Source of the DNA: Raja brachyura
Taxonomy: Eukaryota
Direction of reading: 5' to 3'
Length of the DNA stretch: 64,000 nucleotides
Assembly: GCA_963514005.1 (NCBI GenBank)
Contig: OY740812.1
Span: forward strand, 5,580,001-5,644,000
Under the pieces are notes generated by a model. That model saw only the letters and a list, made by a program, of their open reading frames with translations. It made no database searches and had not been told where the DNA came from. How positions within the stretch are numbered: position 1 is the stretch's first letter; every line of letters begins with the position of its first letter. The position numbers and the translations under genes were made by a program. Positions 1 to 64,000 of the stretch are shown piece by piece.

Positions 1-29
1 GAACCCCCCCCCCCCCCCCCCCCCCCGGG

Positions 30-310
30 TGGATATGTCAAGGACTGGTTTAAAGTGAGAGGGGCAAAGTTTAGAATTGTGGCGGCAGGTTTTTTTTCTT
101 ACACTTAAAGTGCTGGGGACATTGAACACGCTGCCGGGGCTGGTGGGGGAGGCAGTTAGGATGGGGTATTTATAGAGGCTTTTACATAGGTGCACAGAAT
201 GGAGGAATATGGATCACATGCTGCAGATGAGCTTGCTTTATCATGGCATCATTTTCTTGGCACAAACATGGTGGGCCGAATGGCCTGTTCCTGTGCTGTG
301 CTGCACTACT
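30..310 (+). mobile_element. Degenerate CR1/HER1-like LINE 3' end
   Basis: Similar to the other CR1 3' ends in the window, ending in the GGGCCGAATGGCCTGTT tail motif. Confidence 0.65.
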
Positions 311-403
311 TTCTAGACTGGTAGAGGACATAAGCAGGTTTTATATCCTACAACAGCCACAATGGGTATTTGGAAGTTTACATAGCACAGTGGTTAGGTT
401 GTT

Positions 404-532
404 AAGAAAGGAACTGCAGATGCTGATTTAAACGGAAGATAGACACAAAAAGCTGGAGTAACTCAGCGGGTCAGACAGCATCTCTAGAGAAAAGGAATAG
501 GTGACTTTTTGGGTCGAGACCCTTCTTCAGAC
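404..532 (-). mobile_element. Penelope-tail short element (hammerhead motif mutated)
   Basis: Reverse complement reads CTGAAGAAGGGTCTCGACCCAAAAAGTCACC...CAGCATCTGCAGTTCC, the same family as 23912-24033. Confidence 0.8.
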
Positions 533-615
533 AGAAGTTAGTGGATTGGTATGCTGGTTGCCTTTGGGAGAGAGAATGGATGTACAAGATAGGGAAAACC
601 ATTCATTTACAATAC

Positions 616-859
616 NNNNNNNNNNNNNNNNNNNNNNNNNNNNNNNNNNNNNNNNNNNNNNNNNNNNNNNNNNNNNNNNNNNNNNNNNNNNNNNNNNNNN
701 NNNNNNNNNNNNNNNNNNNNNNNNNNNNNNNNNNNNNNNNNNNNNNNNNNNNNNNNNNNNNNNNNNNNNNNNNNNNNNNNNNNNNNNNNNNNNNNNNNNN
801 NNNNNNNNNNNNNNNNNNNNNNNNNNNNNNNNNNNNNNNNNNNNNNNNNNNNNNNNNNN
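616..859. other. Assembly gap (244 N)
   Basis: Run of n characters. Confidence 1.
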
Positions 860-2179
860 TTCTCTCCCTCGTTTATTCCATTGCTTCCCGTGTACTATGT
901 TTATATATTCTGTTGTGCTGCTGCAAGTAAGAATGTCATTGTTCTATCTGGGACATACGACAATATAACACTCTTAACTCTATGGGGAAAGCAATCCGTC
1001 ATAACCCAGTCTACAACAGACAGTCACCCATGAGATGAATTCTGATTTTCTAAGAAGACTTTGTGTTTTCTTCGCAGTGGACAGCCTGGGCGGATACTAC
1101 ATGATATTAAAATAGGACTTTTGCATCTGGAAATTAAACTATTGGAAGGAACAGCTGGAGCAGAGATCAATCCTGTGAAAAGCTTTGTGCAATCTTGGCA
1201 TCACATTCTAATCTCCTCCTCCAGAGCGCTGAATGCCACAGAATTATTCACCTCAAACGATGTTTGGGAGACCAGCCTGGATTCTCCTAAAATGAGTTCA
1301 TAAACCCTCCACTGAACACGTGGCCAATATTTAGATCAACTACATAAAACTATTGGTTGTCCACCAGCCACTCTGGGTTATCTTTATCCACAGGCATTGT
1401 ATTAATTACGTTGAGCAGATACCTGTGTGAATAGCTGTTGTTCTACTACTAGATATTGGAATTGAACCACATCTCAGCAGTCAAGACCAGATCATGCCTC
1501 TGCACGTTTCCTCTATGCCTTCTGGTGTCACCATCCAGCTACCATCTGCCATCCTCTGTGGTCCGAGTTTGGCAAGTCACCTTTAACCAGGCTCAATAAT
1601 GAAGCTTCGGAAACCTTCCTGCAATTGAGGAACTCAAGCAACAGAGCAAGACAAGACCAAAGTGAACTGAACACAAACATGTCGCATTAATAGTCTTGGA
1701 TGTAGGCTGGGTACATGTTAAAGGGTGATGGGATGCACTGACATCAAGTCAAACTGCCTGCTGTCCCGATCACTCCGAACGTTGTACTGTTGTACAGAAA
1801 CCATGTAACAGCTCGACTAGTTTGCAATGTAAGCCTTTGCAGGTACTTCCTTTTTAATCAGCGTAAACATTTACACAGGCAATGTGAAATGGCAAGGTTC
1901 CTTTTCTAAAACACGTACTGAAAAAAACATAAATAAAGATAGTCCATGTTAGGTGTTCTGACTTTATTGATAACTGGCATTGCTGGATCTCTATCAGGCT
2001 ACTTGGATTGATCAACAAAGGATCAGTAATGACGCCAAGGCTTACGGTTCAATGGTACTTTATTGGCGTGTACTTAAGTTCAGTGAAGTTTTTTTTGCAT
2101 ACAGTTCAGTGACAATCCAACTATATATTTTAGGCACAAACATAATACCTTCCACCAACATCCAAATATGAGAAGTTCT

Positions 2180-2470
2180 GGTGGTATTGGCGCAGCGGTA
2201 GAGTTGCTGCCTCGCAGTGCCGGAGACCCGCGTGCGATCCCCACTACGGGCGCTGTCGGTACGTTCTCCACGTGACCGCGTGGGTTTTCTCCGAGATCTT
2301 TGGGTTCCTCTCGCACTCCAAAGACGTACAGGTATATAGATAAATTGGCTTGGTATAAGTGCAAATTGTCCCTAGTGTGTGTAGGGTAGTGTTAATGAGT
2401 GGGGATCACTGGTCAGTGCGGACTCGGTGGGCCAAAGAGCCTTTTTCTGCCCTGTATCTTTAAACTAAAA
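2180..2470 (+). mobile_element. tRNA-derived V-SINE (HE1-like)
   Basis: A-box TGGCGCAGCGG at 2188, a degenerate B-box, the V-domain GTACGTTCTCC..GTGACCGCGTGGGTTTTCTCCG, and a CR1-like tail ending CTAAA. Confidence 0.85.
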
Positions 2471-2488
2471 ACTGCATACAATCAAACT

Positions 2489-2585
2489 GAGTCTGAAGAA
2501 GGGTCTTAACCCAAAACATCACCTAGTTGTTTTCTCCAGAGATGCTGTCTGACTCGCTGAGTTACTCCAGCTTTTTATGTCTATA
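2489..2585 (+). mobile_element. Penelope-tail short element (hammerhead motif mutated)
   Basis: GAGTCTGAAGAAGGGTCTTAACCCAAAACATCACC...GCTGAGTTACTCCAGC. Confidence 0.8.
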
Positions 2586-2687
2586 ATCAAACTCACTGGT
2601 CTGATTACATAAATCATTTAATCTGACCTGAAGGCCAGGCATCTCACAGCATGGAAAGGGTCTTGCTGCATTTATTGTCTTTTGCAG

Positions 2688-2833
2688 GTATTGACAGTAT
2701 CCCTGACATGGGAAAGGAGGGCTGTGGTGGTGCCCGCGGTGAAATTGGCCTTTCAGGTGAACAAGGGCATCCAGGCCCACCTGGGCAAAGTGGGTTTCAT
2801 GGTATCTGTGATGCTTCTTCATCTCAACGTTAA
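2688..2833 (+). pseudogene. Collagen IX/FACIT-like (COL9A3-like) terminal exon, probably degenerate
   Basis: Acceptor ttgtcttttgcag|GT (phase 1) is followed by GIDSIPDMGKE-GCG-GAR-GEI-GLS-GEQ-GHP-GPP-GQS-GFH-GIC-DASSSQR*. That is 10 consecutive Gly-X-Y triplets ending in a FACIT-type G-x-C junction. Confidence 0.7.
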
Positions 2834-2836
2834 ACT

Positions 2837-2957
2837 GGGGAGAAGGCAGAAGAATGGGGTTGAGGGAGAAAAATAGATCAGTCATGATTGAATGGTGAAA
2901 CAGACCGATGGGCCAAATGGCCTAATTATGCTCTTATATCTTATGATCTTATGATCT
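2837..2957 (+). mobile_element. CR1-like LINE 3' tail
   Basis: GGGGAGAAGGCAG...GGGCCAAATGGCCTAATT...(TCTTATGA)n. It begins immediately after the stop of the collagen-like exon. Confidence 0.8.
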
Positions 2958-3169
2958 ACAAACACCTGGACCTCATGATCTGCAAATCCCAACTGTGGCT
3001 GAGTCTGGCCCACATCGGGTCTCCTCTTAACCTTTCTCCTCTATGCTCAGTTTTAAACAACTCTGCAGTGGGAAGACTGTGGCCATTCAAATCATTTCCT
3101 TCCAAGTTTTCTCTTATTGTGCTGTCACGATTATTATTATTGTCCATCAACCAAATGACTTCATCTATA

Positions 3170-3580
3170 GTTTAGTTTATTGTCATGTGCACAGAGGTAC
3201 GGTGAAAAACTTTTGTTTTGAGCGAACCAGCCAGTGGAAAGACAATACATAATTACAATCGAGCCACAATGTAGACACATGATAAGGAATAACGGTCAGT
3301 GCAAGGTAAAGCCAGTAAAGTCACCAAATTCATCGATAGTAGTTCAGGATTGCCCTCTGGTTGCTGTAGAATGATTCATTTACCTGATAACAGCTGGGAA
3401 GAAACTGTCCCTGAATCTGGGGGTGTGCGTTTTCAGAGGAAAAGAGGGAGTGGCCAGGGTGTGACTCGTCCTTGATTATGCTGCTGGCCTTGCCAAGGCA
3501 GTGCGAGGTATAAATGGAGTCAATGGAAGGCTGGTTGGTTTATGGATGCAATCCAGACCATCACACAATTCGCTGCAATA
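3170..3580 (-). mobile_element. Rex1/Babar-like LINE 3' fragment
   Basis: Reverse complement encodes DSFFPAVIR and ends in a TTTCACCGTACC...TGACAATAAACTAAAC tail shared with 14000-14345 and 24380-24545. Confidence 0.6.
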
Positions 3581-4361
3581 GCATACGTCGGCATCAAGCT
3601 GAGTGTCATCCATACAAAGAAATTCCCTGTCTTAACACCACTCCCATACCCTTTTGCAGACCACATCCATGATAATTTTTTTTGCTCTTCTATATTTATC
3701 CCATAGTAGGTTCACATCTTTCTGTGCCTTGCCTCTTTGTGCTCTCAATGGCCCTCAACTGCAATAATCACATCTGACATTCTCCAGCTGCCTACATTCT
3801 CCAGCAGCAAGCTCAAGACCAAACAATGCATCAAAATTTCCCTCCATCATCTCATCTTCAACCTCACCCTCTTGTTTCTCATTCCACTGCACGGAAAAAA
3901 ATGATTCTGAACATCTACCTTATCTATCCTGTTATAATGAGGATAGACTCTATCAGGTTACTCACCAAACTCCTTTGCTCCGTGGAAAACAAACTCGCCC
4001 TATTCAATCTCTCCCCATAACTAAAATCCTCCAATCCAACCAACATCCTCGTAAAACCCCTCTAATCCTTCTTTTAATGTGATAGTCTGAAGTGCACTCA
4101 ATTCAGTTCTGGTCCAACCAGTGTTTGGTATGTCTTGTTCGTCCTGTTTACCTGTGTTGCCAATTTGAGAGACAAATGACCTTGTTACTCAGCATTCCTT
4201 CGCACCCCACCACTTACTATCCATGTCTCTACCCATTTCACCTCCTACTTGATGGGATTAAATTCCATCGGCCAATGCACTGCATAATTTTCATCTAATC
4301 CATATTCTGCTGTAGTCTTGGGCACCCTTCCTCTCTGTCCAATCACATCAACTTTGATGTG

Positions 4362-4825
4362 TAGGAGGAAATTGCAGATGCTGGTTTACACCGTAGACAC
4401 AAAATGCTGGAGCAACTCAGCAGGTCCACAGAGCCTCTTGCCCAGAATAGGTGAACCGAGGATGAGTGGACATAGGTGAAAAGATTTAATAGGAATCCGA
4501 GGGGGTAACCTTTTCACTCAAAGGGTGTTGGGTGTATGGAACAAGCTGCCAGAGGTAGTTGGGACAGGGACTATTCCCACATTTAATAAAGTTAGACAGG
4601 TTTGCAGGGATATGGACCAAATGTGGGCAGGTGGGACTAATGTAGCTGGGACATGTTGGCAGGTGTGGGCAGGTTAGACAGAAGAGCCTGTTTCCACACT
4701 GTATCGCTCTATGACTAAGCAGCATCTCAGGAGAAAAGCAATAGGTGTCATTTCAGATCGAGACCCTTCTTCAGACTCAAGAAGAAATGTCTCGACCCGA
4801 AACTTCACCAATTCATTTTCTCGTC
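4362..4825. mobile_element. Fold-back Penelope-tail element interrupted by a plus-strand CR1 3' fragment (~4426-4716)
   Basis: The Penelope-tail sequence breaks at CTCAGCAGGTC and resumes at AGCAGCATCTC. The intervening DNA is a CR1 3' end. Confidence 0.7.
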
Positions 4826-5169
4826 ACGTCAGCTGAAAATTTACTAATTGTACCTCTTACATTTATATCCAAGTCATTCACGCCGCCTGAATACATATCC
4901 ACCTAACTTGCTTCCTCAGTCTTCAAGCAATTTGCGATATTTCAGATTTCCAGCACCTACAGTTTTTATGTTTACAACAAATAAGTGGTATAGCTCCAGC
5001 ACCTCTTGATATCGGCTAACTAACCACGTGTGAAAGATTAAAAACGATGACCCGGGCCAAACGTTTTACTTTTTAAAAGAACTGCAGACTACCCTAGTGA
5101 GGAATTAAACCAATTGAGAGAGAATATGCATCGTGGAGGAACATGCAATGAGTTATACAACTGAAAGCA

Positions 5170-5460
5170 AGGCTCAGCAGTGGCGTAGTCTCAGTGCCAC
5201 ACACCAGGGTTCGATCTGACTTTCTGTATGGAGTTTGTACATCCCCCTGCGACTGCATGGGTTTCCTTGAGTGCGCCGGTTTCCTCCCACATCCAAAGAC
5301 GTGTGGGTTTGCAGGTTCATTGGCTTTTGTAAATTGCCTCTAGTGTGTAAGGAGTGGATGCGAAAGTGGGAAAGCAGAACTTGTGCATACAGGTGATACA
5401 AGGTTATGGTGGACTTGGTCGGTGTCAGGGCCTGTTTCCATGTAACCTACAATCAATCAA
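5170..5460 (+). mobile_element. V-SINE (HE1-like), diverged
   Basis: B-box GGTTCGATC, V-domain GGAGTTTGTACATC...CCGGTTTCCTCCCACA, and tail GGGCCTGTTTCC. Confidence 0.8.
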
Positions 5461-5998
5461 ATATGATTTTTTTTTAAAGGAGTAAACATAACATATCCAT
5501 GATCATCTTGCTGTTTCTCGTCATTTTCCTCATGAAGAATGCCAATGGAAAGATTCAGAATATATTTCCCAGCTTTCTTATTCAATGTCAAGGCAGTCAA
5601 CTGCAATCCGCTCCCGAGCCAAATGTTTTCCATACCAATAGTTCTAACAGCACCCTGGCTGCTCCAGTAGTTATTTTGGGCAACATCACATCCCCATCAG
5701 GAACTGCGTTAAGACCATCACAGAAATAAAAGTTCACAGCAAAGAAGGTCACCATTCAACCCCCTGCAGTTCCTTCATACATGTTTCCATTCAATAATTG
5801 CATTATGTATTTTTCTATGAGGTCTCTGGCATTTAAGTGCTCTCGGTTTCAGCACTTCACATCTTGTTCAGGATTATTGCTCAAAGCAGCAAAAATGTTT
5901 TAACTTGAAACTCTACCAACCACCAACGAGGACAAAATTGGAAAAATCCTTCCCCTCCATTCTTTGAAAGCCAATAATTATTAGATCACCGGTAAATC

Positions 5999-6052
5999 TT
6001 TATTCCAAAAAAGAAACAGAGACACAGTAAAGGAAATACTTCACTATTTAAT
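5999..6052 (-). terminator. Candidate polyadenylation signals (ATTAAA at 6047-6052; AATAAA at 5999-6004)
   Basis: Minus strand reads ...tgtATTAAAtagtgaagtatttcctttactgtgtctctgtttcttttttggAATAAA. It has UGUA motifs upstream and a GU/U-rich element downstream of the ATTAAA. Confidence 0.5.
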
Positions 6053-9000
6053 ACATTGGCATTATATTATGAACACTCAGTGTTTGAGAATATTAGCACA
6101 GATTACAATATAATTGGAATACAGTATGTACAACACAGCTTTATATAATATATAGGGATTTAACAAGATTTCAACCTATTTACCAAATGCAATATTTAAA
6201 TGTAACACAGTTTTCTTTAAAGCTAAAACACAAATTGTCAGATTATTTCTCATTGGTAAGGCCTGAATAGACTTTGCTGCAATGACCCAATCCCCTTGGT
6301 ATTGATAAATGAAACACACCTATCTGCCTATGTTTCATGGTAGTGGTTGAAATTAGATGAAGTATAAAAGACAAAAAGGGAGAAGTTTTTAAATTCACTG
6401 TTCAGAAAATTACACATGGAAACGATCAGAGGCGTCAACATTAGCAGACTTTAAAATCACAGGTTACTTTGGTATCTAACCCATGGATGGTCCACATGGC
6501 ATATACTCACCAACCATATAGAAGGGAGGTCCATGTGGTCTCACTTTAGTTTAGTAATAGGGAATGGCCTTTCAACATCATCTTGCTAGGGACCATACAG
6601 GCCTCAAAGGAAGCCTACACTGGACCTGGGTTTTTGTCTGCAGCTCTATTCTCAATGGGGGGGGGGGGGGGGGAAATAAAAACACATGAAAAACTGTTGT
6701 GGAGAAAGATAGTCCTACACTTTTATAAATGCTCCAACCACTGACGTCACTGAAGTGCAGCATCCTCTCCTCAACACAGTGGTACTGGAACGAAAACACG
6801 TCAAGAATCTTGTACTCGACAACTAATTACATCAAGCTCTCACATAATTTATAAACAGAATAATCTTGATGATTGACAATTTAAGGCCGCACATCACCCT
6901 ATAGATTTTTTTTTTGGGGGGGATTTTTCTCCTTTTTACAAAATATATACATTCTTAAAATGATTTTTCTTCAAGTAGCTTTTACCTTGCATAAATAAAA
7001 TGAACTGCCCATTTCTTTAGCGATATTAAAACAATCAATGCTTTAGCTCCTTGGATTATGCTGGAACTTAAAAAACCGTAATCATTTTTCTTCTGATCAG
7101 ATTAACACTTTCATCCCACTCTGCATCATGAAATTTGCTTGTTACTGCACTCGATACCTCTTGTTAAACTTGAACCAGAGTTGAGGTTTATCTACATATG
7201 TGTGTGTACTGACAAGCCTTGCTTGGATTTATAATCTTAAATCTGACTTTTATTTGCTAGTACAAATAAAAGCAACCAAGAACCTAGGCAGGGATCAATC
7301 ATACCTAGAGCCACAGGCTAAAAGACATTTTCATGGCAGCAACATTGACAACTTATGTTTGCGATGAAACCAATGAACAACACAGAGCTTTTTGATTAAT
7401 TTATCCAGTTTTAATGTCATTTGAGATTATATTTTTGCACCTATTTAACTGTCCCAACAACCGCTGAAGTTTGAAGCGGATTTTTTGAAAAGTCAGTAAA
7501 TCCTTACATTTTCCACAGAAAACATGAAAATATTTTTAGATATTAAAAGTTGCACACCAAGTTGCAGTCATTGTGCAGAATATATTGACATCAGTGCTTT
7601 AGATCTTGCTTTAAGTAGATTCCAAAGCAAATGCACTGGTATTTCAAAAGTGGAAGTGAGTTGGTTTGCAATCTCACATCAGGCCAACCATTCCCCAACT
7701 GCATAAGAAGTTGGCCTAATCTTAAAGTGTCTAACCTAAAAATGCAGTAAACGCAGAAGATCAACGCCAAGCCATCACCGCAAAGAAGATAACTACCATG
7801 CCAAATACAGGATACACTGGACAATTGAGATTTAACAAAACACTCAACTGGTTGAAGACCAAAACTAAAACCAACTCGGTAGCTTGGGCTAATTTGTGTA
7901 AATTCAACGGTGAGCAAATATGTATCCTGCATAAAGTGCAGTATAGGCAAATCACATTTAAGAACTCCTTCTACATTAAAATTGATAATGTCTTATCAGG
8001 TCATGTCAACAGAGCATTCTGCTATATTAATGCAATGTTGTATATCATCTTCTCAGAAAGCTGTCAAATTAACACTGAACTGAAAAGATATTTGTTTTTT
8101 AGTTGTACTTCAAGTATTGCAAAGTGTGCAATTCATAATATTCGCACAACTTCAAAAAAATAAGCTTCATCTGATGAGGGGCACATGGAAGCTATGCTAT
8201 AATACTATGTAACCCACCACTTGGCCACTTCACCATAAATTCTCCAGATCTGCAACTATTTTTACCGACACAAAACAAAATGGGTTAGCATTTTTCAACA
8301 ATTCCGCACAACTATTCACAGCCGCCCTTTGTTGGTTCTTAAACGAGAGCAGCAGTTCATAATGCTGAAGCAACATTCCCACTGGTGGACAGAAACTTCC
8401 TTTGTTTCTGTGAACCAGTGGCAAACTACAACCATTTTAATTAAAAGACGACACAGATTGCCACTTCACATGTGGAGATGTGGGGGTGGAGGCATAGTGG
8501 TTGTGTTACATTAGCAACCCAGAGGCATGGACTAATGTTCAAGAGGATTCAAAGAGCTAGGTAATTTAAAGTCAATAGAACCTGTCAGTAGTGATTGTCA
8601 TAACATTTCAGGTTGGTAAGGAAACCCAAATTAGTTTGTTAATGACTGCATGACCACAGTAATGGATTTGATTTAAAATGACCTCTGAAGTGTCCACAAC
8701 AAGCTACCGTTGTCCAAAAATGCAATCAAGAAAGTAGCGCACTACTGCTCTCAGAGCATTTAGGGGTGGACAATAAACTCTTGATCTCGACGGCAAAATC
8801 CACATCCTAGGTACAGAAAAAAACTGGAAATGCCACTTTCTATAGTGCTCAGAAAAATAAAATAACCTCCTCGAATCAGGAGCCACTACAGCCTACCAGG
8901 GCACCTGCAGGGATAGTCAGCTATACTGATGACCACAATACTGTCCAGACACGCATGGAAGCCAGGCAGTTGTTGGCATTCCCAATGCAATAGTCCCGAT

Positions 9001-12000
9001 GTAACTGCGTCATATTAATATGCCACCAAGAGAATTGGAAATCTACCACTTCTGTCAAAGTTTCGTCGCAAATTGCCAATACCCATATTGTTAATTGTGG
9101 TCTATGTCACTTTTTAAAATTCCCCTGCATCAAGTTGCTTGGCTAAATATCAACTGACAGATGTAATCATCAATGTTCCCCTTCTTTGGTCCCATTTTCA
9201 TTCAATTTTCCCATCACAATTGTATTCCTTATTCCAACCAACCTCAGAGAGGCCTCACATGTTGAAGATCAGGTAATTTCAGTGTAGTTTGTGGTCATGA
9301 GGTCTTTGATGCTCATTTTTTCCCCAAATACTTTGGTGCTCTCTCCCTGGATGTCTTACCCAATATGGTGGAAAGACAAACTTCACTCCAAGGGATGTAC
9401 GACAGGCCCCCATAAACACAAGGTTCGCATTGGTCAAGTACAGCAACACCACTTTAGAGTTGGCCCATGACAATTGATGTTTGGGGTGTAGTAATGAGAC
9501 TTGCAGACTGTGACCAAGTAGATGTACCTATTGACTTTTGCAGGCCGACCCACCTATACATGTGATATCACAGGATGGGAGTCTGATGCACATGTGGGGA
9601 AGTATTTAGTTTAGTTTAGAGAAACAGTGCGGAGAGACAGGCCCACAGGGTCCGTGCCGACCAGAGACCCCCGCGCATTAACACTATCCTACACACCGTG
9701 GACACTTTACACGTATACCAAGCCAATTTACCTACAAACCTGTACGTCTTTGGAGTGTCATACTTTTCTGCACTGGGTTCATAAGAAAAATGCCTTATTT
9801 CCAATTTGTTCATCCAAGCTACTTTTCTCAATTTCATACCCCAGAAGCGAGCTTGAACCAGGCCAAACACATTTTATTTAACGTCCAAGTTCAAAAACCT
9901 ATTAGATACCAATAATGGGTACATCCACTAAATTAACCACTGCTACTTCCACATCAGATTGCTATTAATGTTGATACTAATGAAGCAAAAGATTTATTTA
10001 AGGTGTAAAATTGAGGACTGCATAGAACAAGAAGGGAGGGCTTAAACTCCTCATCTCAGAGGTTAACATCTAGAGCGCACAAATTTAAGGCAATAAGTAA
10101 AAGGAAAGAGTTGAAGAAAGTTGCATCATATGAGCAATGGCCTTTTACTTATAGTTTAATAAGGTGATTATGGGCCAAAACTCTAATTACAAAAGAACCT
10201 GGATGAGAATTTAACATGCTCCAAAGTAAAGTGGAAGAATTGAAGAGGGAATTGGTCTGGGTGGATTTTTCAGCTGGCATGGATGTGGACATGATGACGT
10301 CAGTCTACACCATTTTTTAATGTACTCTTTCAGATCTTGGCTTCATCAACCAAAAATAATCTAAATCTGTTTCCCTTACTCTAGCCGGACTATCGAGTCA
10401 AGACCGAAACAAACCACCGCAAGAAAGCTACAGCGAACACTCACCACAAACAGGACAACAAATTCATGCACGAGATGTCAAACACAATGCCACAGAGAAA
10501 GGTGGAGAGCAGAAACTCACCAGTGCTAGAATAGAGACCAACAGCCACTGTAAGCTGTCAATATCTACAAGTTTGTCTGATAACTCCTGAATGTTACTCA
10601 GAAGACACACTCTGTTAGAGGTAACAAGGGGACCATACAAGGTGCATTCATACAGTTCCCAAGGCACTGACTATAGGTCCAATAAATCACTGATCAAGCA
10701 AAAATTCAACACCTGTCTTATGCTCATTCAGTTTAATGCCATCAAAACTGAAGCCATCAGCCGGAACACTAGCTGTTTCTCTCTCCAAACATTCTACCAA
10801 ACCCAAGTATTTCCAGCATTCTCTTAATTTATTTCTGATTGTATCAAGTCCCAGAATCAATTAAGGAAGATGTTATACTGGGAATCAAATAAAGTCATGT
10901 TAGTAATAACTAGATATTGACTAATTCTCCTGGACTTTTCCTGTGGAGCAAATGTTGATTAATAGGATGAGACAGAGTTGTTAACAAGTTACTGCAAGTC
11001 GAATCACGCATACATTTAACATTTTTTGGTGGTATGTTATGAATGTGGCATGCAAGTCAGCTGTTCTTGCAAATCAGCTGTCAATACAAATAGCGGTAGT
11101 ATAAAGGACAGTCAGCTGAAAGGCATTTGCAATAGGCAATATCAAGAAAAGGGAAGAAAAAAGATGAACTGGTAAGTTTCTGCAAGGAAAGCCAGCTGTT
11201 AAGGAAGCAACCCAAAAATAAGTCAAAAGCAACAGGAACAGAGTCTATGGTAGAGAAAAGGCAGGACCAGAGGAAGAATCCATAAAGACTGCTCAGCCCG
11301 ACTTGGGGAAAGTTTACAAGCTTTGGTCTCTTGCCAAAGATATGGCAGCCACCAAGAAGCAGCCACCAGGAGCAAACTTCCATTGCATTCACTTTTAGAG
11401 GAACAATATTATTGAATGGACAGCGCATAAAGATAATTACCCTTTTAAACAACTTTGCTGTTTAAAAAAAAACGACTGACTGAATAGCAAAGCAGAAAAT
11501 AAATAAATTAAAAGGAAACCCGTACATCAATAATAATAATAATAATAATAGGCAAGTCACAGAAAAACTGACTTTTATCTTCATTTCACCATTACTTCCA
11601 TCTGGCGTGTAGAACAGTTGGGATAAACATCTACCACAATAAAATAAATTAATGACTCAGCTACAGTCTCTTCTTGCGTATTTGGTTTGTCATTTTTTTG
11701 AAGAGGGATTGGGTTCCATGATCTTCACACATAACATGGCCTGTCCCATTCCCTGGAGACAATGGGATGGATATTTGCTGAAAGTTGCATCCACTAGACA
11801 TGCAATGGCTCTGCATTGTACTAGGTTTCTAAACTTGTTTCACTGGCTTCAATGGAACTTAAATCCTGAAGAAGAATTCAACATGCACCATCTATAATTC
11901 CACCAATTGCCAACTCAGCATGTGAAGGTGGCAGATTTCCATCTCTTGGGCCTTTGCATTCAGAAGCAACTTGAATGAAATGATAACAATCCCGGAGTCA

Positions 12001-13818
12001 CTGCTAAAATTGGTGAGCCATAAATACAGAGACAGCTCGGGCAATTACTCCTCTACAGGCCAGTCCAAGTCTTATTCCCTCGTGCAACCATATCTCAAAA
12101 TGACCCACATGAACAAAATGTTTATGGATCCAATGGCGAGAGGTTAAACTTAAACAAAAATGTTAAATGCTTAAATTTATAATTGAATGTTTTCAAGAAA
12201 CTTTCAAGAATAATAATTCAGGAATGCAGAACTGATTTCAGAACTTCAAGCAAGTGCCTGCAAGCTCAGTTTAAAATATAAAGAATGAATACATGGACAC
12301 ATGAATCACTTTAGTCCTCACTCTTTCCCACGTCCAAAGTAAAATTCAAAACATTTTTAAAAAGCTTTTTACATTTTTCACATTTTAATTCTTAACATTT
12401 ACCTCTAACCCTCCAACATCTGGTATGTTTTAGATCTCCGAGAACACAACTTGTACACTTTGGTAGGTTGTTAGTGTTTTATCTGAAACAAGATAGGGAC
12501 TGTTTTTCAATGGGTTACATAGAATGAGGCAGGCAGATCATGAGAAATGTTACAACTTCATTCCTGAATGTTTGGAACTACATCGTTAACCAAAATCGTT
12601 AACCACATCTGACACTCTGAACCACCGAAGAACTGACACACATCAAAAACACATAGGGTTAAGATGCATCATGAACTGACTGTATTGCACAATAAGGTAA
12701 TAGGGCTTTAACACAAAAAATCCACCCATTCTTGTAAACAAGCAAAGAGAAAACCCTATCAGTTCTCCCATGGTCCAGTAAGTTTATCCAACCAGGTATA
12801 TGATTCCTCATCTGCACTCAGTCTTCCAACATCAGCCAGGTTAAAGGGGGTTTATATAATTAACTAAACAATCATTGAATGGAATTTCAACTTGGGTTCC
12901 TGATCTAAATTTCTATCCATCAATTCTACCTAAATAGGACAAATGAAGAAGGAATTGTGACAGAATGCACCATATTGCACTGCACCCACCCCCAACCCTA
13001 ATTATGCTCAAAACACCAATGTCATCATCTGGTCACACCTTACTTCAACAATGGACTGTTGTGCATGGTACTGAAGGCATCCATTAACCTGAGGAACCGT
13101 ACTCCATGCATTCGGGCGGAGAGACCATTGACTCAAATATTTCACAAGAAACAAAAATATTCAGCTTATGTCAAGAAGAAAACAAATTACCTTGATGCTA
13201 CAGGATGCAGGACTGTAGCACAGGACAAGCTGTGCAAGACAGCAGAAATAGTGAGCTGCAGAGCCTAAAATACCAGCTGGTAGCCTCTTTTCCAGGGAAG
13301 GAATGACAGATATGCAGTCGGTTTGGACCAACTCTTGTGCAAAGCTTTCACAGGCCAACGTGCCACAAATTCCATGTTACAATTCCCTTCCTTTTCCATG
13401 TAGAAAGAATAGTGGGCAAAAGGGTTAGTGCACAGTTTAATGTGGTTGTGTCTCACAGTACGTGTGTGTTGGCAGGTTGCATTATATTTTTCACGAGCGG
13501 GTATGTAAAGAATTTTCCCCACTGCAACACATGGAATCTAATTTTTTTTTTCCCCCTCAAAAATCCAAAAAAATAAATTATCCGTGTTCTTGGGAAAATC
13601 TGAATTGAATCATACAGTGACGAGACTACTACACATCTGCACCCACAGGCATGGGCGTCACGGGTGCTGCCTGGTGACCATGCGATCAGTCATAGCCACA
13701 GTGATTGGACAGCCCTTACTATACAGTCTCACAATGCATCAGGATCGCCACTGACGACGTGTTCAATCGCCTGCATTGCAATGCTATTTAAATAGATTTG
13801 GGCAGGACAAAGTTGGTG
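6030..13818 (-). other. FBXL20: Putative long 3'UTR of FBXL20 (~7.8 kb)
   Basis: The region follows the stop codon, carries fewer young repeats than the introns, and ends in an AU-rich block with a poly(A)-site-like layout. The extent is inferred. Confidence 0.5.
9605..9760 (-). mobile_element. V-SINE 3' half
   Basis: TTTAGTTTAGTTTAGAGA...CCTACAAACCTGTACGTCTTTGGAGTG is the reverse complement of the SINE tail. Confidence 0.8.
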
Positions 13819-13926
13819 TCATAGAACAATGCAGCACTTGCAGAAACGCTGGCGACCACCACTCACTGATGCAGGAGGTGTCACTGGAGCAAAGTAGGCA
13901 TGGACTTTGATGTTGGGTAAGTGAGT
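13819..13926 (-). CDS. FBXL20: FBXL20 terminal coding exon 15 (108 bp including TGA), C-terminal CaaX
   Basis: gcag|ACT CAC...GTT CTA TGA translates THLPNIKVHAYFAPVTPPASVSGGRQRFCKCCIVL*. Confidence 0.96.
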   Translation of the reverse strand, partial: THLPNIKVHAYFAPVTPPASVSGGRQRFCKCCIVL

Positions 13927-13999
13927 CTGCAATTAAAGAGAAAAAGGGACAGATCAAACTTGTGCCAATAAATCAACCAACATCAGCAACAACTTGTCC

Positions 14000-14348
14000 C
14001 ATCCCGTTCATTCCTCCTTCCGCCACCCGTCCAGCACAAGGTACAGAAGCTTGAAAGCATGCACCACCAGATGCAGAAACCGCTGCTTCTCCCTTGTCAT
14101 CAGGTTGATCTTCTATAACTAGGGTACTGTCCGATTCACCTCTACCTCATTGTGGACATTGGACTTAGTCTATGAACTGATGTACTATAATGTTGTGAAC
14201 TATGGTCTGCACACTGCATCTTCCCCTTTCCTCTATCTATTGTACTTGAGTTTGCCTTGATTATAATTATGTAAAGTATAGTTGATCGGATGGTACGCAA
14301 AGCAAAGCTTTTCACTGCACTTCACGTGCCAATAATAAACCTAAACCT
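14000..14348 (+). mobile_element. Rex1/Babar-like LINE 3' fragment
   Basis: Degenerate RYRSLKACTTRCRNR..FSL.I C-terminal motif and a TTTCACTG...AATAATAAACCTAAACC tail. Confidence 0.6.
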
Positions 14349-14540
14349 CAAATCACACAAGTACAAAAAATTGCCACAGCCTTTCCCAAAGATATCGTTT
14401 AAATCTCAATGTTACCAGTTAGTTTGTATATTATATGCACATTCACACACTCGCAAGACATTTCAGATTGAACAGAGAAAAATGTCTCTGCCACAAAAGG
14501 CATTGTTGATTAGTGTATACAAGGTGATAATAGATTTCTG

Positions 14541-14672
14541 GGGGGTGGAAGATTGCAACCTTCACGTGGTCCGCCGTGTTTCGACTAACGCAATCAACTC
14601 GACGTGCACAAACAAGATCAAATAGAAGATGTTGACATATAAATTTAGGCTGTGCACACCACACGAAAGAAG
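14541..14672 (+). repeat. Unclassified ~130-bp interspersed element, copy 1
   Basis: Clear similarity to 37679-37813 (ACCTTCACGTGGTCCGCC.TGTTTCGAC; AAGATCAAATAGAA; AAGAAG tail). Confidence 0.75.
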
Positions 14673-15080
14673 ATAGATTTCTGGACACAAAAAGCATGGG
14701 GGGCTGGGACGACGACATAAGAGGACAGAAATGTGATGGAGGACCCGCCACAATCATACTGAATGGCAACACAAGCTTGAAGGGCTGAATGGCCCACTCC
14801 CACACTTATTTTCCCCTTTTCACATTTCTACACAAAGTTCCTTTGAACCCAAACTCTGACCAGTCCTAATTCACTTTAAACGCATTATCAACTTTGTTAA
14901 CTAGATGCCCCAGGGCATTTTGCAATGTTAAAGTTCAAGTAGTTCTTTTAAATATATATAGTGTAAGCTCTCTTACCTAACTTGCTGCAGATGAGTGCCA
15001 CGATCCGATTGACATAGAACAGTAAAGTACAGAAACAGGCTCCTTGACCAACAATGTCTGTACCAATGTTAGTCATTTCA

Positions 15081-15287
15081 AGGCCTGTCCCACTTACGTG
15101 TTCAGTTCGGCGACTTGTTGGCACCCGTCATAGTCGTGGGGTGACGCCTGTATGGTCGTCAGTAGTCGCCCAAAGAGCCGTACCCTTTTCTGGTCGCCGC
15201 TGGATTTTGAACATTTTCTGCGACCTGCCGCGACTATGACGGGTGCCGGCAAGTCGCCGAAAAAGATCGCATAAGTGGGACAGGCCC
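15081..15287. mobile_element. MITE, PIF/Harbinger-like
   Basis: Perfect 15-bp TIR GGCCTGTCCCACTTA (15082-15096 / 15272-15286). Inner inverted arms match 28/30 (15107-15136 / 15231-15260). Flanks are TCA and TTA. Confidence 0.8.
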
Positions 15288-15606
15288 TTAAGTGATATGA
15301 AATATTTACTTCAATTATTTCTGATCAGTTAATTTGTGAAGTAATAAGATACTGGTTTGCCCTCGTCTCCCACCATTTTGACTTCCTTCATTTATATTGC
15401 TCAACTCAGACAGCTATTTGCAGTGTTCAGATAAAACTCCTTTAACACAACCATCTGCAACTACAACCTTCCCCCTTTTCGTATCGCCAACACATCAATT
15501 AACAGCTGTCGGACGGATTGGGAAGTTATAACTGGATGGACAGCACCCATACACTAACATAGACATATGTAGAAGTCCAATCACTTGGACAGAACAACAT
15601 GCTTAC

Positions 15607-15819
15607 TCGGAGTCTCTTGATCCCAGCACGTGTTATCTGTTGACAATCGTACAGCTCTATCCTCTCCAGACTGTGACAGTTCTTTAGATGCTCCAGCGAG
15701 GCGTCTGTGATCAGCGGGCAGTTATCCAATTCTATAACTTCCAATCTGTCATGAGCACAGGCCCCGTTCCCAAGATGGCGGATACCGTCGTCAGTGATCA
15801 ATTCACAGTGAGACAAACT
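15607..15819 (-). CDS. FBXL20: FBXL20 exon 14, 213 bp (LRR)
   Basis: ctgcag|AGT TTG...CTC CGA|gtaagc translates SLSHCELITDDGIRHLGNGACAHDRLEVIELDNCPLITDASLEHLKNCHSLERIELYDCQQITRAGIKRLR, seen inside ORF 15526..15849. Confidence 0.97.
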
Positions 15820-15924
15820 CTGCAGAGGGGAAAATTGCACTGTGAACAACTTTCAATGCTTTCAACATAAGTTCCAGAAAGCAAATGGAATGAGAAAACA
15901 GATTAGAGCAGGAATTGAATTGGG

Positions 15925-16245
15925 GCAGCACAGAGCGCAGTGGTAGAGTTGCTGCCTTACAGTGCCGGAGACATGTGTTCGATCCTGACCTCAGGTGCTG
16001 TCTGCACGGAGTTTGTACGTTCTCCCTGCGACTGTGTGGGCTTTCTATGGATGCTCCGGTTTCCTCCCGCACTCCAAAGACGCCCAGGTTTGTTGGTTAA
16101 TTGGCTTCGGTAAGTTGTAGAAATTGTCCCCAGTGTGTGAGGGTTAGTGTACGGGTGATCACAGATTAGTGTATGGGTGATTACTGGTTGGGGCAGACTT
16201 AGTGGGCCGGAAGGCCCGTTTCCGTGCTGCAACTACAACTCTAAA
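15925..16245 (+). mobile_element. V-SINE (HE1-like)
   Basis: GCGCAGTGGTAGAG head, GTTCGATCC B-box, V-domain, and GGGCCGGAAGGCCCGTTTCC tail. Confidence 0.85.
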
Positions 16246-17749
16246 GTGAAAGCACGATCATTCTAAAAGGAGTTGAAAAGTGAATTGAGGAATAGAGGAG
16301 ACGCAGAAGAAATTAGGGAAATAATTCAGAGAGTGGGATTAAGGTAGCAAGAGAAGGGGGTGATGCACATCTGTCAGTGGTCTGTGTATTTCAGTGGAAT
16401 ATTGTCCAGTTTGATGCCTGGAACGGATGTTAATGGGATACGGCCAGGAAGGATTTAACATTTAAGATTTCAATTGACTTCTAAATCTTGTCCCCCAAAG
16501 CACAAGCTCCTTTAATGCAGAAATAATAGTTTTCTTCTACAACCTGAGATTTGTTTTTCTACCAAATGAAGGTTCCCTGCAAAGGATGTTTAGTCACACT
16601 CCAAACATTTCAGAACGTTCTGCCTTCCGGCAGTTGTTGTCCATGGGGAAGCAGAAAAGAGCAGACATCAGATTCTAAATCAGTAGCTGAGAAAAACCGT
16701 GAGCCATAGAAAAGCAAGTGGTTAGGAAAACTAAGATCAGAAAAACTGCAGAAAATAGTGCATTTGACAAACATAACCACAAGAGCAAAACTGTGAAGCG
16801 GAACAAAATTAGAGGGACAGCAATTTTTTTTTTTCTTAAAATAGACAAATTTACAGTAATTGGGGGGTCTTCTAATATATTTCTTGAAAAGGTTTATTTT
16901 TTGAAGAATATATTACAAAACCCAATTACAGTAAATTTGTCTCCATTTACAGAGTTTAAGCATAGATTTTCAGGGAACAATTGGAGATTCAATTTCTGCT
17001 GATTGGTAGATATATGGACTAAATTGGACACAAAAGGCAGACGTGTTAATATCTCAGGTTGAGAGTACTTCAATGTATTTGGCAAAACAGCTTAAAGTAC
17101 CAGTGGATTTACAAAGGTAGACAAAAATGCTGGAGAAACTCAGCGGGCAAGGCAGCATCTATGGATCGAAGGAATATTCTTTCTTAAACAGTGGATTCAC
17201 AAAGGTTAGACCAGCAAGCCCATAGCCCAGTTGGTAGTGTGGTCTTTGCTTGACAAGTCGCTGGAAGCTTATGTTCGCTCTCAAACAGTTTCACACAATG
17301 GAGGAGCCATCAAATATATTTCAGGGGAAAGAATGCAGGCAGAGGCAAGAAGGAAAGGCAAAGGAGACAAACAGAACTAATAAATGGCAAACATTTTGTC
17401 AACTTGCAAATGGAGAACCCCCCCACTAATTATTAATCTTTTAAACAAAGTAATTGTTTGAGGATCCAACTCATTACATGTTATTTGGTCAGAATGCAAG
17501 TGACAATAGATGCCAGATATTTGCCGATCAACACTTTGATGATTAAAGCAGTTGGCAAGCAAAAAGTAGGTGCCAACTATCTTTTACAATAGCAAGCCGG
17601 GAACAAGGGTCCTTGGCTCAAAATTAGAGATCGGTTCATTAGGAATTATGTCAGAACCATTTTCGTTCAGAGTAGTAGAAATCTGAAACTCAAGAAACAC
17701 TGGGCCTGGACACAACTGCAAAGTTCCAAAACTGAGAGAGAGCTGCACA

Positions 17750-18020
17750 GAGGCACAGCAGTGTAGTTGCTGCCTTACAAGTGACCCGGTTTCGATCCTG
17801 ATGCTGTCTGTACAGAGTTGGTACATTCTCCGTGACCCCGTGGGTTTTCTCCGGGTGCTCCGGTTTCCTCCCACATCTCAATGACATACAGGCTTGGCCG
17901 GTTAATTGACTTCTGTAAATTGTCCCCAGTGTGTAGGATGGTGCTAGTGTAAGGGTGATCGCTTGTCGGCGCGGACTCAGTGGGCCGAAGAGCCTGTTTC
18001 CACGCTATATCTCTAAAGTC
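17750..18020 (+). mobile_element. V-SINE (HE1-like)
   Basis: V-domain CCGTGACCCCGTGGGTTTTCTCCGGGTGCTCCGGTTTCCTCCCACA and tail GGGCCGAAGAGCCTGTTTCC. Confidence 0.85.
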
Positions 18021-18329
18021 TAAAGCTGTCCATTCAACAAGGACGTTATCAGTGATTGAAGTTTTGCAGTTAGAGGGAGTCAGAAACAAACTGAATAATG
18101 ACCAGACACGACACGGTGAATGGGGACACAAGGTTGGAATCTGGAGCAACAATCAATCTGCTGGAGGAACCCAGCGGGGGTGGGGTGGGAGCATGACTAG
18201 TGAGTGGAAGGAATCCTGATGCAGGGTTTCGCCAATCATTCCTTTCCCCCAGAGGCTGTGTTACCCACTGAGTTCCTCCAGCACAATGTTTGTTGACACG
18301 GTCACTACTTGCTCCCTGTTTCTACTCAC

Positions 18330-18386
18330 CAGCACTTGAAGCCGTGGACAGTAAATAGAAAGTTGAATTAAAGTATTGTCTGTAAT
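18330..18386 (-). CDS. FBXL20: FBXL20 exon 13, 57 bp
   Basis: ctgcag|ATT ACA...GTG CTG|gtgagt translates ITDNTLIQLSIYCPRLQVL. Confidence 0.96.
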
Positions 18387-19234
18387 CTGCAGGAGAAAAA
18401 TAAGAAAATAACTGAATATGGGTTACTCAGATATATTGCATCAGCAGTTCAAATAAATCGTTACCACGTTATGAGATAGGAAGGTAAAACTGTAATAATT
18501 TGGCTACCATAACTTGGTGCATTAATATACTTACATGCCATTATGACATGATAGAAAAGTATTCAGACTATGCCTAAACAGAGTATACAAGCATAAGGTG
18601 CATAGGCAGCAGCCTCCCATTGCCATCATATACTTCAAGGATGTCCAGGTTTTAACTACCAAATTTCTACTTAGAGGGGCCACATTAAACAACAGTTTAG
18701 AGTGGATGTCTTTCGCCGATGAAAACTCACCCCGCCTCAAAGTCTTATGGAAAGAATAATCTGAGTCATAGATCAGAGACAGGAACTCATGAAGTACAAA
18801 CTTATTCAAGAGTCACCATCTTCAGGAAAGGGAAAGAGTATAGGAAAAATAAACTAATTGTTACAGGGCACACATGACAAGCTGCAAATTCATTAACAGC
18901 TTTAGTGTACAAATGTGTTAAAGAAACGAAAAGATATGAAGTGTTTAAACAGAATTTCACATAGTTCTATAGATTTCACTGGTGTTTGTTTTTCCACTGA
19001 GCTAATGGTGAGCCATTTTGTCACTTTCCAAAATTAAAACCCAACCACATCATTCAACCAAAATGTGATTTTTGTGATGAATACAAGATAAATAGCAAAA
19101 GCCACATAGAACTAAAGAGCCTGCCTTTTCTTGGAAATGAACAGACTTATTTTAATATAAAAAGTATCATAAGCTGCAAAATTATATCAAATTTTTTCTA
19201 GGAAAAGCAATAGATACCAAGGTAATGACAGATA

Positions 19235-19550
19235 GAGTCATAGTCAGTCATACGACATGGAAACAGGCCCTTTGGCCCAATTTGCCCACACCGACCTAGA
19301 GACCCCATCTACACTCATTCCACTTGGCCTATATAACCCTCTAAACCGATCCTATCTATGTGCCTGTTCAAATGGCTCTTGAGCGTACTACCTGCCTCAA
19401 CTACCACCTCTGGCAGTTCAAACTATATATCCACCATCCTCTGTAAAAAAAATTTGCCCTTCCGGTTCCTATTAAATCTTGCTCCCTCACCTTAAAATTA
19501 TGTCCTCTAGTTTTTGATTCCAACTCTGGGAAATGGTAGTGTGCATTCAA
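19235..19550 (-). mobile_element. CR1-like LINE 3' fragment
   Basis: Reverse complement of the type seen at 4426-4716 and 62425-62700. Confidence 0.75.
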
Positions 19551-19932
19551 CCTGTTCAAATCAATTGAAATGAACAAGACTGCACCATATATCAGCTTTA
19601 AGAGGTCAAAGAGTAATATGGGACCCTCAACTCAAGGAACTGAGCAATCAAAATATATATTTTGAAAGGAACTGCACATACTAGTTAATCTGGACATCCC
19701 CATCCTTTTTCTCCCAAGATGCTGCCTGACCCGCTGAGCTACTCCAGCACTTCGCGCCTATCTTCAAGTTAAGCGATCACATGGATGAAGTGCTATTTAG
19801 GGAGTCAGTACTTCTGCACTGATACGTGTGATTACTCAATGCAACCACCAGCTAAAAGTCAGCACGCTTCAGCCCATTATCTGTTTCTTTGGGATAAGCT
19901 TCATGGTCCCATAGTATCTGATAACAGTATTT

Positions 19933-20290
19933 AAGAAGGAACTGCAGATGCTGGAAACTCGAAGGTAGACAAAACTGCTGGAGAAACTCAGCGGGTGCAG
20001 CAGTATCTATGGAGCGAAGGAAATAGGAAACGTTTCGGGCCGAAACCTTTCTTCAGACTGATGTAGGGTGGGGGGAAGAAAGGAGAAAGGAAGAGGAGAA
20101 ACCAGAGGGCTGAGGGAGAGCTGAGAAGGGGAGGAGTCAGCAAGGGCTACCGGAAATTGGAGAAGTCAATGTTTATGCCGCTAGGGTGCAGACTGCCCAA
20201 GCGGAATATGAGGTGCTGCTCCTCCAATTTCCGGTGGTGCTCACTTTGGCCATGGAGGAGGCCCAGGACAGAAAGGTCGGATTCGGAATT
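19933..20290 (-). mobile_element. Penelope-like element 3' end: GIY-YIG C-terminus plus hammerhead-bearing tail
   Basis: Reverse complement translates SDLSVLGLLHGQSEHHRKLEEQHLIFRLGSLHPSGINIDFSNFR* (stop at 20147-20149). A pyrimidine tract follows, then CTGAAGAAAGGTTTCGGCCCGAAACGTT (20056 down to 20029). Confidence 0.85.
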
Positions 20291-20294
20291 CCGA

Positions 20295-20520
20295 ATTTAG
20301 TCAGAGGGTGATGAATGTGTGGAATTCATTACCACAGTTAGCTGTGGAGGTCAAGTCGTGGGGTATTTTTAAAGTGGAGATTGACAAATTCTTGATTAGT
20401 AAGGGTGTGGAGAAAGCAGGACAATGGGTTTGAGAGGGAAAGATAGAATAGCCATGATTGAATGGTGGAGTAGACTCGATGGGCGGAGTGGCCTAATTCT
20501 GCTCCTGACTTATGAACTTG
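20295..20520 (+). mobile_element. CR1-like LINE 3' fragment
   Basis: TTTAGTCAGAGGGTGATGAATGTGTGGAATTC (FSQRVMNVWNS) followed by the tail. Confidence 0.8.
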
Positions 20521-20815
20521 GTAGTTACACTTCTGGTTGGGATTTCATATTCTCAGCTTTCTTTCATGGAAGCAAACTTAGGTTCATATTTAACATCATC
20601 TTCGCCTTAAAACCTGGTGTTAAAGGGTGGTCAATACCAAAATCTAACACAACATGATTAATCACTGGAGGGTTTTCAACATGAAACATTAACTGTGTTT
20701 CTCTTTCAACACCACAGATGCTGCCAGATCTGCTGGATAATTTCTGCTTTAAAAATATATTCACCATTCGTTATAAAGAACAAAAAAGTAAAAACATTAC
20801 TAAGATGACATTCAC

Positions 20816-20860
20816 CTGAACACACTCTTCCAGGTCCATCTTCTCAAGCTCATGGCAATT
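20816..20860 (-). CDS. FBXL20: FBXL20 exon 12, 45 bp
   Basis: ttgcag|AAT TGC...GTT CAG|gtgaat translates NCHELEKMDLEECVQ. Confidence 0.96.
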
Positions 20861-21344
20861 CTGCAAAGAACAGGATATATATATTTTAATTTTCTAATTA
20901 CCTCTTTCTCATACAGCTCAGCATTGTTTTGGCTACACCAGTTAGATCTTTTTGCGGAATTGGCATCTGGACATTGAATTATTTTATCAATGCTGAATTT
21001 CAGCAAAAAGCCCTGACCGGCACTAAAGCTTCAGGTAAGATGCAGAACCAGTAGTCTTAACATTCTTCACAGTAGTCTTCACATTCTTTTCCACTCCTCC
21101 CTGGAAATTCTTTGGCACAAATTGCCAACCGCAATACTTTACTCCAAGGTTGATTGATTTCAACAATGCTCTTGTTATAAACGTTTCAAAACAAAAAAGT
21201 CTTTGTGACCTCAGTTGACTTGATGTAGTCTGCTAGTCTGATGTAGTCTGATGTGCACTTGTCATGAGCAAGACAATTACCCTCCAGCCTTGCAAAATAT
21301 CAATTCAGTGCACAAGGTTGCTGCCAGGTTATTGGTGCACTTAC

Positions 21345-21405
21345 TCGGGCTAACGTGGTGAATCCCACATCTGTTAACTGCGAACATCTAGCAATCTCTA
21401 ATATT
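21345..21405 (-). CDS. FBXL20: FBXL20 exon 11, 61 bp
   Basis: ttcag|A ATA TTA...GCC CGA|gtaagt translates ILEIARCSQLTDVGFTTLAR. Confidence 0.96.
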
Positions 21406-21508
21406 CTGAAAAATAAAATCAGAAAGCATTAAAGTAGTAAATATTTGTCCAGCAATCTCACCGTTTTATCCTTTGATATCTGTTGGACATTTTGGATGGT
21501 CATATATA

Positions 21509-21510
<2 letters not shown>

Positions 21511-21550
<40 letters not shown>
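21511..21550. repeat. (CA)20 microsatellite
   Basis: Read directly from the sequence. Confidence 0.98.
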
Positions 21551-21553
<3 letters not shown>

Positions 21554-22034
21554 ACCACAAGAGAAGCATGTACCATTTATAAAAAAATGTCCACTGCGAT
21601 AATGGGGACTGGCATGTTTGTCAAATTGGCAGGTAATTGGCAACAATAATAAATGAAAACAATAAATGATAAATGGCGTTTTCATTACTTTGTCCTTAAT
21701 TTAAGCCTCGTTGCTTCAAGAAATAAGTTAAATTAATAACAGTAATGCATTTTTTATCCTGTCGGATAAAGCTGTACTCGTCAGAGTTAGTATAATATTC
21801 TTTCTGGAATCTTCTGTTTAAAACAAGAATCTATCGTATTGTGTGACCGTGAGATCAGTCTTTCCAAACTCTCTTTTCATAATGCAAGTCATGTTCAATG
21901 TACACAGCTGTCAAACTCCCTATGTCCCAGTGAAAATGGTTGCCAGAGAATGGAGGCAAGAATGCAAGGAAGTATAACATATTAGTCACACCTCAGCCAT
22001 GTACACACAGAAGTGGCCACTGCTTCATGCCTAC

Positions 22035-22165
22035 CTAAGTCGAATGCAATTCTGTCCCAATGCATTCAAAATAGCATCAGTGATGTTACTACAGCCAGAG
22101 ACACAGAGTGACTGCAGTTTATGGCATCCTCTGCAGATCGTTATCAGCCCCTCGTCTGTGATCTG
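22035..22165 (-). CDS. FBXL20: FBXL20 exon 10, 131 bp (LRR)
   Basis: ttttgcag|CAG ATC...CTT AG|gtaggc translates QITDEGLITICRGCHKLQSLCVSGCSNITDAILNALGQNCIRL(R), seen inside ORF 22031..22231. Confidence 0.96.
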
Positions 22166-23818
22166 CTGCAAAAGAAAATCACAACGAAAGTAAAATTTTA
22201 TAGGGATATTTGAGGTGGTCATGTGATGCAATGCTGTGCCACAGGTGGTTCAACAGCTTCCTGATCTTCACTCACTAGAGGGAAAATAAAACAGCAGTAC
22301 AACTGGGCAGTTTCCCTTCACTTCTTGACCAGAGGAATAAAGCATCCCCCCTTTGGATAGCACACAATGTTAGAGATAGACAAAAGGAAATTAAATAAAG
22401 CGGGCTGAACAGAGGAGAGAAGAATCACGGGGCTGGGAGAGAAGCATTAAATGGACTTTACAGACCTCCATCCCCTAAAACTACACTTTAAAAGGTTTGA
22501 AATACAGCTGATTTCATTAGTCAAAGTTATAACCTTTCTTCCAGGTAAATGAGAATGGAGGGAAGCGGTTGAAGTGGGCAAGGAATTATACGCAGATGTG
22601 TTGGGTAAAACACGTTTTTATTACTGCCAAGAGCTTTGATCTTCCTACTGGTAATGAGAACTAAAATATTATGACATTCATACAACGACAAGGCTTGGTA
22701 ACACAAATTATACTCAGTTGGAGGATTTGCGCGCACAGTAAACTGCGATTACACATAACTAAAAAAAGATCAAGCATCAAGATGGGCCTCATAGACTAAG
22801 AAATTTAAGAGCTTGAAGATTTGAGCTGCAAAGTGGAAGCGGATTTGAAATGATTCAATTTGTGCTTCAAATAGATTACTGCAATGTTCAGTGGTTGGAG
22901 AATATGGCATTTATATATTTCTTTACGTTGAGGGTGAAGGAAATAAATACTTTCACCTACATGTTTCAAGGTAACAACCTGGATAGTTTATTGTTCTATA
23001 GCTCCACTATTTATTATATTTATGCAATTCGCAAAAAGTAGTGCAGCTATAAATGATTATGAAAAGTGAGCTTACATATTGTAATATCAACAATATCTAT
23101 TTGTTAAAAGGTTGAAGCAGAACCCTTTGGCTTGCTTATGTCTCAGATGACAGGAATGTAGAGAGAAGCCAAAGATCGGATCAGCCATGATCATAATGTA
23201 GGAAAGAACAGAGTTGAGGGATTGTGTGACCCACACTACTTCCCAAGCTCTTGTTCAGATCTGATCTGCTTCTATCAGAGTAGTTATGATCTGGAACTCT
23301 CAGCCTGCAGAAGCTGCTGAAATGGATAGTCGAGGCTTTCAAAGAGATATTTGTGTAAGTCCTCAAGGAAAAATATTTTGTGGGACTTTTGGGAAAGAAT
23401 GAGGAAATGGGACTGTCAATACTATACTAAAAAGCCACAGACAAGATGGGATGAATAGCCTCTTCAACTGCTATTAGGGTTTATGGTTGGATGTGAATAC
23501 CAAGAGCTGCACAACAATCCTCACAGCCCCTGCAGAGACAATAATTACTGTGCATTTCATTCAGTGGATTTTATTCAATTCTAAGCAAGGTTGACATTTA
23601 TTATCCACCATTAACCACTGCTGATCTGACTAACTTGTCAGTCAGTTGTGTTCCAGCAGTGGAGATGCTGCCTTATAGCGCCGTAAACCCGGGTTCAATC
23701 CAGACTACGGGTTTTGTAGTCAATACGGAGTTTGTACGTTCTCCCCGTGACCGCGTGGGTTTTCTCCGAGATCTTCGGTTCCCACCCACACTCCTAAGAT
23801 GTACAGGTTTGTACGTTA

Positions 23819-24033
23819 GTTACACAAAAAGCTGGAGAAACTCAGCGGGTGCAGCAGCATCTAAGGGGCGAAGGAGATAGGCGATGTTTCGGGTCGAGAC
23901 CCTTCTTCTGACTGAAGAAGGGTCTCGACCCGAAACGTCGCCTATCTCCTTCGCCCCTTAGATGCTGCTGCACCCGCTGAGTTTCTCCAGCTTTTTGTGT
24001 AACCCTCGATTATCCAGCATCTGCAGTTCCTTA
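23819..24033. mobile_element. Fold-back (inverted) Penelope-tail element with 16-bp TSD
   Basis: Arms 23819-23908 and 23914-24003 are 89/90 complementary. ACAGGTTTGTACGTTA is duplicated at 23803-23818 and 24034-24049. Confidence 0.9.
23912..23939 (+). ncRNA. Minimal type I hammerhead ribozyme core motif (Penelope-associated type)
   Basis: CUGAAGA-A-GGGU(CUCG)ACCC-GAAA-CG-UC contains the CUGANGA box, helix II hairpin, GAAA box and GUC triplet. Helix III is reduced to the palindrome ACGU. Helix I is disrupted in this copy, so activity is unproven. Confidence 0.65.
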
Positions 24034-25283
24034 ACAGGTTTGTACGTTAATTGGCTTGCTATAAGTGTAAATTGTCCATTGTGTGTGTAAGTGTGCAGGG
24101 ATTGCTGGTCGGTGCGGACTCGGTGGGCCGAAGGGTATGTTTCCATGCTGTATCTCTATACTAAACAATCTAGAGTAACAAAAAGGCCTATAATGTTTAA
24201 GCAGTGCAGATGTCCTTCTTGAAGTGAACAAGATGGATTTTTATGACAATCAAGTTTCGAAACCTACTGATTTCTATCTTTATATTCTAAATTTATTTAG
24301 CTATATAAGTTTAAATCCTTTGGCTGCAGTCATGGGGTTGGAATGCGTTTTGGATTACATCTAGGATTCTAGTGCAATTTAGTTTAGTTTATTGTCACGT
24401 GTACTGAGGTACAGTGAAAAGCTTTTTGTTGCCTGCTGACCAGTCAGCCAAAAGACAATACATGATTACAATCAACCCATTTACATTGTACAGATACATA
24501 AGGGAATAACATTTGGTGCAAGGTAAAGCCAGCAACAGTCCGAGGGACATCAGAGGTTCTAGATTACTACACCAGTAACTTAACCAAAGTGTGTATTTAT
24601 GGCACTGGATATTGGGTAACAGGTGAGAAAGGAGGCAGAGGGGTGACCAGATAGAACATAGGGGTGACCAGACAGAACAGTGGGGGATTGCCTGGAAGTG
24701 CAGTAGTGGTGGTGGCATTATTTTAGACAAGAACATGAATATGCAGAGAATGGTGGGATATGGATCATGCACAGGCAGGTGAAATTAGTATAGTTTAGCA
24801 ACATGTTAGGCAGAGACATTATGGGGTGAAGTGCTTGTTCTTTTGCTATACTTTTCTATGTTCTATAGAAAGCAAGTTTTACCTCTTATTTGAACCGGCC
24901 AACATGCCCTATTGAAATCAGTACAAATTGCCAGCTGAGAATAAGAAATGGCCTGGTCAACTTGCCCTATGTTGTTGTAGAACCAGCGGGTAGACTCGTG
25001 TGAGTACTAAGCTCATACACTAGTTGGGCAAAGAACCCAAGGGTCATTTTCACCCTTAGGAATCCCTCCCACCCCACACCTCCCCCTTCCCAGGCACCAA
25101 ATAATGGTTCCTACCAAGGCAAGGAAATGGAGGGGAAATAATTGAAGGAAAATAATTTCTAACAAAACAGGCTTCCTGGCTAAGAGGGCAAGACCTCGTC
25201 ACAGCTGAACAATCATTAAGGTGGGTCTATTTGACCAAACTTTGAGGCAAAATAGTGCGAATTATTTGGGTTTTTGAACTAAT

Positions 25284-25375
25284 CTTGAAGAAGGGTCTCG
25301 ACCCAAAACGTCACCCATTCCTTCGCTCCATAGATGCTGTCTCACCCGCTGAGTTTCTCCAGCATTTTTGTCTAT
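25284..25375 (+). mobile_element. Penelope-tail short element (core mutated)
   Basis: TTGAAGAAGGGTCTCGACCCAAAACGTCACCCATTCC... Confidence 0.8.
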
Positions 25376-25560
25376 ATTCAGCTTATCAATGTAACCTCTG
25401 CTCCATAAAATGAGGGTACAGCTTTGAATTAATATTCTTTGCACTTGTATTAGAAGTACTTTGCTCCTCTGAAATCCACAGAGATTTAGCAATGTTTAGC
25501 ATCATTTGGTTTTTTAATGTTTTTACAAACAGTTTTCACTTTCCCATCAGTTTCACTTAC

Positions 25561-25635
25561 AGAGCAAGTCTGAAGGTTCAGAGTGACCAGCTCAGGACAG
25601 TGAGCACCAATGTACTTCAAAGCTTCATCTTCAAG
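25561..25635 (-). CDS. FBXL20: FBXL20 exon 9, 75 bp (LRR)
   Basis: cag|CTT GAA...TGC TCT|gtaagt translates LEDEALKYIGAHCPELVTLNLQTCS. Confidence 0.96.
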
Positions 25636-26329
25636 CTGTGTGCAGAAAGTACAAGTTATTTCAAAACTCAGATTAATATGAGGAAATTAGTGTTAACCAT
25701 ACATTACAGTGGTAGAAATACCAATTCAGTCATTACTGGATCCAACCTTCAATGCTGTATATTCAAGATTCTGTTGAATCTTTAGTTTAGTTGTGTCTAA
25801 CAAGATTTTGTTAGATACAACTAAACATGGCATCAGAACACTGGTTCTTCTTCTACAGATGTGGCCGGGCCCAAATAGTCCAAACATTTTCTGCTACAAA
25901 TCTTTATTCCTCATAAAGAGAACCACAGTGCCCGTAATGGCCGCCTCGCCAGCAGTCTGTATTTTTGCTTTTTACTTAGTATGGTAACTCAAATTTCACT
26001 GTACCTTAATCGGTACCTGCGACAATTTAAATTGAATTTAATATTGAACTGTAATATCGGTGGTTTGGATAAAAAATGATTGGAATAATACCAAAATGGA
26101 ACACTCAGATGCGTCATGGTATCTGGCTTTTTTGACAGTCAAAGTGTCATACATCATGGAAACAGGCCCTTTGGGCCATCTCATGCATACAAACCAGGAT
26201 GCCCCAGCTAAGCTAGTCCTATTTTACTTGCATTTGGTCCATATCTTTCTAAACTTTTCCTATCCAAGTACCTGTCTAAGCGTCTTTCAAATGTTATTAT
26301 TTGTCCCTTAAGATCAATGATAACTTGCT

Positions 26330-27360
26330 TTAACGAGGCCAATATCACCACGACAGATGGGTCAAGAGGTGTCTGATGGGACAGGTGACTGGTCTTATGG
26401 AGGATGATGCACCCCTTCTGCCATTTACAGTGGCCTTCTGTGCAGTCTTGATGCACAAACCCCAGATTCTCTGTGCCATCCAGAAAGTTACTTCACTAGT
26501 GTAGAAATCAGTGGAATGTTGCATTTCTCTGCCAAACACCCCTACTGCCTCTCACCTCCATCGAGGAGGCTTTCAGAGTATCTTTGAATGTTTTCCTCTG
26601 TCCACCTGGTAATCTCTCCCCATGATGAACTTCATGGTAGAACTCTCTCGGGAGTCGCTTGTCAGTCCTGTAAACAACATGGCTTGCCCATGAGACAACT
26701 GAATTAGTTCATCTGGGGGCTCCCTGCCGTGGGTGTAGTTCTCTTTCTCACAATGACTTTGGTTAGTTAACTTTCATGAATTTGGAACATGTTGCAGTGA
26801 CTGCATTAGTGGCATCTTTCTAGTGATTTACAAGTGCCTGCTATTGGAGATCCAAGTCTTGGAAGCACACAGGAAGACAGAATCATTACTGCCTATCAAT
26901 TATAATGCACTGGTTTTGACTTTGAAATTCAAACGTAGAAACTCTGAAATTTAAACTTTGAACTTGAAACAGCTTTTTTCAGTTAAAGGCTGTGCTGGCA
27001 CATAGACTATATTGTGAGGTGGCTCCTAAGATGGAGAAGTTGTCCGAGCGTCCCATGAACTTTATAGTAGGAGGATGGTGCTGTACGGTAGCAGGTTGGT
27101 AGGGGACCTCCGTCTTACTGGTGTTGAGTGCAAGGCCCATCCTCCAATGCTAAATGCACGAGTCAATGATGATTTGAAGCTCTGCCCCCAAAGGCATAGC
27201 CCTTGTCTGCAACAGTACCACCTAAACAAAAGCGACTAAGTTTGACGTGTCCTTGGTTCTGGAGTGGAGGCAATGTGGTTCGAACAGATTTTCATTAGTC
27301 CTGTAATAGCTCCACCCAAGCAAGATTGTCAGTGGTGAGGTGCATCTGGCATGAAGCCGT
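26330..27360 (-). mobile_element. Old RTE-like LINE relic
   Basis: Reverse complement near 27105-27145 translates RMGLALNTSKTEV, resembling the RTE-type RT motif GLxxNxxKTEV. The rest is heavily decayed. Confidence 0.55.
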
Positions 27361-28121
27361 TTCAGCAGTGCATCAACACTAAAAACAAGTGTAAACGTGA
27401 CACGACTCTAAGGAGGTTCTTAGCTCGAGGGAGTTATACTTCACTACATTTGAGTGTTGAGGTGGCCGTGACCCTAGATTAAGGAGCTTATATCTTTCAG
27501 CTGTAATTCTGCAAAAAGTGAAACTTTATACCAATACTGGGAAAGTGGAAATTCAATTTAACATTAAATAAACGCCTGAGCGAATATTTTAAGTACAAGC
27601 ACCTAATTGAGGAAGTAGACTTCAGTAAATGACAATAGTGGTCAATGCATGAATTCACATTTTGCATAAATGACAATTTAAAATGAAGCAGAAGCCATTA
27701 GTCAGCCTATTCAGCCTCGGTAATCCTCCTAATATCACCACTGACAAACCGGCTCTAATGGACAGAGAGTGAGGATTGTGAAGGTAAAGATTATAAAATA
27801 GCATGCCATAAATTGTGGTCTTTTCAGCGTTTAATTAGCTGTGTCAAAAATTATATCCGCAACAATACCCACCACTTTCGATTTTTGCTTTTTAAAGCAT
27901 TTGCAGTTATATTAAAAACAAATACAACAGTTACTTGCAAAACTGGTTTGCTTCCATCATCTTGTTATAAATCACAACAAGCACAATATCAACAGGAACG
28001 ATGTGGATCCCAAAGGTGAAAGAACAATGATCAATTATAGTTAGTCTGAATTATTTTTTGCAGCAGGGTTGGCTGCCAGTCATATAGCACGCTCTATGTA
28101 CATGATAAATCACGTGCCGAC

Positions 28122-28248
28122 CTGTGTGCATCCTTTCAGAAACAGAGCCTTCAGTCCACCGCAGCCCCTCACCAGTGCTTGAATTCCATCCTTTGTTACC
28201 TGATCACACCAGGATATATTCAGCTGTTCTAGAAGCGGACATCCCTCA
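28122..28248 (-). CDS. FBXL20: FBXL20 exon 8, 127 bp (LRR)
   Basis: tag|T GAG GGA...ACA CAG|gtcggc translates EGCPLLEQLNISWCDQVTKDGIQALVRGCGGLKALFLKGCTQ. The donor is GT but weak at +3 to +6. Confidence 0.95.
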
Positions 28249-28363
28249 CTAGAAATAAACAATATAACAATGGTGAAAAAAAGTGTGCTTCTAACCTAAA
28301 CCATATAAGCAAAACATCCTGCAATCAATATTCACCAGCGGAGTGGGTTGCCTATTGATGTGT

Positions 28364-28548
28364 AGAAAGGAACTGCAGATGCTGGTTTACATCGAAGATA
28401 GACACAGAATACTGGAGTTACTCAACAGCACAGGCAGCATCTCCTCAGTCTGAAGAAGGGTCTTGGCCCAAAATGTCACCCATTCCTTCTCTCCAGGGAT
28501 GCTGCCTGTCCCGCCGGGTTACTTCACCATTTTGTGTCTATCTTCGGG
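28364..28548. mobile_element. Fold-back Penelope-tail element, diverged
   Basis: A minus arm (28364-28443) faces a plus arm starting AGTCTGAAGAAGGGTCTTGGCCCAAAATGTC. Confidence 0.75.
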
Positions 28549-28882
28549 TTGACTATTGAGTTGTAATACTTACTCTAATCAGAGTTTCAACTGAGTGAGG
28601 CTCTTGGGACATGGAGCAAGTATTTGCAGCATGTAGCAAGGCCATGCCATAAAGAGAGACCAATAGCCTCATAAGCCATGAGAGCCAAGTTCAATCCAAA
28701 TCCTTAGTATATCATCATATCAAATTATAGACCAAATGCAGGTTATATTGATTATTTTCCTCACCAATATAAACAAGGCACGATTTGACAAGAAATGTCA
28801 CCCTATCTTGTGAGTAATGGATGTTAATAATAGATTCCCTGAACCAGAAATTACAGAGAACTTCTGTAATCTAGTTCAACTT

Positions 28883-29185
28883 GTTTAGTTTGGATACAGC
28901 ATGGAAACAGATCTCACCGACCAGGCCATCAATCACCCATTGACACTAGCCATATATTATCCCACCTTCTCATCAACTCCCTACACTCTAGGAGCAATTT
29001 TACAGAGGCCAATTAATCTACAAGACTGCACGTCTTTGGGATGTTGGAGATAACTAGGGCACCCAGAAGAAACACACATAGCCACAGGAAGAATGTGCAA
29101 ACTCCGCCCAAATAGTACCCAAGATGAGGATCAAAGCTGGGTATCTGGTGCTTAGAGGCAGCAGCTCAAGCAACTGCACCATTGT
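28883..29185 (-). mobile_element. V-SINE (HE1-like), diverged
   Basis: Reverse complement of the SINE tail, V-domain and head. Confidence 0.75.
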
Positions 29186-30574
29186 AACCCCCACATGTTC
29201 TCAATACCTGTGTTCAACCAACTTTATCAGATTCGGGAATTGCTCCGTATGAAATTAATTAAACATGCTATCGATCTGTCCTTGCTATTCTTCTTTACAG
29301 ATGCCTCTGCCCTATCACATAAAGGGTTTGTGGATCCACTACTAGGTCTAACCTCATGCAGGCACCGGTGGCAATTTTCTAAAATAAGGGAATTCAGCAA
29401 GTATGTGTTCCACCACTGGAATCCAGTATCGAGGCACGCCTAGGTGATCATGGGAGAGTTTGAGAATTCCATATCTGGACCAGAGATCCAAACTTTACCG
29501 AATTCCAACCCAATGTAATGATCAACTTAACCAAGGAATAGCACTGGAGATCAGCAGGAAGCTATAAACCAAAGTCAGACAGAGCAAGTTTAATTTCCCA
29601 CGTGGCCCAGTCACACACATATATAATTCTGCTGGTTGCAATGCTCCACAGTCAAATGGCCCTTTACAGCTGTGCTGGCAAAAATCCCATGTTATTTCTT
29701 TGCAAAATAGAAATCTATTGCAATCTATTTGCTAATCTATTGTAAATGACTCCCAGGTGACACAAACTATCAAAAGGAAGGAATAACACTCTCTCGAGAG
29801 CACTGCAGTAACCAGGAATTGGAACTGAAATTATGGGAAGAATGAAAAAATTCAGTTTCAAAGAAATATTAAAATCAATGCACATGATTAAAGTGTCAGC
29901 ACGGTATTTAATCTAACCATAGGGATCATTTAATATGGATACTTTCAAGGTTGTTTGCACAGTTGGAGGATTTTGCAGCCTCCTGCTGTGGGCATTGGTG
30001 ATAGCACAAGCACTTATTGCCCATCCCTCATGCAAATGTTGCTTTTATTTTTGCTGCTATTTTTCAGAATGGCTTTAATGGCCTCTTCACACAGAAGTTA
30101 CGGGGGACCCGATAGAAGTTGAAAAAAAATATGGGAAGCATAGATAAAATAAATATTAGAATAGTTGCCCCAGGATGGAAATCTCAATATCGCAAAAGTT
30201 TAGAGATATACAATGCAGGTTGCTTTTTTTTAAAAAAAACACCGAGTGGCAAGAGTCAGGAACACACTGCTGGGAAAGTGGTGGAAGCAGAAAATTTAAG
30301 AAGCATTTAGACAGACACACAAAGACAGAAAATGGAGGAATATTGACCATGTGCAGGCAGACGTGCAGTATAAATTGGCACCAAGATCAGCACAGACTCG
30401 TGGCACCAATAGTCAACACTATTCTGTTCCTTGCCTACTTTATCGCTGATCTTGCCTTTCACTCTTGCCACTGCTCCCCCATTTCCACATCTCTGAACTT
30501 GCTTTAAACCTTTCTACATCTATTTTCTCTGCTGATGCAGAGGACTTCCAATACTTTCCTTTTGTAATTAAAAA

Positions 30575-31122
30575 ATACTCTGGAGTATTGCGTACAGTTT
30601 TGGTCTCCTAATTTGAGGAAGGACATCCTTGTGATTGAGGGAGGTTCACGAGACTGATCCCTGGGATGGAGGGACTATCATATGAGGAAAGATTGAAAAG
30701 ATAGGCTTGTATTCACTTGAGTTTAGAAGGATGAGGGGGAAACATATAAAATTATAAAAGGACTGGACAAGCTAGATGCAGGAAGAATGTTCCCAATGTT
30801 GGGCGAGTCGAGAACCAGGGGCCACAGTCTTAGAATAAAGGGGAGGCCATTTAAGACTGAGGTGAGAAAAAACTTTTTCACCCAGAGAGTTGTGAATTTG
30901 TGGAACTCCCTGCCACAGAGGGTAGTGGAGGCCAAATCACTGAATGGATTTAAGAGAGTTAGATTGAGCTCTATGGGCTAGTGGAAGCAAGGGATATGGG
31001 GAGAAGGCAGGCACGGGTTATTGATTGGGGATGATCAGCCATGATCACAATGAATGGCGATGCTGGCTCGAAGGGCCGAATGGCCTCCTCCTGCACCTAT
31101 TTTCTAAGTTTCTATGTTTCTA
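30575..31122 (+). mobile_element. CR1/HER1-like LINE 3' fragment
   Basis: ORF 30787 gives FPMLGESRTRGHSLRIKGRPFKTEVRKNFFTQRVVNLWNSLP, the CR1 ORF2 C-terminus. The tail is (TTTCTATG)n. Confidence 0.92.
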
Positions 31123-31534
31123 AAAATAAAGAAGCCTATTTGTTTGGATTAAAAGGGGGAAATTTAGCCATGTGCTTGAGTATTTTAAGAATATTCACTC
31201 CCAACACAAAATAAAGTGCATGAGATTTTTAATGCTTTGTTTCGTTCCATGTTGGCGATTTTATGAGTTGTGGGAACACAATCTCTCTATTAAATTGCTA
31301 CTCTTCAGAATAGTTTAGCCATTTCACACCAATAGTTCCATTACGTAAATGCCATCAGATTAGTCAACTGATAATTATTCATTAAATCAGTGGAATGTCT
31401 AACATTACGTTAATTTACTGAATGGGAATGCTAAATGCAAGAACAGATGTGGGATTAAAGGCACATATAACTTGCAAAAACCTTTAAGAAACAGAGTAAA
31501 CGTGGCAACAAGAAGGTCAATCATTAAAACTCAC

Positions 31535-31630
31535 CTCACAGCCTTCAAAGAAAAGTTTGTGATCGACGTGCATGACGCTAGATCCAAACTTCTTAGCTTC
31601 GAGCAAAATTTACTTAGACTGGTACAGGTT
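31535..31630 (-). CDS. FBXL20: FBXL20 exon 7, 96 bp (LRR)
   Basis: tag|A ACC TGT...GTG AG|gtgagt translates TCTSLSKFCSKLRSLDLASCTSITNFSLKAV(S). Confidence 0.96.
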
Positions 31631-31769
31631 CTACAAAGCAAGAAAGCAAAAGATGATCAAGAATCCATTTTAAGTGCACAATACCAATTTTCCAACAAGA
31701 CTTTCAAAGGGATCTCATTCTTCTCTCTTTATGCCATTGTTGTTGGGAGAACAAAGGAGGAGCCCGACT

Positions 31770-32145
31770 CCAGGTGAGGCGGAGGTTCACTTGCTCCTCC
31801 TCCAAATTCATCTACTGTATCCGCTATTCCAGGTATCAACTTCTGTACATCGGCAAGACCAAGCGCAGGCTCGGTGATCGTTTCGCTGAAAACCTCCGCT
31901 CATTCTGCCTTAACCTACCTCATCTCCCGGTTGCTCAGCACTTTAACTCCCATTCCCAATCTGACCTTTCTGTCCTGGGCCTCCTCCATTGTCAGAGTGA
32001 TGCCCAGCGCAAATTGGAGAAAGAACACCTTGGGTAGCTTGCATCCCAGCGGTATGAACATCGACTTCTCTAACTTCAAATAGCCCTTGCTTTCCCTCTC
32101 TCTTCCAGTTCTCCCACCAGTCTTACTGTCTCCGACTACATTCTA
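31770..32145 (+). mobile_element. Penelope-like element GIY-YIG endonuclease fragment
   Basis: ORF 31774 gives RFTCSSSKFIYCIRYSRYQLLYIGKTKRRLGDRFAENLRS...PVAQHFNSH (IY..YIG motif). After a frameshift it continues LGSLHPSGMNIDFSNFK*. Confidence 0.88.
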
Positions 32146-32410
32146 AACGTAGTAAGAAAGAAGTTGCCTTTTCATTTGTTACTTTCAGTAGATGTTGGAC
32201 CAGGAAATCAAACACAAAATGCTACCGTCTTTGAAAATTACCCGCACATTATGGCATCAGTGGAATAGCTTATTATTGATTCATCCATCACTTCCTTACT
32301 TTCTACTCTTTCAAACTTTCATTGCAGCTTAATTTCATGACCTTTACCATTCATAGGCTCACAGAAAGCAAAGACTGCAAATTATTTTCAAATTATTAAA
32401 TTTTACTTAC

Positions 32411-32479
32411 GCATCTGTGATTTTTGTGCATCCATTCAGATTTAACTGTTCGATATTCCTGCAATTCTGAGCAAAGGTC
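32411..32479 (-). CDS. FBXL20: FBXL20 exon 6, 69 bp (LRR)
   Basis: cag|G ACC TTT...GAT GC|gtaagt translates TFAQNCRNIEQLNLNGCTKITD(A). Confidence 0.96.
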
Positions 32480-32687
32480 CTGGAACAATAGAGTGTTGAT
32501 GCAACTTACACTTTTGAATTGCAATGCAAAATTAGAAAGAGAACTTTCTACTAAACCAATCATCCCAAGAATCATGATGGATAATACATCTTTGGTGTAT
32601 TAGCAATTATACCGTTCTTACAGAAACTAGGCCTGGACAATATTTCAAGTATTGTCTCGGCAGAGCCCTATCCAATTGGAGCACAAT

Positions 32688-33325
32688 ATAGAAACATAGA
32701 AACACAGAAATTAGGTGCAGGAGTAGGCCATTCGGCCCTTCGAGCCTGCACCGCCATTCAATATGATCATGGCTGATCGTCCAACTCAGTATCCCGTACC
32801 TGCCTTCTGTCCATACCCTCTGATCCCCTTAGCCACATCTAACTCCCTTTTAAATATAGCCAATGAACTGGCCTCAACTACCCTCTGTTGCAGAGAGTTC
32901 TAGAGACTCACCACTCTCTGTGTGAAAAAAAGTCTTTCTCATTTCAGTCTTAAAGGATTTTCCCCTTATCCTTAAGCTGTGACCCCTTGTTCTGGACTTC
33001 CCCAACATCGGGAACAATCTTCCTGCATCTAGCCTGTCCAACCCCTTAAGAATTTTCTAAGTCTCTATGAGATCCCCCCTCAATCTTCTAAATTCCAGAG
33101 AGTATAAACCAAGTCTATCCAGTCTTTCTTCATAAGACAGTCCTGACATCCCAGGAATCAGTCTGGTGAACCTTCTCTGCACTCCCTCTATGGCAATAAT
33201 GTCCTTCCTCAGATTTGGAGACCAAAACTGTACGCAATACTCTAGGTGTGGTCTCACCAAGACCCTGTACAACTGAAGTAGAACCTCCCTGCTCCTATAC
33301 TCAAATCCTTTTGCTATGAAAGCAA
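32688..33325 (-). mobile_element. CR1/HER1-like LINE 3' fragment
   Basis: ORF 33057 gives [18 protein letters not shown]...[25 protein letters not shown], with a (CATAGAAA)n tail on the plus strand. Confidence 0.93.
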
Positions 33326-34199
33326 AATGATATCCCTAATATGATATCCCTAATCTTCTCTTCAAATTATTTTCCAATAAAGACCATCATACAAATGTCC
33401 TCTCTAGGTGATTGCTCTTTCTGCAGGTTAACTTTCAGGTGATTTTGAAGGATCATGCAACATAATGGACCAACAACACCCTCTCCACCATCTAACCTGC
33501 CTTACCAACCTACCTACAACACCACGATGACACTGCAGCATACAGTATTCATAGCCGTCCCATAATTTATTTTCCCACGCCCAGTATAAATGAGCCACCA
33601 GACTTCAATTACCAGTTCCGCTGGTTAACCAATTACCAAGACGACTTAAGGCTAGTTCACAAACTGCATTACATCACTGTGATGTAAAATTGTACGGTTA
33701 AGATAATTGAAATGTAAAACTAATAAATGTATCTCCTCATGACTATAACCAGCCATCATTGATTGGCGAAATATCACATGGACATTTGGTCTGGCAGACT
33801 GTTACACAGAGCAGCAATAATGAAGCTGACAAGGTCCTTCATTAGGAGGCAACATGCATGCGCAATAAACATGGTTAAGCTACAGAAATCTTTCATACAG
33901 ATGAAAGGAGGCAAATAAGCATGGCCAGAGTACAATTGTTTCATCAGTCAAGGGTTAAGAGCTATATATGATCAAGCGGAATGAGTATTGTGGACTGAAA
34001 ATGATAATTAGCCATGGCTAGCTGGCTTTTATTTCCCCAAATTTATCACGAATAGCCATTAACATAGGTATGTTCAAAGTCAACCGTCTTTGTTCTCTTT
34101 TTGTTACCAAGACACAGCACGGAACGCCACAGGAGATCCTTTTTCCCTGTGGCTATCAAACTGTACAATTCCTCCTCCTTCTGCTGTGGGGTAGACGAC

Positions 34200-34480
34200 A
34201 GTAGATGAGGTTGGAGGAGGTGCAAGTGAACTTCTGCCTAAACTGAAAGGATTGTTGGGGTCCCTGGACAAAGTTGAGGGAGGAGGTATAGCGACAGGTG
34301 TTGCATCTTCTGTGGTTGCAGGGGAAGGACCTGGGGAGGGGGTGGGAAGAGAGGAGTTAACCAGGGAGTTGCGGTGGGAACGGTCTCTGCGGAAGTCAGA
34401 AAGGGGTGGAGTTGGGAAAATGTGGCGAGTGGTGGGATCCGGTTGAGGGAGGTGGTGGAAATTTCACAGGATTATGTGTT
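34200..34480 (-). mobile_element. Penelope-like element fragment (linker upstream of GIY-YIG)
   Basis: Reverse complement translates VQGPQQSFQFRQKFTCTSSNLIY, homologous to the start of the 31774 fragment. Confidence 0.75.
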
Positions 34481-34519
34481 GTGTTGCCATAATGTAATAT
34501 CCACCGATATTCACACAGT

Positions 34520-34800
34520 GTTTAGTTTAGATTGTGGAAACAGGCCCTTCAGCCCACCAAGTAAGCACTAACTAGCGATCACCTGTGCAGACTATTTCTA
34601 TCCGACACACTAGGGACAATTTACAGAAGCCAGTTAACCTACAAACCCGCATGTCTCCGGAATGTGGGAGGAAACCAGAGCAGCTGGACAATACCCACAC
34701 GGCCACAAGGAGAATGGCCAAACTCCATACAGAAGGCAACCGTGGTCAGGATCAAACCCGGGACTCTGGAGCTGCAAGGCCGGAACTCTACGCTACGCTA
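34520..34800 (-). mobile_element. V-SINE (HE1-like)
   Basis: Reverse-complement tail TTTAGTTTAG and V-domain TGTGGGAGGAAACC. Confidence 0.8.
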
Positions 34801-35312
34801 AATCAGGAAGCATAAAACGGAATGGAAATCGTGATAATTCTGTTTCATAACCCCAAATAAACCTTAATCTAAATGAATGAATAATCTAAATGAATGAATA
34901 AGCTTAGAGAGTTCAATGGCCCACTCTTATTACTAAAAGGCTGCAGCAGCAGGCACTCAGCTCTCTCTGTCTCTTCCAATAATGTCACCATGTTCACAAT
35001 TCTAGATGTTATTTGTCCAGGAAGCCTCAACGATCAGAACTTGGATTTCAGTTGCAGGAAACTCAATGCTGTGTTTACAAGGCCTATCACATGAGTGCAA
35101 CATACTTGCACCAAAATACGCGAATCCATGTTTTGAGCAAGAAAAGTGGGAGCGCCTTCAACAAAACTAAAACACCAGCCAGAACCAATCAGTATATTAT
35201 CCCTTGACATTCTTAGCATTGCTCGTTTTTTGTCCATTTAAAAGAATTTAAAATAATTCAGGAAGGATGGTCCTTTATCAACACAAGTAATAGTTTTAAT
35301 GTACAAGTTTAC

Positions 35313-35407
35313 CTTAAAGAGTTGTCTCCCACTCCAAGGCATCCTCTCAGACTAAGTTTTCGTAAAAAACCACCGCATCTTTTAGAAATATTCTCTACTA
35401 CTCGGCC
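35313..35407 (-). CDS. FBXL20: FBXL20 exon 5, 95 bp
   Basis: cag|GGC CGA...TTA AG|gtaaac translates GRVVENISKRCGGFLRKLSLRGCLGVGDNSL(R). Confidence 0.96.
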
Positions 35408-36389
35408 CTGTGTCCAAGAAAATAAACAATTACAAATTCAGGAATTTGACACGATATAGAAGACATTTTCACAATGAAGATCATGAATTCAATAGTTTTC
35501 ATAACCCGAATTAGAAAATTAACATTTCTCCTTTCAAAATCTGATAGAAACAGTCAATATTTTAAATTAAAACCTCATTCCATAATAAGATGAAGACAAA
35601 TGTACAAACTACAAAATTGAGAATTTGCTGTACAGGTCAGAAAGTTAAAATGACAAGTTAACAATTTGGAGCAGATCGTTGATTTCCTGAATTCTGTGAA
35701 AAAAACACTTTAGTAGACAAAAGTTGACGACAAATATTGTTTTTAAACTGTAAAATTATTGTCATAATAAAATCTCCCCACTTTGACGTTAAAAGGCTCT
35801 TGTCCAAGTTCCCACATGAACTTGGCATTGAAGACCTATCAGAATGTCGCATTTCCACATAACTAACAAATATACATCTGTATTTTTACACCAAACCACG
35901 CAAGCTATCCAATTTACCCCAACGTGTTTGTGCGGCAGATGAGAGCTAGAATCTGCATAATAAAAACAAAAAAATGTACAGTATGTTCTGGGACAATAAG
36001 ATTAGCTGCAGAAATATTTTATAATGAAAAGATTTGTTCAACAAAGGGTGTTCAGGTTACGAAAGTTTAAGTATCCAGTGGAATGACAGGTATGCTGTAT
36101 GACTGCCAATTTGAGCAGTATGGGCGGTTGAAAATGTCAGCGAGATGGGCAGAGTGTAAATTCCGAGCCGTCTAGACATAGTTGAAAACAGAAATATTTT
36201 GGAATTTCACAGAGGGCTCAAGAGCATTTCAGATTTCAGAACTAAATTGGCCAGGATAGGAAAGGGTCAGCAGGCCCTTCATAGGGTTCAGTAAAAGATA
36301 TGGAGATGTGTGGACCAAGTTGTTGACAATTTGTGCCACCTTTCCTCCTTCTACCTTAAATAAGGGTTATAGATTCTTCCATTAGATTC

Positions 36390-36700
36390 CAGAGCGCAAC
36401 AGATTATTGGGACACCGCTACCAGCCTTGGAGGGCATCTACCACACACAGTGCCTCAGGAAGGCCGTCAGCATTCATAAAGACTCCTCTCACCCTTGTAA
36501 TGGACTGTTCGAACTACTCCCTTCCGGCAGACGTTACAAGGCCTTCTAAACCCGCACTACCAGACTCTGGAACAGCTTCATTCCCAGAACTATAGTGGCT
36601 CTGAACCGGCCCTGCTGAGTGCCCCCCCCTGGACTGTCTCCCCCGGCCTCGCACTTTAGTCTGTGTTGATGTTACTGGTCAAATGTTCGTTTTTACAAAC
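36390..36700 (+). mobile_element. Rex1/Babar-like LINE C-terminal fragment
   Basis: One frame reads GTPLPALEGIYHTQCLRKAVSIHKDSSHPCNGLFELLPSGRRYKAF*TRTTRLWNSFIPRTIVALN. Confidence 0.75.
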
Positions 36701-37023
36701 CTTGTTCTTGGGGTTGCAAACCGAAATCTCGAAGTTGCAAACCAAATCTCATTGCACACATGTGTAATGACAATATATTATTATTATTATTATGAGATTT
36801 TCTTAAATTTTCAGTTCTGAAGAATTTACAATATACAAATAGTTTTAGCAGATGCAAAATCCAGACAATGATCGCACACGCAAATTGCACACAAAGCCAA
36901 TGTTCATTGCACATAGATCCACGGAACAAATATGATGTCTCGTGCAGAACATAATGGACCCAGTATAGAATGGGACAATTCACTAACTTCAAGCTTAAAA
37001 TGAATCTCTATGAAGTATAAGTA

Positions 37024-37364
37024 CAGTAAACCGTTGTTTTAATGGAACTCGATATAACGGATTTCTGTTACAGCGGACAGACCTTCCCACGGCTGCCCAA
37101 TCCACCCCAGCACCCACCGACACCCTGCCAACGCAACCCCTGTATTGCTGTATCGAATCTTTGGAGCTTACGACAAGTAAGGCTTTGTTTTAATGTTTTA
37201 GCTGAGAAAAGGAACCTCTGCCAGTGCAGTTCTTGCTCAGCCTAAATTTTATTGTAGGGTCTCTACATATGAAATGCCATCTATTACACTCAGTTATAGC
37301 GGACAATAGGCAATAACGGACATCATTCTTCTCCTCAATGGCGCATTATAACGAGAGTTTACTG
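37024..37364. mobile_element. Tc1/mariner (pogo/Tigger-like) MITE
   Basis: TA|CAGTAAACCGTTGTTTTAATG ... CATTATAACGAGAGTTTACTG|TA shows imperfect TIRs with a TA target duplication. Confidence 0.75.
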
Positions 37365-37678
37365 TATATGCAAAATCGTTAAATGCTCATGCCTTCATGC
37401 TGCTCTTATAATAAGGTGCCAGGTTTGTCTTAGCTCTAAGAAATTTTTTTTAAGTTCTAAATTAAGACTGAACACATTCATTCCTCCCTTTATGTCATTT
37501 CACAAGTAGTCTCTATTTCCAAAATATATATATATTTTTTGCATTCAGTGTACATCAGTAAGAGAACTCGAACACAGAACATCTAAATGGAGAGCGACTG
37601 CAAGTCAGTGAAGTGCGGGGGGGGGGGGGGGGGGGGGGAGATCTAGGTGTTTGGGTCCATGAACAAAAAAAATAAAAA

Positions 37679-37813
37679 GGGGGATTGCGACCTTCACGTG
37701 GTCCGCCCTGTTTCGACGAATGCAATAAACCTGGCTTGCACAATCAAATAAGATCAAATAGAACAAGTTGTCCTACAATATTAGGCTGTACATGCCATAC
37801 ACAAGAAGAAGAA
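37679..37813 (+). repeat. Unclassified ~130-bp interspersed element, copy 2
   Basis: Homologous to 14541-14672 and ends AAGAAGAAGAA. Confidence 0.75.
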
Positions 37814-39129
37814 CAATAAAACTAGCAGAAAAAGTCCAATAAATAGTTACGTTGGAAAAACTACATTTTGCTCTTCATTGCAAAGGAGTTGGGAAAATAG
37901 AGAGTTTCTCATTACATTTGTCCAGGGTATTGGTGGAGCCTCATCTGGACTCGAAAATAAGATGCAAGGCATTTAAAATGGAGGTGCATAAACATGTATT
38001 CTCACAGATTCAATGATACTTTATGGTATGACAAATAGATGGTGGAGAATATCCACAATCCTCTGCCCTGACGGGTGATGGAAGCTGGATCATTAAAAGT
38101 ATTTAAAGTGGAGGTGGATAATTATTTGAAAGATTGAGAAATAGAGATGGAAAGAGAAATGGCACAGAAGAGTTAAAGACAGCATAGGTCAACCATGATC
38201 ATATCAGCTGGCAGGACATGCTGAAAGGCTTGATGGCCTACCCCATTTCAATAGTCTTGAGTTCTTGTGCCCTGTGGAATCTATTGACAATGTGTGTCCA
38301 CTCCCCTACTTTTAATTCAACCCAATGCCACACTGCATGATGGTGAAATCACATTGATCATCTTGTTCCATATGTTCTGCCTCATCAATTGAATGTCCAG
38401 GGGAGCTTCACAGCATTGCTTGGGTCCTTTCTAGCAAGGCAAAATGTAGACAAATATTTGGTCCAGGTCCCATACCAAGAAGATAGTGCCTGATTGGCAT
38501 TAGCCAAGATCCAAGGGTTCTCAGAACCATGTGTGCATTTGGCTGATGTAGGGAAGATGGGAGAGCACCAGATGCTTGAAGTTTTTGTGTGGGCACATGT
38601 GCCAGAGGCTCTAGAGAAGAATTTATCAGATTTTTCTCACAGAACAAGAGAAAAATAAAATATATAATTGCTATTAGCAAGAGTCTGTGGAATTGATTTG
38701 GAGCTAGTGTCACTCACAGGGAATCAGTGTTTAGCAACAGAACAAAATGAGACCCGTGTCCTGTGTAGTGTACACAATATAGGGCATTTTTGAGCAACAC
38801 TCTAGGCATATACATATCGTAAGCCCTTGACAAAACTGCAAATAAATCAGTAGGTTGGAGTACATTTGCAGATGGTTACAGAATTTCACTTTTGCATTAT
38901 GCTGTCGGCAACATAAAACTATGAGAGTCAGAGAAAAAATTAAACACTCAACATCCCACCGAAATCTTATACCTGGCGATTCATTACTATAAGAGCTCCT
39001 AAAACTGCAAAAGTATATCTGAAATGAAACTATGTTTATATATTCTGTTGTGCTGCAGCAAGTAAATATTTAATTGATCTATCTGGGGCATAAAACAATA
39101 AAACATTTTTGACCCTTGACACCAGATCT

Positions 39130-39533
39130 AATCAAGAATTTGTCTATCACTGCCTTAAAAATATCCACTGATGGCCTCTGTGGCAATGAGTTCCACAGAT
39201 TAACTACCATCTGACCAAAGTAGTTCCTCCCCACCTCAGCTATTTAAAAGAGCGTCCTTTTAATTCTGAGGCTATAACCTCTGGCCCTGGACTCTCCCAC
39301 CAGTGGATACATCCTTTTCACGTTCACTCTATCTATGCCTTTCATTATTCTGTAAGTTTCAATGAGGTCCCCACCTCAACCTTCTAAACTCCAGCGAGTA
39401 CAGGCCCAGTACTGTCAAGTGCTCATCATTTGCTAACCTTCTCTTTCCTGGAATCATTCTTGTAAACCTCCTTGGGACCCTTCCTAGAGCCAGCACATCC
39501 TTCCTCAGATATGGGGCCCAAATTTGCTCACAG
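39130..39533 (-). mobile_element. CR1-like LINE fragment
   Basis: Reverse complement resembles 55250-55815 (GAGTTTAGAAGGTTGAGG..GGGACCTCATTGAAACTTACAGAATAATGAA). Confidence 0.8.
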
Positions 39534-40788
39534 TAGGATATGTTACCCTAGATATATCACAGAAGAATATTCCAACATAACTGATCAAGCAGAGAATGCA
39601 TGACACATTCATTCTGGCCAATGCAGTTATTTCCTTGTTGGCTCTAGTTAAGTATGCTTTTCTTTATTTGATATTACAAACTAAAGCTGTTAACTGGGTG
39701 GAGTTGGCAAAATGGGGAAGGTTGGGGAGAAAACAGCCAAGTACTTTTTTTTTTAAATGATAAGCATCACTTTGGAACAATACCCTTTTTGAGATTTACG
39801 GTTTTTGTTTAGTAATCTGCCTACTTACTATCACTTTCATCAGAATGAATTTGGTTTAAAGCATTTTTTTCCCTTAGATTTCTAAACAATGCATCAATTG
39901 ATGCAACCGAGCTCACATTAGTAAGAGTTATTATGGTGCCCAGCTGAGTTTCAATCACAAGTCTCCAATTGCATGCTTGAAAAATAGCTCAAAGGAATAG
40001 AACTTTAAATGGTACTATCAAGACAAAAGCATCAATTGGGCAACTGCAGTGTAAGCTCACTCCTTACACCAATATTCAACTACTGTCTGCCTAACTTAAC
40101 AAATCCGGGTTCATTCCTACAAGGTAACTTTGTGCATCAAAAATCCCACAACTATTGAACAGCATTTGTAGTAATTATTGGGACTGAAGTATATCTGTGG
40201 AGAAAATGACTACAATATTCCATAAACGAGCTAAATATCCAGTGCGGAAGAAGGAACTGCGAATGAGTGGTATTTTTATTGATAGAACTGGGTGGAAAAA
40301 TAACCCTCTGCTCTTCTGTTGGTGGTATGTTATGGTATCAGCCATCGGGAAGGGGCAGCAGTGCCTCAGAGCATTACTTCAATTTAAAAAAATCCTCTTC
40401 AAAATGCCTGCAGCAATAAAACATTGTCTCGAGACTGGGAGTGGTCCTTGAATGTACAGCCTCATGACTGTAAAAGGAGCATTATCAACCAAGTCAAACT
40501 AACAGAGTAAAGAAATAAATTGGGTTTCTTATTAATGGGGAGTAATAGACAATAGGTGCAGGAGTAGGCCATTTGAGTAATGCCTTTGTAAGTAGCAAAA
40601 TGCTGTTAAGATTTTATTTGATGGCTCAAATCGTGCAGGCTGTCCATCCCAGACCTTCATGATTATTCAAGAACATCGTAACTACAGCTTCCTGTGTAGT
40701 TGTAATCAATTTAAACAAAAGATCATTTCAATTAGTTTTGCGTTGCAAAATGTCGTTTCCATTCTCCAGGATGTCTTGTACATTGTAC

Positions 40789-40863
40789 CTCTATATCTCT
40801 TTGGAAGTCAAACAGGTCGATCCGTTGCCAGTTACTGCCATCCAGTGCCAGGACATTCCAGTA
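40789..40863 (-). CDS. FBXL20: FBXL20 exon 4, 75 bp
   Basis: tttcag|TAC TGG...ATA GAG|gtacaa translates YWNVLALDGSNWQRIDLFDFQRDIE, seen inside ORF 40732..40977. DFQRDIE fits FBXL20 rather than FBXL2. Confidence 0.96.
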
Positions 40864-41349
40864 CTGAAAACACAAAAATAATTCAGTTAATCTGAGAAAA
40901 TGTAAATAAGATGTAAATAAGGAGGGATGTGAATAACCAAAGTGTGAATAATATTCTCTTTTTGAGATTGTGTGCATAATAATAAATATAATTGCCTGAG
41001 AGTGTAGTGCAATAAGTTTTATCCAAACCAGTTGTAACTAAAGCTTCTACCAGGTTCAGTGGTCTGACAGAGTACTATGATCCCATAAAACTGTGGTCAT
41101 AAATTATAATCACTTGACAATTACAGACACCAAACCGTTTTTAGTAAATAATTTGGGAGTACGTTAATCCATTCAAATCATAATATCCCTGAAGATGTAC
41201 AATTATCGAGGAATACATACAAATCTGTTTTAAATGTTTGTCTGAATTGCTATTTCCCCTTCTACTCTCCTCATATGCCGTTTAGTAATGAGAATGTTGG
41301 TACATTGAGTACATTGAGTAGCATCTCAAAATCCAAAACGTAAAACGTC

Positions 41350-41640
41350 GCGTTGGAGCTACTGCCTTACAGCACCGGAGATCCGGGTTCAATCTTGACT
41401 ACAGGTGCTGTCTGTACGGAGTTTGTACAATCTAGCCATGACCTGTGCGGGTTTTCTCCGAAATCTGCCCACACTCGAGACGTACAGGTTTGCTGCCTAA
41501 TTGGCTTAGTGTAAATGTAAAATAAATTGCCCCTAGTGTGTGTTGGGTAATATTAATGTACGGAGATCGCTGGTCGGTGCGGACCCGGTGGGGTGAAAGG
41601 CTTGTTTCCGCGTTGTATCTCTAAACTAAACTAAATTAAA
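41350..41640 (+). mobile_element. V-SINE (HE1-like)
   Basis: GGGTTCAATC B-box, V-domain, and tail CTCTAAACTAAACTAAA. Confidence 0.85.
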
Positions 41641-42589
41641 CATGAAGGCAATCCTAAGCCTGATTCTTCTTCCTTTGCAGCAGGAGGAATTGCTTCAACT
41701 AAAACATGGGAACGTTTTTCTTCATTTAAGAAATAGGGTGTTGGATTATCAGCAACATTTTCGGCTGTTTTTTCTTTATTTCATCAGTATCTTCGCAGTA
41801 TATATGTCCATACTCTGGTCCCAATAAAATAGTATTGATGGACAATAAAACTTTACTCAAAATCACCTCCCGATTTCTTTTCATATAAGGCTGTAGTCCT
41901 ATTGATTAGTGATTGCGTTATCAATTGCAGCAATGCATTAATATTTCAGCCTGCATTAGATAATTAGCTACATATTGAGCTTTGCTGTAGCCTGCGTCAG
42001 TTTTGTTCCAATTTCCTACTATCTGGTAGCTCCACAGAGCTAAAGTCGATGAGTTATTAAGTAATAAATCAATCAAATCGCATTTCATTTGCAGTGAAAT
42101 ATCCTTCCCAAGGGGCCAAGTTTCAAAGTTGCTTTAATTCATTGGCTGGATGCTTGGAGCCTAGACCCGAACAGACTATATTGCATCTGTTTTGTTACAA
42201 AGGTGTCATATTAAACTTGAAAAAGAACTAACTAGGTCTCCAAGGAAGCTCAAGACATTATGAGTACGCCCTATGGGAACACAATTGCAGGAAACATCAC
42301 AGCAATGTGACAGTTCGCAACAACTAAAATGACACAGGTGGAGAAATGAATTTCCATACTTATTTCTAATGGCAAAATGCTGTGCTATAATTAAACAGTT
42401 GTGCCTGCTTACTTGCTTAAATCTTTACAAAATCAGTTGGGCCAACTCTTAATGCTGTTATTTGTCTGTCTCCTCACGATGAGAAAGGCAACAGCACTAG
42501 CGTTGAACATGTAGGCCCACTGTCTCTTCTCATGCCAAAGTCAAAGCTTTTATGATCTTGTTGTGCATGCTTGTACGAAATGCTACATT

Positions 42590-43035
42590 AGACAATAGAT
42601 AATAGCTGCAGGAGTAGCCCATTCGGCCCTTCGAGCCAGCTCCGCCATTCACTGTGATCATGGCTGATCATCCACAATCAGTACCCCGTTCTTGCCTTCT
42701 CCCCATATCCCTTGACTCCACTATCTTTAAGGGCTCCATCTTACTCTCTTGAAAGCATCCAGAGAATTGGCCTCCATTGCCTTCTGAGGCAGAGAATTCC
42801 ACAGATTCACAACTCTCTGGGTGAAGAAGTTTTTCCTCATCTCTGTTCTAAATGGCCTACCCCTTATTCTTAAACTGTGGCCCGAGTTCTGGATTCCCCC
42901 AACATCGGGAACATGTTTCCTGCCTCTAGTGTGTCCAATCCTTTAATAATCTTTTATGTTTCATTACGATCCCCTCTCATCCTTCTAAATTCCAGTGTAT
43001 ACAAGCCCAGCCGCTCTATTGTTTAAATATATGAC
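42590..43035 (-). mobile_element. CR1-like LINE 3' fragment
   Basis: Reverse complement of the CR1 ORF2 end and the GGCTCGAAGGGCCGAATGG tail. Confidence 0.88.
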
Positions 43036-44323
43036 AATTGAGCAACCTTTCTGAGAATCCTTTCTTACATTGAGCAACCTTTCGTTCCAGAATATACACA
43101 AGAACTCCTGCAGTGAGGTCCTAGAGCTGAGATATGCAGTTTTCAATAGACAAAAATGCAAGTTTTTTTAAAAATGTCAGATTTTTCCAATAATCACACA
43201 CAGTACTACTTATAAACATTGTCAATTGATACTAATTGATTCATCCTCTTAACTTTAAAAATTACCGGATTTCTCTCAAAAGTTAAATTATGAGCAATCT
43301 TTCAATAAACCTTCAGTACGTTTCTCCAAAGGGCAATTGACAATGAAGTCATTTGCCCAACTGAGCCACTCAAAAGGGCTCTACAGTTTCAATCTCTCAG
43401 ACGACAACTTAAATGTTTGCGAACGAATCCCCAAACAGATTCTAAATTGTTTTTTATTTGTTTAATGATTGTAGTTGCCCACGAGATGGAGGAGAAAAAT
43501 ACTTTAAACAAACACCCACAAGACTTCAAAATGTACAACTTAATCACCATGGAGAAGAAAAGCTTGGTGTTCAGTGTTTGCTGTTGCTCAGGCCATTGAA
43601 GGCGGTTATTGGTTTCACAGCACTTCACTGAACAACTTGTCCACTCATCGAGTATTCTTTGTGCGTTGGTAACAAGTAGCATTCAAAGTACTCTGGGTGT
43701 TTGACCAGACCATTACACAATCCCATCACCTCTCCTCGCCCTCCACCACCCATCACCTTCCCCACATCCCGAATGGGCAGGTTATAAACTTTGTTGGCGA
43801 ATCATGTGCATTTTGTTGTCCACTGTTCAGCAGTGAGAGAACATATGCAGACGACTCTTAGTTGAAAATCATTCTTTACAATTTTATCCCCAGCACTTTG
43901 GAAAATTTGTCACATCCATATTTGCCTTCAGTAATCCTAATCTGCATCCTCATGTATTTCATCCGACTCATCTGAACTGCGAGTTGCTTCCTCCAGAACA
44001 GATCCAGACGTTTTTTCTGGATTGGCATCACTTGTAAATTTGACCAGTTTTAAAGCTATTGAATCAGTTCATAAAATGTAACTGCATGGGGACCAAGACC
44101 AACTTTGAGGGATCCTTACATAGCACTTTAAAATAACACGTAACAAACACACGACAATTTGTACCCATCAGCTTTCTTTCAGAACCCATCATGTCTGTAC
44201 ATCCATTTTTCTCCAGGTATCATCTGCTTTATCTTATTCACCTAAACATCTGCGTTAAAGTCCATCTGAAATCTGCATACATTTGTGTTTGCCATATTAT
44301 TTGTCCCATCAGCAAACATTGGC

Positions 44324-44325
<2 letters not shown>

Positions 44326-44369
<44 letters not shown>
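44326..44369. repeat. G44 homopolymer
   Basis: Read directly. Other long G or C runs lie at about 4-26, 6657-6673, 37617-37638 and 59247-59264. Confidence 0.9.
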
Positions 44370-44370
<1 letters not shown>

Positions 44371-46132
44371 GTAGTCGGGTGAATCTGAATGGGTTCATTC
44401 GTAGTGACAAATTTCATTTGTAGTGACAATGCGTGAGATTAATTTGCAAAAAAAGTAGAAAAATAAAGATTAGAATTGACCACATTATAACCAGATACAG
44501 ATTTAGAAATCCAGGGCATGAGAGTTATGGGCAGAACGATCTTGCCTTCCCTTCTAGCATGTCCTATTTTTAGCTGGCTTTGTTCTTTTACATCCAGAAC
44601 AAGAGATCAGCATAAATTCAAAATCACAAAAATCTTTGCAAAGAGACACTGTTTTATTTAATGCCCCATGCGATAAACTGGGTTAGATGCAAAAAAAAAA
44701 AAAACTTCAGCAGATGCTTCACAATTTAATCAGTTTCTTCATGCGTACAAACCATCATTTGCTGATCCCCAAAGTGAAATTTGTCAAGTCATTCAAGAAC
44801 AAAAATCGACCACAACTTTCAATTAATAGTAAACAATAGAACAATAGCTTATTAACGGGGTCAGAGTGCAAAATTTTGTATCGTCTATCCACATCTCCAT
44901 TAAATTCTAAACAACATCCTTACCACCCTCTCCCACCCAACAGTCTTTTCACACCCCGACAAATATGGGGATAACTTTGTTTTGAGGGTAAAGGGAAAGG
45001 AAATTGGCTCATGATATCTAATCTTGGATCTCAGTTTAAAGTTATTGAGAAACCTTCTAAAAACTTACTTTAGATTTTGTTCCAAGAATTATATTTGAAG
45101 CTCTCATTTTTCTCGGAAGGTTATAACTATGGCACTTTGGAATGAAAAATATTTTCTTCCCCCAGAATCTTCACCAAAGCATCAAATATCTTGTTAAATT
45201 TAAACTCTCCACAATTCTAACCGCAGCTTTCTCAATGGTGTATGTAATTAAAATTATAAAAGCTTAAATATTTTGAAGATCCAACACTGCTTGAGCATTG
45301 TTAAAACAAGTTTAAATTACATTCATGATCTTAAACTTTTTTAGTTGACTAAAGGAGTTTATTTTCCATATTAACAAGATCACTACGACTTTGCTGATGT
45401 AGAGCTGATATAGAAGTTTGCCTCATATGGGGTCATGGTTTATTTAGCTCCATTGAATTGTGTTAAAATGCACTGTAGGGTTTCCCAAAGAGCCAGCAGA
45501 TAAATTATGCAGCTAAATTATTTTGAGCCAAACAATATGCGGTTTATTCTCTAAATTGCGTCAATCTACTGATTAGCTGAATCAATAATAGTTGGATTTA
45601 ACATCCCAGGACTGAGACGCAAAACTGGTTTTATACAAATTTAAATCTGGATATTTTTGTTGCTGGAAACCTACACACAAAGTAGTTGTGCACAATGATC
45701 ACACATTCCAGAGGCCACTAAAAACCCATGGATCAAAACCTGGCATTCCAACAGGGAAAAGTACAAACCCAAAGCAAGTCCATTGTAAAGTATCACACCA
45801 ACTAGGTTGTCCACGTAACATTAGCTCATCAACAGCATAGTTTGCATTCTTTTATAATGAATAAATCTTTGTATTTCCAGGTTTCAAGCTTTTGTTAGTG
45901 TGCTCCTCCCTAGTACTTCAACAATACATGCCCTTCTAAAATAGTCCTTAACTGACAATAACTCTTGCCAATTCTTCCCTCCCCGATACCGAATTAGTTG
46001 ATTCCACCGGAGGCAAAAACTAGGTCTGTATTAGTCTGAACTATCCAAAACTTGAATTAGCTTAGCCATTGTGGATAGCCTGGATCAGAGCTTTACAAAA
46101 AATGCTAGAAAGATACTTGAAAGAAGCCTTAC

Positions 46133-46187
46133 CCTAGAGACTTGAGCAGAGCGACACAAGGTGACTACATCCAGAAAGGAGAATATT
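46133..46187 (-). CDS. FBXL20: FBXL20 exon 3, 55 bp (F-box)
   Basis: cag|A ATA TTC...TCT AGG|gtaagg translates (R)IFSFLDVVTLCRSAQVSR. Phase is compatible with both neighbouring exons. Confidence 0.95.
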
Positions 46188-46847
46188 CTGTGGGAAGAGA
46201 CAACGATTGAAACAGAACTGAAAAATAAATAGGCATAAATACACCGGCAATTTCATATACGTGTTGGTGCACATATTGTAACTCCGACCATTAATAGTTT
46301 ACAAAATAGCTTTAAGTTGCGGTGAGATTTCCTAAGCTATAGAATCAGATCTCTGGATACATCACCACACAGGGTAAAATGGTAATCACAACTTTCCTTT
46401 CTGATTGAGGGATCTCAGATGCTCTAGTTTTAATCAGTGAACCCAGAGGAGTCATGAAATAAAGACAGGCATAATTGTCTTTGGTAATTACTTCACCTTG
46501 GCGCTCAAACTCTGCTGGCATTGTGCAGTAGAACCATATGAATATAAATGTTTGATTATTGGTGCAACAATTTCAGATCACCTGGTGGATCAGACAATAA
46601 ATACGATCAATATGTTTGAGAAAGATTAACATCTGGTTATATTCCAGATCACTGCAGTGTTTCAGACTATTACATTATAATGCATGTGGTACTGCCTTAA
46701 TTAACATGCAATGATGACCCACCCATTACATGGAATTAAACATAACATACAAAACAGAAATAGGCCATTTTCTGCAGAGTGTATGAGAAAATACACAAAT
46801 ATTTGAAAATACATGTAATTCTTACTTCCAGATTAGCAGTTCAAGCA

Positions 46848-47082
46848 GAACCTCGGAATTGTAAATGCTGGTTTACAAAAATAAAGGCACAAAGAGTTGG
46901 AGTAACTCAGTGGTTCAGGCAGCATCTCTGGAGAAAAACATATTTTGGGGCGGCACTCCTCTTCAGAGCTGAAGGACCTTAAGTGTGAAGAAGGGTATCG
47001 ACCCAAAACATTACCCATTCCTTCTTTCCAGAGATGCTGCATGTCCTGCTGAGTTACACCAGAATTTTGTGTTTATCTTCCC
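46848..47082. mobile_element. Fold-back Penelope-tail element, diverged
   Basis: A minus arm (to about 46966) faces a plus arm starting GTGAAGAAGGGTATCGACCCAAAACATT. Confidence 0.7.
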
Positions 47083-47351
47083 TGAAACTTACTGGCCTCA
47101 CTAGAAAAAATGTTGTTCTGCAAAATAACATCCTGAAAACAATGAATTAAAAGGTATTGGAGTATTAATAGAATATAGAACATCTGTTATTCTGTTATCT
47201 GATAGTCTGTAAAATCAATAGTCCAGCAGTAGTGAGTGTACAGAATAATGGTGTGTCACTGTACGTAGAGCAAGCTTAAGTGGCAAAACAGACAAAATTA
47301 AAAGGTAACATTGATGCACTCCTGGGATGCATCGATGCATCCCAGGAATCC

Positions 47352-47826
47352 CTGATTCCTGGGATGGCAGGACTTTCATATGAGGAAAGATTGGATAGAC
47401 TCGGCTTGTACTCGCTGGAATTTAGAAGATTGAGGGGGGATCTTATAGAAACTTACAAAATTCTTAAGGGGTTGGACAAGCTAGATGCTGGAAGATTGTT
47501 CCCGATGTTGGGGGAGTCCAGAACAAGGGGTCACAGTCTAAGGATAAGGTGGAATTCCTTTAGGACCGAAATGAGGAAAACATTCTTTACACAGAGAGTC
47601 GTGAGTCTCTGGAATTCTCTGCCACAGAAGGTAGTTGAGGCCAGTTCATTGGCTATATTTAAGAGGGCGTTAGATGTGGCACTTGTGGCTAAAGGGATCA
47701 GGGGGTATGGAGAGAAGGCAGGTACGGGATACTGAGTTGGATGATCAGCCATGATCACATTGAATGGCGGTGCAGGCTCGAAGGGCCGAATGGCCTACTC
47801 CTGCACCTATTTTCTATGTTTCTATG
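47352..47826 (+). mobile_element. Young CR1/HER1-like LINE 3' fragment
   Basis: Open frame [38 protein letters not shown]...GYGEKAGTGY* with a TTTCTATG tail. Confidence 0.95.
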
Positions 47827-48114
47827 AGAACAAATGATGTTTATCTTAATAACCAACTGCTCAACATGCTCTCCAAGACTGGAAATGTTAAGACAGTGAA
47901 AGGCTGCAGATCTAGAGATTAACAAAGTTCCACAAAAATTTAAAACAATGAAATTAAATGAAAGAAAATGAAAACAGCCACGCTATGTTGGATAAGCTGA
48001 ATTCTGTGCATAATGTGGGAAATCGGAGATTATCTACTGGAGTAAGAAAACAAAAGAGAATCAGCTTGCCCGAAGTGCAGCTTTCAGGAGCCCTTGTACA
48101 CGGAACACAAAGCA

Positions 48115-48402
48115 AGTAAGCAGAGCATGGAAACAGGCCCTTTGGGCCACGTAGTCCACGCCGACCTTCCATCACCCGTTCACACTAATTCTGTGCTATC
48201 CCACTTTCTCATCCATTCCCAACATAGTAGGGGCAAGTTTTACTTTCACCGTGGCCAATTAAACTATAAACCCACGTCTTTGGTATGTGGGAGGAAACCG
48301 GAGAACCTGGAAGAACCCTACATAGACAGCCAGCACCCGAGGTCAGGATCGATCCCGGGTCTCTGGCACTGCGAGGCAGCGTTTCTACCAGTTGCACCAT
48401 CC
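48115..48402 (-). mobile_element. V-SINE (HE1-like)
   Basis: Reverse complement head TGGTGCAACTGGTAGA...GGATCGATCC followed by the V-domain. Confidence 0.8.
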
Positions 48403-49156
48403 TAAAGCGGTTACCTCAGTGTGGCACAGTGGTGCAGTGTACAATCCTTGGCTTTCCAGTTGCAAGAACTGCATTTAACAGTGAGAAAGTCTTGTGCTCC
48501 ATCCCAGATTTGTGCACAATCAACTGTGCAATTTATAAAATTCATAAATATGAACAAAATTAACGGAAATCAATTCAATAATTTTACTTGATTGATCGTA
48601 TGCAGTCACACAGTTCTGACTTCCCAAGTCTGTTTGAAACAAAACAAATCTTTTGTTTAAATAAGATGTTTACTTCACAGATATGGGCTCGAAATATGAA
48701 GGCAGAAAGATGGAAGCGAACACAAGCTATTGTGCTCATCCCATCACTAAATGAGAAACCAGTGTTTAAACCCCCTGAAAGCTTTATTTAAATCAAGTTA
48801 TTAAACAATTTCCAGGTACAATTGCGATAGAAAGAATGCTGACAGGAAATGAAGATACTAACTTCCTCCAAAGTAAATTACATGCAAAATAAATGTTCAC
48901 ATCTTTACTGATTGTATGAAATTAATCGGAAAGACTCAAATCTCATGCTATTAACAACGTAAATAGAAGCCAGGAATCCTTGAATCTACACTACCATTCT
49001 ATAAAATCACATTCTCAATCATCAGTCCACTTTATGACCACGATTCCTCTAGCTGGATTTCACTGCGGTCTTTAAGTCTAACTGATCTCGGCTTCAAACT
49101 ACTCAATGGCCAAGAATTCACAGTGAATTCCAAAATATTCACACTGAATAAAGAAA

Positions 49157-49368
49157 GGTAGATAAAAATGCTGGAGAAACTCAGCGGGTGAGGCAACATC
49201 TATGGAGCGAAGGAATAGGTGACGTTACCGGTCTGGACCCTTCATCAGACTCTGAATAAAGAAAGGGGGGGGTTACACAAAAAGCTGGAGAAACTCAGCG
49301 GGTGCAGCAGCATCTAAGGAGCGAAGGAGATAGGCGACGTTTTGGGTCGAGACCCTTCTTCAGACCCT
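49157..49368 (-). mobile_element. Two tandem Penelope-tail elements
   Basis: Copies at 49157-49251 and 49265-49368 are separated and flanked by CTGAATAAAGAAA (49144, 49252, 49369). Confidence 0.85.
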
Positions 49369-49719
49369 CTGAATAAAGAAATGTTAGTTACCTCAAAACG
49401 CACAGAATCAGAGTAAAATTTATGATAATTCCCTATCCAAAGACTATGCCCCCAGAGTACTAGGATTCTACAGACAAAGGAAAGGCCATCACAGGATCTG
49501 AAAATTATGATGCAAAATCTTGCCTTTGCAGGGAAATCAAGAAGCAAATGAAGATACCCAACCTATGTAGCATTCTTTCAGTTTGCTCTGTCAAGGCCCT
49601 GTAGGGATGGAAGCCGGTAACATGCAGGATAGCTATCAGAACGCATAAAAGCAAATGTCCTACGTTTATGTTGGAGACACAAGGTTCAGGAACATCGCAC
49701 AAGTTGCAGTACCCACTGG

Positions 49720-50262
49720 ATTCACCGCGGAGCGGGCGATGCCTACCTGGATCGCTGTTTGAAGCTCCGGAGTGTTGGGCCTGCTGCTTCAACATCTCGG
49801 AGCTGGGGTTTGGAGAGCTCCCAGCGCGGGCGGCGCTGACTTCAACATCGCGGAGTCCTCGGACCCTTTGCTGAGGGACGCCAGCGTTGAATCTCCGACT
49901 TCGGGAGCCGCAGACTCCGGTAGGAAGTGCCCAATTCGGATTCGGATGTCCAAGCCGTCGAGGTGGTTCTCCCGTTCCGATGTCGGAGTTCCATCATCCC
50001 AGCGAGAGGGCTTGAACATCGGGCCGCCCCTAGCGGCGACTGCGAGAGGTTCGGGAGCCCCCCGACCATGGGTGAACAACGGAGGAGGATGACTGAATTT
50101 TAGAGCCTTCCCTCACAGTGGGAAATTTAGATTCCGCTGTGTGGGGATGTCTGTGTTAAAGTCCATCGTGTTCTGTGCTCTTTATTATTCATAAGGCTGT
50201 ATGGTGACAACACATTTCACTGTACCAATTGGTACATGTGACAAATAAATGTATCTTGTATG
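49720..50262 (+). mobile_element. CpG-rich unclassified element with a Rex1-like 3' tail
   Basis: An abrupt GC/CpG-rich block ends in TTTCACTGTACC..TACATGTGACAAATAAA, the same tail type as the Rex1-like fragments. Confidence 0.55.
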
Positions 50263-50274
50263 TACAGGAGCCCA

Positions 50275-50420
50275 CATTGGGGTCACCAGATGCAATTATT
50301 GAGGTTAGACGAGGTGCACGTGAATGTCTGTCTCACCAAGGAGGACTACAGGGGTCCCTAGATGTAGGCAAGGGAGGAGGTATAGGGACAGGTCTTATAC
50401 CTCCTGCAGTTGCAGGCAAA
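50275..50420 (-). mobile_element. Penelope-like fragment, diverged
   Basis: Similar to 34200-34330 (GAGGTT.GA.GAGGTGCA.GTGAA...GGGGTCCCT...GGGAGGAGGTATAG.GACAGGT). Confidence 0.65.
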
Positions 50421-52077
50421 AGTAATGTGACATAATGGTTAAAGTTCTCAGAGCGGTATAAAGGGACGTAAACTAGATGCATTCTCAAATTCCAAGAAAG
50501 CTGGGAAATTCAAAATCCACAAACTAAATAAGTACAAAATACAAAGCTAGTATCAGTAATAATGACCAATAATTTATTTGATCAGAAAAATCAATTTATT
50601 TCACTTATTTCCAAAACGAAATGTGCCACCCTTATGTAATCTAATTGCAACACTCAACGTTCAAATGCCAGCAGCAAGGCACCTTTCAGTAAATAATTAG
50701 AACCTTCTGAATTTAAAATGACATCGACATCCTGTCAACAAATAAAAACATGTTCTCTTTCCCTCAGAAAAAGATTGCCAAGAAATGAAAAAGGAAGCAG
50801 ACATGGTAGCATCACTCGATTTTAAGGTCATATCAAGATAACAAACAAAGCAAATGCACAACTTGAATATGATTTGTAGGTGATATATGGTTCAACTACA
50901 AACTGTTTCCTTTTCTGTAATTACTTCAAGCAAAGTCCACAAGGGAGGAATGAAACCAAGTATAGTATTTATAAATTCTCTTGCCGTCACTATGGGAACA
51001 AGCATCCAGCATGGAAGCCCAGTAAGTATTCTCACACAATGGGAAGATCTAGTGCGAGGGACAACATTTCCACCAATCTAACCACTTTTGTCCTGGAAAT
51101 AATTCACTCGCGTGTAATAATTATGCAAATTTGAAATTAATTACCAGTTCATAAGGTCATAAGTGATAGGAACAGAATTATCATGTCTACTCCGCCATTC
51201 AATCATGGCTGATCTACCCTTCCCTCTTAAACCCATTCTCCTGCCTTCTGCTCATAACCCCCGACACCTGTACTGATCAAGAATCTATCGATCTCTGCCT
51301 TAAAAATATCAATTGACGGCCTCCACAGCAGAATAGTAAGAATAATGAAACTAGATGGAACATTAAAAAAAAAAAATCACTAAAGTAACTGCTGCTGGCC
51401 ACAGGTATATTCAGCACAATTATTAGCCACACACACTCAATTAACCTCCGTGGTTGCAGCGCAGAAGACTAACAATTTTACACACAAAACTCAAGTTTCA
51501 TCTAACTAGGAACTACCCGATGCTTCACTATTTAATGACAACCCAAATCGGAGGTTAAAGATGTCTGTGAACACCTCTACCAGCTGATCCGTACAGGTTC
51601 AGAGGACGCAGCCGGGGGCTCCATCCGGACCAGCTGCTTTCTGTGAATGCACTCAAAGGCAAGCTGATCTTGCGTCTACAATATTAACAGTTTGTACAGG
51701 CACAACTGTGGCTTTCCTCCACCAACCTTTTGTTGAAAGGCAGAACAAGCTTGAGGGGCAATTAACTTGCTCCAACTATTATTTCTCAATGTCTAAAGAT
51801 CTTAAGATTTGGCATCATTACTAGTTTTCACTGGTTAAGCACACGTTAAAATGTGGGTAAAACTTAGTAAACTGACACACATCTTGAATTAATAGTAAAC
51901 AAGTGCATTCCTTTTCTGTCAGAGAATTCTACAAACAATTGATTCTGTATGTGCAATCTGGATAAATTAAGGAACAATATAAAAGTTAGTCTAATCCACA
52001 AAGGTTGGTTATATTCGCAACACTGAAGAAATTTAATGTAAATTTAGCAAGCCACATTAACTGCAAACAAAACATAA

Positions 52078-52203
52078 GAGTCTGAAGAAGGGTCCCGACC
52101 CGAAACATCACCATTCCTATCCAGAGATGATGCCTGTCCCACTGAGTTACATTAGCATTTTGTGTATCTTCGGTTTAAACCAGCAACCGCAGTTACTTCC
52201 TAC
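52078..52203 (+). mobile_element. Penelope-tail element with an intact hammerhead core (AUC triplet)
   Basis: GAGT-CTGAAGA-A-GGGTCCCGACCC-GAAA-CATC-ACC at 52078-52112. Confidence 0.8.
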
Positions 52204-52659
52204 ATCATAAAAATAGTCCATCCAGATGTGCAGATCCTGCATTGAATACGAATAGTTTATTATTATATTGTTGAAAAAATACAGTTTTACTCCCATTCTC
52301 ACCGCAATGTTCTCCTGGGCACAATGGAGAAAGGGTGGTCTGCTGTACTCTTGTTCTTACTCTTCAGCCTTCAGTGCTCCCACCACATGAAGCATACACA
52401 GCATGCCTCAGTCAACAGCACTGACAAAGGCAAACAAGTAGTGTTGTCTCCACTACAGCCTTGCAGGATTCAGATTTCCCCAGCTGCCCTGCTCAGCAGG
52501 CTATGCCAATTCAGTACCAAGGAGGAAAACAACTAAGCTTTCACAATTTAAAATGTCACAAATTAAGTGTCCCAAGTGCTCTGCGTCAAATGAAATAGTC
52601 ACCTTGGTGATTTAGGAAATGTGGCAATCAATTCATTACAGGAACCTCCCGCAAGTGGC

Positions 52660-53135
52660 TGTTTTGATGGTGTTAATTTGGGGATAAATATTGGCGAGCA
52701 CTCCAGGGAGCAGGCTCCTGAATTCTTCCACTAATAGTGTTGTGTAACATCCATCCCCCGAGACAGGCAGACCTCCACTTTGATGAGTCAATCACTAGAA
52801 ATGCATGCAGCATTGTGATGCTAAATCCTACATACACACAGTAGAAAATGCTACATCAGCATATAGAAACTATGCTCATGAATAAAGTAGGCATTTAATT
52901 TCAGAGCACCAACCATTTAATGTTTGTGTCAGCTGCAGCCCTCTCTATGCATCAAAGTTCAAGTCCACAGTCTCAACTATATACATCTTGGCTGATATTG
53001 CAGTGCAGTCCAAAGGGTGGCGATTTTCTTTGAGATGAAATATTAAACCTGGTCTTCTCTCCTCCTCAAGTAGGTATGTAGGATACCACCGCAGGACCCC
53101 GAGCAATATTTTTCCCCTCAGTCAACATTACTAGA
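52660..53135. mobile_element. Two decayed DeuSINE-like segments in opposite orientation
   Basis: Plus copy ~52990-53130 reads GCAGTGCAGT...TCTTTGAGATGAAATATTAAACC...GCAATATTTTTCCCCTCAGTCAACAT. Minus copy ~52665-52750 reads GGGGATAAATATTGGC. Resemblance to the Deu-domain is from memory. Confidence 0.45.
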
Positions 53136-53688
53136 TTTACTCCAGTATTAAGGAGATTGCTTTTCATGAATCATCTACAATTACAACACCAATTAGAGTT
53201 TGAAAGTAATTAATTTGCTGCAAAATGCCACAAGTAATCCTGAAAGTGATGGCAAAGATGCTAATGTAATTGCAGGTCTTCCTCCTTGGCAGTTCATCAA
53301 AAGAGATTGGCACATCAGTCAATGAGGAAACACTTCTAGAATATGCACATGAACAGAAGCAAAGCAAGGTGTAGGACTCCAGCCGACATAGCCATGCTAT
53401 CCTAAAAAAAGTTTCTTCTCACATGATGGAAAACCCAACAACGCAAAAGGACTGAAACAAATAATACTTCACCACCAAGTAAAATTGTCCTAATCGGGCA
53501 TCTAGAAAAAGAGATGATAGCCTTAAATTAAGAAATCAGTCATTCAGGACTGATTTTTTTTTTTTTTTCCCTGTTTATCTTTTATGTTCTCTAGTCAGCA
53601 GTTCTATGGAGATCAGCCTAGGGCTGGAGCACCTGAGGAAATGTCCTACTTTTCTTTTTTGCTCTATTACCAATCTTCTCAGATACTT

Positions 53689-53780
53689 AAGATAGACACA
53701 AAATTTTGGAGGAACTCAGCGGGCTAGGCAGCATCTCTGGAGAGAAGGAATGGATGACTTTTGGGTCGAGATCCTTCAGA
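53689..53780 (-). mobile_element. Penelope-tail short element (core mutated)
   Basis: AAGATAGACACAAAA...GACTTTTGGGTCGAGATCCTTCAG. Confidence 0.75.
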
Positions 53781-54143
53781 TACTTGTTCTGCAATCATTT
53801 AAAAGCCTCGGTGTGCTTTGTAAAATATTTATATCTTCAGAAGCTTAAGCAAACACAATACGATCAATTCACCAGCAAATGAGGTGCAGCTGTACACGTG
53901 CATCACTGAAGTAATGAGGTGGGTCAGCAAGTCCGAGAAAACGGCAAAATCGGTTTTAGAAGGACATAATTAAACAATTACACCTAATTTGCCCTCAACA
54001 TTGAAAAACTGATTCTTAAAAAGTGAGCTAGGATATTACAGAAGATATGGGGAAAAAAGGGAAAAAAGTGATGTTACTAGAAATGCAGTGAAATCCATTG
54101 AGAAGGGATGTTCATTTTCTGAAAGAATGAAGCTGTCTTGATT

Positions 54144-54625
54144 CCAGACTGATTCCTGGGATGTCAGGACTTTCATATGAGGAAAGATTGGATAGACTCG
54201 GCTTGTACTCGCTGGAATTTAGAAGATTGAGGGGGGATCTTATAGAAACTTACAAAATTCTTAAGGGGTTGGACAAGCTAGATGCTGGAAGATTGTTCCC
54301 GATGTTGGGGGAGTCCAGAACAAGGGGTCACAGTCTAAGGATAAGGGGGAATTCCTTTAGGACCGAAATGAGGAAAACATTCTTTACACAGAGAGTGGTG
54401 AGTCTCTGGAATTCTCTGCCACAGAAGGTAGTTGAGGCCAGTTCATTGGCTATATTTAAGAGGGCGTTAGATGAGGCACTTGTGGCTAAAGGGATCAGGG
54501 GGTATGGAGAGAAGGCAGGTACGGGATACTGAGTTGGATGATCAGCCATGATCACATTGAATGGCGGTGCAGGCTCGAAGGGCCGAATGGCCTACCCCTG
54601 CACCTATTTTCTATGTTTCTATGTT
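54144..54625 (+). mobile_element. Young CR1/HER1-like LINE 3' fragment
   Basis: ORF 54161..54532, nearly identical to 47352-47826. Confidence 0.95.
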
Positions 54626-55249
54626 TGATCTGAAAGCATTCTCAGGAATTTTGACAAGTTTAGCTTAATTACATCTTAGAAGTGTGAAGGAATTCTCTCC
54701 ACTTTCCTATTTGAGTGTAGCTCCAACAACACACAAGTACATTAACTGAGCTGAGAAGTAGTAGATTGCTTGCTTGGCATCCATCTAATATCCTCAGTAC
54801 ACACTCGCACCACAACTGGCACATGGCAGCTGCTGTGCACACCGTTTATGGAGAAATTTGTACCAATACCTTGTGCTGCTCCAAAAGATCTCTACCAAGT
54901 GGAAAGGCAGCAGGCAACCGAGAATGCAACTATCTGCAGAGTCTTCTTCAACTTTGTAATCACTTCACACTGAAAGTCTAAAAATCAATTGTGCGATACT
55001 TCCACAAAATAATATTTCAAGGCTCATCTCCATCTTTTGAAGGGCTACAAATACTCATCTTGTCACCAAAAATCACATTCTATAAAAGGATTGAATGCAA
55101 GGTCAACTCTCACCTGTAGGAAAGCTAAAATAAAATCCATTGATGGCTGAAAAATAGTTCAAAAGGTAATGCAGAAGAAACTCTTTCTGAAGACAGTAAG
55201 AATGTGGAGTGCAGATATACAGGGAACACTCGTGGAAAAAAAAAACGAT

Positions 55250-55815
55250 TAATGGGGGTAAGATGTAATGCTGAGGCTGTAAAAAGCACTGGTCAGGCTG
55301 CGTTTGGAGTACTGTAAGCAAATTTGGGCCCCATATCTAAGGAGGAATGTGCTGACTCTGGAGAGGGTCCAGAAGAGGTTTACAAGAATCATTCCAGGAA
55401 TGAGTGGGTTAGTATATGATGAGCGTTTGACCGCAATAGGGCTTCACTCGTTGGAGTTTAGAAGGTTGAGAGGGGACCTCATTGAAACTTACAGAATAAT
55501 GAAGGCATGTGGAATGGATGTTGCCATTGGTGGGAGAGTCTAGAACCAGAGGTTAAAGCCTCAGAATTAAAGGGCTCTCTTTTGGAAAGGAGGTGAAGAA
55601 AAACTAAAGTCAGAGGGTAGTTAATCTGTGGAACTCATTGACACAGAGGCCTGTGGAGGCCATCAGTGGATATTTTTAAGGCAGAGATAGACGAATTTTT
55701 GGATTAGAATGGGTGTCCAGGACTATGGGGAAAAGGCAGGAAAATGGGATTACGAGGCAGATTGAACGGCAGACTCGATGGACTAAATGGCCTAATTCTA
55801 CTCCTATAACTTGTG
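55250..55815 (+). mobile_element. CR1-like LINE 3' fragment (second subfamily)
   Basis: ORF 55304 gives EYCKQIWAPYLRRNVLTLERVQKRFTRIIPGM...[17 protein letters not shown]. Confidence 0.88.
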
Positions 55816-56349
55816 AACGTGGGAGAATGGAGGAAAAAAATGGGACGATTGAAAAGGGAGGTTTTTTTTACACGAAAAATCCTAAAATCGCACAAGCATT
55901 TTAACATTCCAGTGATGATCTTCCAAGATTAAATTCCACTGCACAATTATAAACAATCTTCAATTCCCAGAGACCCAAAAGCAATCCTGAAGAATTACCA
56001 ACGTTATTCCCAATGGGAATGAATGAGTAATTTGGCACTCCAAATATTAGACTGAGAAACGCTCATTTAATCCACATCTGAAATGTATTCCACAGAGGCC
56101 AAATACTCAATGGAATATAATGAATCTCCTGAGAACTCCCACAAAGTGGGCTCTTGCTTTGTTATTCCCAATCATCTCCATGTCTTTCCATGACCTGACA
56201 TACAATAACTCAAAGAACCATCACATTCCAATTAAAATCAAATCAGCCTCCGATAAAGTTAAGACTGTGGTGCAGTACACTCTAATTGTCCACGTTCTTG
56301 AAATTCTGCAGTCCAAATGGTGAAGATACTTCCACTGTGATTAGTGGTA

Positions 56350-57110
56350 TACTGCAGAGAACTGTGCTGGGAACATTGCTATTTGCCATATATTACCTCC
56401 TACATCGACATCTGAAATGTTCTGATTAAATTTGCAGAAAGCATGAAAGTTGACGATTGTTATGGATAGCGAGGATCGTTGTCCAAGACTGCAGCAGGAT
56501 ATAGATCAGATGGAAAGTTGGATAGAAGGTTGGCAGATGGAATCTCACCAGGATGTTGCCCACAATGCAGGATTTTGTGAAAATATTGGAGAGGCTGGGA
56601 ATGGAATCTCTGGAGCAAAGAATGAGAGGTGACCTGACAAAAGTATACAAAATTATGAGACTCACAGGTATGGTAGACAGTCAAACCTTTTTGTTTCTCC
56701 CATGGAAAGAATATCAAAAAGGAGGGTATCAGTTTAAACTGCGTAATTAAAGTAGCTCTGAGGGGGGTTAAACACAGAGAGGTAGATTTCTGAAACAAAT
56801 TGACAGAAGTGGTTGAGGAATCAGATACAATTACTGTGTAAAAGGCATTTAAATAAACGGTCATAGAAAAATAAAGTCCTAATGTGGAAAAATGGAATTA
56901 GTGTCGATCAACAAGATATCCTTGTGGCTAAAGGGATCAGGGGGTATGGAGAGAAGCCAGGTACGGGATACTGAGTTGGATGATCAGCCATGATCATATT
57001 GAATGGCGGTGCAGGCTCGAAGGGCCGAATGGCCTACTCCTGCACCTAATTTCTATGTTTCTATGTAACAAAGGGATTGGCATAGACAAGGTATGCGAAA
57101 GGGCTAATTT
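56350..57110 (+). mobile_element. Old CR1 relic with a young CR1 3' tail (~56920-57066) inserted in it
   Basis: LQQDIDQMESWIEGWQME and LEQRMRGDLTKVYKIM are CR1 RT-region motifs. The young tail matches the end of the 47352 and 54144 copies. Confidence 0.75.
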
Positions 57111-57899
57111 CTCAACAATACATTTAATGATATAGCAAATTCTTCCATCATTTCCAACCCCAAAATCACACTCAAATCTCCTTCAGCAGATTTTCATTTA
57201 TTTCTTATTTAATTCTGTATACTTCAGTGGCACTGGATATTTCAAATTTCCGCACAGATTTGTGTGCTATGAATAGCCAAAAGGAAAACAAAACTTGCAT
57301 TCATCATATTATCCAGACTGTAATAATAATGTCCCATTTATCGTGCTCATCATTTTCAAGATCAGCCACTGGGGCCAGAGGTGCAACCGTGACAGTTAAT
57401 TTGCATGCAGGAGTATTTTCCAAATACAGAACGGTATCACTGAATACTGAACAGTGCAGCTCTGGGAAAGAATGAAGATCAAAAGATCACAAGATCTTCT
57501 TACAAAATGTCCAGTCAACTTCAATGTCCATCCGACCCACTATGTTTAAAAAAAAATCTATTCAAAATCCATTCAAAGAACAATATTTCCTACAATGTAA
57601 TATTCCCTCGGGAATTCAATTGATTTTAGTCACCAACCCGAAATATTAACTATTCCTTTCAGCAGAGATATTCCTTGATCAATAGAGTTCTTCCAGCATT
57701 CAGCTTCATTTTAGATTATATAAACTTGAGTGAGTTGAAGTAGGTAAGGGGGCAGGGTTACTTAAAACGAGATTGAACAGGCAATTGCACAGAATTCTTC
57801 TTAACATACAATTTGTCAAAAACAATTCAACTTCAGCTTCAAAAATCCTGGAAACGTCAATAAACAATCCCTAGGTCTTTTCTATTTTAATGGCTGAAC

Positions 57900-58975
57900 A
57901 GTCCTGACAGCATGTGAATACACAGCTAAGCAATTTCAAGATCAATTAATCAGTTCAAAGCTGTCGTTCTGACACAGCTAGCTGCAAATGATAATGGACC
58001 ATTAAATATGCAACAAGAGGGATAGCTCTACGAACATCTCAGCCTCAATGAAGACTGAAGCCATTATGCGAGTGCTAAAGGCTGAAGCATTTGCAACCAT
58101 GTTTAGTCAGAGGTGTTGAATAGACTTTCGGTCTTTGCTTTCTCTGCACATTGTCATCATTGAGTCAGTTTTCAGACTATTCAATTAATTCCATGTGATA
58201 CTGAAAATCATCCGACATTGGTTACTGCAAAGCAAATGTGCCAATACAGAAGGGTCCCGACCCAAAACATCACCAATGCATGTTCTCTGGAGGTGCTACT
58301 TGACTCGTTAATCACTCCAACTCCAGCATTAAAGACAAAGAAAGTTTGCAGATGCTGGAGTTAAAACAGAACATTGGAAGAAGTCTGCAGGTCAAGCAAT
58401 ATCTGGGGAAGCAAAACGTGTTGACGTTTCCTGTTCGGGTTCATCATCAGTCCTTCTAGCATTTGTTTTTTTGCAGCACTGAAGAACTGCACTCCAGAAC
58501 AAGCCCCTTCTCTAGCCACACTCGTCCAATACATCTGTGGCAGTAGCATCCTTTCACCAATGTGGAAACCAGCGCTGTCCTGTTCACAAAAAAAAGGGAC
58601 AAATCTAATCTGGTCAATTACCACCCAATTCCTGTCAACAAAGTGCTGGTAGATAGAATAGATAAATGATAGCCTGCTCACCAGAGCCCAGTTTAGAATT
58701 AGCTAGGACCTCATCACAACCTTAAACCAAATTTGGACCAAATAACTAACAAGAACTCAAGGGCAGTTATTAGAGCAGCATTTGACCAGGTTTGGCACCA
58801 AGGACGGCTGATAAATATAGATCGCCCTCCCTAATTACACTGAACGCACCTACCTTCACTAGAAAGAATCTAGCGTGTCGGGAAAGTGGCTCAAAATCAC
58901 CTTCATAAGGACAACTAAGAGTAAACAACGAATGCTGACCATGCTCACACTGCTCAGTCCTTGATAATAGAATAC
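57900..58975 (+). mobile_element. Decayed CR1/L2-group LINE RT relic, interrupted by Penelope-tail-like pieces (~58245-58470)
   Basis: Scattered RT-like motifs: KAEAFATMFSQ, KSNLVNYHPI, LLTRAQF and AAFDQVWHQG. Confidence 0.55.
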
Positions 58976-60999
58976 ATGTAAAAAAAATATATACAAACCA
59001 TGAAATGGACTAATCAGGTAAAACAGTTGAACCGAATAGAGGAGATGAACAAAGGGGGATGTCTAGTTACACTTGCACTAAACACTTTGAGAAACCACTC
59101 TCCATGGCTGCAGCAACCTGAGCTCTATCCTGAACTTGGGTGCTGTCCGCGTTTATGCATTCTTCCTGTTGTCATGTTGATTTATTGCAGTCTCCTCCCA
59201 CATCCCAAAGACCTGCTGCTAAATTGAGAAGCTACTGTATATTACACCCCCCCCCCCCCCCCCCACCGAGTCCAGGTAGGCAGCAAGGGACCTAGTGCAG
59301 AGATGGTACAAATGTTGGAATGGAATAGGTTACAGAGAAATGTGGGAGAATAGAATTGATGGGAATACATGGATACACGATTAGGCCTTCTCAATCATAA
59401 ATAAAAATAAGTTTAGGTTTACTCCACCCACTGATCAATTTGTCCTGGAACATGGTTATTTGTCCTGAAACACATTAACCAGCTTCCTTCATACAAATAT
59501 TCACAAACTTTCTTCCACAGAGCAAAAAAATAAAAACATGAATGGCAGATAATCAGGAAGGAATCTATTGGAAAATAGCTCTTTATTTTTGGAGAGTATA
59601 TTGTGATAAACATTCAGTCCACAAAGTTTATGGACAAGTCTCAATGGAATGTTTTTGAAAAAATCATAGAATTCTCATTAGACTTTTCATGCCTCATGCT
59701 TGTGCATCTTATTTTTTTAATCTGGAATAGACAAACACCAATTGAGTTAGCCACGAGTGTGCATTATGGAAGATAAGCCTTTGCCAATATCTAATAGAGA
59801 TCACAGCTGTGAACCTGGGCGAATCATGGGTTTGCTCCACAACGACAGACGACTCCGCTTGCATCAACACTTACGGCCCAACTTATTTATAAATGGCATC
59901 TTTATGATCAAAGCTTTCACGCCAGCACAATGTACATTCCTAACTGCCTACAGCACAATAGCTCTTGATTACACAAAAATACTTCTTGATATATTTCCAC
60001 TCTCAGCTAAAAACAATGTTTGTGTATTTTAATTACCTGATGCTTAATTCAATTGTGTTTCCTGCCCAAATTATTTTTGGTAACTGGCAATGCGAAGAAC
60101 AGGAATATTTTTAGAAGAAAATTGTATAAACAGATTGGATTGTGTTCCTTTAAATTCCCAGGTCTGGGTTTTCCCAAAACAAAAGCCATGATTTAAATAG
60201 ACTCAAATTGCTATCAACACCAAGCAAATAAATATCCCTACAACTTCTTACTACATCATAATTAAAAGCAGAAAGGTGCCATTAAGTCACAGATGTTTTC
60301 CCAAATACCTCCCCATGTAATTCCTTTGACTACTATTTGAACATACCTAGGAGCTGTATTATGCATGCAGTAATGTAGTATCAAAATTAAAGGTTAATTA
60401 ATTGAAATCTGGTTGTGGTCAAGCCAGAGGAACAATCCCAATGTCCTTTGGCTAGCCTCAAATAATTTTTTTTTAAGCAAATAGAAATGGCAAATGGAAC
60501 CTCAGTATGGGCCAAAGAACAACAGCAAGAAAATTAAAGTGCTCAAACATAAGCCAAAATTACATCAAATCCAAGAATTAATTTACAACATTAGCACCCA
60601 GACAATAGCACTAGGGCTTGGGAGTGAAATAAACAAAGTATCAAAAATAATCTTGTAAATCTCAAATCAATACTTTGCACAAAATCTTTGTTAAAGAACC
60701 TCCAGTTCTTTTGAAGGCATATAATTTTTGCTAACATTACACAGAATTATGGAAAATGCTATGAAATCAAGATATACATTTTTTTAAAGATTGTGGCACA
60801 GAATGTTACAAAAAGCAGAATAAAGTGCTGCTGGATTCCACTTCCAGAAATGGAACTTCAACCACAACTTAACTCAGTGACAGATGTATTCAAGATTACC
60901 CAATCTCAAGCAGATTTTGTCAGTTTAGGCCCACACATTTATCTGCACTTCAATGGTTAAAAGGTTAAAACGTTTACAGATCCAGCACCATACGCCCGA

Positions 61000-61932
61000 A
61001 AGCAAACAATTCCCTACCACCAACAGTCTCATGTTTGGATGAACTTGTTCTTATCCTGAACAACTTCTCTTTTGACTTCTCTCATTTCCTACAAGGTGTA
61101 GCCATGAGAACCTGCATGAGCCCTAACCATGCTCGTCTTTTCATTGGCTACGTGGAGCAATCCCAGTTCCAAACCTTCTCTGGTACCACCACCACCGCAT
61201 TCTATGTTGCATTGACAATAGCATTGGTGCTCCCTCCCATATTCACATGGAATCATCAGGTTTATCACCTTCGCTGTTAACTCCCAACATCTCGCAAATT
61301 CACGGACCATTTCTGACACTTTTCCTTTTCTAGATCCATCTTAAAAAACAAACTATCTACCATTGTTTATGATAAAATGATTGATGGCACCCTCTCCAGT
61401 ATTTGCTTCATTCCTGAAGCTTCTGCTTTCACCCAATCTTCCTCCAAACAGAAGAGTTGCCTAGTCCTCACCTTTTACCCCACCAGCCTCTGCAGCCAGC
61501 GTATCATCCTTCAGCATTTCTGCCAGCTGCAATGAGATCCCACCAAAAGCCACGTCATCTCTTCCCCACCCCTTTCCATCTTCCACAGGGACCACTCCCT
61601 TCATATTCACTGGCCTGCTTATCTTTCCCCTCTTCCATCCTGGGAGCCAAACAGCCCTTCAATGAAAGAATCACATGCAGCTCCTCCAGCCTTGTCTACT
61701 TCATTCTCCCAACTCCACCCCTGCCACACCTAGCACCATCTACCTGTCATCCTTCACGCCTCTGTCCACCAATCACCCACGGGACCCAGTCTCACCACTC
61801 ACCTCTCCTCATTATCACTGGCTCTTTCCTCTCCATTCTTAGTCCTGATAAAGAGTTTCAACCCAAAACATTGGCACATTACCACACATTTGCTGTTCAA
61901 ACCACTGAGTTTCTTCAGCAGATTGTTTGTTG
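61000..61932 (+). mobile_element. Internally deleted, decayed Penelope-like element (RT fragment to tail)
   Basis: ORF 61035 gives ELVLILNNFSFDFSHFLQGVAMRTCMSPNHARLFIGYVEQ, resembling the PLE RT G.AMG motif region. Later come ITCSSSSLVY and a degenerate CTGATAAAGAG..ACCCAAAACATT tail. Confidence 0.75.
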
Positions 61933-62424
61933 CATTAGAAAGAAACTATTCTGAAATCACTCAAAATACAAAATCAATGTTAAGTGAATTACAGCAAATT
62001 CCAATGTAGAGGTTAAATTGAGAATCTTTGTCATAACATGCATCAAATGTCACAGTGGGGAGGCACACAATTAGCAATCGCAGGTGACAGAAGACACTTT
62101 GTACAAAGTTGCACAGATAAATTTCCATGAAAGGAACTTTAATGTAGATGCTATTCTTGCACGGAATGGGCTGCGACGTTCCAGACCCAACTCCCCACTG
62201 AGATGGCCAAGTATCTAATTGTACAAAACCTACACCCTCAGAATGCAGTAGTTCACGAAAAGCAAATTAACTGCAAACTTCAAAGGGGTAGTTGAGATGT
62301 GTATTAAATTCGTACTTTGCCATCCTTTCCTATGTGGAGAAATCTTAAAAAAAAACACAAAGTATCTCTACTTATTCAACCATTCTGGAAAAGATAGATC
62401 TGTTAAAAAATGATTTATGGCTGA

Positions 62425-62700
62425 AGTAATTAAGGAGAAACTTTATATGGACCTGAGGGGCAACTTTTTCCACACATTGGGTGGTGGGTATCTGGAACAA
62501 GCTGCCAGGGGAGCTAGTCGAGGCAGATACTATAACAACATTTAAAAGACATTTGGACAGGTACATGGATAGGAAAGGTTTAGAGGTATAATAAAGGCCA
62601 AATGCAGGCTGGTGGGACTAATATGAATGGCGATCCTTGGTTGGCATGGGCAAGTTGGGCCGAAGGGCCAGTGTCTATGTTGTATGACTCTATGGCTGCC
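62425..62700 (+). mobile_element. CR1-like LINE 3' fragment
   Basis: GACCTGAGGGGCAACTTTTTCCACACA..GGGTGGTGGGTATCTGGAAC...GGGCCGAAGGGCC tail. Confidence 0.82.
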
Positions 62701-63261
62701 TATGATTAAGGAATTACTTAAGGACAAAGGAAGAGGCAAAACATAGGCTCCTGAAAATTAAATCAATTTAATAATGTTTTACCACCAAACCAGATTAAGG
62801 ATCAAAATTACAGATGAAGCCCTAAAATACATTTTGCTGGCTTTTGTTCAAGTTTTCACTTACCAATTTATTAAATTTCAAACAGTAGCTTTTTAGTAGC
62901 TGCTTAAACAATTTGTTCAATACTTTTCAGAAATTTACCAAAAACCCCAGATCAACTTCAAGAGACAAAGTTCTGAAAGTAGGATAACTAAAAGAGAAGG
63001 GCATAAGGCCAAGTTCAAGGTTAAAAACTAAATGTTCATGGCTTGAATAAGCTGGGGTTTTAACATAATACGAGCAAATCTATTTTCAGATCTTGGCTTA
63101 AACATTTCATGTTCCCAAATTCTAAACAGCATTTTTTTTTAAATGCCCACCAACAGCATTTCAACCTAATGACTTTGCAAATCAGGTAATGTTTTTGATA
63201 AACAGCCTCAACATGGTCCCGGAAATGGGTTTCTTCATGGATTGAATTGTGTTGCTCTTAC

Positions 63262-63323
63262 CTGAGCAAAAGTTCCTTTGGAAGTTTTTTGTTTATCACA
63301 GCTTCATCGTTATTCGCGAACAT
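63262..63323 (-). CDS. FBXL20: FBXL20 coding exon (equivalent to human exon 2), 62 bp, start of F-box
   Basis: Reverse complement reads tttccag|ATG TTC GCG AAT...CTC AG|gtaaga and translates MFANNDEAVINKKLPKELLL(R). This matches FBXL20 MFSNSDEAVINKKLPKELLLR as recalled. Confidence 0.95.
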
Positions 63324-63569
63324 CTGGAAAACAGAGGGTTAGTGTCAGAAGATGACAAGAGAAAAACAAAATCTATACAAACAACGAGACCAGAAATGGA
63401 CTCGAGGCTCCATTCGCATTTCACTGCCTCGCATCGGTTCGAAACTGGGGATGGGAGCAAGGAAGGGTTTCAAAAGGAGTTTCATTCAGCGATCCAACAG
63501 GATACAAAACCACGTTTAGTGTGGGCATTATGTAAACGGCTGTTATATGAGAATTTTGCCCGAACAGTC

Positions 63570-63764
63570 TGTGACCCATAGCGCTGTGACCATAGTGCTA
63601 AGTTTAAAGCCCATAGCGCTATGTTTAAAGTCCATAGTAGCGGCCGGTAGCACTATATTTAAACCTATATTGCTGCAGCCAACAGCTTTGTTTATATTCC
63701 CACACTCTAAGCCGACAGCATTCTGTTTAAACCTTTGTGCGTCAAACTCGCAGCGCTGTTTGAA
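63570..63764. repeat. Degenerate tandem/dispersed repeat, unit ~21 bp (CATAGYGCTAWGTTTAAAGYC)
   Basis: Full units at 63591-63611 and 63612-63632, with looser copies at 63577, 63648, 63716 and 63751. Confidence 0.65.
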
Positions 63765-63917
63765 TTGCTTTGCATGGCAAATCTGTAGCGCTGTGCGTAT
63801 TGATTTGAGCACCAAGTCTGTAGGGCTGTGCATTGCTTTACGTGCCAGTCTGCGGCTGATAGTGCTTTGTTCCAGGGGGGTGGGGTGGGGAGCCTCACTC
63901 GGATGCAGTACCCTGCC

Positions 63918-63980
63918 ATTGGCTATAATCTGAATTTGTGAGCAGCGCTATTGGCCAGAACTTACTGGCGGTTATTTGAA
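63918..63980. promoter_or_regulatory. Two CCAAT boxes 32 bp apart plus CDE/CHR-like element
   Basis: ATTGG occurs at 63918 and 63950. CTGGCG-GTTA-TTTGAA occurs at 63965-63980. CpG density is locally raised. Confidence 0.45.
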
Positions 63981-64000
63981 CGGCGGATTTCTTACCCATA

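Follow-up and report, generated by a model that had tools for sequence, protein, structure and literature searches.

Minimal hammerhead ribozymes in the repeats of Penelope-like elements are already published. Cervera and De la Pena (2014) described such motifs (min-HHRs) in the pseudo-LTRs of metazoan Penelope-like elements, mostly as single motifs scattered across the genome that are thought to be truncated elements, and also noted opposite-strand pairs (PMC4209133). Neptune-type EN+ Penelope-like elements, as presented in the available part of Craig et al. (2021), combine a C-terminal GIY-YIG domain and a CX2-5CxxC linker with 5' truncation, an inverted truncated partner and a 30-40-bp tail that is frequently confined to one end; the role of the hammerhead in Penelope-like elements is stated there as open (PMC8557442). 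The one purified system in which internal initiation is understood is the Poseidon element of the green anole, PAc: in the portion of Frangieh et al. (2024) available to us, reverse transcription in vitro begins at two internal sites, which set the limits of the tail, extension takes place on both target strands, and insertion is independent of hammerhead cleavage, which is absent from the RNA reads (PMC11167929). Metazoan non-LTR retrozymes, reported in one cartilaginous fish, are defined as having two or more tandem units in succession, every one of them containing a complete hammerhead (bioRxiv 10.64898/2026.07.22.740005).

The repeats described here share with the min-HHRs the core, the extra base before helix II, the G-C first pair, the loopless palindromic helix III and the dispersed, mostly solitary occurrence; helix I is 2 bp, compared with 4-5 bp in the Schistosoma family and 2 bp in D. 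virilis (PMC4209133). All the Neptune-type features listed above recur. The two internal start sites and the extension of both target strands in PAc resemble the pattern proposed below, whereas in PAc the ORF begins at stem II and reverse transcription starts within it; here, the 3' end classes precede the likely ORF start. Like the non-LTR retrozymes, the copies are non-coding, carry a type I hammerhead and are kin to Penelope pseudo-LTRs, but they stand solo or head-to-head and belong to an autonomous lineage. Two aspects have no counterpart in the available text of the respective papers: the mapping of copy ends (PMC4209133) and the predominance of copies of 95-130 nt whose 5' boundary is fixed at the hammerhead (PMC8557442).

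The repeat unit and its hammerhead

Positions within the unit are counted from the C of the CUGA box (position 0; negative upstream, plus downstream). A search of the window (the whole 64-kb stretch of DNA that was analysed) with a profile made from real copies gave 24 matches (Table 1), that is, about 1 per 2.7 kb, denser than the one copy per 5 kb originally estimated. Genome-wide, the density is about 400 copies per Mb, and the 30-nt core of the original prediction occurs exactly 20,464 + 20,345 = 40,809 times in the 2.7-Gb genome, compared with 0 for the reversed core. The unit or part of it is present at every locus first named, but the core is absent at about 4362 and from the left arm at 28364, and the description of the copies as mostly non-coding needs an exception at 19933, where the copy continues as far as 20289 and takes in a GIY-YIG remnant. 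At 23819, 28364 and 46848 the copies are paired head to head, and the minus strand carries several of the copies in the window.

Table 1. Copies of the unit and related remnants in the window
Feature	Position	Strand	Remarks
Short copy with tail, core decayed	411..532	-	CUGA box at 530
Short copy, core decayed	2490..2594	+	begins 3 nt before CUGA box (2493)
3' fragment, +58 to tail, without hammerhead core	4362..4428	-	
Small head-to-head pair	4718..4823	.	absent from the original prediction
3' fragment, +32 to +101, without core	17107..17176	-	
Old, weak copy	18216..18297	+	
3' fragment, from +29 on, without core	19699..19787	+	
Long 5'-truncated Penelope-like copy	19931..20289	-	model -252 to +116, E 3e-72; order: GIY-YIG region end, pyrimidine-rich 3' UTR, unit (CUGA at 20056), tail
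Young head-to-head pair, joined at CUGA boxes	23819..24032	.	arms 99% complementary; tail on one arm, other arm stops near +90
Short copy, begins at +1	25286..25387	+	
Asymmetric head-to-head pair	28364..28569	.	left arm from +46, right from about -5
Parent element's GIY-YIG endonuclease remnant and part of 3' UTR, without unit	31756..32145	+	Pfam GIY-YIG E 0.009, below cut-off
Older head-to-head pair	46868..47087	.	
Two short copies, direct order, different subfamilies	49150..49365	-	
Short copy with tail	52079..52202	+	begins 3 nt before CUGA (52082)
Short copy, core decayed	53672..53778	-	
Old, weak fragment	57634..57707	+	
Two old copies, opposite strands, tail to tail	58248..58450	.	58248-58329 +, 58358-58450 -
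Old diverged copy	61839..61937	+	degenerate Penelope-like stretch (about 61418-61840) upstream

The call of a minimal type I hammerhead motif of the Penelope kind was borne out. The CUGANGA, GAAA and NUH boxes stand in type I order in the family majority, and all three are intact in 85 of 255 anchored copies; a G10.1-C11.1 pair and a helix II of 4 bp complete the motif. A structure-based minimal-hammerhead descriptor, applied to a random 1.26-Mb genome sample, found 43 matches (about 34 per Mb) versus 0, 0 and 0 in three dinucleotide resamples. This rate compares, across different descriptors, with about 4,000 motifs in coelacanth and about 9,000 in Xenopus (PMC4209133). Extrapolated to the genome, it corresponds to about 90,000 matches. 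Within the window, 0 of 24 copies pass the full descriptor and 4 of 24 keep CUGANGA, GAAA and UH intact; the Rfam covariance models gave 4 matches there at E <= 1, none of them to a hammerhead.

Covariation, the test that the original prediction had set for the ribozyme, is likewise lacking: among families there are no two-sided compensatory changes, only one-sided, pair-preserving ones, with U-A becoming U-G in helix II (14 of the 21 copies in one loop class) and in helix I, along with loop changes and GUC to GUU. The majorities of the three subfamilies are identical over 0 to +27, a comparison that is biased by anchoring. Among 33 long copies, two helix I pairs are each kept in 30 and a third in 2. 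For the leader as a monomer, helices I and II are predicted with a probability near 0, and for dimers the ribozyme fold is predicted at -6.7 versus -19.7 kcal/mol for an alternative dimer.

The parent element

An abundant Neptune-type Penelope-like element ends in the unit, which makes up its final 90-130 nt and is also the leader of its ORF. At 22 of 29 endonuclease loci, the CUGA box lies 157-221 nt past the endonuclease match, and 16 of 25 ORF-start loci have the unit, whole or partial, in line upstream of the ORF start, which is likely to be about 165 nt after CUGA, beyond both 3' end classes. At five of the ORF-start loci (L201, L202, L204, L212 and L216), the unit begins at -1 to -6 against unrelated flank. 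[quoted passage not shown] The provisional assignment as Neptune-type draws on the GIY-YIG domain, the linker (C-X4-C-X2-C in L103 and others), which is common to Neptune-type and Nematis elements and absent from Penelope/Poseidon, and the presence of both a 30-40-bp tail and an inverted truncated partner. In every subfamily the UTR is rich in pyrimidines and finishes with CAG, and a donor-like site overlaps the ORF start. Mobilisation by the Penelope RT/GIY-YIG machinery, as originally proposed, is supported, and the unit sits in the pseudo-LTR of an RT/GIY-YIG element; the separate non-autonomous, retrozyme-like family proposed alongside it is not, since the unit is a terminal and leader segment of an autonomous element and the short copies have no lineage of their own.

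The latter point rests on clusters and nearest neighbours among about 200 copies. Short, long and leader copies number 88/29/6, 18/5/2 and 15/8/1 in the three subfamilies, and nine sub-variants (+31 to +90) are all represented among short as well as long copies. Divergence (0.019 in short vs 0.016 in long copies) and tail frequency (9/33 vs 11/33, p = 0.79) are alike. Some of the 23 "unclear" copies among 204 are probably long copies of subfamilies absent from the UTR library. Among 501 matches there are 88 head-to-head pairs, with the tail on one arm in 44, on neither in 29 and on both in 1 (p = 0.0008), and 10 direct neighbours, mostly partial. Identity with the non-LTR retrozymes is not supported, in view of the rarity of these tandems and the shared lineage of short and long copies, though a few arrays may exist outside the sample.

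Copy ends and the origin of the short copies

The 5' ends cluster at the CUGA box, as originally noted, and form a discrete class instead of a smooth truncation series. They pile up at -8 to +3 (mode -3), with a gap upstream, and longer copies are truncated at scattered points. In the random sample, 137 of 181 copies with a CUGA box have at most 9 nt of upstream homology (mode 3). Among 66 solo copies with an exact core (selected on bases -2 and -1, from the first 4.5 Mb of one contig), 33 end at 2-10 nt, none at 11-20, and 33 are spread over 21 to at least 300; the youngest subfamily has 55 solo copies, of which 27 stop 2-10 nt ahead of CUGA and none at 11-28, and in a second subfamily 13 of 22 solo copies end at 0-8. 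The parental C at -4 is often kept in short copies (12/23 and 22/35), so the 5' end is spread over about 10 nt rather than fixed at one base. Flanking duplications of 9-20 nt accompany 23 of 33 short copies versus 32 of 300 mismatched flank pairs, which marks the short copies as independent insertions. The 3' ends fall into two classes 30-40 nt apart.

We consider it likely that the short copies are run-off cDNAs, extending from an RT start inside the leader to the uncut 5' end of the RNA just before the hammerhead. Transcription would begin about 3 nt upstream of the ribozyme core, at the 5' pile-up, where a TCAGT/CCAGT motif stands that we take to be initiator-like; reverse transcription would start inside the leader, at about +92 or +128, and run off the uncut RNA end to yield the short copies. 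On a partial-tandem transcript, starts in the downstream leader would give the long truncated copies and starts in the upstream leader the short ones, and the head-to-head pairs would arise when both nicked strands of the target are primed and the ends of the two cDNAs become joined. The hammerhead of the RNA that gets copied would be mostly uncut. At about 15 further loci, leader pieces are fused, at varying points, to the start of the unit, as template jumps from the RNA end would produce. A G at -4, suggestive of a cap-derived base, had no clean replication: 8/11 in the discovery set, 8/13 in the random sample, then 1/1 and 0/5 (pooled 17/30; 9/19 with the discovery set left out, p = 0.054), and, unfiltered genome-wide, 36 of 100 matches listed, 24 of 79 at new places, with 28% expected. 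In favour of the proposal, an internal promoter has been demonstrated in the pseudo-LTR of Drosophila Penelope (PMC2377424). The start site of that element, 46 nt ahead of an intron whose end is at helix I, makes a layout different from the one proposed here, which counts against the proposal.

Ribozyme cleavage was rejected as the main source of copy ends: 3 of 303 clean copies start at the cleavage site (+28), with no peak over neighbouring positions, and 0 of 68 upstream-reaching matches end at +27 (nearest, +10 and +38), numbers that have low power for a rare event.

An unlikely alternative is a truncation hot spot, such that the RNA reaches further upstream and cDNA ends are captured at the palindrome CAG-T-CTG by fold-back or microhomology, or behind a leader that is folded or bound by protein. 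The palindrome spans the boundary, centred on -1, perfect palindromic junctions occur among the pairs, and in 5 of 16 young pairs the joint falls at its centre or beside it, as fold-back likewise predicts; yet in the youngest subfamily it is only 3 bp, and solo copies with flanking duplications have the same boundary. Half of the young copies cross the boundary and then show no stops for 18 nt. The predicted leader fold does pair +1 to +10 with the tail end, but it is no better than shuffles (z = -1.58).

It is still less probable that the short copies are self-propagating, SINE-like or retrozyme-like elements that retain an internal promoter together with the RT start sites and give rise to more short copies. 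Discrete ends, very high copy number without coding sequence, and the reported derivation of non-LTR retrozymes from Penelope repeats (in the available part of bioRxiv 10.64898/2026.07.22.740005) are compatible with this, as are the short nearest neighbours of 79 of 130 short copies, although that does not exceed the share of short copies. Against it stand the lack of any short-only subfamily or variant, the age and tail ratio shared with long copies, the rarity of direct tandems, the lack of a pile-up at the cleavage site, and the finding of no tandem retrozyme array in 1.26 Mb, where the sole array has a 66-nt unit without CUGANGA. A minor contribution of such copies may be compatible with the sample of about 200.

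We give very little credence to an RNA processing site, either a splice acceptor formed by the pyrimidine tract and CAG before -1 or a nuclease cut, despite this UTR ending in every subfamily, the donor-like site and the D. virilis intron, because bases -3 and -2, which would be intronic, are kept in most short copies, no upstream exon is common to the copies, and there are two instances of the exact donor-to-acceptor junction, both at a single locus, similar joints varying in length; a splice or back-splice origin was rejected on the same junctions.

Implications for Penelope-like elements

We found no published account of a run-off origin of short Penelope-like copies or of this family, which may be catalogued in Repbase or Dfam. 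Building on the run-off origin, a more tentative reading, which we hold at somewhat below even, is that the hammerhead makes up the initial 30 nt of a capped transcript and serves at the same time as the core promoter, that cutting acts as an off-switch and that strong-stop-like cDNAs are integrated directly. Cutting would then remove the cap and the leader start instead of releasing unit-length RNA, the genome would hold hundreds of thousands of strong-stop-like cDNAs, single or two-armed (both target strands primed), and internal initiation would gain in vivo support.

Should the boundary mark the RNA start, records of about a million insertions would place the transcription start, the RT starts and the ribozyme within 130 nt, a genomic record of copying by a poorly understood class of elements. 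On these records, the RNA that serves as template would be uncut, a point against cleavage and circularisation as the main route here. A short, defined RNA would then be at hand for bench tests, and short repeats of this kind can be miscalled as SINEs or retrozymes.

The unit and its parent element

The repeat unit, a short dispersed sequence with a minimal hammerhead motif near its 5' end, is numbered from the C of the CUGA box (position 0), with predicted cleavage between +27 and +28. A profile made from real copies matches the window at 24 places, covering all the loci of the original prediction. Across 126 evenly spaced 10-kb stretches, the profile yields 501 matches (about 400 per Mb), which, if extrapolated, would put the genome-wide number at roughly a million; exact copies of the 30-nt core number 40,809 in the 2.7-Gb genome, against 0 for its reversed control.

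The window's GIY-YIG remnant, used as query, gave 150 scored genome matches, and 29 loci were fetched besides the window's own. In 22 of these 29, the CUGA box lies 157-221 nt downstream of the GIY-YIG match. One copy carries a 459-aa open frame in which RT-like sequence is followed by a C-X4-C-X2-C linker and GIY-YIG, an order that matches the Neptune/Nematis layout given in PMC8557442. Along most of the query's length, the element's protein shares 64-68% identity with its closest named relatives, which come from sharks and rays and point to a cartilaginous fish as host. Walking in the 5' direction, we found the unit also upstream of the ORF, where it extends beyond the tail as far as a probable start codon at about +165. 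A whole or partial unit stands in line upstream at 16 of 25 ORF-start loci, and in five of these 16 the 5' end is at -1 to -6, with unrelated flank beyond. Its position both after the endonuclease and before the ORF identifies the unit as the junction segment of the pseudo-LTR, and the sum of two overlapping copies suggests a whole element of ~3.6 kb.

Between subfamilies, the UTRs vary, but conservation sets in at -4 and continues downstream. A young subfamily, represented outside the window by loci L103 and L108 and by copies in L228-L287, differs from the main one in its longer 3' UTR; L103 and L108 are 98.8% identical over 1.1 kb, and divergence within this subfamily is ~2%.

Ends and arrangement of the copies

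The 3' ends of the copies form two classes, near +90-105 and +117-130, corresponding to the known tail. At the 5' side, 255 of the 501 sampled matches are anchorable, and the CUGA box survives in 181 of them; in 137 of the 181, upstream homology to any library UTR spans at most 9 nt (mode 3). Because subfamilies differ upstream, the count was redone on young copies: 83 with an exact core, which make up most of the first 100 places listed and lie within the initial 4.5 Mb of contig 1. In the 66 solo copies, the upstream homology stops at 2-10 nt in 33 and at 21 to >300 nt in the other 33, leaving 11-20 nt empty, so that the discrete cluster of 5' ends beside the core, anticipated in the original prediction, is borne out. 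In the youngest subfamily, 27 of 55 end at 2-10 nt upstream, the next end being only at 29; in a second one, picked regardless of upstream bases, 13 of 22 solo copies end at 0-8. Short copies (those ending just before the CUGA box) were also scored for flanking duplications of 9-20 nt, which 23 of 33 carry versus 32 of 300 controls; a few of the scored duplications lie far from copy ends and probably arose by chance.

Head-to-head pairs number 88 (176 copies) among the 501 matches. Their arms are closer to each other than unrelated copies are (median 0.856 versus 0.797), the partner arm falls within the top 5% of similarity for 24 of 72, and both arms carry the tail in 1 of 74 pairs, against 7 expected (p = 0.0008). 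The pair at 23819-24032 of the window sits inside one copy of a second dispersed family, probably a SINE. At L226 (contig G000:C16, ~43.67 Mb), one inverted insertion has leader sequence on both arms; both pieces stop exactly at a donor-like site by the ORF start and are fused to the unit start. Similar joints of variable length, at ~15 other loci, may be template jumps or, rarely, come from a spliced template.

A 66-nt minisatellite, the same at three unrelated loci, comprises unit positions +20 to +85 without CUGANGA and seems to be carried along within a subfamily. Introns probably make up much of the window, which holds a leucine-rich-repeat exon.

Features in the window and at loci outside it
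Feature	Location	Strand	Details
66-nt minisatellite	L083:787-1157		5.6 copies
66-nt minisatellite	L089:2232-2736		7.7 copies
66-nt minisatellite	L139:6777-6974		3 copies
Leucine-rich-repeat exon	window 15526-15852	-	Pfam LRR_4 E 0.002; presumably resembles F-box/LRR proteins FBXL2/FBXL20
LINE 3' ends	window 47280-47826, 54131-54623, 56921-57065, 32689-33166, 30643-31122, 42581-43034		some 98-99% alike; presumably CR1-like
Second dispersed family (D5, D17-D19)	window 2250-2469, 16006-16237, 17827-18015, 23725-24165, 41524-41630		
More degenerate Penelope-like coding remnant	window 34104-34463	-	
More degenerate Penelope-like coding remnant	window 61418-61840	+	

Origin of the short copies

We consider the short copies to be likely run-off products at the RNA 5' end. 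For an anole element, PMC11167929 describes reverse transcription that begins at two internal sites defining the tail, extension of both target strands, and dispensable hammerhead cleavage; Drosophila Penelope has an internal promoter within its pseudo-LTR (PMC2377424). By analogy with both, the element RNA would start near -3. Reverse transcription initiating in the transcript's first leader would run off after ~95 or 130 nt, yielding short copies, and initiation in the downstream leader would yield ordinary truncated ones. The motif at the proposed start is one that we take to be initiator-like, and a DPE-like ACGT (5 of 8 letters of the quoted DPE motif) lies 27-30 nt downstream. Full-length L1 5' ends bear an extra G interpreted as a cap trace (PMC2831318). 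In the short copies, G occupies -4 in 8/11 and 8/13; a cap origin is suggestive only, because later sets (0/5, and 24/79 unfiltered new places) failed to repeat this, a further set giving 1/1.

That a palindrome or structure stop sets the 5' boundary is unlikely, and self-propagation of the short elements is more doubtful still. The proposal of a separate, non-autonomous, retrozyme-like family mobilised by the Penelope RT/GIY-YIG is not supported: short, long (reaching the upstream 3' UTR) and leader copies occur in each of three subfamilies; in the youngest, every +31 to +90 variant is common to short and long copies, with equal divergence. The tail is present in 9/33 short versus 11/33 long copies. 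Nor do the copies correspond to retrozymes as defined, being solo or head-to-head, with direct tandems in 10 of 501 matches. RNA processing as the source of the boundary is very improbable. Neither copy end coincides with the predicted cleavage site: a start at +28 is seen in 3 of 303 clean copies, much as at adjacent positions (counts at +40 to +48 in this map are register artefacts). The sample shows no peak there, though its size would let rare cleavage pass unnoticed.

The hammerhead motif and published work

The motif fits the published minimal hammerhead type (PMC4209133), making the unit a candidate self-cleaving ribozyme. A minimal-hammerhead descriptor gives 43 matches in the 1.26-Mb sample versus 0 in three resamples, and none among the 24 window copies, of which 4 have all three core boxes intact; an Rfam scan of the window, with matches accepted up to E 1, contained no hammerhead. 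Helix I is limited to two pairs, and an RNA that began at -3 could supply no further ones from upstream. Family-level changes keep the pairing but are one-sided only, so the covariation sought in support of the ribozyme did not emerge. In the predicted fold of the monomeric leader, helix II does not form. Published relatives of the minimal type cleave weakly or require the protein.

Earlier papers already describe Penelope repeats with minimal hammerheads, as well as scattered single motifs, opposite-strand pairs and tails. A literature search, with Repbase, Dfam and supplements outside its scope, found no report of this Neptune-type family or of run-off short copies. In our judgement, the repeat is a further member of the known minimal-hammerhead Penelope kind, with an informative end pattern.
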